From an uncultured archaeon (GTDB lineage Archaea > Altiarchaeota > Altiarchaeia > IMC4 > SCGC-AAA252-I15): DNA of 48,766 bases. The position numbers and the translations under genes were made by a program. The stretch spans positions 1-48,766 of the forward strand of contig CABMCB010000039.1 in assembly GCA_902384455.1 (NCBI GenBank), given 5' to 3'. Of the stretch, positions 1-48,766 are shown one piece after another; position 1 is the first letter of the stretch, and the number at the start of each line of letters is the position of its first letter. The notes under the pieces were generated by a model. The model had not been told where the DNA came from and searched no databases. It was given only the letters and a program-made list of their open reading frames with translations.

Positions 1-1182
1 ATTTATTGGGTCATCCGGAGAAGTCATTTCCTTATGCCGCACATAGCCCCTCCCCGAAAAAATGTAGACGTCGATGCCTTCAGTCTTAGCAAGAATCCCA
101 TCCACCGACTTGAAACTCCCGCTGGAATAAGGCCTCCCGACGACTATCCGAGTGATGCTGTTTTGGTAGGCGAAGCTTGCTAGTTTAGTCGAGACGTCGT
201 TGCTTTTCATTGAGATGGTCTTTACTCCCAATCTTGCGGCCACGTCGAAAGCGTTAACCAGCCATTTCTTCTCGTCGTCTTTGAAGTATTCGTCCTCATC
301 GGTTTCGATGTGAAGCGCGATAAGCTCGGCGTCAAGCTCAACAGAAAGCCGGTAAGCCGCCCTCACAAGCTGCCCTGCATAAGGGCTCGCGTTTATCCCC
401 ACAAGCACCTTTTCTGCGGAATGCCATTCCCCCTCCATATCCTGCGCCTTCATGTACCTAATCATCTGGGTATCTATGCGCAAAGCCACCTCCTTAAGCG
501 CAATCTGACGCAAAGCCAGTAAGTTGCCTGACCTGAAGAACCGTTGGACGGCGGTGGAGGCCATGTCTTTCACGTAAATCTTTCCGTCCTTAAGCCTCTT
601 CAACAGGTCCTCAATCGGGAGGTCTATGAGTTTTACTTCGTCTGCGGTGAGGAACAACGGGTCAGGTATGTTTTCTGAGACCGTTATCCCAGTTATCTGC
701 TGGACAATATCCTTAAGGCTCTCAAGGTGCTGGACGTTCAACGTCGTATAGACGTCTATGCCTGCGTTAAGCAACTCCTCTATGTCCTTGTACCTCTTGT
801 CGTATTTCATCCCCTGGACGTTCGTGTGCGCTAGCTCGTCAATCAAAACTATGTTCGGCTTTCTCTTGATGATGGCTTCAACATCCGGCTCCCTAAGCTC
901 CAGCTCATTGTACTTAATAGTCTTGGGCGGCAAGGACTCAAAGTTCTTGGCCATATCCAAAGTCTCAGGCCTCTTATGATACTCCACATACCCTATTACT
1001 ACGTCGAGTTTTTCGTCTTTCTTCCTCATTACCGCGTCGTAAAGCATGGCGTACGTTTTTCCGACGCCCGGAGCGTAACCGAAGAAAATCGTCAGCCTAC
1101 CCTTGCTCTCATCCCTCTCCTGAGCGGTTATCTTCTTCAAAAGCTCCTCAGGGTCCGGCCGAATGTACTCGTCCTCTATCAT
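1..1182 (-). CDS. kdpD: KdpD K+ sensor, N-terminal KdpD domain plus Usp domain (partial, runs off the window)
   Basis: Absent from the ORF track because it has no stop in the window. Hand translation from ATG 1182 (ATGA overlap with the kdpC stop): MIEDEYIRPDPEELLKK...KGRLTIFFGYAPGVGKTYAML, later FFRSGNLLALRQIAL and the Usp start EKVLVGINASPYAGQLVRAAYRL; open at base 1. Confidence 0.93.
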   Translation of the reverse strand, partial: MIEDEYIRPDPEELLKKITAQERDESKGRLTIFFGYAPGVGKTYAMLYDAVMRKKDEKLDVVIGYVEYHKRPETLDMAKNFESLPPKTIKYNELELREPDVEAIIKRKPNIVLIDELAHTNVQGMKYDKRYKDIEELLNAGIDVYTTLNVQHLESLKDIVQQITGITVSENIPDPLFLTADEVKLIDLPIEDLLKRLKDGKIYVKDMASTAVQRFFRSGNLLALRQIALKEVALRIDTQMIRYMKAQDMEGEWHSAEKVLVGINASPYAGQLVRAAYRLSVELDAELIALHIETDEDEYFKDDEKKWLVNAFDVAARLGVKTISMKSNDVSTKLASFAYQNSITRIVVGRPYSSGSFKSVDGILAKTEGIDVYIFSGRGYVRHKEMTSPDDPIN

Positions 1183-1775
1183 GTGTGCTCACTGTCGTCC
1201 AGCGCCTGGTTCAACAATAGAACATTAACTCGTTCTTCGCCTAAAACACCAAACAAAGGATACTCAGTATGCTTCTGGACGATTCTATTGACTGTGTCGA
1301 TTTCCATACCGCGCGCTTTAGCCACCCTCTGCGCCTGCATCTGCGCTGACATGAGGCTTATGTGCGGGTCCAGTCCGCTTGCGCTAGACATCACAGCATC
1401 AGACGGAACGTAAGAAACGCCGTTCGCCAGCATAAAGAGCCGCGTCCTATTATAGACGCCCTCAACCAAAATCCTGCTTGTAGGGCCCAAATTGCTGCCA
1501 GAAGAAGAAAGAGAATTATAAGGAAAACCCGACGTAGCAGACGGCCTAGACCAAAAATACTTTTCGCCCGTGAAGGATTGGCCTATAAGAGTCGAACCTA
1601 TTACGTCCCCGTTTTTGTCGTAGATTAAGCTTCCCTGAGACTGCGCCGGAAAGAGTATTCGGCCTACAGCGAATACTGTGAGGGGGTATATTATGGCTGT
1701 GATGACCCACAGTAGGGCAAAGAGCGCAACCGCCGGTTTCAGGGTTTTAATCGCCCCGTTTTTTCTGTCTTTCAT
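1179..1775 (-). CDS. kdpC: K+-transporting ATPase subunit C
   Basis: N-terminal TM, SxLIGQxF, YFWSRPS, SGSNLGPTS, SASGLDPHIS, VNVLLLN; directly downstream of kdpB. Confidence 0.96.
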   Translation of the reverse strand: MKDRKNGAIKTLKPAVALFALLWVITAIIYPLTVFAVGRILFPAQSQGSLIYDKNGDVIGSTLIGQSFTGEKYFWSRPSATSGFPYNSLSSSGSNLGPTSRILVEGVYNRTRLFMLANGVSYVPSDAVMSSASGLDPHISLMSAQMQAQRVAKARGMEIDTVNRIVQKHTEYPLFGVLGEERVNVLLLNQALDDSEHT

Positions 1776-3811
1776 ATCAGCTGGCTTATGACGATGTCTA
1801 TGAGCTTTATCCCTATGAAAGGAGCTATCACTCCGCCTACTCCGTAGATGAGCACGTTCTTCCTGAATATCCCCTCAACTGACATGGGCTCGTATCTGAC
1901 GCCTTTGAGCGCCAAAGGAACCATCAAGAGGATTATTATTGCGTTGAATATCACAGCGGAAAGAATGGCGCTGTGGGGATTGGCAAGATGCAGTATGTTG
2001 AAGACCCCCAATTCAGGGTATATCGTGTACAATGCGGCGGGTACTATGGCGAAATATTTGGCGACGTCGTTTGCGATGCTGAAAGTCGTCAAAGCCCCCC
2101 GTGTCATTAGAATCTCCCGTCCCACAGTCACAATGTCAATAAGCTTGGAAGGATGGTTGTCCAAGTCAATCATATTCGCCGCCTCCTTAGCCACCTGCGT
2201 TCCTTCGCTCATCGCCACGGCAACGTCCGCCTGAGCGAGCGCCGGAGCGTCGTTTGTTCCGTCCCCTGTCATAGCCACCATAAAACCCTGATTCTGCTCC
2301 TCCCTAATAATCCTAAGCTTGTCCTCGGGTTTCGCCTGCGCCAGATAATGCTCCACACCCGCCTCATGCGCAATATGGGCTGCAGTCAAAGGGTTATCGC
2401 CGGTAATGATAATAGTCTTAATCCCCATACGCCTAACTTCAGCCAAACGCTCCTTAATGTTCGACTTCAAAACGTCCTTCAGGTGTATCACCCCCACGAT
2501 AGTTTTGTCGACGTACACCACCAAAGGAGTGCCTCCGCGATCGGCTATCTTGCTCACCTCATCGTCTAACCCGATTGGTATTTCCCCGCCAAGCTTGCGC
2601 ACATTCTCAACAACAGAATCAGACGCACCCTTCCTGTATACGCGGCCCATATAATCTGCTCCGCTAAGCCGAGTCTGAGGCGTAAAGGGGATAGTGGACA
2701 CCTGACCCGTAGGACAGCTGAAGTCGACGTTATACTTAACCCTCGCAAGAGCAGAGACGCTCTTCCCCTCAGGCGTCTCGTCGCCTATGGACGCGATAAA
2801 AGCCGCCTCAGCCAACTGCTCCTTACTAAACCCGTTTAAAGCGATAAAGTCGACGGCCTGCCTATTGCCGTAAGTTATGGTGCCAGTCTTATCCAAAAGA
2901 ATGGTGCTTATGTCGCCCGCCGCCTCAACCGCCTTACCGGACAACACAATGACGTTCTTCTTGAACAGCCTATCCATGCCCGCAATTCCTATAGCCGGCA
3001 GCAAAGCCGCGATGGTAGTAGGCGCCAAACAAACGAACAAAGAAACAAGAACCACCACCTCAACCGGCGAACCCCTGCCAACTGCGCTAACGCTGTACGC
3101 AGACAACGCCCAAAGATTGACGACCACAAAAAGGAATATCAAAGTCAAAGAAATCAAGAGCGTATCCAAAGCTATCTCATTGGGCGTCTTAGGCCTCTTG
3201 GCGGCATCAATCATGTTAATCATCCGGTCTATAAACGTCTCCCCCTGATTGACGGTAATCCTCACAATACACTTGTTTGCTATCACCTTAGTGCCCGCTA
3301 TGACCCCGCACTTGTCTCCCCCAGACTCCCTAAGAACAGGAGCAGATTCCCCCGTTATCGCCGACTCATCCACCAGCACGGAACCTGAAATAATCTCGCC
3401 GTCAGAAGGAATCACATCCCCAATCTCCACGAGAATATTATCCCCCCTCCTCAATTCGGCCGCATGAACCTGATGTGCGGCGGCGCCGAAGTCCGGCTTA
3501 TCAAGCATTTTAGCCATGACTGTCGTCCTTGTCCTCTTAAGTTCGTCAGTCCTCGCTTTACCGCGAATTTCCGCAAAAGACTCCGCGAAAGTGCTGAAAA
3601 GCACAGTAAGCCACAGCCAGACCGTCACGCCCAAGTGGAATCCAATAGACTTCCCCGACAGATACGCGTCAATGAGGCCCCATGTGGTTATGGCGCTGCC
3701 TACTTCCACCGAAAACATGACGGGATTCCTCCAAAGTGACCAAGGACTAAGCCTCTTGAATGCGTCAAAGGCGGCGGCAGTCATCATCCCAGACTTGAAG
3801 GAAGAAGCCAT
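1772..3811 (-). CDS. kdpB: K+-transporting P-type ATPase subunit B
   Basis: NPVMF, TGES, DKTGT phosphorylation site, RKGAS, TGDN, GDGTND, FSIANDVAKYFAI. Confidence 0.98.
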   Translation of the reverse strand: MASSFKSGMMTAAAFDAFKRLSPWSLWRNPVMFSVEVGSAITTWGLIDAYLSGKSIGFHLGVTVWLWLTVLFSTFAESFAEIRGKARTDELKRTRTTVMAKMLDKPDFGAAAHQVHAAELRRGDNILVEIGDVIPSDGEIISGSVLVDESAITGESAPVLRESGGDKCGVIAGTKVIANKCIVRITVNQGETFIDRMINMIDAAKRPKTPNEIALDTLLISLTLIFLFVVVNLWALSAYSVSAVGRGSPVEVVVLVSLFVCLAPTTIAALLPAIGIAGMDRLFKKNVIVLSGKAVEAAGDISTILLDKTGTITYGNRQAVDFIALNGFSKEQLAEAAFIASIGDETPEGKSVSALARVKYNVDFSCPTGQVSTIPFTPQTRLSGADYMGRVYRKGASDSVVENVRKLGGEIPIGLDDEVSKIADRGGTPLVVYVDKTIVGVIHLKDVLKSNIKERLAEVRRMGIKTIIITGDNPLTAAHIAHEAGVEHYLAQAKPEDKLRIIREEQNQGFMVAMTGDGTNDAPALAQADVAVAMSEGTQVAKEAANMIDLDNHPSKLIDIVTVGREILMTRGALTTFSIANDVAKYFAIVPAALYTIYPELGVFNILHLANPHSAILSAVIFNAIIILLMVPLALKGVRYEPMSVEGIFRKNVLIYGVGGVIAPFIGIKLIDIVISQLI

Positions 3812-5532
3812 CAGAATACGCCTCCACTAAGCATAATCAGGTGCTCTATGACCGGGCCCAAACCAAGAGCAGGAAGGAATGATATGGTGTCTAACAGAAG
3901 AATGACTATGACAAGCCACACGATGAAAGTCAAAGTGTTCGTCTTAAGCACGTCAGTAGACGCATAATGCTTCTTTTTGACCATGGAACCGGCCAAAGCC
4001 AACGCAGCCACCGCCGGAACGAACCTGCCCAAAAGCATCGCAACAGCCCCAAAAATATTGTAAAAAAGGGTGTTGGCGTTAATGCCGCCAAATGCGCTTC
4101 CGTTGTTGTTTGACATTGAAGCCCACGCGTACAGTACTTCGCTTACTGCGTGCGGGCCGCCGTTGTAGATTGATGCGGTGGCTTCTGGAACCAGAAGTGC
4201 TGCTGCGGAGAGCAATAGCACGAGTATGGGCGGCACCAGCACGATGACGACGGAGTATTTCATGTCGAAGGCGTCTATCTTCTTGCCCATATACTCGGGA
4301 GTCCTGCCTACCATGAGGCCGGCGACGAACACGGCTATGATTACGTAAGGCAGAATTGTGTAGATTCCTGAGCCGACTCCCCCCGGGCATATCTCCCCCA
4401 AAAGGATTAAGACCATCGGCACCATGCCGCCAAGAGGAGTCAGCGAATCATGCATTGTGTTGACTGCCCCAGTTGACGTGGCGGTTGTTGCTGTGGCATA
4501 AAGAATGCTTTCGCCCACCCCAAAACGCACTTCCTTCCCCTCCAAGTATTCGCCGCTCACATTCGCACCTCCGATAAGAGAGTTGCCTTCCTTCTCAAAG
4601 AAGTAGCCGAAAGAAAAAGCCGCCACAAAAAAAAGCATCATCGCGGCGAAAATCACCCAACCCTGCTTCGTATCACCTACCATATACCCGAAAGTGTACG
4701 CCAAAGAAAAAGGGATCAAAAGAATCAAAAGAACCTCAAATAAACTCGACAAAGGAGTCGGATTCTCAAAAGGATGCGCTGCGTTCGCGTTAAAGAAGCC
4801 GCCTCCATTAGTCCCAAACTCCTTAATAGCCTCCTGCGACGCCACAGGCCCCATAGGCAAAACCTGCCCAGCTATCACAGAGCCGTCGGCCGAAACATAC
4901 GGCTCGACAAGCGACGAATCAACGTAAGCGCCGAAGTTCTGAATAACACCCTGCGACAAAAGAAAAACAGCGCCCAAAAAAGCGCCAGGCAGCAGAATAT
5001 ACAGAACGCACCTTGTCACGTCCACCCAGAAGTTGCCTATAGTCCCCTCTGAATGGCGGCTTATGCCGCGAATCAAAGCTATCGCCACGCATATGCCGGT
5101 GGCTGCGGAAAGGAAATTCTGCACTGCAAGACCTGCCATCTGAGTGAAATAACTCGCCAAACCTTCGCCGGAATACGCCTGCCAGTTGGTGTTTGTAACA
5201 AAACTAACTGCGGTGTTGACAGCCAAATCCCACGAAAAACCGCCGAAACCCTGCGGGTTCAGAGGAAGATACCGCTGGAAAACAAGGATGATAAAAAGAG
5301 CGATAATCCCCAGGAAATTGAACAACAGCATGGACGCCGCATAAGACCCCCATGTCGTCTCTTCGCCAGACTCAATGCCTGAAAATAGATAAATAGCGTC
5401 TTCAAGCCGCCTAAAGACCTTTATTTTGCCTTCAAATACCCCCGCAATATACAAACCCAACGGCTTAACCAACAGCGTCACGGCCAAAACGCATGCGGCA
5501 AACAAGGCAGTATCAGCAAAAAAGTCGGCCAT
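3811..5532 (-). CDS. kdpA: K+-transporting ATPase subunit A
   Basis: NTAVSFVTNTNWQAYSGE, GTNGGGFF, HPFENPT, SMSNNNGSAFGG, LLGRF. ATG 5532 preferred over GTG 5538 because a GGGTGTGA SD-like sequence lies upstream. Confidence 0.97.
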   Translation of the reverse strand: MADFFADTALFAACVLAVTLLVKPLGLYIAGVFEGKIKVFRRLEDAIYLFSGIESGEETTWGSYAASMLLFNFLGIIALFIILVFQRYLPLNPQGFGGFSWDLAVNTAVSFVTNTNWQAYSGEGLASYFTQMAGLAVQNFLSAATGICVAIALIRGISRHSEGTIGNFWVDVTRCVLYILLPGAFLGAVFLLSQGVIQNFGAYVDSSLVEPYVSADGSVIAGQVLPMGPVASQEAIKEFGTNGGGFFNANAAHPFENPTPLSSLFEVLLILLIPFSLAYTFGYMVGDTKQGWVIFAAMMLFFVAAFSFGYFFEKEGNSLIGGANVSGEYLEGKEVRFGVGESILYATATTATSTGAVNTMHDSLTPLGGMVPMVLILLGEICPGGVGSGIYTILPYVIIAVFVAGLMVGRTPEYMGKKIDAFDMKYSVVIVLVPPILVLLLSAAALLVPEATASIYNGGPHAVSEVLYAWASMSNNNGSAFGGINANTLFYNIFGAVAMLLGRFVPAVAALALAGSMVKKKHYASTDVLKTNTLTFIVWLVIVILLLDTISFLPALGLGPVIEHLIMLSGGVF

Positions 5533-5563
5533 AATCACACCCAGTTAGTTTCTTCTGTCATTG

Positions 5564-5644
5564 GCAGCCTGTTGTAAATCCCCCCTCTCGGGGAGTGTGC
5601 ATATCGGCTGCTTAACTACTCGAATAGGCTCTTGTGTTTAAAAA
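5564..5644 (-). promoter_or_regulatory. kdpA TATA box and structured 5' leader
   Basis: On the minus strand, TTTTTAAA (5644-5637) is followed about 25 nt later by a GCAGCC...GGCTGC stem enclosing a CTCCCC-GAGA-GGGGGG hairpin. Confidence 0.5.
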
Positions 5645-5750
5645 TAACTCTAAAATAGGGCGGTTTATAAGCGGATTTATCAACTAATATACCCTGTTTA
5701 TGTGGATTTCCACAATTTAATCTGACTTACCTCTGTCGGTGAAATCCGTC

Positions 5751-6509
5751 CTACTTACTCCTTTTGAGCGTGGTTAGGCTTTTGTATACGAATTCTGCGT
5801 CAACTGCGGGGTTCATTGCTATGCCGCGTTCTATTATGACTGCGGGCACGCCGCATGCTTTGGCTGTTTCTTCCACAACAAGCTGGTTTACTGTTTGGTG
5901 GCGGACGATGTTTTCTGTTGAGGGGTCGCGTTTTCTAAGTCCTGCTTCGTTGTCTTTGATTCTTTGTTTGCTGACTACTTCCGGGTTGTGGTTGAAAAGG
6001 AATATGGCGTCCGGATTAAGTATGTTGAAGACTGACGGCGGCACTCCGATAAGGTAGCCGTTTGGCGTCTCAACGGTCGCATGCGTGTCCACGCAGTAGA
6101 CCATTTTGTTCGTTCCTAAACGGCTCTTTTCTGCTATGGAGGATGCGGCTTTAAGCTGGATTTCTTTTTGCTGTTCGACTGAGAGTTTGGCTCTCATTTC
6201 GTCGCGGTGTTTTATGCCGTAATTTTTGCTTGCGACCTCGAACATTACGTCGCCGTAGTTGAGTATTTTGACTTCGTAGTCCTTGTGGGCTTCCTGAAAC
6301 ACCTTCATAACGTAGCTTTTGCCAACTCCCGGCACTCCGAATATGAGCAGCACAATGGGCGCTTTAGCCGGTTTAGGATTCCATTTGTAGTCACTAAGGC
6401 TTCCGTTGAATCCTTTGTAGTCTACAAGAGACGACTCAAGAGTAACTGCTTTCTGCGCGGCATTGCCGGCAACGCCCGTTGAATCCGAAACGTCCTTATT
6501 TGAGACCAT
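5751..6509 (-). CDS. adkA: Archaeal-type adenylate kinase (AdkA family) with about 50-aa N-terminal extension
   Basis: GVPGVGKS P-loop, NYGDVM, RDEMR, VDTHATVETPNGYLIGVP, LRKRD lid. Confidence 0.85.
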   Translation of the reverse strand: MVSNKDVSDSTGVAGNAAQKAVTLESSLVDYKGFNGSLSDYKWNPKPAKAPIVLLIFGVPGVGKSYVMKVFQEAHKDYEVKILNYGDVMFEVASKNYGIKHRDEMRAKLSVEQQKEIQLKAASSIAEKSRLGTNKMVYCVDTHATVETPNGYLIGVPPSVFNILNPDAIFLFNHNPEVVSKQRIKDNEAGLRKRDPSTENIVRHQTVNQLVVEETAKACGVPAVIIERGIAMNPAVDAEFVYKSLTTLKRSK

Positions 6510-6588
6510 TGTTCATCAGCCGATTATTTTAGGAAAATAAGGTGGTAAGGCAGGTTTATTAATCGCCCGAATTTAATGAATAACGTTT

Positions 6589-7491
6589 ATGGTAACTGCT
6601 TCTGCGCCCGAGGGAATAATACTAGCCGGCGAGCACGTTTACGGAAAAACAACACATTTAATCGCAGCAGCAATACAACACAGAACCCAGGCGACCGCCG
6701 AACCATTAGGCGGAGACATCATCCGTTTAATATGGCCTCCAAACGCTGAAGCGAGCGCCCGCATATTAAGCACGGTGCTTGTTGAGAAGAAGGGTCCGCC
6801 TGAGCTGACTAGCGTTCTTGACGTCGGCGGGCTTGCGGTGGGCGTATACGGGATACGGAAGGGATTCAGCGTGCGTTTGAAAGGCGAAAGCACTTTGAAC
6901 CAGCCCGGCAGGATTATTGCGTCTCAAGTCGCAGTTTTTTCAGCTGTCGCCAAACTAAACAACATAGACGCAAAGCCAGTTGACATGCCCCGCCTGATAT
7001 ACCCTATCGCCAGAAAGCAAGGCCCAATGTCAGACGCTTACATAGTCGCATCATCCCTAGGCGGCGTCCACCTGATAAACACGGAGTCTGCGGAATCCGT
7101 CACCACCCCTCAAACGCTGCTTGTTTACGCTGAGACGCCCTCGGATTCCACACCAAAAAAAGCACCCCCCGAATTAGAAGCACAGTTTAATTCAATCGTA
7201 GAAGAAACGGCGGAACCACTAAAGGCAGGAGACCAAAAACGACTAGGGAACGCATTAAGCGCCCACCAAAAACTCGCTGTAGAAAACGAGCTTATCCCCG
7301 CCTCATCAAGCGAACCCTGCCTAATCGCAGAACAAGCAGGAGCCTTTGGCGCAAAAGGAGGCGAAGGATACGTAATCGCAGCAGCCGGCCCAATGAAGGC
7401 GGAAGAGGTTGTTAAGGCGCTTTCTGAAAAAGGGTTTCCAGCGCACCTGGTTGAATTGGGCGCAATCGGAGTAACATTGAACGGGCCGTAA
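6589..7491 (+). CDS. Mevalonate kinase-like GHMP protein with degenerate catalytic motifs (probable pseudokinase)
   Basis: MVK-like termini (ASAPEGIILAGEH, AAAI, GAFGAKG), but the PGK lysine, the GxGLGSSAA loop and the SGxD aspartate are missing. Confidence 0.7.
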   Translation: MVTASAPEGIILAGEHVYGKTTHLIAAAIQHRTQATAEPLGGDIIRLIWPPNAEASARILSTVLVEKKGPPELTSVLDVGGLAVGVYGIRKGFSVRLKGESTLNQPGRIIASQVAVFSAVAKLNNIDAKPVDMPRLIYPIARKQGPMSDAYIVASSLGGVHLINTESAESVTTPQTLLVYAETPSDSTPKKAPPELEAQFNSIVEETAEPLKAGDQKRLGNALSAHQKLAVENELIPASSSEPCLIAEQAGAFGAKGGEGYVIAAAGPMKAEEVVKALSEKGFPAHLVELGAIGVTLNGP

Positions 7492-7493
7492 AA

Positions 7494-8432
7494 TCAGATT
7501 AGTTTGGCTGCTCCGCCTACGACGAAAATCCTGGACTTAAATCCTTCTTCATCAATTTTGCGCGAAACCGACTCTGCGTCGTCCTTCAGGCAGAAAACGT
7601 ACACTGCGCTGCCTCCTGCGACGTTCCAAAAGCAGTTCAACCCTTTTTTACGCCAGCTTTCGACAAGAGACGTCAAACCCTTCATCTGAGCAGTCCTCAC
7701 GGGAAAACCCAAGTCCTCCACTAAACCGTGGAAAGTGCGCGCCTCATCCTCCATCAAAGAAAACAAAGAAACTAAGTCACCGTCGGCTGCAGCCTCCTTA
7801 GCCCCTCTAACCTTCTCAGGAATTCTCTTAAGACGAAGCGGATACTTAGGGTGCTCCACGATGCGCTTATGCAAATCGTCAGCCGCCCTCCTCTCAGAAG
7901 GAAACTCCACAACAAAAGCCCTAACGTCCCTAAGCTCGCGCCTGTCCGCCAACAACTCCGCCTCCAAAGAGGCAGGGTCATAAGCCGAAAGACCTCCGTA
8001 CAAGCTGCGGTAAGCAGTCTCAGACCCACATGTGGCATAAGGAAGAAGCTCGTCCACACTCAACCCCAACGAGAGGAATCCGTTTAATGCCGTCGCAAGA
8101 GCAGCTGCCCCCGAGTCGGAACTACCCGTAGCAATCCCCTCGTTATGGGACTCAATACGTAATTCTCCCGTGAATTTCGCCTTCTTCTTCAGAAGCTCAA
8201 CGACAACTCCCATGTCCTCCCCCCGCCTACCCTCCGGCGGCTTGCCGTTAACCAAAAAACCCCCTTTCCCGCCTTCCAAAGGGGAAACCTCAGTCAAAGT
8301 CCTCACCTTCCCCGCCGCATCAGTCAAAGCCAAGCTGACGCTTGCGTGAAGCCCGATTCTCCTCTCGTAATCCCTGAATCCTTCAGCGAAAACGACCGGC
8401 AGCCCCGGGTAAGCGCAAGCTTTCAAAACCAC
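7494..8432 (-). CDS. Mevalonate 3-kinase homolog (diphosphomevalonate decarboxylase superfamily, Thermoplasma Ta1305-like)
   Basis: AYPxxxVV, LHxS, NEGIATGSSDSGAA, SETAYRSLYGGL, HxxIVxxxxYPxR, VAGGSAVYV and VGGA match Ta1305 as I recall it. The decarboxylase motifs NIALIKYWGK and DAGPN are absent. Confidence 0.78.
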   Translation of the reverse strand: MVLKACAYPGLPVVFAEGFRDYERRIGLHASVSLALTDAAGKVRTLTEVSPLEGGKGGFLVNGKPPEGRRGEDMGVVVELLKKKAKFTGELRIESHNEGIATGSSDSGAAALATALNGFLSLGLSVDELLPYATCGSETAYRSLYGGLSAYDPASLEAELLADRRELRDVRAFVVEFPSERRAADDLHKRIVEHPKYPLRLKRIPEKVRGAKEAAADGDLVSLFSLMEDEARTFHGLVEDLGFPVRTAQMKGLTSLVESWRKKGLNCFWNVAGGSAVYVFCLKDDAESVSRKIDEEGFKSRIFVVGGAAKLI

Positions 8433-8510
8433 AAGAAAACATTAATGCCTAACCAAAAAAACCCTCTAAATAGGGCATATAAACGCTGCCGTCAAAAATC
8501 TTACGCCCAA

Positions 8511-9500
8511 ATGGACGTAAAGAAACTTCTTTCAGAGAAAAAAGCGCCTGTGGAAGCAGTCATAGGCGAATACACAAGCAACCCAAATCCCAAAGTAAGG
8601 GAGATGCTCTCCCACCCCTTCAAAGCAGGCGGAAAAAGAGTCCGCCCAGCACTACTCCTACTATCCTGCGAAGCAGTAGGCGGAGACCCGCAAAAAGCCC
8701 TGCCAGCAGCCGCATCCGTCGAAATCCTGCACACATTCACCCTAGTCCACGACGACATAATGGACCACGACCTAACAAGAAGAGGCCAACAGACCGTCCA
8801 CGCCAGATGGGGCGAAGAAATGGGGATAGTCGTCGGCGACACACTATACAGCATAGCATTCAAGGCTCTGATGGACTGCCGCAAAAACGGCGTGCCAGAA
8901 AAAAACATCATAGAAGCATTCGAAGTATTCACGTGGGCCAGCATCAAACTGCATCAAGGCCAGATAATGGACATGCTCTTTGAGGAACGCCCCAACGTCA
9001 CAGTAGACGAATACCTCGACATGGTGGACAAAAAAACAGGCGCACTAATAGAAGCAAGCGTCCGAATCGGCTCGGCGATAGGCGGAGGAACAAAAGAACA
9101 GTCCGAAGCTCTCGGCATATTCGGAAGCAGGATAGGAACGGCATTCCAGATAAAAGACGACGTGCTGGGTCTCACGGCAGACGAGAGCGAACTCGGCAAA
9201 CCCGTGGGAAGCGACATACGCCGAGGCAAAAGAAACATCCTCATATCCCACGCATTAGCCCACGCCAAAGGAACACCACTTAGAACGCTCAAAGCAGCGC
9301 TCAAAAACGCCGACGCACCAGACGAGGAAATCAATGAGGCCATACAGATAATCAAGGACGCAGGAAGCTTCGCTTACGCCGAAAAACTGGAGAACAAACT
9401 ATACGAGGAGGCACTCGCCGCATTAAGGACGCTTCCGCCCTCATCGGCCAGAGACGGAATCGAGGCGATAGGAGACTTCATCATAAAAAGGAGCTATTAA
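8511..9500 (+). CDS. idsA: Geranylgeranyl diphosphate synthase (short-chain trans-prenyltransferase)
   Basis: GGKRVRP, FTLVHDDIMD (FARM with Phe at -5), RRG, GQIMD, KTGAL, FQIKDD, GKPVGSD. Start reassigned to ATG 8511, about 33 nt after TATAAA. Confidence 0.93.
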   Translation: MDVKKLLSEKKAPVEAVIGEYTSNPNPKVREMLSHPFKAGGKRVRPALLLLSCEAVGGDPQKALPAAASVEILHTFTLVHDDIMDHDLTRRGQQTVHARWGEEMGIVVGDTLYSIAFKALMDCRKNGVPEKNIIEAFEVFTWASIKLHQGQIMDMLFEERPNVTVDEYLDMVDKKTGALIEASVRIGSAIGGGTKEQSEALGIFGSRIGTAFQIKDDVLGLTADESELGKPVGSDIRRGKRNILISHALAHAKGTPLRTLKAALKNADAPDEEINEAIQIIKDAGSFAYAEKLENKLYEEALAALRTLPPSSARDGIEAIGDFIIKRSY

Positions 9501-9501
9501 G

Positions 9502-10497
9502 ATGACAATCGAAGAGCGCAAAAAAGACCACATACGAATCGCAGTCAAAAACGCGGTGGAAACAGGAAACCCCGGATTCGACAAACTCCGCCTCAAACAC
9601 AAAGTACTCCCGGAAGCAAACTACGACTCAGTCGACACATCCACCACATTCCTCAAACACAAACTCAAAGCTCCAATACTAATCTCCGGCATGACAGGAG
9701 GAACAAACGAAGCACGCCAAATAAACAAAGCCCTCGCCGCCGTAGCCCAAGAATACGGCATAGCATTCGGAGTAGGAAGCGAACGCGCAGCAATAGAAAA
9801 ACCAAAACTCGCACCCACATACCAAGTGCGCGACGTAGCCCCAGACATACTACTAATAGCAAACCTAGGCGCAGTACAACTCAACTACGGATACGGCACC
9901 AAAGAAATCCGCCAAGCAATAGAAATAATCCAGGCAGACGCCATAGCCCTACACGCAAACCCCATACAAGAATCAGTACAACCAGAAGGAGACAGAAACT
10001 TCAGCAACCTAACCGCAAAAATAAACGCCGCAGCCAAAGAACTCAAAGAACCCGTCCTATTCAAAGGTGTCGGCGAAGGCATAAGCAAAGAAGCAGCCCA
10101 AAAACTCAAAGTCGACGCATTCGACGTAGGCGGATGGGGCGGCACAAACTGGGGCCTAATCGAAGGATACCGCCAAGACGAAGCAACACTTGAACGCGGC
10201 CGCCTCTTCTCCAGTTGGGGCACAAGCACCGTGGACAGCATTTTGGCTGTGAGGGATTTGGGTGTGCCGGTAGTGGGAAGCGGAGGCGTCAGGACGGGTG
10301 TGGACGCGGCAAAGGCGTTGGCTTTGGGAGCTGATTTGGTGGGCTTAGCTCGCCCAATTCTTACCGCATATTTTTCCGGCGGGCAGAAGGAAGTTAAACT
10401 CTACATCAACCGGTTCATAGCGGAACTTAAGGTTTCGATGTTTTTGACTGGCGCAGAAAGCGTTAAAGGCCTTAGGGGCCGCGTTGATTTGGTTTGA
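9502..10497 (+). CDS. fni: Type 2 isopentenyl-diphosphate isomerase (FMN-dependent)
   Basis: RKKDH, MTGG, GVGSER, ANLGAVQL, NPIQESVQPEGDRNF, GGTNW, SGGVRTGVDAAKALALGA. Confidence 0.96.
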   Translation: MTIEERKKDHIRIAVKNAVETGNPGFDKLRLKHKVLPEANYDSVDTSTTFLKHKLKAPILISGMTGGTNEARQINKALAAVAQEYGIAFGVGSERAAIEKPKLAPTYQVRDVAPDILLIANLGAVQLNYGYGTKEIRQAIEIIQADAIALHANPIQESVQPEGDRNFSNLTAKINAAAKELKEPVLFKGVGEGISKEAAQKLKVDAFDVGGWGGTNWGLIEGYRQDEATLERGRLFSSWGTSTVDSILAVRDLGVPVVGSGGVRTGVDAAKALALGADLVGLARPILTAYFSGGQKEVKLYINRFIAELKVSMFLTGAESVKGLRGRVDLV

Positions 10498-10500
10498 TTT

Positions 10501-11280
10501 TTAGGTGCCTTGTTTCTTTTTCTTTCGTCTGAATCTTTCTTTTATTCTGCGTGTTTTGTCTTTGATTTCGTTGACGCGGTCTTTTTGTGCGAGTCCTATT
10601 AGTCGGGTGGCGTCTTGTATTGCTGGTTTGACTTTGAATTTGCTTTTTCCTGATATTCTGCGCATGTAGTGGACGCCCACTTCGGAGAGTTTTCCTTTGG
10701 CGTCGTATTTTATGCGTTCAAGAAGTTCCACTTGGATGCTGAAGTATTGGGTGCGGACTCCGGATATGACGGATTTTACTGTTTGGGCGCGGTAGGCTCT
10801 GAATCCTGAGGAGCAGTCTTTTACGTCTAGTCTGAGCATGGCTTTGGCGATGCGGTTGCCTATGCGGGTGGATATGAACCTTTCTTTCTGTAAGTCTACG
10901 TTGGATTCGGCAAGGAATCGGCTTCCGACCACTATGTCGCTTCCGGTTTCCTTAAGCGCCGTGATAAGCAGGGGAATCTCGGAGGGCATGTGGTTTTCCG
11001 CGTCCATAGTCACTATGACGTCGCCTCTTGCGCGGGCTATCCCCTCAAGCAGTGCGTTGGCGAATCCTTTGCCTGACTGGGTGAAGAAAATGAAATTAGG
11101 GTATTCTAAGCTGAATTTTTTAGCCAATGCTGCCGTTCCGTCAACGCTTTTGCCGTCTGCTATGATGACTTCTACGTCTTCTTTTAGTACTCCGTAAATG
11201 TCGGGCACGCGCTCTCTTAGGTTGGCTTCCTCGTTTAATGCGGGGATGACCACCGAAATCTTTGGTTTACTTCGAATCAT
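10501..11280 (-). CDS. GT2 glycosyltransferase, dolichyl/polyprenyl-phosphate glycosyltransferase-like
   Basis: ISVVIPALNE, DGKSVDGT, MDAE (DxD-like), VVGSRF, DCSSGFRAY, RISGKSK. Start moved to ATG 11280, just past the upstream stop. Confidence 0.88.
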   Translation of the reverse strand: MIRSKPKISVVIPALNEEANLRERVPDIYGVLKEDVEVIIADGKSVDGTAALAKKFSLEYPNFIFFTQSGKGFANALLEGIARARGDVIVTMDAENHMPSEIPLLITALKETGSDIVVGSRFLAESNVDLQKERFISTRIGNRIAKAMLRLDVKDCSSGFRAYRAQTVKSVISGVRTQYFSIQVELLERIKYDAKGKLSEVGVHYMRRISGKSKFKVKPAIQDATRLIGLAQKDRVNEIKDKTRRIKERFRRKKKKQGT

Positions 11281-11287
11281 TTTTTTT

Positions 11288-14200
11288 TTATGGGAAAGCT
11301 TCGTCTTCATCGTAGCCGTACCATGGTGCATGCTGGCCTTTTTTGGGGGGCGAACTTTCTTTTCGCCCCTTTAAGTCTTCTTTTTCCGGAAGGGGCAGCG
11401 TTGCGGTCGCGGTCTTCTGCGGTTGTTCCGCGGTTGAAAGGTTAGTATTTTGTTGTTGAGCGTAAATTTGCGCGGACGCCGGAGTTGTTTGCGGGATTAA
11501 GGCGGTGGTTGCCGCGGGCGCATTAAGCGTCGGTTGCTGGGTCTCTGGCGTAGGTTGAGGTGTCTGCTGCGCCATGGACTCCTCAATTTGGCGCACCAAA
11601 GCAATGTTCTCCGGTTGGGAAGTGAATTTAGGTGTTGTTTCAGACTGATTTTGTTGCGCTTTAATCTGTGCGGGGGCGTCGGAAGGCGCAATTCTGCCCT
11701 CCACGGACGTCTGTTGTTGAGGTGCGGTTGACGCGGGTTTATCCGGCAATGCCGCAGGCGCAGCATGGGAGTGATTCCACGTAACTACGATGGGCGGCTG
11801 CTGGACGATGAACGCCGGCTGTTCCATACTCTGAGGTTGAGGTTGCGCTGCCGCAGGCACTTGAGGTTGCTGTATCACCACAGGGGTTTTTACTGCAGAA
11901 ACCGGAGGCATCTGCTTAGGACTTTGAGTAGGCGCTGCAGGTTGAGGCGGCGCAGTTTTTACCGCCTGAGGCGGCCTACCTGCGTAAGATTGTGTCCTAC
12001 TCGGAGTTACAGTAACCTTCGGCAAACCCTCCTTATCGGATTCTATCGCGGCCTTAGTGTCCATCCTAAATTCTGTCGCAGCTTTTTCCGCGTCCCTCCT
12101 CTCAAGCTGCCTAAAGTGCTCAAGCACCCTGTGCGTAGAATCCTCGCCTCCGCTGAAAATCCGCGATAAGAAACCTTTCTTACGCGAAACAGACGCAATA
12201 GGAGACGCGGCCGCAGGTTGCGCTGCCGCAGATAAAGTGGGCTGTTTGGTTGGGGCTGGCATGGCAGACGTCGTAATCGGCGACCTTTTGGTTTTCTCCG
12301 GCAAAATCTGCTCAGGCGCAGCCGGCTTGGACTGCGGGGATAGAGAGGGAACGGACGGTTCGGATTTTTTCAGTGCGGCCTTGGGTTCTATAGCGGGGGC
12401 GGTGGGCTTAGTTGCTTGTTGTTTGGTTGGCGGTGCAATTAGGTTGACGGGCGGAAGGGGTGCGGTTGGCGTAGGTTTCTGTTTTCTGTGCGGAAGTATC
12501 CTCGAAAGGAAGCTCTTCTTCACGTATGGCGGCGCGGCTTCTGCCGCAGGCAAAGTGGGTTGCGGCGAAACAACAGGCGATGCGACAATAGGAACTGTTG
12601 CAGGAGGCTGCTTTTTCACTTCCTCAGGCGGCTTAGGTGGCTTTGCTGCCGGAGGATTAACAGCGAGTTCAGGAGTCCTAAAAGCAGGCTTCACAGACTC
12701 AGGAGGCTTATTAGCGGCCGCCGGTTGAGGCGTGGCAGAAACCGGCTGTTGGCGAGGTTTTAATGTTGCGGCTGCTTTTTCTATGCTGCTTTTTTTGCGG
12801 GGGAATATGCGAGACAGCAACCCCCTCTTTTTCTCTACTGCGGATGCAGGCAGAACGTCAGGTTGTTTCTGATTAGTCGGAGTATAAGCGGCGGGCGGCT
12901 GAGTTTTGACTTCAACGGGGAGTGAAGGCGCTTTAACTTGAGGAGCTGTCTGCGGCATTTGAGGCGCAACCTTAATTGGTTCAGGTTTCACTGCCGCCTG
13001 CGCAGGGGGCTTTCTGATGTTTACTGGCTGCGGCGACGCAGCAACGGCCGGCTTATGCGAAGCCGAAGAAGGAACAACCGCAGCAGGCAAATCATGAACC
13101 TCCACAGCAGAATGCGCCTCATGCTTGTCTGCTGGATGCTTAGTCCTCTTAATCTTAACTTTAACGCCCGCAGTCGCCTTCCTCAAATCCTCCTGCATCC
13201 TAACGGCCCGGTAATAACGGCGGGCTCGAGTCATCAAACTCTCGCCCAAAGGCAAATAACCCTCCTGAAGATGCTGAAGGCCCAGCGGCGCTCCTGCGCG
13301 GGAAAGACCGAAGTAGAACGCCCAAGGTTTTCCGATACGCCGTTCCCTGCTCATCCACGCCCTCATTATGGCGCTTGAGCCTGCACGCTCCCCTTCAACA
13401 GCATACACCGGAACTTCTTCGCCTACGCCGGCGCTGCCGAAACTGAAGCGATGCCAAATCTTGCGCGCTCTTTGCACAAGAAGGAAAAAGACTAAGAACA
13501 CTACTGCAACGATTGCCACTGCGATCATGATAATCTGCTTTTCGCTGGATTCGTTCCCCACGGGCGCGCGAGAAATGGATTTGTTATAAATTGTCTCTGC
13601 CTCAGCGGCCAAATCAGGCTCGGACAAGTTAAGGAACATGTCTCGCGCCTTCAATGAAGAGTCTGCGGCGGTGCGGAAATCCGTAGCGGTAAAGTAAAGC
13701 CGCGCCTCATCCAAATCCTTGGTGGCTTGGCTGAACCCTTGCGCCCTGCTCCTTAGGTTGTCCATTTGGGCGGCTTCTGAAGTCATGCCTAATGACCTAT
13801 AGCTTTCAGCAGCCTGGCCCGCATAGTCTGAGGCGTCGTCATATTCCGTGTCGTCAAACGCCTCTTTCGCCTTCTTGGCTGCGAATCCGGCATTCACGCG
13901 GTTAAGGGTTAATCCGGCTTCCTCTGCTTCGGCGGTGAAATTGGTGTCCCGGTACCCCTTCTCCACGTTCCTAAGCGTCTGTATCAGCCCGTCAGTGAGG
14001 TTGCCGTCTTTTATGTACTGCTTTGCGATCGAGTAGCTTGCTTCAATAGTGGACCTGCGGGCGATTCTGTCCAAGAACATCTGAACGTTGAACACTCCCT
14101 CAGTATCCTTGATTTTAGCGTACCTGTTAAGCGCTTCCCTCGCGTACATACTGGAGTTCTCTATGTCTCCCTCGCCCAGATAGAAGTCTGCCTCCATCAG

Positions 14201-15928
14201 GTAAGTGTCTCCTTCTATCTGTGTGAGCAGGTTTTGCGCCTTATCCACGTCCTCTACTCTGCCTATTGAGGCGTAAATGAAGCTGGCGTTCGAAAGCAAG
14301 TCCGAAGACAGGCGGTAATTGCCGCTAAGGTAGGCGGATCTGGCGTCAGCCATCATGCCGTCCGCCACAATCCGGTTCCTGAAATCCTGAATTAAATAAG
14401 ACCCCTTCCTGTAGTTCGCATCCTTGAACGTAGTCTCCGCATCATTAAGAAGGGCCGCAACGTCAGCAACCGTGCCATTCTCGTACAACCGCAAGGCCTT
14501 CATGTACGAAGAGAAGCCTCTGCGGCGCAAAACGGCCCACTGGTACTCAAAGACGTACAGTCCTCCGTCAGTAGAGGCGGTAACTATCTCCGCTGTTTCA
14601 TCGCCCTCAATGTCCGCAAACACCGGGTCAGATTTCCCCTGCCCCCCAAGGTCATAAGTCCAAAGAGTGTACGCCGTCGAATTAATAAGGTACAGGATGC
14701 CGTTGTCGTTGGTAAAAAGAATCTCCAGACTCCCGTCATGGTTGATGTCGGCCAAAGCCGGCGAAGTGCTGATAGGCCTGCTGGTAGTGTACCTGTAGCG
14801 AATCCCCCCGCTGGAAGCATTGATTATATACAGGCTTTTGTCTTTGCTGCCAACAATAACCTCCTCCCATCCGTCATTGTCAATGTCCGCCACGGCCGCA
14901 GAACCATATATTTCGCCCATGGAGACGTTCCATATTTGGCCCAGTCCGGTCATGGTTATGCTTTCTCTTCTGCAGCCTGTGGCGTCGCACACTCGCCTGT
15001 TGCCCGCCGACCCCAAGTCAGTTTTGTAGAGGGCAAATAGCCGGTCGTTCATAGAGCCGATATACACTATGTTGCCCGTCATCGCCGGCGTGGCGTGGAC
15101 GCCGCCCAGAATGTTGTACGACCAAATCCGGTAAGGCGGCGTGCTTAAGATGTACAGAAGAGTGTCCATGCCGCCGACAGTAATATCGTTCTTTCCGTCG
15201 TTGTCAAAATCTATCACAGCAGGAGACGACTCTATAGCATCCTGCGTCTGATACTTCCAAATCAGTTTGCCCAAATAATCGAACGCATACACGTAATGGT
15301 CCTCGCTCCCGATGACAATCTCATACTCCGGAGTCTCATCAAGATTTTGGATAAGCGGAGAAGAAACAATGTTCCCCCCAGTCTGATAAGACCACTCAAC
15401 AGAACCATTCCTACCGTCAATAGCATAAACCCTCCCATCCTCAGAACCAACAACCACAGTAGACCAACCAACGTCAGTAAAATTCCACACCGCAGGAGAA
15501 CTCCTAACGCGGCCTTGAGTCTGAGTCTTCCAAAGAAGGATGCCGTCGGAATCATAGGCGTAGACGAATCCGTCGTCGCATCCAACCACAACGTCAAGGG
15601 CTCCGTCACCGTTTAAGTCCACCACAGCAGGCGAAGAATAAACAGGTCCCCCCAGTTGCCTCCTCCATAATAGCGTATAGTTCCGCGGGTCAATGTCTGA
15701 AATCAAGGGCCTAAGGTATCCTGTCCTCCCGGCGTCATGACGGTACATGGGCCAAGAGGCGGTTAAAATTCTTTCATTAGTGTCGTTTTCACTAGTCTGA
15801 GCAGCGCAATTCAAAGACAAAGAAACGATTAGTGCGATTATTGAGGCAAAGGCTGCTTTATCGCGTAACCTACCATAAATCCGCCCTATTTGCCCCCTTC
15901 TCAAGAAGGGCTGCCGTAAAAGCTTCAT
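11288..15928 (-). CDS. Large single-pass membrane protein: signal peptide, PQQ-like/FG-GAP beta-propeller, TPR-like helical region, TM, long Pro/Ala/Gln-rich tail
   Basis: WPMYRHDAGRTG start; repeated SSPAVxDxNxDGxxEIVxGSxD; helical repeats; TM IIMIAVAIVAVVFLVFFLLV; about 600 aa of low-complexity C-terminus. Confidence 0.85.
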   Translation of the reverse strand: MKLLRQPFLRRGQIGRIYGRLRDKAAFASIIALIVSLSLNCAAQTSENDTNERILTASWPMYRHDAGRTGYLRPLISDIDPRNYTLLWRRQLGGPVYSSPAVVDLNGDGALDVVVGCDDGFVYAYDSDGILLWKTQTQGRVRSSPAVWNFTDVGWSTVVVGSEDGRVYAIDGRNGSVEWSYQTGGNIVSSPLIQNLDETPEYEIVIGSEDHYVYAFDYLGKLIWKYQTQDAIESSPAVIDFDNDGKNDITVGGMDTLLYILSTPPYRIWSYNILGGVHATPAMTGNIVYIGSMNDRLFALYKTDLGSAGNRRVCDATGCRRESITMTGLGQIWNVSMGEIYGSAAVADIDNDGWEEVIVGSKDKSLYIINASSGGIRYRYTTSRPISTSPALADINHDGSLEILFTNDNGILYLINSTAYTLWTYDLGGQGKSDPVFADIEGDETAEIVTASTDGGLYVFEYQWAVLRRRGFSSYMKALRLYENGTVADVAALLNDAETTFKDANYRKGSYLIQDFRNRIVADGMMADARSAYLSGNYRLSSDLLSNASFIYASIGRVEDVDKAQNLLTQIEGDTYLMEADFYLGEGDIENSSMYAREALNRYAKIKDTEGVFNVQMFLDRIARRSTIEASYSIAKQYIKDGNLTDGLIQTLRNVEKGYRDTNFTAEAEEAGLTLNRVNAGFAAKKAKEAFDDTEYDDASDYAGQAAESYRSLGMTSEAAQMDNLRSRAQGFSQATKDLDEARLYFTATDFRTAADSSLKARDMFLNLSEPDLAAEAETIYNKSISRAPVGNESSEKQIIMIAVAIVAVVFLVFFLLVQRARKIWHRFSFGSAGVGEEVPVYAVEGERAGSSAIMRAWMSRERRIGKPWAFYFGLSRAGAPLGLQHLQEGYLPLGESLMTRARRYYRAVRMQEDLRKATAGVKVKIKRTKHPADKHEAHSAVEVHDLPAAVVPSSASHKPAVAASPQPVNIRKPPAQAAVKPEPIKVAPQMPQTAPQVKAPSLPVEVKTQPPAAYTPTNQKQPDVLPASAVEKKRGLLSRIFPRKKSSIEKAAATLKPRQQPVSATPQPAAANKPPESVKPAFRTPELAVNPPAAKPPKPPEEVKKQPPATVPIVASPVVSPQPTLPAAEAAPPYVKKSFLSRILPHRKQKPTPTAPLPPVNLIAPPTKQQATKPTAPAIEPKAALKKSEPSVPSLSPQSKPAAPEQILPEKTKRSPITTSAMPAPTKQPTLSAAAQPAAASPIASVSRKKGFLSRIFSGGEDSTHRVLEHFRQLERRDAEKAATEFRMDTKAAIESDKEGLPKVTVTPSRTQSYAGRPPQAVKTAPPQPAAPTQSPKQMPPVSAVKTPVVIQQPQVPAAAQPQPQSMEQPAFIVQQPPIVVTWNHSHAAPAALPDKPASTAPQQQTSVEGRIAPSDAPAQIKAQQNQSETTPKFTSQPENIALVRQIEESMAQQTPQPTPETQQPTLNAPAATTALIPQTTPASAQIYAQQQNTNLSTAEQPQKTATATLPLPEKEDLKGRKESSPPKKGQHAPWYGYDEDEAFP

Positions 15929-15976
15929 CCTGTCCTTGTTAATTAAACCGCCAACCTATATTAGCATGAATCGGGC

Positions 15977-16945
15977 ATGTCAAGGGGGCTGAAGTTAACA
16001 CGCCAGCGAGGGCAAAGCAGTATTGAATTGCTCACCGCCATAGGCATGCTGATGCTTGTTTTTATTGCGGTGGGGCTTTACGCCGTGGAAAGAGACGCGC
16101 AAGGCACAGAAATAAAGACGTACATATCAACAACGTCAATATTAGAAAGCCTGCGCGACAACCTAAACACTCTACAAGCTGTGGGGGACGGATACTACCG
16201 CCACTTCACCCTCCCCGCGACAGTATACGGAAACGAAGAATACAACATCACGTCCGGCGGAAACGTGCTGGAAATAAACTGGGGAAACCGGCGCTCATGG
16301 TCAACAGTCACATCCGCGGACAACGCCAGCATACGCTGCCTAAACAAAGGCGGAGACTCCCAAAATCGGGCCGTCAACATCAAAGGGCGGATATACGTTG
16401 CCGGAGGCAGCGAAGACATGTTTTTGTCCGGGGAAACATTCAGCAACATGTCCAACGCGTCCTACGTTAAAGACTCCTCCTACATGGCTCAAAACGGCTC
16501 GTGGACGATAAAATCAGGAAGATTAGACGGCGACTTCCTTATTAACGGCCTAGGAACGGCGTCTTTTGGGATACCTCAGGAGGATTATACTCTTGAAGGG
16601 GACGTTTTGGTAATCAATTCTACCGGCGGATTCGCAGGTTTAATCGTCCGCAAATCCAACGACACGTACGTTAGCGTAGAATTGGATCCCCTAAACGGCA
16701 CAGTCAGCGTCTCATCTGTCGTAGACAACGTGTCTTCGAAAATAAGCTCAGTTCCTTATGCGCTCAACCTTAACCAATGGTACTTCGTCAGGGCGCAAGC
16801 ATACGCAGACGAATTAACCGTAAGCATAGACTGCCAGCAGATTATGGTTGAGTCAGTGCCGCAAACAAAAGGCAACATAGGCGTAACAGCGGCGATGGCG
16901 AACGCGGAATTCGACAACATACAGGAATGGGGGTACCGCCGATGA
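15977..16945 (+). CDS. Class III signal peptide pilin-like protein with C-terminal ConA/LamG-like domain
   Basis: RQRG|QSSIELL (Glu at +5) followed by a hydrophobic helix; C-terminal beta-sandwich motifs LNQWYxVRA, GNIGV, AEFDNI. Confidence 0.8.
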   Translation: MSRGLKLTRQRGQSSIELLTAIGMLMLVFIAVGLYAVERDAQGTEIKTYISTTSILESLRDNLNTLQAVGDGYYRHFTLPATVYGNEEYNITSGGNVLEINWGNRRSWSTVTSADNASIRCLNKGGDSQNRAVNIKGRIYVAGGSEDMFLSGETFSNMSNASYVKDSSYMAQNGSWTIKSGRLDGDFLINGLGTASFGIPQEDYTLEGDVLVINSTGGFAGLIVRKSNDTYVSVELDPLNGTVSVSSVVDNVSSKISSVPYALNLNQWYFVRAQAYADELTVSIDCQQIMVESVPQTKGNIGVTAAMANAEFDNIQEWGYRR

Positions 16946-17460
16946 GCTCCCGCGCAGGACAGATGTACGCGGGAGAATTCGTAATAAGCTACTTCATATT
17001 CATGATAGTACTATCCCTAGCATTCTACATGTGGGGAAACACCACCCAAGGCTTAATGGAGTCTGAAACATTCTACGCGATAGAAGACGCCGCAGTAGAA
17101 ACCGCCGAAACTTTGGTTAGAACGCCCGGAAACCCCTCCGACTGGAACGCGTCAACAGTAACATCCATTGGGTTGGCCGACGAAAGCCGGATACTCAACT
17201 CAAACAAGATAATGGCCATGGCCGCCCTCCTGAACAACTCAAACGGAAACTACGAGGCAAACCGCTACCTTCTGGGTGTGGGTCAATACGACATGTACGT
17301 TAACTTAACTTACCTGAACGGCTCTACTTTGCTGATAAACGGCGCGCAGGCCGTAGCCGGAAGTCCGCCTGTGAACTCTACTTATCAGCTTACTATAGTT
17401 AGGACTGCGATAGTAAACGATACTGTGGTCCGAATCATAGTTACTGCATGGCAAACTTGA
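16942..17460 (+). CDS. Minor pilin-like protein (class III signal peptide)
   Basis: ATGA overlap with the previous stop; RAG|QMYAGEF plus hydrophobic helix; LVRTPGNPSDW...IGLA motif of archaeal pilus-locus proteins. Confidence 0.8.
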   Translation: MSSRAGQMYAGEFVISYFIFMIVLSLAFYMWGNTTQGLMESETFYAIEDAAVETAETLVRTPGNPSDWNASTVTSIGLADESRILNSNKIMAMAALLNNSNGNYEANRYLLGVGQYDMYVNLTYLNGSTLLINGAQAVAGSPPVNSTYQLTIVRTAIVNDTVVRIIVTAWQT

Positions 17461-19352
17461 AGTCTCTTGGCAACCGCGGTTACGCGATGATATTAGACTC
17501 AATAATGGCGTTAGTTTTTGTTCTGATTGTCTTTTCGGCTGTCTACGGGTTCTATTTCACCCGGCAGGGAAACGCTCCTATGACTGCGTTCCGTTCATTA
17601 GGTTACCTTTCCGAGGACTCGCTTGACGTCCTAAACAAAAACGGCGTCCTCGACGTAATCGGTGAGCAATGGTCTATGGCCGACGGAAACACAAGCAGCA
17701 TATATTTCATTAACGCCACCAACATCAGCCGCGAATACCTGGATCAGCTTCTCCCGCAAACGGTGGGATACCGCCTCACAATAGACGAAGACGTAGTGGC
17801 CGAAAACAACCGGACTCCGGAGGGTTTGGCTCCCGTAAAAACTCATGCGACAAGGCTTTTGGTGGGTTATGGAAGCGGTTTGCCTGTGAGGGGGAACGTG
17901 GCAAGAAGCTACATCACCCACATCAAAAGCAAGGAGGAAGTCGCCTACTCTTACTTTGGGGGATTAGTAGGGCAAGGAAACATAACGCAGAACCTCTACA
18001 TTCCCACTGACGCGGAAACAATCATTAAGGCGTATGTGGAGGCAGACGCGGGGGCGCCCTTCCAGCTTATCGTAAACGGCAACACAACAGGATGCTGCGC
18101 AGTAGGAGCAGTCGGAAACATGTCCGCCAACGTTAAAGAATACGTAGCAAGCCCCGCATCATTCTTCCGCGCAGGCAACAACACCCTCCTGATACAATTC
18201 ACTTCAGGCACATCCGTACAGCAGTACATCGGCGGAGGACACGTCAAGGTGACATTCAACACGAGCTCGCCAAACCAAGGCGAAGACACCGGCTACCTCA
18301 AGGAGCAGATAACCGGAATCGAAGGCCTCATCAACCTCTACTCTAGCTTCTACGTCCCCGGCACCATCCAAGCAATGCACGCCCACATTGAATACATAAG
18401 CAACTACTCCTCCTACATGTATGTCGGCGACACTCTAATCTACCAAAGCGAGGCCGGAAACTACACCAACCAGACCCTCGACCTAACTGACGCGCAACTT
18501 TCAGCCCTCCTAAACTACAACCAGCTAAGCCAGAAGACGGTGCCCTTCAGCATAGGAACAAACAACGTCACAAGATACGCGGAAACAGAACTATCCGCCG
18601 GACCCAAAGCAATACTCTACCCAACATCCTACATAGAATTCAACTACACCCCCCAAAACACCACCCTATACGGAGAAATAGAATTCACATTGGAAACCCC
18701 CAGATTCAACGACACAGCCAACTGCAGCTACAACTTCGAAGTGCCACAACATTTCGCACTACACCAAGCCCACTTCACATCATACACGTCCCAATACTGG
18801 ACCGACTACGCGACAGCCAACGCCCACACCGCATACACACTACGAGACTCCCACTTCGGCTCAAACTACTCAATACTCGGCGACCCATACCTAGTCTACG
18901 TCCAGCCAACATACATAGACGTCAACGCAAACAACACCCTCCGCCTCGAAACAGGCACAGACCCCACAACGCCCACCGGATGCTCCGCTGACAACCGCCT
19001 CATCTACACAATCCTACTGCCCACAATCGTACCCTACGGAGACGTCTTCCCACAAAGCGCCGGATGCCAATGGAACATAGAATTCCAAGACGACTCAACA
19101 ATCACAACAACAATACCCTCAACATACAACGGAACAGCCCAATGCAACTACACCACCACATCAACAGCAATAAACACAGGAGACGCCCAATCAGACGCAG
19201 TACTCCGGCTACTACGCATACTCGACATAGACTCAGACGGCAAAATAAACGTCCTACTAGAACCCAACGCAATACAATTCGAACTATCCCGAGCAGGCGG
19301 AGTACAAAGCCTATGGGGACCAATAAAATACCGACTAACAGTATGGGAATGA
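17448..19352 (+). CDS. Large pilin-like/adhesin protein (class III-like signal)
   Basis: NRG|YAMILDSIMAL plus TM; beta-rich body with many N-x-S/T sites; operon context. Confidence 0.75.
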   Translation: MANLKSLGNRGYAMILDSIMALVFVLIVFSAVYGFYFTRQGNAPMTAFRSLGYLSEDSLDVLNKNGVLDVIGEQWSMADGNTSSIYFINATNISREYLDQLLPQTVGYRLTIDEDVVAENNRTPEGLAPVKTHATRLLVGYGSGLPVRGNVARSYITHIKSKEEVAYSYFGGLVGQGNITQNLYIPTDAETIIKAYVEADAGAPFQLIVNGNTTGCCAVGAVGNMSANVKEYVASPASFFRAGNNTLLIQFTSGTSVQQYIGGGHVKVTFNTSSPNQGEDTGYLKEQITGIEGLINLYSSFYVPGTIQAMHAHIEYISNYSSYMYVGDTLIYQSEAGNYTNQTLDLTDAQLSALLNYNQLSQKTVPFSIGTNNVTRYAETELSAGPKAILYPTSYIEFNYTPQNTTLYGEIEFTLETPRFNDTANCSYNFEVPQHFALHQAHFTSYTSQYWTDYATANAHTAYTLRDSHFGSNYSILGDPYLVYVQPTYIDVNANNTLRLETGTDPTTPTGCSADNRLIYTILLPTIVPYGDVFPQSAGCQWNIEFQDDSTITTTIPSTYNGTAQCNYTTTSTAINTGDAQSDAVLRLLRILDIDSDGKINVLLEPNAIQFELSRAGGVQSLWGPIKYRLTVWE

Positions 19353-21508
19353 AACACAAACTCAACAAACACGGCTACATATACACCCTCGCAATAGCCC
19401 TACTCATACTCCCACTACTATTCCTAATATTCTACTACAGCACAACCCTACAACCAAAAACCGACGACACAGTAGGCCGAGTAAGATGCGACGAACTATA
19501 CTACTTCGTCCAAGACATCAACAAAGACCTACAAAGAGCAGTCGTAATATTCGGCCGCCGCGCAGCAATATACGCAATCGACGACGTCGTAACCACCGGA
19601 AAACCCCTAAACAACTACACATTCACATGCACACCCGCATGCAACGTAGACTGCACCAAACTGACCACACCCACCAACGGAAGCGAAGCCGCAATCGCAG
19701 AACTAACCCTATGCGGAACACTACGCGGCCAAAACGTCACATACATGATGAACCACACCCTAAGTCAATGGCTATCCCGCATAAACAACGAAGGAAACAC
19801 AATGAGATTCCGATTCAACATAACCATAACCAACATCACAGTCATACCCCACGACGCATTCAGCTTCACCACACTAATCACACACGACACAGAAATAGAC
19901 GACGAAACAGGCCTATGCCACTACCTCGCCAAAGACGTCACAGGAGAATCAATCACCACAATAATAGGCCTCGAAGACCCTCTTTACCCGCTCAACACTG
20001 AAAGCCGCGTAATAAAGTACATCAGCAACTGCACCCCAAATTACGACCTCTCAACTGTCGCCGGATGCAGCATACTCGACTACGGCGAAGGAGTCGGCTG
20101 GGGCGACGTAAAATTCCTCTCTCAGATAGAAAACGAGACCACTAATAAAGAACGCGAAACATACTGCACTGACAGAGAAGACGCCGTAAACCGCCTAGTC
20201 GTCTTCATGGACACCGCATTCGGAAACTGCAACACATTCGAGCAAAACTGCTTCAACATATCCTACCCCTACCACTTCGCCGCAGCAGGAGAATACGCAA
20301 AAAACAACCCCGACAGCAGCTTCGTCAAAAAATGCGAAGTCACAATACCCTGGATATCCGCAACCTGCAAACTCGACAACGACACAAAATGGGGCCCCGG
20401 CGCAGGATGCGACCGCCCGCCAGAATGCGACGACGCACTAATAAAAACCGCGCAATGCGTCCTAGTCAACAACGAAGCATGCGGCAACTACACACACCAA
20501 GTAGCAATAGGACTCGCCGCAGACGAAGTCAACGTCAGCTGCTACCAACCAAGCAACCCCACATCATACAACACCACATGCAACGCATACCCCGGCCCAA
20601 GCTTCTTCGACCGACTAGACGGCAGATACAACCTATCCGAACTATACGCGCAACAATCACAGGACGCATACAACACCACCCTAATAGGGCTTGAAACCCT
20701 CGTCTCCCCATACGAAATAGACGACCACAGCATCCAAGTCCACGAAGACGCCACATGGATAGACTACCTCTACTGGCAAGACGTCAAAGGATGCGCAGTA
20801 GTAGGAAGCTGCTCCTCCAACCTATACCCATTCATCCTAGACTGCGCACACGCCCACGTACTCGGCCTATCCACAGAATGCGAAACCATCCCCTGCAACG
20901 CATCCACCACGACCACAACCACGACAACTACCTCCACTACGACCACCACAATCCCAACGACGACATCAATACCCCCCACAACAACCACGACAACAACCAC
21001 GATGCCCTCATCGACTACAACTACCACCACAACCACCACAGTCCCATGCACCGGATTCTCAGACGACATGGAACACGCAGAAGGACCATGGACGCACGGC
21101 GGAACACAAGACGAATGGGAACTAGGAAGCACCACATGGGGAAGCTGCAACAGCGGAAGCAACTGCTGGGGAACAGACCTAGACACAAGCTACAACAACA
21201 ACGCCAACCAATGGCTCCAAACCGGCGCCATAGACCTCACCAACGCCAACAACCCAACACTCACATTCTACCGAAAGAACCGCCTAAAATCAGGAGACAA
21301 CGGCTACCTAGAAATCCAAACAACAGGCAGCGGAACATGGACAACACTCGACACCTACAACCTAAACCAAAACAGCTGGACACAAAACACATACAACCTA
21401 AACGCCTACAAAGGAAGCCAAATACGCATAAGATTCAGCCTAACATCAGACGGAAGCAACACAGACCGAGGCCTATACGTAGACGACTTCAACGTCTCAT
21501 GCGGATAA
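19349..21508 (+). CDS. Cys-rich pilin-like adhesin with Thr-rich linker and C-terminal jelly-roll domain
   Basis: True start ATG 19349 (ATGA overlap): KHG|YIYTLAIALL plus TM; IGLEDPLY; GPSFFDRLDG; many Cys; poly-Thr; terminal FSDDME...WELG...IRIRFSLTSD...GLYVDD. Confidence 0.8.
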   Translation: MKHKLNKHGYIYTLAIALLILPLLFLIFYYSTTLQPKTDDTVGRVRCDELYYFVQDINKDLQRAVVIFGRRAAIYAIDDVVTTGKPLNNYTFTCTPACNVDCTKLTTPTNGSEAAIAELTLCGTLRGQNVTYMMNHTLSQWLSRINNEGNTMRFRFNITITNITVIPHDAFSFTTLITHDTEIDDETGLCHYLAKDVTGESITTIIGLEDPLYPLNTESRVIKYISNCTPNYDLSTVAGCSILDYGEGVGWGDVKFLSQIENETTNKERETYCTDREDAVNRLVVFMDTAFGNCNTFEQNCFNISYPYHFAAAGEYAKNNPDSSFVKKCEVTIPWISATCKLDNDTKWGPGAGCDRPPECDDALIKTAQCVLVNNEACGNYTHQVAIGLAADEVNVSCYQPSNPTSYNTTCNAYPGPSFFDRLDGRYNLSELYAQQSQDAYNTTLIGLETLVSPYEIDDHSIQVHEDATWIDYLYWQDVKGCAVVGSCSSNLYPFILDCAHAHVLGLSTECETIPCNASTTTTTTTTTSTTTTTIPTTTSIPPTTTTTTTTMPSSTTTTTTTTTVPCTGFSDDMEHAEGPWTHGGTQDEWELGSTTWGSCNSGSNCWGTDLDTSYNNNANQWLQTGAIDLTNANNPTLTFYRKNRLKSGDNGYLEIQTTGSGTWTTLDTYNLNQNSWTQNTYNLNAYKGSQIRIRFSLTSDGSNTDRGLYVDDFNVSCG
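20903..21040 (+). repeat. Imperfect ACN trinucleotide repeat encoding a Thr-rich linker
   Basis: Run of acc/aca/acg/act codons (STTTTTTTTTSTTTTTIPTTT...). Confidence 0.85.
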
Positions 21509-21541
21509 CTGTTTAAAACCGCAAAACAAATAACACAACAT

Positions 21542-22591
21542 ATGAAACTCCCGCAGGGCGCCCACGTCGTCCCGGAATGCGCAGAAAACTTCTACGACAT
21601 ATGCCGCAACATCAAAAGCAGCTTCCGCGGATACATGACCCTATCCACAACACTCGACAATCAAGAATACGTCGCCAACCTACTATTTGACTCAGGAAAC
21701 GTAACCGCCGCCTCAGTCGTAAACTACGCAACACAAAAAAACCTAAGCGGAAACGAAGCACTAGAAGCCATAAAAAACAAGCTAGCAGGATCAAAAGGAG
21801 GCCTAGAACTCTACACCCTAAGCGCAACCGAATTCAAGAAGGCGACAGACGACAACCCCGCAGACATACTAACTCCTCCCGTCCCCATAACAGACCTGCA
21901 CGTAAAAATAAAGGCGACGATAATCAAACCCCCAAAAAGCGGATTGCTAAGCAAAATCAAAAACGCGTTTTCATTCCACTCCGGCCGCTCAGACGAAATA
22001 CAACGCCTAGACAAAAAACCGGCGGGAATAGCAGTAGAAGAAGAACCAAAAAAAGAAACACAAACCCTCCCGCAAACGCCCCGCCCACAATTCGCATTCC
22101 CAAAAATACCTTCCGGCCCCATAGAAAGACAGCAAAAAAACATCCCTTACGACCAACCCCGCCCTCAACGACCATTACCCCAACCCCAAACACGCCCAAC
22201 ACCACCCCGCCAATCAGACACACCTCCCGCAACAGAACCCCAAGCCAGCACGCAAGAAAAAACGAAGGAAGAAGAATACAAAAGACAGCTTCTTGCCGCA
22301 CGAAACGAAAGAGTGGCGAAAATCGCCCAGCAGCAGAAAGAGCCGCCCAAACCTATAACACCGACAATACAGCCGACCGCAGGAACAGACAAAGTGCAGA
22401 CGACAATAGACCGGCTCTACCGCCACGTCCAAATGAAAGGACGCGCACCCCTAAACGAAACCACCGCGCACCAACTGGGAATAACCAAAACGCAACTTGA
22501 AGAATGGGCGATAATACTCGAGGAGCACAACCTAATCGAACTGCACTACCCCACAATCGGAGAACCCGAAATCATAAGAAAAAAAACCTGA
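21542..22591 (+). CDS. Pilus-locus accessory protein: DUF2226-like N-terminus, Pro-rich linker, C-terminal winged-helix-like domain
   Basis: FRGY...LLFDSGNVTAA N-domain; C-terminal TTIDRLY...LGITKTQLEEWAIILEEHNLIELHYP; immediately upstream of the ATPase. Confidence 0.6.
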   Translation: MKLPQGAHVVPECAENFYDICRNIKSSFRGYMTLSTTLDNQEYVANLLFDSGNVTAASVVNYATQKNLSGNEALEAIKNKLAGSKGGLELYTLSATEFKKATDDNPADILTPPVPITDLHVKIKATIIKPPKSGLLSKIKNAFSFHSGRSDEIQRLDKKPAGIAVEEEPKKETQTLPQTPRPQFAFPKIPSGPIERQQKNIPYDQPRPQRPLPQPQTRPTPPRQSDTPPATEPQASTQEKTKEEEYKRQLLAARNERVAKIAQQQKEPPKPITPTIQPTAGTDKVQTTIDRLYRHVQMKGRAPLNETTAHQLGITKTQLEEWAIILEEHNLIELHYPTIGEPEIIRKKT

Positions 22592-22601
22592 GGAAACCGC
22601 G

Positions 22602-24293
22602 ATGGCACCCCCAAAGAAAAAAGGCAAAGAAACAGAACAACCCAAAAAAGAAGAAGCACCCGCAAACCAGGCTCAGACAAAAACAGAAAAAGAGCCAGCA
22701 GCCCAACAAGCGGAACCAAAAGAAAAACCCTCAGAAACCACCCAAGAAAAAACGCCCACTACACCAACCGAAAAAAAGCCGCAGACAACACTCAAAGAAT
22801 ACGACATAGACAGCGAAGGAGTCAAAACCCACATAAAAATAGCCCAAGAAGAAGGAAAACCACCCCTCTACCAAATAGGCCTACCAGAAATCGACGTCGC
22901 AACCATAGCGCTACTTGACGACATAAAAGAACGTCTCATTACAAGCATCGACATGAGCACCAGCGAAGTAATGGACCCAGGCCTCTTCGATCAACTAACC
23001 AAAGAATTCAAAGCCAAAGCCGAAACACTACTGGCGGAAGAACTGCCCAAACTAGACCCCCACATAAGAGACACATTCACAGTCAGACTAATACACGAAC
23101 TAATCGGACTAGAAGACATAGAATACCTGCTTGCCGACCCAGACCTAGAAGAAATAGTCATAAACTCAGCCCAAGAACCAGTAAGAGTATACCACAAAAA
23201 ATTCGGCTGGCTAGCCACAAACATAAACCTATACAACGAAGAACATATCAAAAACTACGCAAACACCATAGGCCGCAGAGTAGGCAGGGAAATAACGACG
23301 CTTTCGCCGCTCCTTGACGCGCACCTGTTGACGAAGGACCGCGCCAACGCCATCATATCCCCGATTTCGACTAAGGGTAACACAATAACCATAAGGAAGT
23401 TCGCCCGCGACCCGTGGACTGTCACAGACTTCATAAACAACAAGACCGCAAGCAGCGAAGTGCTCGCGCTCCTGTGGCTGATGATTCAGTACGAGATGAA
23501 CATCATAATCTCCGGCGGAACAGGAAGCGGAAAAACAAGCGTCCTAAACGTCCTTATGCCGTTCATACCGCCCAACCACCGCATCATATCAATCGAAGAC
23601 ACCCGCGAACTGCAGCTGCCTGAATTCCTCTTCTGGTGCCCTCTTACAACCCGCGAACCAAACCCCGAAGGCAAAGGGGAAATAACAATGCTACAGCTGC
23701 TAATCAACAGCCTGAGGATGCGCCCAGACCGAATCATAATGGGGGAAATAAGAAAGCAAAGAGAAGCAGAAGTCCTGTTCGAAGCGATGCACACAGGCCA
23801 CAGCGTATACTGCACGGTACACGCCGACACATGCGCCCAAACTGTAACCCGCCTAACCAACCCGCCCATAAGCATACCCCACAGCATGCTCGACAGCGTA
23901 CACCTAAACGTAGTCATGTTCAGGGACCGCCGCAGAAGCATACGAAGAATATTCGAGGTAGGAGAACTACTTTTGGACGAACGCGAACAAGCACAAGGAG
24001 TAATCCGCTACCACCCGCACATACTCTTCGCATGGAACCCAAAAACAGACAACATAGAAGCCCAAAACATGCCCAAACGCCTGTTTGAAGAGCTTCAGCG
24101 CCACACAGGATTCTCAGTCGAAGAAATACAAACCGAAATACTGCAGAAAAAAAGAATCCTAGATTACCTCGTGGAGCACAACCTGCGCTCAATAGAACAA
24201 GTAGGGAAAATAATGAACCTCTACTACCTAGAGAAATGCAAAGTCATAGACGTAGTCAACAACAACAAAGACCCCGCACCACTTCTAACCTAG
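22602..24293 (+). CDS. Type II/IV secretion-pilus assembly ATPase (CpaF/VirB11 family)
   Basis: LLADPDLEEIVIN, TITIRKF, Walker A SGGTGSGKTS, SIEDTREL, LRMRPDRIIMGEIR, TGH..TVHA. Confidence 0.95.
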   Translation: MAPPKKKGKETEQPKKEEAPANQAQTKTEKEPAAQQAEPKEKPSETTQEKTPTTPTEKKPQTTLKEYDIDSEGVKTHIKIAQEEGKPPLYQIGLPEIDVATIALLDDIKERLITSIDMSTSEVMDPGLFDQLTKEFKAKAETLLAEELPKLDPHIRDTFTVRLIHELIGLEDIEYLLADPDLEEIVINSAQEPVRVYHKKFGWLATNINLYNEEHIKNYANTIGRRVGREITTLSPLLDAHLLTKDRANAIISPISTKGNTITIRKFARDPWTVTDFINNKTASSEVLALLWLMIQYEMNIIISGGTGSGKTSVLNVLMPFIPPNHRIISIEDTRELQLPEFLFWCPLTTREPNPEGKGEITMLQLLINSLRMRPDRIIMGEIRKQREAEVLFEAMHTGHSVYCTVHADTCAQTVTRLTNPPISIPHSMLDSVHLNVVMFRDRRRSIRRIFEVGELLLDEREQAQGVIRYHPHILFAWNPKTDNIEAQNMPKRLFEELQRHTGFSVEEIQTEILQKKRILDYLVEHNLRSIEQVGKIMNLYYLEKCKVIDVVNNNKDPAPLLT

Positions 24294-24355
24294 TACCTGT
24301 CGGCATCTTTTATCCTGCCGTTGCCATCACCTAACAACAAGCCGATACTCCTTCA

Positions 24356-25258
24356 ATGGCTAAAGTCAAAAAGATACCTTTCGTCGGCAACCAATACCTC
24401 AGGGGTGTCGCCCACGCATTCCTGGGCGTAGGCAGCTTACTCCAAAAACTCAACCCCTACCTTGACATAACCCTAAAACAATCCGGCATCACGCAAGACT
24501 ACAAAATAAACACCCGCGGATACATCGCCGTAGCATTCCTAGGCTCACTAATGATGGGCGCAACAGCCGCAGTAGCAATCTACATAGCCATAATGGCAGG
24601 AGGCGGAAAAGACCCTGCAATAGGGCTCGTGGTCGGCGCACTAATAGGATGCGCAATATACGTCTACATGCTGATGATACCCAAAAGCATAGTCAACAAC
24701 CGCGTAAAATACCTCGACAGAAACCTCCTATTCGCACTAAGAAGCCTACTAATACAAATCAGAAGCGGAGTCCCCATATTCAACGCAATAGCATCAGTCG
24801 CAAGCGGAGACTACGGCCCCATATCCTCTGAATTCAAGCAGGTCGTAGACAAAGTGAACTCAGGCGCACCAGTAGTCGAAGTACTGGAGGAACTCGCAGT
24901 CAGAAACCCCAGCATATACTTCAGACGAGCCCTATGGCAGCTAGTCAACAGCATGAAAAGCGGAAGCGACGTAGGCACAAACCTAGCCGAAATCATAGCC
25001 AGCCTAAGCAAAGAACAACTAATCGAAGTACACCAATACAAAAGCACACTCAACCCACTGGCGATGATGTACATGATGGTCGCAGTCATAATGCCAAGCC
25101 TAGGAATAACCCTCCTAATCATACTATCAACGTTCCCCGGAATGGAATCAGTAGGAAACCCCAGCGTATTCTGGGGAATGCTAGTATTCCTAATATTCAT
25201 GCAATTCATCTTCATGGGCATAATCAAAAGCAAACGCCCCAACCTAATAGGAGGATAA
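24356..25258 (+). CDS. T2SS-F/TadC-like pilus platform membrane protein
   Basis: TM pair, LLFALRSLLIQIRSGVPIFNAI, YGPISSEF, SGSDV, C-terminal TMs; follows the ATPase. Confidence 0.9.
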   Translation: MAKVKKIPFVGNQYLRGVAHAFLGVGSLLQKLNPYLDITLKQSGITQDYKINTRGYIAVAFLGSLMMGATAAVAIYIAIMAGGGKDPAIGLVVGALIGCAIYVYMLMIPKSIVNNRVKYLDRNLLFALRSLLIQIRSGVPIFNAIASVASGDYGPISSEFKQVVDKVNSGAPVVEVLEELAVRNPSIYFRRALWQLVNSMKSGSDVGTNLAEIIASLSKEQLIEVHQYKSTLNPLAMMYMMVAVIMPSLGITLLIILSTFPGMESVGNPSVFWGMLVFLIFMQFIFMGIIKSKRPNLIGG

Positions 25259-25259
25259 G

Positions 25260-26252
25260 ATGCCGCCATACGAACTATTCGCACGCGTATTCCCCAGCAC
25301 ATTCAAAAAACGATTCAAACAACTCCTAATATACAGCGGCCTAGACATAACCCCCGAACGATTCCTCGGCTTCAGCCTCTTCATAGGGCTGGCGCTAGCG
25401 TACATACTGACGAGCGTAATAAACGCCTACATAAGCATCCCATTCATAGGCATTGCCATAGTCCTGTTCGCCGTAATAGAATTCCTACTCTATCTGTGGC
25501 TGCAGCTGTCAGCAGACAACAAAGCTAAGATGGTGGACGAAGCGCTCCCAGACGCCCTGCAATTGATGAGCAGCAACATACGCGCAGGCCTCACCACCGA
25601 CAAGGCGCTTCTTATGGCTGCGCGGCCGGAGTTCGGGCCTCTTGCTGATGAGATTAAGCGTATCGGCAAGGAGACTATGGCTGGGCGTCCTTTGGCTGAG
25701 GCTTTGTTGAGGACTAGTCAGCATGTCCGGAGCGTGAATTTGGAGCGCAGCATCGACCTTATCGTGCGCAGCATGCAAAGCGGGGGTGAGCTTGCTGACC
25801 TTTTGGATCAGACGGCCAACGACATACGCGACCAGCAGCTTATTCAGAAGGAGATTACTGCGAGCGTTTTGATGTACGTCATGTTCATCGCCATCGCCAT
25901 AGGGCTCGGGGCTCCGGTGTTGTTTGCTCTTTCAGGGTTTCTTGTTAAGCTTTTGACCACCAATATGACGCGGATTTCAGCTCAGCTGCCAAAAAACATT
26001 GGCGGAAAAGGTTATGCTGCTCCAATCGCCGCCTCTAACATCCAGATTACTCCCGACTTCATCAACCTCTACAGCGTCGTAGCCATCATATCCGGAAGCA
26101 TACTAGGTAGCATGGCGATGGGTTTGATACTCAAGGGGGAGGAGAAAGAGGGGCTGAAGTACATTCCAGTGCTCCTAATCCTGTCCCTAAGCATCTACTA
26201 CATGGTCGGGTGGTTAATATCGACGGTACTGGGCGGCATAATGAACATGTAG
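25260..26252 (+). CDS. T2SS-F/TadB/TadC-like pilus platform membrane protein
   Basis: LPDALQLMSSNIRAGLTTDKAL, ARPEFGPLADEI, SGGELADLL. Confidence 0.9.
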   Translation: MPPYELFARVFPSTFKKRFKQLLIYSGLDITPERFLGFSLFIGLALAYILTSVINAYISIPFIGIAIVLFAVIEFLLYLWLQLSADNKAKMVDEALPDALQLMSSNIRAGLTTDKALLMAARPEFGPLADEIKRIGKETMAGRPLAEALLRTSQHVRSVNLERSIDLIVRSMQSGGELADLLDQTANDIRDQQLIQKEITASVLMYVMFIAIAIGLGAPVLFALSGFLVKLLTTNMTRISAQLPKNIGGKGYAAPIAASNIQITPDFINLYSVVAIISGSILGSMAMGLILKGEEKEGLKYIPVLLILSLSIYYMVGWLISTVLGGIMNM

Positions 26253-26271
26253 CCGCCTTGTTCAGCCGTCC

Positions 26272-26805
26272 TTAATCTGCCTTCAAGTGTTTGGCGTACC
26301 ACAAAAGCTCGTCAAGAAACTTCCTCACCCTACCTTCATAAGCAGCGTCTTTTACTGCGCCTTTTTCGTCGAACAAATCCTGCACTTTGGGGAAATGAAC
26401 GGCCTCCTTAATGGGGACCATCTGTAAGCTGATTAATACGGGCCTAAGCTGCTGAATCATCCTGACGCCGCCGAAGCTTCCGTTGGAGACTCCGCATATG
26501 CCAACCGGCTTGCGTGCGTACTCGCTTGTTAGCAAATCAAGCATCATCTTAAGTTCGCCGGGGTACCCGTAGTTGTATTCGGGGGAAACAATTATCAAGG
26601 CGTCAGCTTTAGTGACTTTTTCGGCAAGTTTGAGCGCAGTTTGAGATTTCCTCGTGTTGTCTGTCGCCTCAATCCTATAATCCCTAACGTCAACTATCTC
26701 GCTTGATATGCCCGCCTTCACTACTTCACTTAAAACGTAATTTGCGACACTCTCAGACCGCCTGCCAACGCGGGCAGTACCCAAAATAACAGGCACATAC
26801 GTCAT
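26272..26805 (-). CDS. NAD(P)H-dependent FMN reductase (flavodoxin-like)
   Basis: GTARVGRRS, ADALIIVSPEYNYGYPGELKMMLD, KPVGI, GSFGGVR. Confidence 0.9.
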   Translation of the reverse strand: MTYVPVILGTARVGRRSESVANYVLSEVVKAGISSEIVDVRDYRIEATDNTRKSQTALKLAEKVTKADALIIVSPEYNYGYPGELKMMLDLLTSEYARKPVGICGVSNGSFGGVRMIQQLRPVLISLQMVPIKEAVHFPKVQDLFDEKGAVKDAAYEGRVRKFLDELLWYAKHLKAD

Positions 26806-26827
26806 AAACAAAAAAAATAATGGGGGC

Positions 26828-26849
26828 CGGCGGCTTTAAATCGCCGCCG
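26828..26849. promoter_or_regulatory. Inverted repeat CGGCGGC-N8-GCCGCCG enclosing a TTTAAA box upstream of the FMN reductase
   Basis: 7-bp perfect inverted repeat; TATA-like core 30-35 nt upstream of ATG 26805 on the minus strand. Confidence 0.45.
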
Positions 26850-26867
26850 AACCAAACCGGCCTACTC

Positions 26868-27581
26868 TTACTTCTTCAGCTTAGGGTGGCGGTCAGTCCG
26901 CTCGAAAAGCCCGTCGATAGTGTCCTCATGCTTTTCAGCGACACGAGCAACAGTGTCCTTAAGCCCAAGCCCAAGAGCAAGCCCCATGCCCAAACCGAAG
27001 GCAATTACGATGGCCGTTATGAAAAGCTCAAGTATGCGTTCAAGAACAGCCAGTTTGTCGCCAACGCCCGGCAACAGAAGCGGCAAAGCGATTATCAGGC
27101 CGATGTAGGCGAGGAATATCTTTATTCCAAGCGCAAGCTGGTATGCCATGGCGATTTTCTTCTCTTTCTGTATTGTGTTGCCTACGTAGGATGCCACAAA
27201 GAGCAGTATGATTACCACAAGCAGGCCTTGAACCAGGCTGGGTATGTAGTTGATGAACTCGTATATTATCCTGGTCAAAAAGGGTATGTTGATGACGTCT
27301 GCTGCGGCGCCCAAGAAAAGGAAGATTAGGTACACCTTAAGTATGACTGTCGCAATTTGGCTTATGGTAAATCCGGCGAGAGCGTCCTCAAGACCATAGT
27401 CCGCAATAGTCTCCTCAAGCTTCACCTTCTTGAGGAAAGCCTGCACTACGCTCGCTATCACAGAAGCGACAATGTTCCCCAAAAGCAGGAACACCAACAC
27501 AACTACGACAGCCAATATCGCGTCAATTCCGCGGTTAACAACGTTTGTGGCTACAGCCGAAAAATCTATGTTTGAAATCAT
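26868..27581 (-). CDS. Conserved TM-helix repeat membrane protein (CmpX/MscS N-terminal-like)
   Basis: Repeated amphipathic TM units, INYIPSLVQGLLVVII, ALGLGLKD; GAGGT SD upstream of ATG. Confidence 0.75.
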   Translation of the reverse strand: MISNIDFSAVATNVVNRGIDAILAVVVVLVFLLLGNIVASVIASVVQAFLKKVKLEETIADYGLEDALAGFTISQIATVILKVYLIFLFLGAAADVINIPFLTRIIYEFINYIPSLVQGLLVVIILLFVASYVGNTIQKEKKIAMAYQLALGIKIFLAYIGLIIALPLLLPGVGDKLAVLERILELFITAIVIAFGLGMGLALGLGLKDTVARVAEKHEDTIDGLFERTDRHPKLKK

Positions 27582-27647
27582 TCTCAATTACCTCACTGGA
27601 GGCGTCTTATCGTTGTACCATATTGCTCAGCAACCTATAAAACCGCC

Positions 27648-28883
27648 TTATGTTAGGAGCAGTTTAAGGAAAAACAGGGGTGACGTCAGTTTGCTTCTTG
27701 CGTCGTCGCTTAATGCGGAAGTGATCTGGTGGGCGACTTCCGGCCTTTTGTTGGCTTTGCTTACGACCAGGTTCAGTAGGAATGTGATGTTGCAAATCCT
27801 CTGCATCATGTAGCTGTTGCGCATTTCGCCGCCTATTTCACACCAGAGGTCTGCGTCATATTTGGCGAGGGTTTTTTCGCTGAAATCCTTTGATTTAACG
27901 GCTTCTTCTATCGTGCGGGCGGCGTAATACCCGCTTAACATTGCATTGCCTATGCCTTCGCCGCTAAAGGGGTCCACAAGACTTGCCGCGTCGCCCACGA
28001 TAACAAATCCGCTTCCGTAATTTTTGATGCGCGTGCTTCCTGAAGGAAGATTCCACCCCTGAACCCCAGTTAAAGGCTTGGCATCCTTGAACCTCCCGGC
28101 AAAACGCGGATGCCCAACCATCTCCTCATGCAACTTCTTCAAATTCACCTTCTTCTTCTGCATTGACGCCTGAGTCATACCCACCCCAACGTTCGCCTTG
28201 CCGTCCTCAAGAGGAAAAATCCAGAAGTAACCCGGCAAAGCCTCATCGACGAAATGAAGCTCAATGTTCCCGCTCAAACCGGAAACACCGCTAAAATACT
28301 GGCGAGTAGCCGCAATAACATGCTTCAAATCAGCGTTACGCAAACCCATTTCACGGCCCACAACGCTGTTGTACCCGTCAGCCCCAACCACCACATTAGC
28401 GCTGAAACTCGCCTGCCCGCCTGGACCGCGCCCTACAACACCCTTGACCACGTTGCCATCCTTAACCAGGCCCGTGACCTCAAACCCCTCGATTACGTCA
28501 ACCTTCTTCTTAGCGTTCTCAAAAAGCAGGCTGTCGTACACCATCCGCCTGCACGTGTAAAACTCGTTTGAGCTTTTGACGCCGACTTCATCCTTTGCGG
28601 GAGTGTAATTGAAAGGAACAGTAAGGCCTTTTCCGTTTGGCGCAGTGATGTACATGCCTGTTACTGTGCCGTGAGGTGAAGCGACCACTGCGTCAACAAG
28701 CCCAAGTTTAGTAAGGAGCCTAAGCGACTTGCCTGAAAGCGCGTCACCGCAGATTTTATCTCTTGGAAACCTTCCTTTGTCCAAAAGCAATGTTGAAATC
28801 CCTGCTTCACCCAGCAATGCGGCGCAAGTGCTACCTGAGGGTCCTCCTCCGACAATCACCACGTCATACGCCTTTTTGGGCAT
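27648..28883 (-). CDS. Geranylgeranyl reductase-family FAD oxidoreductase
   Basis: YDVVIVGGGPSG, FPRDKICGD, VGADG, PGYFWIFP, VGDAASLVDPFSGEGIGNAMLSG. Start moved to ATG 28883. Confidence 0.9.
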   Translation of the reverse strand: MPKKAYDVVIVGGGPSGSTCAALLGEAGISTLLLDKGRFPRDKICGDALSGKSLRLLTKLGLVDAVVASPHGTVTGMYITAPNGKGLTVPFNYTPAKDEVGVKSSNEFYTCRRMVYDSLLFENAKKKVDVIEGFEVTGLVKDGNVVKGVVGRGPGGQASFSANVVVGADGYNSVVGREMGLRNADLKHVIAATRQYFSGVSGLSGNIELHFVDEALPGYFWIFPLEDGKANVGVGMTQASMQKKKVNLKKLHEEMVGHPRFAGRFKDAKPLTGVQGWNLPSGSTRIKNYGSGFVIVGDAASLVDPFSGEGIGNAMLSGYYAARTIEEAVKSKDFSEKTLAKYDADLWCEIGGEMRNSYMMQRICNITFLLNLVVSKANKRPEVAHQITSALSDDARSKLTSPLFFLKLLLT

Positions 28884-28957
28884 ACCATACCTATTTTCGG
28901 CTAATATTAAAAATGCCTCCCACAGTCTTCTTTTAAGGAATTGACTCATACTTCAAC

Positions 28958-29467
28958 ATGAAAAAAGCGCTTATTCTCGCGGCACCAAACTTCCAGGACA
29001 TTGAACTGCTCTACCCTAAAATCCGCCTAACAGAAGCCGGAATAAAAGTGACGGTCGCAGGATTGGGCGAAGACAGCTACAAAGGGAAATACGGCTACCC
29101 GGTGGACTGCGACGCAGACATCAAGAACGTCCGCCCGTTAGAGTACGACGCAATAATCATACCCGGCGGCTGGGCCCCAGACCACATACGCCAAAGCAAA
29201 GCCGCGTTAAACGCAGTGAAAACACTGCACAAGAAAGGGCGGGTTGTCGCCGCAATATGCCACGGCGGCTGGGTGCTTGCGTCAGCCGGCATCATCAAAG
29301 GCAAAGCTGTCACAAGCTACATAGCAATCAAAGACGACATGATAAACGCGGGCGCACACTGGACGGACAAAGAAGTCGTAGTGGACCAAAACATAATAAC
29401 CAGCAGGAAACCAGATGACTTGCCCGCTTTCATGAAGGCGATACTAAAGCAACTTAACGCAAAGTGA
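28958..29467 (+). CDS. pfpI: PfpI/DJ-1 family protease/deglycase
   Basis: FQDIELLYP, YDAIIIPGG, AICHG nucleophile elbow, ITSRKPDDLPAF. Confidence 0.92.
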   Translation: MKKALILAAPNFQDIELLYPKIRLTEAGIKVTVAGLGEDSYKGKYGYPVDCDADIKNVRPLEYDAIIIPGGWAPDHIRQSKAALNAVKTLHKKGRVVAAICHGGWVLASAGIIKGKAVTSYIAIKDDMINAGAHWTDKEVVVDQNIITSRKPDDLPAFMKAILKQLNAK

Positions 29468-30030
29468 TTCCTACAAAAGACGCCAAAAAGCTGGGCGAAA
29501 TAGCGTCTGAAATAAACGCATGCACCCTCTGTCCCCTCTCTAAAACGCGCACATTAGCAGTACCCGGTGAAGGACCCCAAAACGCCCGCATACTTCTTGT
29601 GGGAGAAGCGCCCGGAAGAAACGAAGACAAAACAGGAAAACCATTCGCAGGAGCAGCAGGAAACATACTCACAGAAGCGCTAACCAAAGCAGAAATAAAC
29701 AGGGCCGACTGCTTCATAACAAGCGTCATAAAATGCCGGCCACCAGGCAACAGGAAGCCCAACGACGATGAAATAGACGCATGCTGCACCCACCTCGCCC
29801 GGCAAATAGCCTCCGTCAACCCGGACGTGATAGTCCCATTGGGAAACGTCGCTCTAACAACACTCACAGGACTCAAAAACATCGGCGAAATGCACGGGAA
29901 ACAAATCACAATGACAAACAAAACATACGTCCCCGCCTACCATCCGGCGGCAGTCTTATACAACCGGAAACTCATGGAAAAATTAATCTGGGACCTGAGT
30001 GTTGCGGCCTCAATAACCAGCGACGACTGA
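29464..30030 (+). CDS. udg: Uracil-DNA glycosylase family 4 (4Fe-4S)
   Basis: CTLCPLS, VPGEG, GEAPG, PFAGAAG, KCRPPGNRKP, EIDAC, YHPAA. Confidence 0.93.
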   Translation: MIPTKDAKKLGEIASEINACTLCPLSKTRTLAVPGEGPQNARILLVGEAPGRNEDKTGKPFAGAAGNILTEALTKAEINRADCFITSVIKCRPPGNRKPNDDEIDACCTHLARQIASVNPDVIVPLGNVALTTLTGLKNIGEMHGKQITMTNKTYVPAYHPAAVLYNRKLMEKLIWDLSVAASITSDD

Positions 30031-30096
30031 GCCGGCTCTTAAATCCTTGTCTGTTTAACGTAAACTTATTAAAGAACAGTGCCCTGAACCTAACAG

Positions 30097-30492
30097 ATGG
30101 AGAAAATCTATTACACGATTGAAGAGGCCAACCTCAAAATCAAGTATGTCGAGGAGTGCGTAATCAAGCTGATGAGCCTTGAGAGGGCCATCCGCCTGCT
30201 CGACAGCATAGAAATCCAGCCGAGAGAAAACAACATTGAAGACGAGATGATGGACGTTGAGTTCAGCCTCAAATACCACAGGCTCAACACTGAATTCTAC
30301 ACTCTACTGGGGGAACTTCTCACCAAAGGAATACTTGTGCGCGACCTGGAGCTTGGAGTAGTGGACTTCCTAAGCCGCCACAAAGACGAAGAAGTCTACT
30401 TATGCTGGGAACAAGGCGAAAAAGAAATCAAATACTGGCACTACGCCCAAGACCCATTCAACAGCAGAAGACCAATAAGCCTACTCAAGTAA
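30097..30492 (+). CDS. DUF2203 family protein
   Basis: YTIEEAN N-terminus; GILVRDLELGVVDF...YLCWEQGEKEIKYWH...RRPI. Confidence 0.85.
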   Translation: MEKIYYTIEEANLKIKYVEECVIKLMSLERAIRLLDSIEIQPRENNIEDEMMDVEFSLKYHRLNTEFYTLLGELLTKGILVRDLELGVVDFLSRHKDEEVYLCWEQGEKEIKYWHYAQDPFNSRRPISLLK

Positions 30493-30559
30493 AGAGACAT
30501 TTTTCCGCCGCACAAAGACGGCAGACATTCTTAACCGCCTTCCACGAAATTACCCTAAC

Positions 30560-31642
30560 GTGGACCGCATCATAATGCTCGCCGACTTAGACGCATTCTA
30601 CGCAAGCGTCGAAGAAAAAGACAACCCGGCGATAAAAGGCAAACCAGTCATAGTCGGAATGTACAGCGGACGCGGCCCAGATTCCGGCGCCGTCGCCGCC
30701 TGCAATTACGTGGCCCGCGCTCTAGGCGTCCGAAGCGGAATGCCTCTATCCCAAGCCAAAAACCTGGCGCCAGACGCCGTCTTCATAAAAGCCGACAAAG
30801 AAAAATACGGCACCGTAAGCGACCGCATAATGGAAATACTCGAATCCCACGCCGACGTCATAGAACAAGTAAGCATAGACGAAGCATACCTCGACGTAAC
30901 CACCAAAACAAAAGGCGACTACAAAGAAGCAGAAACCCTAGCAAAAAACATAAAAAAAACAATCCAAGACACAGAAAAAATCACAATAACAATAGGAATC
31001 GGCCCAAACAAACTCATAGCAAAAACGGCCTCCGGAATGCAAAAGCCAGACGGCCTAACAATCATCCCCCCAGACAAAGCAGCCGAAACAATCGCCGCCC
31101 TAACAGCCCGCAAGCTGCACGGAGTAGGCCCAAAAATAGAAGAAGAACTTAACGCGCTGGGCGCGCAAACAATCAAAGACATACGAGAAATACCCGCTGA
31201 AAAGCTCATCGAAACTTTCGGGGAAGCGCGCGGCCGCCTTCTTTTTGATCACTGTCGCGGTCTGGATGGTTCTCCTGTTTTGCCGCGTGTTAAGGAGCAG
31301 TTTTCTCGGCTTGCGACTTTGCCTAAGAATTCCGGCGACGTGAAGGAAATCGAACCAACTTTGAAGGCGCTTGCTGGGGATGTTCATCGCAGTGTTACCG
31401 CGGAGGGCGCTTTTTATCGGCAGGTGAGTCTTATTGCGGTTTCGGAGGGGCGGATTCACACTAAAAACAAGACGCTTGCTGCGCCCTCCGACAGCAGGGA
31501 AGTTTTGGTTTCTGAGGCTCAGAAGCTTCTGTCAAATTTTCTTGCGGAAAACCCATTGATTTCCATCCGCCGTATCGGGGTGCGCGTGGGAGAGCTCTCG
31601 CGCGAAAAACCAAAGCAAAAAAATCTGTCTGACTTCCTGTAG
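30560..31642 (+). CDS. dinB: Y-family DNA polymerase IV (DinB/Dpo4)
   Basis: DLDAFYASVE, CNYVARALGVRSGMP, SIDEAYLD, GPNKLIAK, KPDG, RRIGVR, C-terminal PIP-box-like QKNLSDFL. Confidence 0.95.
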   Translation: MDRIIMLADLDAFYASVEEKDNPAIKGKPVIVGMYSGRGPDSGAVAACNYVARALGVRSGMPLSQAKNLAPDAVFIKADKEKYGTVSDRIMEILESHADVIEQVSIDEAYLDVTTKTKGDYKEAETLAKNIKKTIQDTEKITITIGIGPNKLIAKTASGMQKPDGLTIIPPDKAAETIAALTARKLHGVGPKIEEELNALGAQTIKDIREIPAEKLIETFGEARGRLLFDHCRGLDGSPVLPRVKEQFSRLATLPKNSGDVKEIEPTLKALAGDVHRSVTAEGAFYRQVSLIAVSEGRIHTKNKTLAAPSDSREVLVSEAQKLLSNFLAENPLISIRRIGVRVGELSREKPKQKNLSDFL

Positions 31643-31645
31643 ACT

Positions 31646-33142
31646 CTAAATGTTTATGGGCAGGCTGATGAGGTTCCAGCCGAAGTAGAGGCGATTTGTC
31701 GCCTGGATTGCCCCATCGAACACGGTGAATGTGCTATTGGAGGGTGCGTAAGCGGCGTTGTTTACTGAGTCTATTGCGAGGCAATTCCACGTATACCCCC
31801 CGTTTGCCATCTCTAAAACATTGAAAGAATTGGAGGTGAAGTTTCCGGAAGCACCCTGAGTTTCAGAAGCGAACAGTCCGGTTGCGTTCCAGACGTTGAG
31901 AGTGATGTTTGCGAGTTCGTATGTTTCCGTCGCATTGCAGGTGAAAGTTTGGCTGTGGTCGGATGTCGTAGTGCCGTTCTGGGGTGCGTCAAGGCGAACT
32001 GCCGGAGACGCAAAGTCCTGCGTGAACGCGTCAAAGCCCGTGGAACCTATGCTCATAAAAAGCATCCCGTCCGCCAGCGCCGGCGACGTGGAATACCAAG
32101 GTGTGGAATAACTCCAAACTAATCCCCCCGTGGTCGAATTAAGGGCCTTGAGGTCGTACTGCTGCCACCCGTTAAAGTAGACTACTCCGTTTGCTACCAC
32201 AGGCGTGTTGCGGCTGAACCCATTGTCTGCGGTGTAATTCCACAGTTGGGCTCCGGTTGAGGCGTTTAGGGCATACAAGTGCGTGTCTTCGGAGCCTATG
32301 TACACTCTCCCATATGCTAATGCGGGCGATGAATCTATGTTGCCTCCTGTCCTATAGCTCCACAACAGGGCCCCCGTTGAGGCATTCAAAGCGTAGACGT
32401 AGTGGTCTCTTGAGCCTACGTACACCCTACCGTATGCTACCGCGGGCGAAGAGTAATAGACGTCGTCTCCGGTAGTGTAATTCCATATGTGGGCTCCGGT
32501 TGAGGCGTTCAACGCATACACACTGTTATCCCTAGAGCCAATGTATACTACGCCGCCGGAAACCGCCGGAGAAGACTCGATGCTGTCTCCAACGGAATAA
32601 TTCCATATGTGGGCGCCTGTCGAAGCATTCAAAGCTAAAACCAGCGCATCAAGACCCCCAAAAAACACGGCTCCGCCAGAAACAGTCGCAGAAGAAGTCA
32701 CTCCTGACGAACTCATGTTGACGCACCAAATCTTTATGCCCGTGCTCTCGTTGACTGCGCAAAAGGCATTATGGTTCCAGAAATTCCCTTCATAAACAAT
32801 GCCGTTTGCGACCGCAGGAGCAGCTTGCGCGAAGCTCCAGCTGGGGTCAAAAGGAAAATTCCAAATATACTCCCCCGACGAAGCGTTATAAGCCCACAAA
32901 CCTCCTTGAGACTTTCCCATAAAAACAATCCCGTCAACCACAGTAGGCTCACTCATGATACCATACCCGTCAACATACCACGACCACTTCTCCACAAGTT
33001 TGCTCGGATTAACAATCTCAGACGAAAAACCCGAATGATTCAAGTCATGATGAAACATAGGCCAAACGTCCGCTGAAGCAAACGCTGACAACAAGACAAA
33101 AACAGCGAGAAAAGATAAGCCTGAGCAAGCAATCTTCTCCAT
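31646..33142 (-). CDS. Secreted PQQ-like beta-propeller protein with Ig-like domain and terminal GWNLISLP motif
   Basis: Signal peptide, WPMFHHDLNHSG, repeated SSPAVxxGxVYIGSxDxxVYALNASTGAxxW; GGAGG SD before ATG 33142. Confidence 0.88.
   Translation of the reverse strand: MEKIACSGLSFLAVFVLLSAFASADVWPMFHHDLNHSGFSSEIVNPSKLVEKWSWYVDGYGIMSEPTVVDGIVFMGKSQGGLWAYNASSGEYIWNFPFDPSWSFAQAAPAVANGIVYEGNFWNHNAFCAVNESTGIKIWCVNMSSSGVTSSATVSGGAVFFGGLDALVLALNASTGAHIWNYSVGDSIESSPAVSGGVVYIGSRDNSVYALNASTGAHIWNYTTGDDVYYSSPAVAYGRVYVGSRDHYVYALNASTGALLWSYRTGGNIDSSPALAYGRVYIGSEDTHLYALNASTGAQLWNYTADNGFSRNTPVVANGVVYFNGWQQYDLKALNSTTGGLVWSYSTPWYSTSPALADGMLFMSIGSTGFDAFTQDFASPAVRLDAPQNGTTTSDHSQTFTCNATETYELANITLNVWNATGLFASETQGASGNFTSNSFNVLEMANGGYTWNCLAIDSVNNAAYAPSNSTFTVFDGAIQATNRLYFGWNLISLPINI
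32240..32700 (-). repeat. About 120-bp tandem units encoding propeller blades
   Basis: Four similar ALNASTGA(H/L/Q)(I/L)W units; ttccatatgtggg recurs at about 32481 and 32601. Confidence 0.7.
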
Positions 33143-33213
33143 AATCAACCTCCATACACTCTAGGTAAAATCTTTATATAGCCAAGATGCCCCCGCAGCA
33201 GAACCCTTTTACA

Positions 33214-33888
33214 TCACATGTACTTGTGCATCATATACAAGACGACGAATACGCCCACAAGAGCCGCACCCACCTCCAAATAAGGAAACGCGCCCCCCGA
33301 CTGAGAACCATTAGCCTTTGCCAATTCAGCCGCCCTCTTCGCCTCCTCGATAGTAACGCACTTCCACCCGCTTGCGCACACTCTGCCGCGCGGGCAATCT
33401 GAATCCTTCACGCACTCCATGACGGAATACTCAACTTTAATCTCCCTCCTTTTCGTAACCGTACCGTCCTTCCCATAGGCGACCACAAGGACGCTTTCGT
33501 TGCCGCTCAAATTCCCAGAAGCAATAATATGGCGAGGTATGCTGCCGACTGAAACAAAGCAGCCATCAAGGTTACTCCAGGAGCAGCCAGCTCCGGAGCA
33601 ACCTAAAGTTCCATTAAAATTCCCCCCCGAAAAAGAAGCAAAAGGACGCTCGCCCTCAACCAACACGCAAACGTCCTTAACCAAATCATCCAAATTCACC
33701 ACATCAACCCTAACAGTAAAAGCGCTAGCCGAAGTATTACACCTCAAAACCGAACCCGCAGAAGAACAAAGCCCATTCAAAGAACGCACACTCAAATTAA
33801 CGCCGCCAGAATCATCCTCCAACACCGCCTGACCGCACACCTGAACCACAAAAACAGCCAAAACCAAAGCAACCAAAAAAAACCTCAT
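33214..33888 (-). CDS. Hypothetical surface protein with small Cys-rich module and C-terminal TM anchor
   Basis: Signal peptide; ECVKDSDCPRGRVCASGWKCV; C-terminal hydrophobic helix. Confidence 0.75.
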   Translation of the reverse strand: MRFFLVALVLAVFVVQVCGQAVLEDDSGGVNLSVRSLNGLCSSAGSVLRCNTSASAFTVRVDVVNLDDLVKDVCVLVEGERPFASFSGGNFNGTLGCSGAGCSWSNLDGCFVSVGSIPRHIIASGNLSGNESVLVVAYGKDGTVTKRREIKVEYSVMECVKDSDCPRGRVCASGWKCVTIEEAKRAAELAKANGSQSGGAFPYLEVGAALVGVFVVLYMMHKYM

Positions 33889-34029
33889 CACTAACCAATT
33901 CAACCCCACAATTTAAAATAAGCGATTTATTAAGCGAAACTCCCCCATACTCCACATACGAACGAATGTATTCCGACTCCGAACGAGCTCGACTTGATTC
34001 TGTAGTGAAAGGAGTACAAAAATAGGAAG

Positions 34030-35481
34030 ATGTCAGAACCATTATACAACAACCCGAACAGAGACCGCACTTCGCACCGCGAAAACCCACAACACCACCC
34101 ACGCGAAAACCGCCCAGGAAGAAGCAACTCCAGCCAACAAACACGACCAGACTCCGGCCCGCGACAACAAGACCGACAAAGCAGAGACGGAAAAGCACCA
34201 GGAGAACGCCCGCAAGGACGATACCCCCCACGGTCATCATCATACCGCACAGGCGGCCGCCCGCAAGGACGATACGGCAGACCCCAAGGAAGAGGACGAC
34301 CCAGACGCGAGGCGCTCCCCTCAGACGTAGAGCGAGTAAAAAAGAAGCTCGCTGCGACGCCGTCGGCAGCTGAAGGATTCAAGAAGTTCAATCTCGACGA
34401 GAATATCCACAAGGGGATACAGGGTTTAGGTTACGAAGACCCTTCCCCCATCCAGGAGGAGACCATTCCGCACGCAATAAGCCGGAAGGACATAATAGGA
34501 CAGGCGAAGACCGGAACAGGAAAAACAACAGCATTCGGCATACCACTTCTCCACCAGATAGTCCCCGAGGAACCCACCGTACAGGGACTCGTACTCACCC
34601 CCACCCGCGAATTAGCCCAGCAGGTGGCCGCCGAATTGGAGGCGCTTTCAATGCACACTCCCATCCGCATACTATGCGTTTTCGGCGGAGTAGGCGTAGA
34701 ACCGCAGGCAACGAAACTAAGGCAGGGCGTCCACGTTCTTGTAGGAACTCCCGGCCGAATACTCGACCACCTTGAGCGGGGCAACCTGAACCTTTCGCGC
34801 GTCCGAGTCGCCATACTCGACGAAGCAGACCGGATGCTCGACATGGGGTTCATAGACGACGTGGAGAAAATCCTAAAGCACACGACGGCGGACAAGCGTC
34901 AGACGCTGCTTTTTTCGGCGACAATGCCTGAAGGAATACTCAGATTAGCCCACCGCCACCTCAAGGACCCGCACACCGTCAAAGTCAGCGAAGACGACCT
35001 CACCGTCGAAGGAGTAAACCAGAAGTACGTTGAAGTCATAGACCAAAGGGAAAAATTCCCCACTTTCATGCGCATACTCGAAGCGGAAAAGCCTGAAAGA
35101 GCCCTAATCTTCGCAGGAACCCAAAGATTCTGCGAAACACTCGCCTACAGAATGCGCGACAGAAACCTGTCCGTCGGAAGCCTCCACGGAGGAATGAGCC
35201 AGGCGCAACGCAACCGCGTCCTAATGCAGTTCCACGAAGGCAAAATCCAGTACCTCGTCGCAACAGACGTTGCAGCACGAGGCCTCGACATACCCGCAGT
35301 AAGCCACGTAATAAATTACGACATACCCCGGGATCCCATGGACTACGTCCACCGGATAGGAAGAACAGCGCGAGTAGGAAAAACAGGCACGGCCATAACC
35401 ATAGTGCCAAAGGCAGAAGTCAGGCAGATTTGGCTCATAGAACACCAAGCGCGCACCAAAATAACCAAAGCCGAATACTAA
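34030..35481 (+). CDS. DEAD-box RNA helicase with Arg/Gly/Pro-rich N-terminal extension
   Basis: Q motif, AKTGTGKT, PTRELA, TPGR, DEAD, SAT, ARGLD, HRIGRTAR. Confidence 0.96.
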   Translation: MSEPLYNNPNRDRTSHRENPQHHPRENRPGRSNSSQQTRPDSGPRQQDRQSRDGKAPGERPQGRYPPRSSSYRTGGRPQGRYGRPQGRGRPRREALPSDVERVKKKLAATPSAAEGFKKFNLDENIHKGIQGLGYEDPSPIQEETIPHAISRKDIIGQAKTGTGKTTAFGIPLLHQIVPEEPTVQGLVLTPTRELAQQVAAELEALSMHTPIRILCVFGGVGVEPQATKLRQGVHVLVGTPGRILDHLERGNLNLSRVRVAILDEADRMLDMGFIDDVEKILKHTTADKRQTLLFSATMPEGILRLAHRHLKDPHTVKVSEDDLTVEGVNQKYVEVIDQREKFPTFMRILEAEKPERALIFAGTQRFCETLAYRMRDRNLSVGSLHGGMSQAQRNRVLMQFHEGKIQYLVATDVAARGLDIPAVSHVINYDIPRDPMDYVHRIGRTARVGKTGTAITIVPKAEVRQIWLIEHQARTKITKAEY

Positions 35482-35530
35482 AACCCGCGCTTTTATACTC
35501 CTCTAACCACGATTGTAACAGGACATTAAA

Positions 35531-35701
35531 ATGGCCGACGCAAGCATGAAGCAGATTTTCGCCTACTCCGCAGGCGTAAGCTTCCTAGGCAGCATCCTGG
35601 TGCAATACTTACGAAACCGCGCAATAGACCCCCTATTCACAATCATATTCACGGTGCTCGTGGGAATGCTGATGGCCGCCTACTTCAGCCAGAAGCAGTA
35701 A
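35531..35701 (+). CDS. Small two-TM membrane protein (56 aa), not in ORF track
   Basis: MADASMKQIFAYSAGVSFLGSILVQYLRNRAIDPLFTIIFTVLVGMLMAAYFSQKQ; fills the gap; TTTTATA lies about 40 nt upstream. Confidence 0.6.
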   Translation: MADASMKQIFAYSAGVSFLGSILVQYLRNRAIDPLFTIIFTVLVGMLMAAYFSQKQ

Positions 35702-35728
35702 GGCGTTTCTTTAATCTGCCGCTAAGAA

Positions 35729-38116
35729 CTACGCTGAAAGAACAATACTTTCTTTCTCTCCTTCCTCTACCGTGAGATTCTGAATCTTGCCTGTGCCGGC
35801 GACATCAGACAGCACCGCCTCAGCGTCGGCGCGTCTGCCTGCGGGAACAGTTATAACTGCGCTTGCGATATCAGCGCCAAGAGACATGCTTTTTTCAGTC
35901 TTGAAGCGGCGCACCTCGGCGATAAGAGAACGAGCAAGCTCGCCTCGCGCCTCAGCCATAGAATCCTTCAAAGACACGTCAACCTCAGGCCAAGAAGCCT
36001 TAGACGCAGGCACTTTGAACAACGACTCATGAACTTCATCGCAAACATGCGGAGTAAAAGGCGACAAAAGCTTAAGCAACGTAGACAAAGCCGTCGCAAG
36101 AACAAACTGCGCGGCACGCTTACTCTCAACGCCATAAACCTCAGGCTTATACAACCTATGCTTCACCATCTCCAAATAATCATCAGCCAACTCATGCCAA
36201 ATAAACGAACGCAAATCAGTCATCGGCCTGTTGAATACGTAGCCGTCAAGAGACGCAGTGCACTCCTCAGTCAAACTCGCAAGCCTCGAAAGCATCCACC
36301 TGTCTACGTCCCTAAGCTCTCCTCTGCTTCCGTCATAATCCGCAATCTGACCCTCAACAAACCGGCTGATATTCCACAACTTATTCAAAAACCGCTGGCT
36401 ATGCTCGCACTCCTCCCACGAAAACGGGTAATCCTCGCCAAGTGAGCCGCCTGCAGCCCACTGCCTCAAAGAATCCGCGCTATACTTAGTAAGCGGCTGC
36501 TCAGGCTCAATCACATTATTCAAACTCTTACTCATCTTACGTCCATCAGGCCCAGCAACCATGCCGTTAACCATCAAATCCCTAAAACACGGCTGACCAG
36601 TCAAAATCAAATTGCGGAAAATAGTGTAAAACGTCCAAGTACGAATAATCTCATAACCCTGCGGCCTCAAGCTCGCAGGATAAGTCGCCTTATGGAAGTG
36701 GTCGTCTACGCCCCACTTAGAGACCATAAGCGGCGTAACGCTGGAATCCACCCAACAATCGCAAACGTCAACCTCCCCGACAGCCTCATCGTGGCATTTA
36801 TGGCACTTGCGGGTCGTACCTCTGGGGTCGACAGGCAACTCGCTTTCCTTAGCGGGTTCTACTGTGCCGCATTTCTTGCAGACCCAAAAAGGTATAGGAG
36901 TCCCGAAAGTCCTCTGGCGGCTGATAATCCAATCCCAATCCATGCTCCCAGTCCAATCCTTAAGCCGCCCCAACATGTACGGCGGATACCAGTTCATGGA
37001 CTCCGCGGCCTTCTCAACGTCCGGGAGGCTGTCTGAAACTTTGATGAACCACTGTTCCATCGGCAAAAGTTCTATTGGGCTTTTGCATGACGCGCGTTCC
37101 GTGTGGCAAAGCACGTTATGGCACCGCTCCTCAATCTTCTTGATGAACCCCCTGTTCTCAAGGTCTGCGACAAAGTTCTTGCGCGCCTCCTTAACCGGCT
37201 GACCCCCGTAAGGTCCGGCGGCCTCCGTCATAGTGCCGTCTGGGGCTATGGCTTGGACTACCGGTAGGTTGTACTGCTTCTGCCATTTGATGTCCTGTTC
37301 GTCCCCGAAAGTGCACAGGTAAACCACCCCAGTCCCGAATTCCTTGTCCACAACGGGGTCTGCGATTATGGGGACTTCCTGCCCGAAGACAGGCATCTTA
37401 GCCTTCTTTCCAACGAATTTAGTGTAACGCTCGTCCTCCGGGTGGACGAAGACCGCAACGCAAGCAGGCATCATTTCAGGCCGCGTCGTTGCTATGGTGA
37501 GCCGGTCTTTTCCGCCGGCAACTTCAAGGTCAATGTAATAGAGTTTTCCTGGCTTCTCCTCATAACCTGTTTCAGCTTTGGCAAGCGCAGTCCCGCATTG
37601 CGTACACCACAAAACCGGGTGCTTTGCCCTGTAAAGAAGGTCCTTTTTATAGAAAATCAGCAGAGTCCTCTGGACGAGCCTCTTGTAATAGTCGTCCATA
37701 GTCCTGTAAGAATAATCCCAGTCGCTACTGTAACCTATGCTTTGGAACTGACTCTTCATCCGCGCAACAGCCTTCTCAGTCCAATCGCGGCAGGCCGCAA
37801 GGAAGGCGTCCCTGTTTCTGGGATCCACCTTCATCTTCTTCTCAACCTGCAATTCAGTAGGAAGCCCGTGGCAGTCGAACCCCTGCGGCAGATAAACGTT
37901 GAACCCCCGCATCCTCTTGTATCTGGCTACAGTGTCAATCCAAACGTGATTGAAAATGTGCCCCATATGGAGAGTGCCCGACGTGAAAGGAGGCGGAGTA
38001 TCAAAACTGTAAACCGGCTTGCCGCCCTCAGCCTTAAAGCGGAAAAAACCCTCATCAAGCCAACGCTTCTGCCACCGCGGCTCCAACTCCTTAGGCTCGT
38101 AACGTTTCGAAAGCAT
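35729..38116 (-). CDS. valS: Valine--tRNA ligase (archaeal type)
   Basis: DTPPPFTSGTLHMGH, GFDCHGLPTE, ATTRPE, WIISRQR, QGYEIIRTW, KMSKS. Start ATG 38116 after an AGGTGG SD. Confidence 0.97.
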   Translation of the reverse strand: MLSKRYEPKELEPRWQKRWLDEGFFRFKAEGGKPVYSFDTPPPFTSGTLHMGHIFNHVWIDTVARYKRMRGFNVYLPQGFDCHGLPTELQVEKKMKVDPRNRDAFLAACRDWTEKAVARMKSQFQSIGYSSDWDYSYRTMDDYYKRLVQRTLLIFYKKDLLYRAKHPVLWCTQCGTALAKAETGYEEKPGKLYYIDLEVAGGKDRLTIATTRPEMMPACVAVFVHPEDERYTKFVGKKAKMPVFGQEVPIIADPVVDKEFGTGVVYLCTFGDEQDIKWQKQYNLPVVQAIAPDGTMTEAAGPYGGQPVKEARKNFVADLENRGFIKKIEERCHNVLCHTERASCKSPIELLPMEQWFIKVSDSLPDVEKAAESMNWYPPYMLGRLKDWTGSMDWDWIISRQRTFGTPIPFWVCKKCGTVEPAKESELPVDPRGTTRKCHKCHDEAVGEVDVCDCWVDSSVTPLMVSKWGVDDHFHKATYPASLRPQGYEIIRTWTFYTIFRNLILTGQPCFRDLMVNGMVAGPDGRKMSKSLNNVIEPEQPLTKYSADSLRQWAAGGSLGEDYPFSWEECEHSQRFLNKLWNISRFVEGQIADYDGSRGELRDVDRWMLSRLASLTEECTASLDGYVFNRPMTDLRSFIWHELADDYLEMVKHRLYKPEVYGVESKRAAQFVLATALSTLLKLLSPFTPHVCDEVHESLFKVPASKASWPEVDVSLKDSMAEARGELARSLIAEVRRFKTEKSMSLGADIASAVITVPAGRRADAEAVLSDVAGTGKIQNLTVEEGEKESIVLSA

Positions 38117-38232
38117 CAGTCCACCTGAAAAACAGATAATACATAAATACGACGCCCCTATTAAAACCGCCGAAACCAAAACGCAAACAAAACCGCAACA
38201 GAATATATAAACCACCACTCTGAGTAAGTAGC

Positions 38233-39015
38233 ATGGTAGACCTAATCGCAGCCGTCCTATCAATAATCTTCTCCTTCGCCTTCGCCATACCCTTCCTCCT
38301 TGTGGGCCTAGGATTCCTCGGAGCATTCTTCAAGATAATCCGCCAATACGAGCGAGGAATACTGTTCGCATTCGGAAAATACGCGGGAACACTCAAACCC
38401 GGCCTAAACATAATAATCCCATTCTACCACCGCGTCCAAGTAGTCGACCTAAGACTAAACACACTGGAAGTGCCCAAACAAGAAGTCATGACCAAAGACA
38501 ACGTTCCAGTCAACATAAACGCAGTCATCTACTTCAAAGTCAACAAACCCGAAAAAGCAGTGCTAAACGTAGAAGACTACAACTACGCAGTAGCCAAATA
38601 CGGCCAAACCAGCCTGAGAAACGTGTCTGGCGAAATAACGCTCGACCAACTGCTTTCGGAACGCCAGCAGATAGCCGACAAACTAAGGATAATAGTCGAC
38701 AAAGCGACAGAACCATGGGGAATAGAAGTAGTCCACCTCGAACTCCAAGACATAGAGGTGCCAGACACCCTAAAGCGGACGATGGCCAAGCAGGCTGAAG
38801 CCGAGCGCGAACGCCGCGCAGTCATAATAAGCAGCGAAGGAGACGTCGCAGCAAGCGGAAACCTCGCCAAAGCCGCCGCCCTATTGGGAGGCGCTCCCGG
38901 CGCACTGCACCTGAGGACGCTTCAGTCACTAAACGACATAGCAAGCGACGAAACCAACTCAGTCATATTCATAGTGCCTCTGGAAACACTCAGGGCATAC
39001 GAGGAGGTAGACTAA
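38233..39015 (+). CDS. SPFH/stomatin-like (slipin) protein with N-terminal TM
   Basis: QYERGI, PGL, VDLR, QEVMTKDNV, WGIEV, MAKQAEAERERRA, LRTLQ. Confidence 0.92.
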   Translation: MVDLIAAVLSIIFSFAFAIPFLLVGLGFLGAFFKIIRQYERGILFAFGKYAGTLKPGLNIIIPFYHRVQVVDLRLNTLEVPKQEVMTKDNVPVNINAVIYFKVNKPEKAVLNVEDYNYAVAKYGQTSLRNVSGEITLDQLLSERQQIADKLRIIVDKATEPWGIEVVHLELQDIEVPDTLKRTMAKQAEAERERRAVIISSEGDVAASGNLAKAAALLGGAPGALHLRTLQSLNDIASDETNSVIFIVPLETLRAYEEVD

Positions 39016-39016
39016 A

Positions 39017-39814
39017 ATGTGCCTCAAAGTCATAAACCAATACGAAAAAGGAGTCCTCTTCGGATTCGGAAACTACGTCGGCGAAAGAGGACCAGGCCTA
39101 AACATAATCCTACCCCTATACCACGACATAGTCATAGTCGACACCCGCGTAAAGACAATTGAAATACCCAAACAGGAGGCCATGACTAAAGACAACGTGC
39201 CGGTCAACATCAACGCAGTCCTGCTTTTCAGCATCGTAGACGCGAGCAAGGCGGTGCTGAACGTCCGCGACGTCATATACGCGGTATCCAAATACGCTCA
39301 GACAAGCATGAGAAACGTCATAGGCGAAACCACGCTTGACGAACTGCTTTCGGAACGCCAGCAGATAGCAGACAAACTCAAAGAAATCATAGACAAAAGC
39401 GTGGAAAAATGGGGCATAGACGTCACAGCAATAGAGCTACAGGACATAGAACTCCCCGACAGCCTCAAACGCACAATGGCCAAGCAGGCTGAAGCCGAGC
39501 GCGAACGCCGAGCAGTCATAATAAACAGCGAAGGAGAACTGGCAGCAGCCAAAAACATAGTGAAAGCCGCAAACACCCTATACAACTCAACCGGGGCACT
39601 ACACTTAAGGACGCTGCACGCAATCAACGACCTATCAAGCGACCAAAGCAAAACAACCGTATACGCAGTGCCAATAGAACTACTACGCGTGCTTGAACGC
39701 ACAGTCGACGTCCTAGAAGACGCCCACGGAAAAAACAAGAAAGAAGCCGCAGAAACCGCCGACAAAAAAGAAGGAAAAAAACAAGCAAAAAAACCAAATG
39801 ACGGCGGTATTTGA
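39017..39814 (+). CDS. Second SPFH/stomatin-like paralog lacking the N-terminal TM
   Basis: Same motifs; starts directly at MCLKVINQYEKG; Lys/Glu-rich tail. Confidence 0.9.
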   Translation: MCLKVINQYEKGVLFGFGNYVGERGPGLNIILPLYHDIVIVDTRVKTIEIPKQEAMTKDNVPVNINAVLLFSIVDASKAVLNVRDVIYAVSKYAQTSMRNVIGETTLDELLSERQQIADKLKEIIDKSVEKWGIDVTAIELQDIELPDSLKRTMAKQAEAERERRAVIINSEGELAAAKNIVKAANTLYNSTGALHLRTLHAINDLSSDQSKTTVYAVPIELLRVLERTVDVLEDAHGKNKKEAAETADKKEGKKQAKKPNDGGI

Positions 39815-40178
39815 CTTCCTAGAACCGGACCACAAGAAACTATGGGCATTCATCTGCTTCATACTCCTATTCTCCCTAACCGTAGCCATATTCACCCCAG
39901 AATGCTTCCTAGGCCAATGCCTAGTCACCCAAAATAAACCAGAAACAGGAACAGCAATATACCTGCTGCAGTATGCCTTCATCTCAATCGGCGTATTCTT
40001 CAACTTCCTGATACACTCCGGAAACACACTATCCGAGTTTCTTACGGACGCATTCCCCTACTTTACTATGCCCTATTCGCCGGCAATAGAAGGAGTGTCT
40101 CTGGCGACCTACGTAGCCATCATCCTGTGGTTCCTGTCCTGCGCAATCACGTGGATGCAGGAAAAAATAAGAGGATAA
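39798..40178 (+). CDS. Hypothetical membrane protein (3 hydrophobic segments)
   Basis: Overlaps the SPFH stop; hydrophobic helices; Cys pair. Confidence 0.65.
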   Translation: MTAVFDFLEPDHKKLWAFICFILLFSLTVAIFTPECFLGQCLVTQNKPETGTAIYLLQYAFISIGVFFNFLIHSGNTLSEFLTDAFPYFTMPYSPAIEGVSLATYVAIILWFLSCAITWMQEKIRG

Positions 40179-40179
40179 A

Positions 40180-40228
40180 AAGCGAAACAAAAACAAAAGA
40201 AGAAAAATAAAAAAGAAAAAAAAGAAAG
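40180..40228 (-). terminator. Oligo-T terminator region for the MC1 gene
   Basis: Long T-rich tract on the minus strand just after the stop at 40244. Confidence 0.55.
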
Positions 40229-40243
40229 GGGAGGCGTTTAAAC

Positions 40244-40525
40244 TTAAACGCGCTCTATTCCGCCCTTCTCGACGTTGGCTTTCTTGACTTTGTCTGGAAG
40301 CCAATCGGGTTTGTTCGCAGGGGCTTTGACGATGTCAACCCACCCTTTGAACACGTGAACCTTGTTAGTTCCGCGCTCACGGAGTTTGATGTCAACTTTA
40401 CCCCCGCCTACCTTAGCCAACCGGCTTGCAGCCTTTAGAGCAGCCTGCCTGGGTTGCTTGCCCGAGAAGATGTGTTCCGTGTCTTTTCCGCCCTTCTGAA
40501 GGACAAAGTATTTCTTGTCGTCCAT
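40244..40525 (-). CDS. Non-histone chromosomal protein MC1
   Basis: FSGKQPRQAALKAASR, LRERGTNKVHVFKG, PDWLP, ANVEK. Confidence 0.92.
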   Translation of the reverse strand: MDDKKYFVLQKGGKDTEHIFSGKQPRQAALKAASRLAKVGGGKVDIKLRERGTNKVHVFKGWVDIVKAPANKPDWLPDKVKKANVEKGGIERV

Positions 40526-40632
40526 GTTTAATCACCAACTTTGTGGTGAAAATACATTACGCCGACTCCTTTAAAAACTAGATGGGGCGCAATCTCTCGT
40601 TTTTGCTTTATAAACACCAACGGGTAAATTAC

Positions 40633-41025
40633 TCACCGCTTTTTTACGGCATCCAAAATCCGCAACGCAAGATGCCCCGCATTCTCCCCATTATCAATAC
40701 CCACGCACGCAACAGGCACGCCCTTAGGCATCTGAACCACAGAAAGCAAAGCGTCAAGGCCGCCCAGTTTCGCTGAAATGGGTACGCCGACGACAGGCTT
40801 CTTAGTCAACGACGCGACGACGCCCGGCAACGCAGCAGACAAACCTGCTATGCATATGAAGACTGAAGCGTCAGAACCCAAGACAATCTTCTTGAGGCGC
40901 TCAGGCTCCCGGTGCGCGCTACAGTACTCAACCGAATAAGAAGCGTTCCCCTCAAGAACAGACGTGGCCTTAGCCACAACCTGCTCGTCGCTTTTGCTGC
41001 CTGCGATAACCAGGACATCAACCAT
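40633..41025 (-). CDS. purE: AIR carboxylase/N5-CAIR mutase (short form)
   Basis: [44 protein letters not shown]. Confidence 0.92.
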
Positions 41026-41080
41026 ATTACCTACTTAGCAGCACACATTATTAACCAACAAAGACATCTTTCATTACGCA

Positions 41081-41896
41081 ATGATAAACGTGGCACTATT
41101 CGGGTCAGGCCGCATGGGTCGCGCCATAACCCGCACATTAGCGGACTGCAAGGACATGAAGCTTGTGTTGGTTTTTACCGCGCCGGGCACCCCCGACGTA
41201 GGGAAAGACATGGGTGTTCTCGCCGGATTGCCGTCAGGAGAAAACGGGGTAATAATACAAGAGGCAACGGACGTAGCCCAAAAACTGAAGAAATCCAAAG
41301 TCAACGTTGCAGTAGACTTCACGGAAGCATCCGCAGCAACAGCAAACATGACGGCCGCGGCATCAGCAGGATGCAGCCTCGTCATAGGAACTACCGGATT
41401 CACGCCCGAGCAACGGAAAGCAATCGAAGACGCAGTCGCCAAAAACAACGTCGGAGCAGTCATAAGCCCCAACTTCAGCGTAGGCGTAAACGTATTCTGG
41501 AAACTGCTTGAAGAAGCCGCAAAAAAACTACCCAGCTACGACGTAGAAATAGTCGAAGCCCACCACAAATTCAAAAAAGACGCGCCAAGCGGCACAGCAA
41601 TGAAATCTGCGGAAGTAATAGCCAAAGCCCTAGGAAGAGACCTAAAAACCTCCGCAGTATACGGACGCCAAGGACTAAGCCCACGCAAAACAGAAGACAT
41701 AGCAATACTAGCAGTAAGAGGAGGCGACATAGTAGGCGACCACACAGCCTACTACATAACAGTCGGAGAGCGGATTGAAATCACACACCGCGCACACGGA
41801 CGCGAAGCATTCGCAAGCGGAATACCACCCGCAACCAGATACATAACAAAAAACAAAGGCACACACACAATGGCCGACGTACTAAACCTAAACTAA
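41081..41896 (+). CDS. dapB: 4-hydroxy-tetrahydrodipicolinate reductase
   Basis: GSGRMG, VDFT, IGTTG, SPNFSVGVN, EAHHKFKKDAPSGTA, RGGDIVGDH. Confidence 0.96.
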   Translation: MINVALFGSGRMGRAITRTLADCKDMKLVLVFTAPGTPDVGKDMGVLAGLPSGENGVIIQEATDVAQKLKKSKVNVAVDFTEASAATANMTAAASAGCSLVIGTTGFTPEQRKAIEDAVAKNNVGAVISPNFSVGVNVFWKLLEEAAKKLPSYDVEIVEAHHKFKKDAPSGTAMKSAEVIAKALGRDLKTSAVYGRQGLSPRKTEDIAILAVRGGDIVGDHTAYYITVGERIEITHRAHGREAFASGIPPATRYITKNKGTHTMADVLNLN

Positions 41897-41910
41897 ACAC
41901 CTCAGCCCGA

Positions 41911-42675
41911 CTAATCCTTCGGCCCTATGTTTCTCACAAAGAATATCGCGGCAGCGATAAGCAGCATCAGGACTATCAAGTAGACGACTAAGAAAGAGTT
42001 GCCGCTTTTCATATCGGGAATAGTTTCGGCGATTGTCGTGGAAGTAGTAGCTGAACCTTCGGGCGTAAACCCGTAGCATGTCGCAGTAGCATTGACGCAG
42101 TCGCAGGCTACCCCCTCGTCCTGGTTGCCGAAGCAACTTCTTACGACGTCGCCTTTCTTCTGGCATTCGCCGACGCAATAGTCAAAACAATCCTTGCAAG
42201 GCTCATACGTGGTGGCATTGCAGCAATCCAATTTCCCGTCGCCGGTAGAATCAAAATGAACAGTGCATATACCCGAGAAAGCACCGCAACCCAAAGATAA
42301 CCCCTGCATGGACTTCAGGCGATAAATCCTCTGATTCTCAGTTAAGAGCGTTTCGTTCTCCAGATAAAAGGCCGGATTATCCGGATTAATAATGGTGATG
42401 TTGCTGCCGGACCGCCTAACCTCATCCAAGTGAGACTCCACAACATAATCCGGAGTCCGCATAAGCCCAGGAATATCCGCCCAAGGATAAGTAGTGCTCG
42501 AAGTGGTGCTTGTGGAAGAGGACGAAACAAAATGCCCTAAAAACTGCGAGTAATCAATAGAAGTGCTCGTCTCATAAGGCCCCGCATAATCCTGCTGTGA
42601 AGAAACGTATTGAGGGACAAGAACGGCATTAACTACGGCCAGAATAAAGAGCGCCCGAAATCTTGCATCCATCAT
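41911..42675 (-). CDS. Hypothetical Cys-rich surface protein with C-terminal TM
   Basis: Signal peptide, Ser/Thr-rich linkers, dense Cys block, hydrophobic C-terminus. Confidence 0.7.
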   Translation of the reverse strand: MMDARFRALFILAVVNAVLVPQYVSSQQDYAGPYETSTSIDYSQFLGHFVSSSSTSTTSSTTYPWADIPGLMRTPDYVVESHLDEVRRSGSNITIINPDNPAFYLENETLLTENQRIYRLKSMQGLSLGCGAFSGICTVHFDSTGDGKLDCCNATTYEPCKDCFDYCVGECQKKGDVVRSCFGNQDEGVACDCVNATATCYGFTPEGSATTSTTIAETIPDMKSGNSFLVVYLIVLMLLIAAAIFFVRNIGPKD

Positions 42676-42809
42676 CAACTTTTGTGTATCCGGTCATAAA
42701 AACATCCGATGAGCTGGCCCGTAAATCTCCGTTAGGCGTGAGCTCTCAAAACCGTATGTATTATTTATACTATACACTTCCTCTTACCAATACTAATAGT
42801 GTAACGCAC

Positions 42810-43235
42810 ATGTTTGACGAGAAAATCCAGTTCACAACGGTTGCTGAGCTTAACTCACGAAGCAAAAACGTCAACGTAGAAGTAAAAATAGTGTCGATAG
42901 AGGAAGCGCGAAAAGTCCGAAGCAGAAGCGACAGCACACTGCACCGCGTAACCGAAGCACTAGTTGGCGACTCGACCGGAGTAGTGCTTCTAACCCTTTG
43001 GGACGAGCAAATAGACGCATTTTCCGTCGGAAAAACGTATGCCGTAAAGAACGCCTTCATCAACCTAATCAACGGCACAATGCACTTAAACGTAGGACGC
43101 TAAGGGGAAGTCAAGGAAACAACAAAGGAAATGGAAGTCAACCAAACAAACAACGTCAGCCAAAAAAAGCACGAAGACCCCAGAAGCAAGAACCGGTTCA
43201 ACCTAATGAGCGGCTCACTAGGCGGAACATATTAA
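42810..43235 (+). pseudogene. Single-OB-fold single-stranded DNA-binding protein interrupted by in-frame TAA at 43101-43103
   Basis: VNVEVKIV, HRVTEALVGDSTGVVLLTLWD, VKNAF, LNVGR*GEV; the frame continues 43 codons (EVNQTNNVSQKKHE...) to TAA at 43235. Confidence 0.75.
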
Positions 43236-43280
43236 GCCACCCCCAGCAAGAGCGAGACGCCCTGATTCCTAATTCAACCT

Positions 43281-43988
43281 CTATCTGGTTCCTAAAAAAA
43301 CTTCCCCCGGCTTGTCTGCTTCATTCATCGCGTGAATCACGTTCTCCAGCTTAATCATGAACCCCGGGTCCGGCTCTTCTTTAGGCGGTTGAATAACCAC
43401 TTCACTACCCGGCGGAATAACCTCCAAATGCTTTTTATCACCCTCCCCGCCGATATACATCATTTTAGACTTTTCGCCTGTTTTTACCGTATCCCCAATC
43501 CTCAACTTAGTGTCCGCAGTCAAAGGAACCCACTCACTGCTGCCAGCAGGCTTATACATGACTTCCCCCTTCACAAAAGTAGTCTCACCATAAACAGGCG
43601 CATTTCCCTGAATCTTATCCTTAATGCTATCAGCCACACCAGCAGTGCTCTCCCCCGCAGTCATAGTCTTACATAACGCGTTCTGCTTAGTGTCCTCAAT
43701 TTTACCGCACGTGAAAAAGTCGCCTGACGCAATTGCAACCCTACTATAACAAGAGTCAGCATTCGTTTTATTGGAAATAAGAGTACACGCATCGGGAACC
43801 CTAAGGCCTAACGCGACCCATGCAAAGCAACTGTCTTTTTCGGCTTGTGTCTGAAGAGTATTGCATACGGTCGGGTCGCCGTCGTCCATGGCTTTGTCTG
43901 CCGCCTGGGTGACAGCGGAGTCATCGAACTCGCAGCCGCAAACAAACACTACAATAACAACCGCAACAAGAACCCACCTAAGACGCAT
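43281..43988 (-). CDS. Putative lipoprotein with Cys-rich helical repeats and C-terminal FecR-like domain
   Basis: Lipobox-like VCGC; three Cys-paired helical repeats; GEVMYKPAGSSEWVPL...GDTVKTGEKS. Confidence 0.72.
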   Translation of the reverse strand: MRLRWVLVAVVIVVFVCGCEFDDSAVTQAADKAMDDGDPTVCNTLQTQAEKDSCFAWVALGLRVPDACTLISNKTNADSCYSRVAIASGDFFTCGKIEDTKQNALCKTMTAGESTAGVADSIKDKIQGNAPVYGETTFVKGEVMYKPAGSSEWVPLTADTKLRIGDTVKTGEKSKMMYIGGEGDKKHLEVIPPGSEVVIQPPKEEPDPGFMIKLENVIHAMNEADKPGEVFLGTR

Positions 43989-44031
43989 AAATAATCCTTC
44001 TCAAACAGAGAATAAAAAAACTGCGGGCCAG

Positions 44032-44934
44032 TCAAACAAGCATGTTAAACAAATAGCCGATGATTATTATGCCTAACGCAACGATTCCAAAGAACGTGAG
44101 GATGAGTTGAATCCGCATCACCCTGCGCAGAATTATCGCCTCAGGCAGACTTAGGGCTGCAGTAGACATCATAAAAGCCAACGCAGTACCCAAAGGAACA
44201 CCCTTCTCAAACAACGCAGCAGCGATAGGGAGTACTGCGGCGCAGTTTGCGTACATGGGAACGCCTATCGCTACTACTATGGGAACGGCGAAGACACCTG
44301 CAGCAGCGACCGCCCCGTCAATTACGGCCTGCGGAATGAAGCCGTGAATGACAGCGCCAACTCCAACTCCTAAAAGAACCCACTTCCAAAGGGAACTGAC
44401 GATGTCGTTGGCTTCGTGAACCCCAAAAACCACGCGTTTCTTCAATTCCTTATATCCGACGGAATTCTCCCGCGCTTCCTGAGCCTGCATACCCTCAACC
44501 AAATACCTCTCCATGTTAAGCCGGCTGATAACCAACCCGGAAACGATGGCCAAAAGAAGCCCGGTGACAATGTACGCAACAGTCACCTTAAGCCCGAAGA
44601 AACCAAGCATCAAGACAACGAGGTATTCGTTTATGAGTGGGGAGGCGACAAGGAAAGTGAATGCGCTGCCCAAAGGCGCGCCAGCCTTAATGAAACCGAT
44701 AAACAGGGGGATGGAAGAACAAGAACAAAACGGAGTAACAGCACCAAAAAAAGCGGCCGCCACATAGCTTATGCCGTATCTCCCGCTAAGCCAGCCACGG
44801 ATTTTCTTCTGAGGAATATACGTTCTTACCACGCCAATGGCAAACACCATCAGCCACAATAAAACCAGAATCTTAACGCTGTCGTAAAGGAAAAACTCAA
44901 GCACCGACTCGGAAGCGCCTTCAGCAAGAACCAT
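44032..44934 (-). CDS. DUF318/ArsP-like permease
   Basis: TPFCSCSSIPLF, FLVASPLINE, IHGFIP, GVPMYAN, KGVPLGTALAFMM, LSLPE. Confidence 0.92.
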   Translation of the reverse strand: MVLAEGASESVLEFFLYDSVKILVLLWLMVFAIGVVRTYIPQKKIRGWLSGRYGISYVAAAFFGAVTPFCSCSSIPLFIGFIKAGAPLGSAFTFLVASPLINEYLVVLMLGFFGLKVTVAYIVTGLLLAIVSGLVISRLNMERYLVEGMQAQEARENSVGYKELKKRVVFGVHEANDIVSSLWKWVLLGVGVGAVIHGFIPQAVIDGAVAAAGVFAVPIVVAIGVPMYANCAAVLPIAAALFEKGVPLGTALAFMMSTAALSLPEAIILRRVMRIQLILTFFGIVALGIIIIGYLFNMLV

Positions 44935-45066
44935 CTACGTGCCCTTCTTTTCCGGCGAACACTTGCCGCCCTTACAGCAGCACGGCTTCTGCTCAGCCTT
45001 CTTCTCAAGCTTACTGTCCAATGAATCCAGAATGCGGGAAACAAAACCCCTCTTTTCTTCAGCCAT
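44935..45066 (-). CDS. 43-aa Cys-rich peptide (CCC motif), not in ORF track
   Basis: MAEEKRGFVSRILDSLDSKLEKKAEQKPCCCKGGKCSPEKKGT*; its TAG directly abuts the permease ATG. Confidence 0.7.
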   Translation of the reverse strand: MAEEKRGFVSRILDSLDSKLEKKAEQKPCCCKGGKCSPEKKGT

Positions 45067-45075
45067 ACATACCAC

Positions 45076-45099
45076 ACATATTCAAATATTCGAATATGT
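45076..45099. promoter_or_regulatory. Probable ArsR operator (ACATATTC-N8-GAATATGT)
   Basis: 8-bp perfect inverted repeat in the 60-bp divergent intergenic region. Confidence 0.7.
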
Positions 45100-45126
45100 A
45101 AATATGTAAAGAGAGGTTAAAAACCC

Positions 45127-45432
45127 ATGCCAAAAGAATGCACTGACGCAAAAAACAAACGCAAAATACCGCCCGCCCGCAAAATCCGAGAAACCACACG
45201 GAAAATGAAACTCCTATCCCACCCCGCACGCCTCTCAATACTCCTAATCCTAAAAGAAGGGCCGACATGCGTCTGCGTAATAAAAAAAACACTCGGCCTC
45301 CCTCAGCCAACAGTAAGCCAGCACCTGGCCAAGCTGAAAGACGCAGGCATAATAGACTGCAACCCGAAAGGCAAATACTGCTACTACCAGATCAAAGACC
45401 ATTCGATAAAGCCGCTCACGAAGCTGCTATAA
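45127..45432 (+). CDS. ArsR/SmtB family metal(loid)-sensing repressor
   Basis: LSHPARLSIL, TCVC metal site, QPTVSQHLAKLKDAG, GKYCYY. Confidence 0.92.
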   Translation: MPKECTDAKNKRKIPPARKIRETTRKMKLLSHPARLSILLILKEGPTCVCVIKKTLGLPQPTVSQHLAKLKDAGIIDCNPKGKYCYYQIKDHSIKPLTKLL

Positions 45433-45511
45433 CCCACAGTCAGCCCCCGTAGAAGAAGCCTCAACATAGCGGTTTTCCCCATTCTTAAGCCGCCTCACCT
45501 AATTTCCTCGT

Positions 45512-47917
45512 ATGGATAAGAATCAACGTTTCATCCTCTGGTTCGACGAACTCGGCATAGAAGACGTACCCACCGTCGGAGGAAAAAACGCAAGCCTCGG
45601 CGAAATGTACAGGAAACTCTCAGCCGCAGGCGTCCAAGTACCAAACGGATTCGCAATCACCGCATACGCATACAGGACACTTCTTAAAGACGCGGGAATA
45701 GAAGCCGGGATACGCGAAATACTCAAAGACCTGGACACCAAAGACATCCAAAACCTAATGGACCGCGGCAAAAAAGTCCGCGACCTGATACAAAAAGCCA
45801 AATTCCCCCCGCAACTAGAAAAAGAAATCATAGAGGCCTACGAAAAACTATCTCAACAATACGGCACAGACGCGACAGACGTCGCAGTACGCTCATCCGC
45901 CACAGCAGAAGACCTACCCGACGCCTCATTCGCAGGCCAACAAGAAACCTACCTCAACATCCACGGAGACCACCACGTAATAGACGCATGCAAAAAATGC
46001 TTCGCAAGCCTATTCACCAACAGAGCCATAAGCTACCGGGTAGACAAAAAATTCGACCACTTCAGCGTCTACCTCAGCATAGGCATACAAAAGATGGTCA
46101 GAAGCGACCTCGCCTCATCCGGCGTAATGTTCAGCATAGACACAGAAAGCGGATTCAAAGACGCAGCCTTCATCACAGCCTCATACGGACTCGGCGAAAA
46201 CATCGTCCAAGGAGAAGTAGACCCAGACGAATACTACGTCTTCAAACCCACACTCAAGCAAGGCAAACGCTCCATCATAAGCAAAAAAGTAGGCACCAAG
46301 GCGCTGAAGATGATATACACCCAAGACGGCACCAAACCCACAAAAAACGTCCGCGTACCACAAGCAGACCAACGCCGATACGCACTCACAGAAGACGAAA
46401 TAATGATACTCGCCACATGGGCCTGCATAATAGAAGACCACTACAACAAACCCATGGACATGGAATGGGCAAAAGACGGCGCAACAAACCAACTATTCAT
46501 AGTACAAGCCCGCCCCGAAACAGTACACAGCCAAGAAAACAAAAACGTATTCGAACAATACGTCCTCAAAGGAAAAGGCCCAGTACTCGTCAAAGGAGGC
46601 GCCGTCGGCAGTAAAATCGGCGCAGGAAAATCCCACGTAATCAAAAGCGTCCACGAAATCAAAAACTTCAAGGAAGGCGAAGTACTCGTCACAGAAATGA
46701 CGGACCCAGACTGGGAACCCATAATGAAAATCGCCTCCGCAATAGTCACAAACCACGGAGGCCGCACCTGCCACGCAGCAATAGTATCCCGCGAACTTGG
46801 GATTCCCTGCGTCATAGGAACAGGAAACGCCACTGAACTCATGGCAAACGTCGCAGACGCCACAGTCAGCTGCGCCGAAGGAGCCGAAGGCATAGTCTAC
46901 GAAGGAAAAATTCCCTATGAAATACAACGTACAATCCTCGACACACTCCCGCGCCCCAAAACAAAAATAATGATGAACATAGGCATACCCGAACAAGCAT
47001 TCGAACAAAGCTTCATACCAAACGACGGAGTAGGACTAGCCCGAGAAGAATTCATCATAAACAGCTACATCAAAATCCACCCCATGGCGCTCTTCCACTA
47101 CGAAGAACTCAAAAACGACCCCCAAAAAGCAGAAACCATACGCCAAATAGACGAACTAACCGTAGGATACGCCGACAAAACCCAATTCTTCATAGACAAA
47201 CTAGCAATGGGAATAGCAACACTAGGCGCAGCATTCCACCCCAAAGACGTCATAGTCCGACTATCCGACTTCAAAAGCAACGAATACGCCAACCTAATAG
47301 GCGGCCAATACTACGAACCCACAGAAAGCAACCCAATGATAGGATGGCGAGGAGCAAGCCGCTACTACGACGACAAATACCGCGAAGCATTCGGCCTCGA
47401 ATGCAAAGCATTCAAGAAAGTCCGCGACGAAATGGGACTCACCAACGTAAAAATAATGGTCCCATTCTGCCGCACAGTAGCCGAAGGAAAATCAGTGCTC
47501 GCGGAAATGGAAAAGTACGGCTTAAAGCGCGGCGTAAACGGCCTTGAAGTGTATGTTATGTGCGAGATACCCAGCAACGTTATTCTATCTGACCAGTTCA
47601 GCGAGATTTACGACGGATTCTCGATTGGAAGCAACGACCTCACGCAGCTGACGCTCGGGCTGGACCGAGACAGCGAATTGGTCGCGCACATATACGACGA
47701 AAGAAACGACGCGGTCAAACGCCTAGTCAAGCAGGCCATCGAAGGCGTCCACAAATACAAGAGGAAGATAGGCATCTGCGGGCAGGCGCCAAGCGACTAC
47801 CCGGAGTTCGCCGAGTTCCTCGTGGAATGCGGCATAGACAGCATAAGCCTAAACCCAGACACCGTAATAAAGACGACAATAGCAATCGCAGAGAAAGAAA
47901 AGAAACTGGGACGCTGA
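45512..47917 (+). CDS. ppsA: Phosphoenolpyruvate synthase
   Basis: VGGKNASLGEM, VRSSATAEDLPDASFAGQQETY, GGRTCHAAI phospho-His, RLSDFKSNEY, SIGSNDLTQ, ICGQAPSD. Confidence 0.97.
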   Translation: MDKNQRFILWFDELGIEDVPTVGGKNASLGEMYRKLSAAGVQVPNGFAITAYAYRTLLKDAGIEAGIREILKDLDTKDIQNLMDRGKKVRDLIQKAKFPPQLEKEIIEAYEKLSQQYGTDATDVAVRSSATAEDLPDASFAGQQETYLNIHGDHHVIDACKKCFASLFTNRAISYRVDKKFDHFSVYLSIGIQKMVRSDLASSGVMFSIDTESGFKDAAFITASYGLGENIVQGEVDPDEYYVFKPTLKQGKRSIISKKVGTKALKMIYTQDGTKPTKNVRVPQADQRRYALTEDEIMILATWACIIEDHYNKPMDMEWAKDGATNQLFIVQARPETVHSQENKNVFEQYVLKGKGPVLVKGGAVGSKIGAGKSHVIKSVHEIKNFKEGEVLVTEMTDPDWEPIMKIASAIVTNHGGRTCHAAIVSRELGIPCVIGTGNATELMANVADATVSCAEGAEGIVYEGKIPYEIQRTILDTLPRPKTKIMMNIGIPEQAFEQSFIPNDGVGLAREEFIINSYIKIHPMALFHYEELKNDPQKAETIRQIDELTVGYADKTQFFIDKLAMGIATLGAAFHPKDVIVRLSDFKSNEYANLIGGQYYEPTESNPMIGWRGASRYYDDKYREAFGLECKAFKKVRDEMGLTNVKIMVPFCRTVAEGKSVLAEMEKYGLKRGVNGLEVYVMCEIPSNVILSDQFSEIYDGFSIGSNDLTQLTLGLDRDSELVAHIYDERNDAVKRLVKQAIEGVHKYKRKIGICGQAPSDYPEFAEFLVECGIDSISLNPDTVIKTTIAIAEKEKKLGR

Positions 47918-47998
47918 CACCAAGAAAACTGCCTAAAGGCACACCTTACTTCAGATTGAATTCCCTCTCCTGAGCCCTAGACTTCCGTCATACCCCCA

Positions 47999-48628
47999 TT
48001 ACTCCTTCTTGAATGCCATGACGCCCTCCTTTTCGAGGTCCATTTTCGCCATGTAGAGGTGCTTAAGGGATTCTTCAGGATTCTGGTCCAAAAGCGCCTT
48101 AACGGAATTCAGGATGATGTTGGTCTGAAGGAAGTAGCCACTGGGGTCAGCAGGAGGCTGATACTGCGCGCCCGCCTTCCTCGCCTTGTTCACGTACTGA
48201 ATAAGCTGGTCACGCCTCTCCTTCATGTAAGCGTGCTTCTCATAAAAACCCGTGTTGAACGCCCGCATAATAGCGCGCTGCTCCTCCCCTCCCCTACGAA
48301 AAGGCGGCAGATACTTCAAGTTCGCCAACTCACAAGCAGCAATCTCCCTGCAATAAGCCCAATACTCATCGCCGTTAACGTCAATCACCGTAGGAACCCT
48401 CAAAGAATTCTCCTTGTCAATCCGAGTCAGCCACTTCGTCTTAGAATCATAAATATAATTGCTCTGATACCCGTCCCTAACGCCAAAAACAAAACTAAAC
48501 GCGCAATACTCCCCAAGCTGCTTCGCAACCGCACGAGCATCCTCCTCAAGAACCTCCGGCTGCCGATAAGCAAGCTCATTCAAAGTATGACCCGGAACAG
48601 TCTCCATCAAAACATAAGACTTATCCAT
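47999..48628 (-). CDS. C-lobe of an atypical HipA/PI3-PI4-kinase-like protein
   Basis: LMETVPG hinge, FVFGVRDGYQSNY (DxxxxN loop) and RIDKE (DFG-equivalent), resembling GxxDRHxxN...IDxG. Confidence 0.6.
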   Translation of the reverse strand: MDKSYVLMETVPGHTLNELAYRQPEVLEEDARAVAKQLGEYCAFSFVFGVRDGYQSNYIYDSKTKWLTRIDKENSLRVPTVIDVNGDEYWAYCREIAACELANLKYLPPFRRGGEEQRAIMRAFNTGFYEKHAYMKERRDQLIQYVNKARKAGAQYQPPADPSGYFLQTNIILNSVKALLDQNPEESLKHLYMAKMDLEKEGVMAFKKE

Positions 48629-48766
48629 CACGCAGCCTCTTTCAAACCATAATGAGGAACAGCCCTAGCAGACCGCAAATTAACAATCCGCGCCAAATCC
48701 CCCCCAATCATCTCATTAACAATGTCTCGGCCCTCGCCGTCACGAGACTCCTTAAGATGAGCGGAC
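48628..48766 (-). CDS. Partial upstream ORF resembling the kinase N-lobe (enters from the window edge)
   Basis: Hand translation SAHLKESRDGEGRDIVNEMIGGDLARIVNLRSARAVPHYGLKEAA*; its TGA overlaps the downstream ATG (TGATG). Confidence 0.55.
   Translation of the reverse strand, partial: SAHLKESRDGEGRDIVNEMIGGDLARIVNLRSARAVPHYGLKEAA

Follow-up and report, generated by a model that had tools for sequence, protein, structure and literature searches.

The genome of an uncultured archaeon carries about 1,600 short tracts in which one DNA strand is rich in A and C and its complement in G and T. The tracts start sharply at the word GGCC, pointing to a rewriting of the genome by site-specific cutting or repair. 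The process may be one that has not been described before: chronic strand nicking at a lineage-specific word (GGCC here, GATC and GAGC/GAGCTC in sister genera), followed by one-directional, low-fidelity resynthesis that would have rewritten about half of the silent sites. We regard this as possible, though somewhat short of probable. No published description of GGCC-anchored skew tracts was found in the literature. Strand skews are usually taken to map replication or transcription; in this genome a 4-bp word sets the skew at the kilobase scale, and silent sites are nearly saturated.

The window, that is, the whole stretch of 48,766 nucleotides that was analysed, is one contig of a metagenome-assembled genome (bin G000, 103 contigs, 92% complete). 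The best matches of its ppsA are records assigned to Candidatus Altiarchaeota. The archaeal part of the bin comprises 43 contigs with 1.65 Mb; the bin also holds 0.53 Mb of foreign phage-like contigs. Tracts were segmented by a three-state HMM (AC, neutral and GT), whose borders are precise to several codons at best, and genes were called by a greedy-ORF heuristic.

Skew in the window

Taken over its 48 kb, the + strand of the window is AC-rich. The fraction of third positions that are A/C on this strand is 0.87 in ppsA, 0.80 in fni, 0.64 in valS and 0.60 in kdpA, and 0.31 and 0.22 in the adkA-like gene (5751-6509) and GT2, respectively. The preliminary description had reported that the skew flips inside intact genes. 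Its count for dinB was exact on recounting: 20 of 20 codons end in A/C at 30902-30961 and 0 of 20 at 31262-31321, 360 bases later. In fni, likewise, all 20 codons at 9841-9900 end in A/C and the sequence is GT-rich past about 10215. Not all of the flips listed there are flips, however. At 23300-23340 and 47500-47640 the composition returns to neutral, and 17500-17620 is weakly GT (0.44 in a 200-bp window).

The patches are far stronger than those in controls (200 shuffles) in which synonymous codons were permuted gene by gene in 30 Pfam-supported genes of the window. Sliding windows of 20 codons with at least 19 or at most 1 A/C endings number 1240, compared to 456 +/- 39 after shuffling (maximum 551). 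Three genes contain both extremes, which occurred in no gene in any of the 200 shuffles, and the lag-1 autocorrelation of codon endings is 0.239 compared to 0.008. The skew patches are real and far beyond chance.

Tracts and anchors in the window. Third-position A/C refers to the + strand; positions are those of the window.
Feature	Position	Location	Third-position A/C or basis	Anchor
GT tract	5772-6291	adkA-like gene	HMM	anchored end without GGCC, nearest 244 bp off
AC tract, + strand	8555-10212	polyprenyl synthase gene and most of fni	HMM, 0.86	right (anchored) end at GCGGCCGC; GGCC at 10198, 12 bp away
GCGGCCGC anchor	10196-10203	inside fni	+ strand AC-rich to GT-rich	
GT tracts	10485-10948, 11014-11248	last fni codons and convergent GT2 gene	0.08, 0.20	left (anchored) end of first tract 6 bp off GGCC at 10477
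AC tract, GCGGCCGC (12714-12721), GT tract	12650-12809	all within 1546-aa FG-GAP/PQQ gene		
AC tract, longest of window (3.9 kb)	19354-23285	pilus-like locus	0.89	right end 12 bp off GGCC at 23271
AC tract	23501-25490	T2SSE/T2SSF genes	HMM	
GT tract	25604-25745	within second T2SSF gene	0.10	left end 16 bp off GGCC at 25587
AC tract	30366-31237	first two thirds of dinB	0.88	
GCGGCCGC anchor	31230-31237	dinB flip		
GT tract	31240-31546	dinB 3' part	0.20	
AC tract, + strand	35924-36692	within minus-strand valS		GGCC at 36663, 28 bp from anchored end
AC tract	45532-47494	most of ppsA	0.92	nearest GGCC to right end at 47540, 48 bp off

The sharpest flips of the window (10196, 12714 and 31230) coincide with GCGGCCGC. 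The Pfam IMS_C domain of dinB (residues 248-356) is intact across the GT tract of this gene. Because valS is on the minus strand, its codons in the AC tract end in G/T. The tract in the adkA-like gene is a case that the anchor does not explain.

Tracts across the genome

AC-rich tracts take up about 25% of the codons in the 43 archaeal contigs, and GT-rich tracts about 22%. The median tract length is about 270 bp, the 99th percentile about 2 kb, and the longest tracts measure 2-4 kb. No tracts were seen in the bin's 13 phage-like contigs. Most of the change falls on silent sites, and the proteins are intact, with strong Pfam matches. In the tracts, NNC accounts for 93-96% at two-fold pyrimidine sites. 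The first and second codon positions show a mild shift, with amino-acid drift (Thr, Ile, Lys and Asn versus Val, Leu, Gly and Phe).

The proposal that the skew follows the DNA strand and is independent of the gene proved only partly right. Neighboring genes of opposite orientation share the DNA-strand sign in 75 cases versus 26, but a coding strand is more often AC-rich than GT-rich, by a factor of 2.3 to 4. Tract borders lie within 30 bp of a gene end in 8.4% of cases, exactly as random positions do (8.4%). With such borders and such neighbors, gene orientation does not fully explain the skew. GT patches had also been associated with convergent gene ends. Borders are not enriched at gene ends, and the patches in question are tracts that run straight across the gene ends (same-state junctions 21 versus 3).

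GGCC as a polar anchor

A search for shared motifs at the breakpoints, as the preliminary description had proposed, identified GGCC as a polar anchor. On either strand the DNA is AC-rich 5' of GGCC and GT-rich 3' of it, so that a tract that is GT on one strand is AC on the other. Among the 16 palindromic tetramers, the left-minus-right A/C asymmetry is +0.045 +/- 0.001 for GGCC and at most 0.009 for all others; in the phage-like contigs the value for GGCC is -0.001. GGCC also ranks first when all 256 tetramers are screened (D 0.049, z 58; runner-up 0.011), and every one of the top 5- and 6-mers contains it. TATAAA shows a weak effect of the opposite sense in this screen. The GGCC effect is positive in 40 of the 40 skewed contigs of at least 8 kb.

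Of the right ends of AC tracts (683), 38% have GGCC within 15 bp, as do 37% of the left ends of GT tracts (629), compared to 11% by chance. The far ends are depleted (3.8% and 3.7%), and no effect at tract ends was seen for five control words. AC-coding and GT-coding tracts have GGCC at the anchored end with equal frequency (39%). The states flanking GGCC are AC/neutral in 570 cases, neutral/GT in 514 and AC/GT in 91, versus 112, 106 and 0 in the reverse sense; the corresponding numbers for the control word CCGG are 256, 252 and 30 versus 303, 248 and 3. The switch is centered within about 10 nt of GGCC. The anchored end of a tract is sharp and lies on GGCC, whereas the other end is diffuse, and the mean enrichment around GGCC fades over about 600 bp. 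Only about 23% of GGCC sites are located at a tract start. About 60% of anchored ends, a soft figure given the border precision of several codons, lack GGCC within 15 bp (position 5772 is an example). The word itself is expected to decay at tract junctions, so some factor must preserve it.

Relatives and candidate enzymes

The same polarity is found in relatives at other words: at GATC in G028 and G024 of one genus (z 9.0 and 10.8, respectively), and at GCTC/GAGC, with GAGCTC, in G015+G007 of another genus (z 13). The strength of the skew at the same gene varies among relatives.

GGCC and GATC are known target words of Dnd phosphorothioation. DndC (TIGR03183) gave no match above the cut-off in 41 genomes, and PF08870, for DndE, gave none in a search whose control matched nowhere either. 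Neither a C5 methyltransferase (PF00145) nor Vsr (PF03852) was found in G000, where absence from a bin that is 92% complete is no proof. A HaeIII-family nuclease search of G000 gave no match, and its control search was silent too. G000 does contain an apparently intact DpnII-type GATC nuclease and methylase, yet GATC has no effect in this genome. G028 has both a DpnII-family nuclease and the GATC effect. In G024 the GATC effect is present and a member of the DpnII family was not found.

Proposed mechanism

The preliminary description had envisaged a mutation or repair process that is fixed in position, asymmetric between the strands and made up of sub-kilobase domains with many initiation sites, and the results support it. 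Nothing was found in favor of chromatin phasing, which it had also named. The reading that we prefer, with the case for and against it about level, is that a lineage-specific site directs the nicking or excision of one strand, which leads to a one-directional gap or to resynthesis with a transition bias, the outcome being filtered by purifying selection. A putative enzyme with GGCC specificity would nick or excise one strand, the two strands firing independently. The gap, or strand-displacement resynthesis, would then proceed in one direction and leave transitions of a single sense. As in strand-coordinated mutagenesis associated with breaks or nicks, the strand switches at the site and the tract lengths agree; that the lesion is at GGCC itself is our inference. 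Several points weigh against the nicking reading: the small share of GGCC sites at tract starts, the anchored ends that lack the word, the need for a factor that preserves it, the empty enzyme searches, the mismatch between DpnII systems and GATC effects, the heuristic gene calls and the metagenomic origin of the assembly.

The substitutions could arise in two ways, which fit equally well. The strand resynthesised 3' of the nick may gain G and T by G-T wobble misincorporation. Alternatively, a gap 5' of the nick may expose the template, and copying of its deaminated C and A would yield A and C. The deamination of exposed ssDNA that was first suggested is compatible only with a gap that opens 5' of the nick. 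Because the GGCC site persists, the same strand would be rewritten repeatedly until the silent sites are saturated (at up to about 95%). The first and second codon positions would be preserved by purifying selection; their mild shift and the skew of intergenic DNA fit a DNA-level process that selection filters. Selection or transcription coupling may favor tracts in which AC falls on the coding strand. Where the skew flips within a gene, either opposite-strand tracts would meet at a shared site or a single tract would come to its end.

Alternative explanations

Self-restriction would involve Type II double-strand breaks at underprotected GGCC, 5'-to-3' resection, recombinational repair and error-prone fill-in, making the DNA GT-rich 3' of the site on both strands. 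The geometry is right, resection lengths match the tract lengths, the anchor word varies by genus as restriction specificities do, and G028 combines nuclease and effect. Moreover, GCGGCCGC sites are more often two-sided (8 of 87). Active GGCC sites are mostly one-sided, however, and two-sided ones are no commoner than expected under independence (91 versus about 79, by arithmetic on the state table). As selection against GT-coding tracts could mask two-sidedness, these counts only weaken self-restriction. The DpnII system of G000, which leaves no mark at GATC, and the lack of a detected GGCC nuclease or C5 methylase speak against it as well, and we consider it unlikely.

A recombination mosaic, in which imports from lineages of opposite or no skew end at GGCC through restriction of the incoming DNA, seems distinctly improbable. 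Restriction-bounded imports are known in bacteria, the borders are sharp and fall without regard to gene ends, and the differing skew strength among relatives would fit. A mosaic gives no polarity, however: it leaves unexplained why GGCC stands at one tract end only, always the same one, and falls below chance at the other, and why GT/AC never occurs at GGCC. AC and GT alleles would also differ at nearly every third base, leaving little homology for exchange, and close relatives that might serve as donors were not found.

Equally improbable is an origin in replication, either from very many origins and termini or from GGCC-primed lagging-strand fragments that start with low-fidelity synthesis. 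G+T versus A+C is the axis of replication skew, successive tracts have the same polarity more often than the opposite (996 versus 588), and the window as a whole is AC-rich on its + strand. The polarity nevertheless switches 588 times in 1.65 Mb (297 AC-to-GT and 291 GT-to-AC), about once per 2.8 kb, and is unchanged around the Cdc6 gene (C71:9855-11150), which excludes ordinary replichore skew with changes only at origins and termini, in accord with the first assessment. A fixed fork direction would not allow both strands to fire at one site, yet they do so at the rate expected under independence, and a core primase would keep one word across genera.

Selection for NNC/NNA codons or transcription-coupled mutation, with read-through accounting for the exceptions, appears slightly less probable still. 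The coding strand is AC-rich in 492 genes versus 125, AC-coding tracts outnumber GT-coding ones (670 versus 294), a cluster of ribosomal-protein and elongation-factor genes on C32 is strongly AC-coding, and the TATAAA effect points the same way. But GGCC has no role in such a scheme. The sign does not follow gene orientation: both sides of convergent and divergent junctions share the DNA-strand state in 43 cases versus 5, and valS and kdpA are real genes carrying long GT-coding runs. Nor do borders mark transcript ends, being random relative to gene ends, and the skew is not confined to in-frame positions of expressed genes. It crosses gene ends, and the intergenic A/C fraction is 0.62 beside AC tracts, 0.37 beside GT tracts and 0.50 beside neutral DNA. 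Transcription or translation probably modulates the persistence of tracts rather than their making.

An artefact of sequencing, assembly or binning is scarcely credible: the bin has 103 contigs, some of them foreign, and none of the four short contigs of one public run spans a flip, but these contigs match the window exactly, chemical conversion or chimeras would not concentrate change at silent sites and spare the proteins, the phage-like contigs are clean, and other genomes of the order show a similar pattern with other words.

Comparison with known systems

In very-short-patch (Vsr) repair the patches are about 10 nt or less. Methanothermobacter has a T/G mismatch glycosylase that is linked to a GGCC methylase. 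The likeness lies in repair that starts from a short methylated palindrome, which is GGCC in Methanothermobacter, with resynthesis 3' of the nick. The patches are, however, far shorter than the median tract of G000, in which neither a C5 methylase nor Vsr was found.

Kataegis and the hypermutable resected single strands of yeast are strand-coordinated mutation clusters at breaks. They resemble the tracts in their strand-specific transitions, which extend for hundreds to thousands of bases, and in the switch of the mutated strand at the break, but they are single events in cell lineages, whereas the tracts are a fixed and saturated evolutionary state. By our reasoning, 5'-to-3' resection with cytosine deamination would give the opposite sign. 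In the second phase of somatic hypermutation, which is eukaryotic, programmed and initiated by AID, an excision patch is refilled by an error-prone polymerase. Here too a local lesion leads to a low-fidelity resynthesis patch with strand-biased substitutions nearby, but unlike the tracts it is not anchored to a fixed word.

The heavy/light-strand asymmetry of vertebrate mitochondria results from strand-displacement replication and deamination of the exposed strand. It shares with G000 the A+C versus G+T axis, the strongest effect at third positions, the reading of most genes from the AC-rich strand and the role of transitions. Mitochondria have one exposed strand and one polarity, graded from the origins, whereas the tracts of G000 are short and more extreme, have a 4-bp anchor and intersperse both polarities at the kilobase scale. 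The replichore skew of bacteria and archaea flips only at the origin and terminus and is far weaker. It is similar in the G+T versus A+C asymmetry of complementary strands and in affecting silent sites; the frequent switches of G000, with none at Cdc6, set it apart. Mitochondrial strand asymmetry is among the subjects of PMC3269015 and PMC3269012, and replichore skew among those of PMC5291525 and PMC12999951.

Implications

If the nicking and resynthesis reading is true, the anchor word would be a fossil of an enzyme specificity, readable from sequence alone, and the tracts would record the length and direction of repair patches in an uncultivated organism. The polarity, length and error spectrum of repair could be read in the same way in other organisms that cannot be grown, and defence-like sequence specificities would be tied to amino-acid drift and to genome composition over the long term. 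In such genomes bias would affect composition-based binning, codon-usage growth predictors and phylogenies, and false antisense ORFs are to be expected. Tract DNA is nearly stop-free on both strands, and gene callers therefore yield long false ORFs antisense to the real genes.

Skew flips within intact genes

The preliminary description reported a strand skew that reverses within genes, and its codon counts are exact. Codons ending in A or C number 20 of 20 at 30902-30961 and 0 of 20 at 31262-31321 in dinB, and 20 of 20 at 9841-9900 in fni. Its list of further flip places holds less well, because the composition at 23300-23340 and 47500-47640 returns to neutral and that at 17500-17620 is weakly GT. 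The feature itself is real and very unusual, and it survives codon shuffling. When synonymous codons were permuted within each of the 30 Pfam-supported genes of the window (200 rounds), 456 ± 39 extreme 20-codon windows were obtained, compared to 1240 in the real genes. Three genes carry both extremes, a situation found in none of the shuffles, and the third-position class has a lag-1 autocorrelation of 0.239 in the real genes versus 0.008 in the shuffled ones.

The genes that cross the flips are real and intact according to Pfam: matches of the dinB product to IMS, IMS_HHH_1 and IMS_C extend as far as residue 356, and the score of KdpA is 725 bits. The kdpABC-kdpD operon is truncated by the left edge of the contig. 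A public run holding 7% of the sampled words provided, for positions 20001-40000, four short contigs identical to the window and a further partial one, and none of these spans a flip. A dinB-based scan of metagenomes found no relative.

Tract calling and the phage-like contigs

The window is contig C39 of the metagenome bin G000, which comprises 2.41 Mb in 103 contigs. No congener was present among the genomes compared, and the ppsA of the window shares 71-72% identity with records bearing the title Candidatus Altiarchaeota. Genes were called by a greedy open reading frame heuristic, which yielded 2225 ORFs with a length of 100 amino acids or more. A three-state hidden Markov model of the third-position A/C class, with states at 0.17, 0.51 and 0.85, was used to call AC and GT tracts, in which third codon positions on the + strand are mostly A/C or G/T, respectively. 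Of the codons on the 43 contigs that are clearly archaeal (1.65 Mb), AC tracts hold 24.7% and GT tracts 21.8%. The tracts have a median length of ~270 bp and a 99th percentile of ~2 kb. The third-position autocorrelation on these contigs falls from 0.33 at lag 1 to no less than 0.14 at a lag of 100 codons. The longest AC tracts of the window contain almost the entire type IV pilus-like locus.

Thirteen contigs of the bin have the appearance of a very large virus that was binned in error; the 0.9% contamination estimate of the bin does not reveal it. They encode a tail tube initiator, a DnaG-type primase, a bacterial-type sliding clamp and a T4-type RNA ligase, as well as UvrD and SNF2 helicases, and 3 of their 551 proteins match the remaining contigs. 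Since they share an assembly with the archaeal contigs, they serve as an internal control. Their skewed genes are zero or nearly so, and their lag-1 autocorrelation is 0.03, compared to 0.17 between adjacent codons in the archaeal segments called neutral (0.07 at lag 2 and ~0.02 further away). The correlation in the neutral segments could be due to very short unresolved tracts or to a neighbour-dependent mutation effect.

Features located in the window and elsewhere in bin G000
Feature	Location	Strand	Remarks
Type IV pilus-like locus	window 15977-26252		T2SSE ATPase, two T2SSF membrane proteins, DUF2226, several family-less ORFs
Spurious ORF site (example)	window 19064-21508	+	
Spurious ORF site (example)	window 36029-36445	+	
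Spurious ORF site (example)	window 37442-38128	+	
Spurious ORF site (example)	G000:C32:35124-35786	+	
DpnII-family GATC nuclease and adjoining N6/N4 methylase	G000:C71:218575-220380		locus L241, archaeal contig
N6/N4 methylase-like frame	G000:C94:38495-39718		interrupted by eight stop codons
Phage-like contigs	C1, C4, C10, C25, C28, C34, C38, C40, C59, C61, C68, C69, C100		13 contigs, 529 kb; loci L120-L125

Nature of the compositional change

Within the two-fold codon pairs of AC-coding tracts, GAC, AAC, TTC and TAC account for 93-96% and AAA and GAA for 83-88%. The fractions of A, C, G and T at four-fold sites are 0.42, 0.41, 0.12 and 0.06, and the GT-coding tracts are approximately the mirror image. 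Of the two transition directions, T-to-C/A-to-G has come closer to saturation. Codon positions 1 and 2 are shifted slightly, and the amino acid content drifts with the bias (Thr 8.1% versus 4.3% and Val 6.2% versus 10.6% in AC- versus GT-coding tracts). Intergenic DNA follows its flanks, having an A/C fraction of 0.62, 0.50 and 0.37 next to AC, neutral and GT states, respectively. The pressure acts at the DNA level, mainly by transitions, and purifying selection has filtered its outcome over a long time. Codon selection as the sole cause and read conversion as a cause were both rejected.

On both strands, the skewed tracts contain almost no stop codons, resulting in long spurious ORFs that are antisense to real genes or overlap them. 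By codon-position composition, 13% of the GT-coding ORF calls score as antisense. Gene over-calling is to be expected in the automatic annotation of such genomes.

GGCC as the anchor of the tracts

GCGGCCGC is found at three of the five sharpest junctions in the window (10196, 12714 and 31230). When all 256 tetramers were screened genome-wide with no word chosen in advance, GGCC alone stood out (z = 58), and it is contained in all of the top 5- and 6-mers. Among the 16 palindromic tetramers, the A/C fraction on the left minus that on the right is positive for GGCC alone, at +0.045 ± 0.001, and at most 0.009 for the others; for GGCC on the viral-type contigs it is -0.001. All 40 skewed contigs with a length of 8 kb or more show a positive effect. 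The composition switches within ~10 nt around GGCC, and the mean effect decays over ~600 bp.

Seen on the + strand, the right ends of AC tracts and the left ends of GT tracts are the anchored ends. GGCC is located within 15 bp of 38% of the former and 37% of the latter (11% by chance), and within 30 bp of 56% of anchored ends (20% by chance), so that ~60% have no GGCC within 15 bp. The opposite, far ends are depleted of GGCC within 15 bp (3.7-3.8%), and five control words show no enrichment at ends. In the window, the 15-bp distance holds for 14 of 44 anchored ends (chance 9.8%) and for 0 of 44 far ends. The state changes from AC to neutral at 570 GGCC sites, from neutral to GT at 514 and directly from AC to GT at 91, versus 112, 106 and 0 changes in the reverse sense. 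The corresponding numbers for CCGG, a control, are 256, 252 and 30 versus 303, 248 and 3.

The association might be regarded as a by-product of composition. A by-product would have the opposite sign to that observed, because GG followed by CC is natural where GT gives way to AC and least stable where AC gives way to GT. Base preferences in the flanks of GGCC are not separable from the tract's own composition. The anchoring at the word is strand-symmetric and independent of gene sense, and the tracts are polar. The flips within genes are places where opposite-strand tracts meet at GGCC, or where a tract ends. The class of explanation proposed in the preliminary description, a positionally fixed, strand-asymmetric mutation or repair process, was roughly right.

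Relation of the tracts to genes and replication

Tract borders are no closer to gene ends than random points are, and 135 of 717 long genes contain tracts of both polarities. Where neighbouring confident genes point in opposite directions, the DNA-strand sign is common to both in 75 cases versus 26, and convergent and divergent junctions have a single DNA-strand state on both sides in 43 cases versus 5. Gene sense does matter: there are 492 AC-coding versus 125 GT-coding genes, and 670 versus 294 such tracts. The cluster of ribosomal protein and elongation factor genes is strongly AC-coding. The metagene profile around starts and stops has an effect of 0.02 only. Polarity switches 588 times in 1.65 Mb, and a skew switch at the Cdc6 gene was dropped as a candidate, none being seen there.

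Anchor words in related genomes

Five relatives were sampled at 200-420 kb each, and the GGCC effect is absent from all of them. In both genomes of one genus, GATC is polar in the same way as GGCC (z = 9.0 and 10.8), with CGATCG at 0.027-0.033. GCTC/GAGC is polar in another genus, where GAGCTC is the top hexamer (z = 13 and 7.3). No anchor word was found in two further relatives. The same polarity at differing words shows that the process is a lineage trait, the sequence specificity of which shifts between genera like that of defence-type enzymes. Patchy skew is weaker in the relatives, with a variance of 200-bp windows 2-5 times binomial compared to 9.4 times in G000, and several of them show it at ppsA. 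Comparison of congener patch maps at ppsA gave no information, as the silent sites are saturated.

Poly-A/T words top the screen in two relatives, G012 and G036. TATAAA/TTTATA has a weak polarity of opposite signs on the archaeal contigs of G000 (-0.02) and in G012 (+0.04; loci L176-L195). This is presumably an effect of gene orientation, unrelated to the anchored tracts.

Candidate enzymes

The archaeal contigs of G000 show a strong depletion of GATC (802 sites in 1.65 Mb) and no polarity at this word, despite the DpnII-type nuclease. The phage-like contigs contain 7 GATC sites in 529 kb and no GGATCC, which would fit a virus adapted to this or a similar host. Of the two relatives with the GATC effect, G028 has DpnII, and no member of the family was found in G024. 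The methylase-like frame on C94 resembles a modification gene that has decayed.

Searches for endonuclease V found it neither in G000 nor in any of the 20 genomes of its family; among the 41 genomes surveyed in the order, it is present in 8 of 14 from a sister family. Its absence is insufficient as the cause, because most of the 20 family genomes show little ppsA skew. A simple 5-methylcytosine/Vsr model was dropped because neither a C5 methylase nor Vsr was found in G000. Phosphorothioation was dropped since DndC was not found, and loss of the O6-alkylguanine transferase since G000 carries Ogt, which 33 of the 41 genomes of the order possess. Searches for DndE and the HaeIII family found nothing, but the control searches for both were silent as well, which made the DndE result uninformative.

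Possible mechanism

The reading preferred overall, to which we give an even chance, is that a strand-specific lesion, such as a nick or excision, would occur at the anchor word and be followed by a one-directional gap or resynthesis. Resynthesis 3' of the nick with G-T wobble misinsertion would enrich the new strand in G and T. Alternatively, a gap might form 5' of the nick, and copying of deaminated template C and A would enrich the new strand in A and C. At a palindrome the two chemistries give the same picture. The saturation of T-to-C/A-to-G fits a Y-family-type T:dGTP error or unrepaired hypoxanthine.

Arithmetic on the GGCC state counts gives ~79 two-sided sites if the strands fire independently, close to the number observed. 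This match points to nicks rather than obligate double-strand breaks and speaks against a fork of fixed direction, although selection against GT-coding tracts could mask two-sidedness. A literature search that included full text, with limited coverage, found no published description of a motif-anchored compositional skew. Both a UDG-family gene and dinB are located in the window.

Follow-up and report, generated by a model that had tools for sequence, protein, structure and literature searches.

An orphan mevalonate 3-kinase-family enzyme in an Altiarchaeota archaeon that encodes the classical mevalonate route

Introduction

A gene whose product has the fold of mevalonate diphosphate decarboxylases (MDD fold), and in which the residues of the decarboxylases are replaced, raises the question of which step of mevalonate metabolism it might serve in an archaeon outside the Thermoplasmatales. 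Such a gene lies in the window analyzed here, i.e. the whole stretch of 48,766 nucleotides that makes up contig C39 of an archaeal genome assembly (2.41 Mb in 103 contigs, 91.9% complete, 0.9% contamination). The reference enzyme is the mevalonate 3-kinase (M3K; EC 2.7.1.185) Ta1305 of T. acidophilum, known from the structures 4rkp, 4rks and 4rkz, in which the Glu of the SESAGRS motif sets the preference for unphosphorylated mevalonate. The occurrence of M3K has been explained as half of a split decarboxylase, related to isoprenoid formation at low pH in extreme acidophiles (PMC5177888), and M3K together with MBD (bisphosphomevalonate decarboxylase) has been described as restricted to Thermoplasmata and a few Micrarchaeota (PMC6107057). 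Homologues of M3K, M3P5K (mevalonate-3-phosphate 5-kinase) and MBD were reported in DPANN in 2024, with Altiarchaeota being named (PMC11052028).

A first-pass annotation of the window regarded the gene as an unreported occurrence or variant of the Thermoplasma-type pathway. Below we analyze the protein family, the mevalonate pathway of the host, and the distribution and gene order of the kinase among Altiarchaeota.

Results and discussion

Motifs and conservation of the window protein

The kinase gene and its neighbours are compiled in Table 1.

Table 1. Features around the kinase gene in the window; coordinates are counted from the first nucleotide of the stretch.
Feature	Position	Strand	Evidence or remark
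Archaeal-type adenylate kinase homologue, ~50-aa N-terminal extension	5751..6509	-	155.2 bits, family cut-off 155
Degenerate mevalonate-kinase-like ORF, 300 aa	6589..7491	+	PRK03926 E 2.9e-9, end-to-end alignment
M3K-family kinase, Altiarchaeota clade, 312 aa	7494..8432	-	GTG start (codon at 8432), unbroken ORF, profiles, tree, model
A+T-rich divergent spacer, 78 bp, ATATAAA stretch	8433..8510	.	between kinase and prenyl synthase
Short-chain (geranylgeranyl-type) prenyl diphosphate synthase	8511..9500	+	Pfam polyprenyl_synt E 2.7e-73
Type 2 isopentenyl-diphosphate isomerase (IDI2)	9502..10497	+	TIGR02151 372 bits, cut-off 281

Three motifs distinguish the window protein from the decarboxylases. 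The segment VVFAEGF (residues 13-19, with FAEGF at 15-19) aligns with the slot that holds KYWGK in decarboxylases, SETAYRS (residues 137-143) corresponds to SGSAxRS of the decarboxylases and SESAGRS of Ta1305, and NVAGGSAV (residues 270-277) corresponds to DAGPN of the decarboxylases and VTGGSN of Ta1305. Alignment with Ta1305 and the MDD-fold proteins puts Ala272 at the position of the catalytic Asp of the decarboxylases. The sequence alignment with 4rkp places SETAYRS over SESAGRS and NVAGGSAVYV over IVTGGSNVYV, where decarboxylases read DAGPNVKV. The ATP loop GSSDSGAAA covers residues 103-111.

The diagnostic value of these positions was evaluated by aligning 207 distinct MDD-fold proteins, comprising the clade of the window protein, the named loci, library representatives of 270-400 aa and anchors, from which fragments and fusions were excluded. 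Glu is found at the SE site in 97 of these proteins; in this group the Asp site is occupied by Ala (56), Thr (28), Gly (12) or Ser (1) but never by Asp, and the first Lys of KYWGK is absent throughout. The catalytic Asp is present in 96 proteins, none of which has the SE-site Glu and 92 of which have the KYWGK Lys, while 14 rows belong to neither class. Given this split, the motifs pointed out in the first-pass annotation are real and diagnostic. Within the clade of the window protein, GSSDSGAAA, S137, E138, R142 and S143 are identical in all 36 members, and of the 72 columns conserved to at least 90% among the other 35, the window protein retains 67; its five departures (S27G, V234F, F238V, L293I, A306G) are all conservative. 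Judged by these residues, the catalytic signature of the kinase is intact.

Work on characterised enzymes helps to interpret the replacements. The SeMVD positions 17-21, 72, 139-141, 192-196 and 283 are involved in diphosphate binding or catalysis (PMC4357925), and FAEGF of the window kinase is the equivalent of SeMVD 17-21 with an acidic residue added. Whereas diphosphomevalonate decarboxylase (DMD), phosphomevalonate decarboxylase (PMD) and MBD conserve the catalytic Asp, M3K does not, and exchange of this Asp for Thr or Val turns a DMD into a 3-kinase without decarboxylation (PMC9254496).

Assignment to the M3K family

Profile searches assign the protein to the M3K family. It matches Pfam MVD-like_N (PF22700; E 1.9e-17, 63.8 bits, cut-off 27) and M3K_C (PF21433; E 7e-16, 59 bits, gathering score 27). 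Among the NCBIfam models, mevalonate-3-kinase ranks first with 135.4 bits, followed by PMD (86) and DMD (58), all of them far under the equivalog cut-offs. The cut-off of the M3K model NF040848, 440 bits, is reached neither by the window protein nor in any of 61 Altiarchaeota genomes; this model appears to be tuned to Thermoplasmatales. A protein search returned 38 proteins including the query, with identities of 38-48% and PF21433 in all of them, seven of which are named Altiarchaeota/Altiarchaeales and one Micrarchaeia (NCBI). The clade profile run against 1.84 billion representatives detected 44 clusters at E<=1e-30, 629 at <=1e-10 and 1611 at <=1e-3.

The closest solved structure by sequence is Ta1305 (4rkp, E 8.3e-25). 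An AlphaFold model of the kinase, confident throughout (mean pLDDT 95.7), also has its best structural matches in Ta1305 (4rkz/4rkp, TM 0.88-0.90), with decarboxylase structures being almost as near (see below). For the phylogeny, the 207 rows were thinned at 62% identity and rows shorter than 300 aa were dropped. The 57 M3K-type rows that remained were combined with 28 decarboxylases, namely 6 anchors plus the first 22 representatives. A quick tree of these 85 rows separated M3K-type proteins from decarboxylases with an SH-aLRT of 99. A careful tree was built from a 58-row subset, with support given as bootstrap/SH-aLRT and the root placed on the decarboxylases, not inferred; here the same split received 100/100. 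The window protein falls into an Altiarchaeota clade of 16 rows (100/99), sister to a seven-row DPANN group (97/82), and the 12-row Thermoplasmatales clade is separate (100/99). Its end branch is long (0.85), within the range of the other 15 clade rows (0.26-0.86). The window protein is thus an M3K-family, MDD-fold kinase of an Altiarchaeota-specific clade. The placement proposed in the first-pass annotation, with M3Ks and not with decarboxylases, is borne out by the tree, by the M3K_C domain and Ta1305 as top match, and by the missing Asp.

With Ta1305 the window protein has in common the fold, the shortened ATP loop GSSDSGAAA, the Ser-Glu motif, the lack of both the catalytic Asp and the KYWGK lysines, and the same side of the main split in the tree. 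However, the two share only 26-27% identity, fall into separate clades, and differ at the Asp site (Ala versus Thr in Ta1305), in FAEG, which replaces LLGG, and in the Tyr of SETAYRS; moreover, the window protein is without the three-residue insert that Ta1305 carries before the loop. Since Glu17 (in FAEG), Thr139 and Tyr141 differ from the characterised enzymes, the substrate may differ as well. It could be mevalonate 5-phosphate, mevalonate 5-diphosphate or another 3-hydroxy acid, for example 3-hydroxyisovalerate. Such a reading is consistent with the pocket, which compared to Thermoplasmatales M3K has FAEG for LLGG, SETAYRS for SESVGRS and no insert of three residues before the VxGG loop, and it has precedents in the M3K of Picrophilus, which also phosphorylates 3-hydroxyisovalerate (PMC4357925), and in the DMD mutant acting as mevalonate 5-diphosphate 3-kinase (PMC9254496). 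However, the KYWGK segment, which binds the diphosphate, has its Lys and Tyr replaced by Phe, Ala, Glu and Phe/Tyr, and the SE[ST] motif shows no variation at its Glu, hence a phosphorylated 5-position is disfavoured. Furthermore, the neighbouring genes are all related to mevalonate or isoprenoids. A substrate other than free mevalonate is thus rather unlikely in our view.

The host and its mevalonate pathway

Judged by its relatives and by the neighbouring genes in the window, the host is an Altiarchaeota archaeon and not a member of the Thermoplasmatales, in line with the first-pass annotation. Species-representative genomes contained 49 M3K-like loci, which by title belong to Altiarchaeota/Altiarchaeales (15), 'uncultured archaeon' (8), Micrarchaeota/Micrarchaeia (7) and Thermoplasmata with relatives (19). 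One of them, locus L026 of Candidatus Altiarchaeales Bin_400, matches coordinates in genome G050 from the host's own family; Bin_400 is placed in order IMC4, family SCGC-AAA252-I15, in the supplementary table of PMC11052028. One DNA run contained a 0.08 share of the sampled sequence words, and no RNA run was listed.

The host genome encodes HMG-CoA synthase and HMG-CoA reductase as well as mevalonate kinase (C84, 652-1578; TIGR00549, 230 bits, cut-off 163), phosphomevalonate kinase (PMK; C88, 65-1060; 161 bits against a cut-off of 165.7, the gene being truncated by the contig end) and a classical DMD (C81:13473-14471; 339 bits, cut-off 171) with KYWGK, GSGSASRS and DAGPN. The enzymes that would accompany an M3K in the Thermoplasma-type pathway were searched for in the same genome. 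The M3P5K model (Ta0762 type, NF008996) gave a best match of E 0.29 and 11 bits, and tblastn with a DPANN M3P5K-like protein a best E of 0.58. MBD (NF040847) was not detected, the only MDD-fold genes of the genome being the window kinase and the classical DMD. The search for isopentenyl phosphate kinase (IPK) returned ArgB, the acetylglutamate kinase, as top match (47 bits, cut-off 120), and neither AcnX nor UbiD was found. Hence, regarding this 92%-complete genome, the Thermoplasma-type route is not encoded and the classical route is. The window kinase is not the entry point of the Thermoplasma-type pathway, and the corresponding part of the first-pass annotation has to be given up. It might be possible that partner genes sit on unassembled DNA, in which case the assembly would have had to miss each of the three.

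Contamination was considered as source of the classical genes and rejected, because the G+C content (0.51-0.52) and the tetranucleotide composition of C81, C84 and C88 do not stand out from those of other contigs of comparable size. Compared with the kinase-adjacent mevalonate kinases of other Altiarchaeota, the C84 enzyme shows 40-59% identity. The C81 decarboxylase shows only 41-43% identity to the DMDs of the other DMD-bearing Altiarchaeota family and is therefore not a carry-over from that family.

The classical DMD is also instructive regarding the chemistry. The host enzyme and the solved structures 4du7, 6e2u and 5gmd have the GHMP/MDD fold in common with the window protein (TM 0.85-0.90), and the first half-reaction of DMD, the ATP-dependent phosphorylation of the 3-hydroxyl, is the one predicted for the window protein. 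However, DMD carries KYWGK, SGSASRS and DAGPN, and the window protein has none of the three. In the Saccharolobus DMD mutant Asp281Thr/Val, a mevalonate 5-diphosphate 3-kinase, the loss of the Asp likewise ends decarboxylation (PMC9254496), but this mutant retains the diphosphate-binding residues that are lost in the window protein.

Distribution among Altiarchaeota

The distribution of the gene was analyzed in 61 Altiarchaeota genomes including that of the host; these genomes are mutually related and many are incomplete, so that the following counts describe a pattern and are no statistical test. Matches to the M3K-like gene (E<=1e-15) occurred in 24 genomes, 23 of them true and one being a DMD. 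The holders are the host, 19 of the 20 other genomes of its family, and all members of two more families (1/1 and 2/2), while the gene was found in none of the 22 and 8 genomes of the two other large families. MBD above the cut-off was detected in none of the 61 genomes, cross-matches being DMDs only. Matches to the M3P5K model (E<=1e-5) were obtained in 11 genomes, none of them near the cut-off, and only three of the 23 kinase holders were among these. AcnX is encoded in 52 genomes (19 of the 20 others in the host's family) and IPK above the cut-off in 47 (16 of these 20). Classical DMD above the cut-off is confined to five genomes, namely the host and all four members of one other family, and the other 20 genomes of the host's family have no MDD-fold decarboxylase. 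Within this family of 21 genomes, PMK/DMD instead of AcnX/IPK is thus seen only in the window's genome, where the lower mevalonate pathway seems to have been replaced. The kinase is retained whichever lower pathway is present, AcnX/IPK in the relatives or PMK/DMD in the window's genome.

The occurrence of M3K in Altiarchaeota is not new, contrary to what the first-pass annotation had assumed. Table S3 of PMC11052028 already lists M3K = 1, M3P5K = 0 and MBD = 0 for two of four Altiarchaeota MAGs, one with PMK and DMD and the other with AcnX, AMPD and IPK; the text of the paper states that such MAGs also have PMK and DMD. It is the one paper that our literature search found on M3K in Altiarchaeota, and its parts dealing with these genes give neither an assay nor a role. 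No paper was found that assays an Altiarchaeota M3K homologue or treats its operon with mevalonate kinase or its orphan state.

Gene order around the kinase

In the window, the starts of the kinase (8432) and of the prenyl synthase (8511) face each other across the spacer. The first-pass annotation had described this as a divergent promoter region shared with genes for geranylgeranyl diphosphate synthase (GGPPS) and IDI2; spacer and adjacency stand, and the promoter role is putative. The prenyl synthase scores 329 bits with IdsA_Meth and 316 bits with GGPP_syn, both below the cut-offs, and its ATG at 8511 is residue 56 of a longer ORF, at the point where the IdsA model begins. The start of IDI2 lies two bases past the stop of the prenyl synthase. 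Further along the window, on the minus strand, 11288-15928 encodes a protein of 1546 aa; it has a signal-like segment at the N-terminus, a beta-propeller-like part rich in repeats and a long tail rich in Pro, Gln and Ala.

Gene order was compared over 22 Altiarchaeota-type loci. In 11 of them the M3K-like gene is followed immediately, on the same strand, by mevalonate kinase (11 of the 19 loci with at least 1.3 kb of downstream sequence), and three further loci have mevalonate kinase within 6 kb; the eight loci without it include three with less than 100 bases downstream and three with about 1.3 kb. A HAD-family phosphatase is encoded upstream on the opposite strand in 17 loci and is directly adjacent in most of these; the one of L026 (5285-5980, minus strand) scores 130 bits with the beta-phosphoglucomutase-family model, which is below the cut-off. 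No close match to this phosphatase exists in the window's genome (best identity 30%), and the spacer in the window is without the HAD phosphatase and CBS gene. Beyond this position on the upstream side, 13 of the 22 loci encode GGPPS and 11 encode IDI2, and the AcnX large subunit is found downstream in eight. An M3P5K-like kinase occurs in none of the 22.

The last point separates the Altiarchaeota from the DPANN archaea. The M3K-like proteins of Micrarchaeota and others (loci L032, L036, L037, L039-L042 and L049) belong to the same family as the window protein, but have Gly at the Asp site, and an M3P5K-like P-loop kinase gene lies within about 2 kb in seven of these eight loci. The kinase of L036, which scores 128 bits on the M3P5K model, could be M3P5K or an analogue of phosphomevalonate kinase. 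At this locus (5989-10221) the order is M3K-like gene, M3P5K-like P-loop kinase, classical-type decarboxylase (TIGR01240, 259 bits), an ORF of 157 aa and mevalonate kinase; IDI2 is located near this array.

The adenylate kinase homologue of the window was considered as a stand-in for M3P5K and rejected. It scores as an archaeal adenylate kinase, above the host's paralogue C90:9563-10276 (155 versus 128 bits; the two are 40% identical), and only one related locus has a homologue in the vicinity of the kinase.

The mevalonate-kinase-like ORF next to the kinase is intact and convergent on it, but it no longer has the GHMP phosphate loop or the GK-motif Lys, and no relatives were found among 5.8 billion clusters. 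In related genomes a true mevalonate kinase takes its place, but on the kinase's own strand. This plainly degenerate neighbour may invite the view that the M3K-like protein itself is a catalytically inactive relic or a pseudo-enzyme with a regulatory function that was left behind when the lower mevalonate pathway of the lineage changed; the pathway swap within the family, restricted to the window's genome, and the long end branch point in the same direction. However, neither the ATP loop nor the substrate motif is damaged, nearly all conserved columns are retained, the ORF is unbroken and the structure model is confident over the whole length, making a relic very improbable.

The gene order also allows a working hybrid route, which would amount to a new form of the Thermoplasma-type pathway. 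The kinase would produce mevalonate 3-phosphate, the canonical mevalonate kinase would add the 5-phosphate, and a resident enzyme would eliminate phosphate and decarboxylate, namely the classical decarboxylase after phosphomevalonate kinase in the window's genome and another enzyme in the relatives. The frequent position of mevalonate kinase behind the kinase or within 6 kb of it, the location of the kinase gene within an isoprenoid cluster with GGPPS and IDI2, and its retention in 19 of 20 sister genomes are consistent with such a route. In addition, a phosphomevalonate decarboxylase is reported to lose the kinase step but to retain decarboxylase activity at low pH, hence the second half-reaction can run alone (PMC5177888). 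However, the ATP cost would equal that of the classical route without evident gain, the 20 other genomes of the family have no MDD-fold decarboxylase to complete it, the window's genome lacks IPK, and the acceptance of mevalonate 3-phosphate by mevalonate kinase is purely assumed. On balance, we regard the hybrid route as unlikely.

A probable side branch of mevalonate metabolism

Family membership, the intact catalytic signature, the absence of partner genes, the conservation and the gene order are established for this orphan M3K-type enzyme, whereas we infer its substrate, its product and any physiological role. The explanation that we favour as the probable one is an active ATP-dependent M3K-family kinase that would phosphorylate the 3-hydroxyl of free mevalonate without decarboxylation and form a side branch. 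A 3-kinase for unphosphorylated mevalonate is predicted because of Ala at the Asp site and FAEGF with its added acidic residue. Decarboxylation is not expected, because the Asp that all decarboxylating homologues need is missing, and free mevalonate would be the substrate because the basic residues holding a 5-phosphate or 5-diphosphate are absent. Accepting these predictions, the enzyme would move a phosphate from ATP onto the 3-hydroxyl of (R)-mevalonate and then stop. Isopentenyl diphosphate is made by the host via mevalonate kinase, phosphomevalonate kinase and the classical DMD, and the 3-kinase would represent an extra, conserved side branch, the product of which has no known onward enzyme in the host.

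Several points weigh against this side branch. A product without a consumer would be metabolically odd, and the strong conservation of the kinase and the operon that it usually forms with mevalonate kinase hint at a productive function, which the side branch does not account for. The low identity to Ta1305 and the 135 bits compared to a cut-off of 440 also count against it. It is worth mentioning a more speculative and doubtful, yet conceivable idea, according to which one Altiarchaeota family uses mevalonate 3-phosphorylation outside the Thermoplasma route. In a first form, the 3-kinase together with the co-transcribed mevalonate kinase may supply mevalonate 3,5-bisphosphate to an eliminating enzyme, which would constitute a fifth, hybrid branch. 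In a second form, the kinase and the divergently encoded HAD phosphatase may act as a switch that parks mevalonate as 3-phosphate and thereby controls the flux into lipids.

Conclusion

The Altiarchaeota harbour a well-conserved branch of the M3K family in non-Thermoplasmatales archaea that have mevalonate kinase and a complete other route but lack both partner enzymes. Therefore, either the M3K family serves a second purpose or 3-phosphomevalonate itself fulfils some role. This also bears on evolutionary schemes that take every M3K homologue as evidence for the Thermoplasma-type pathway, as is done in the text of PMC11052028.
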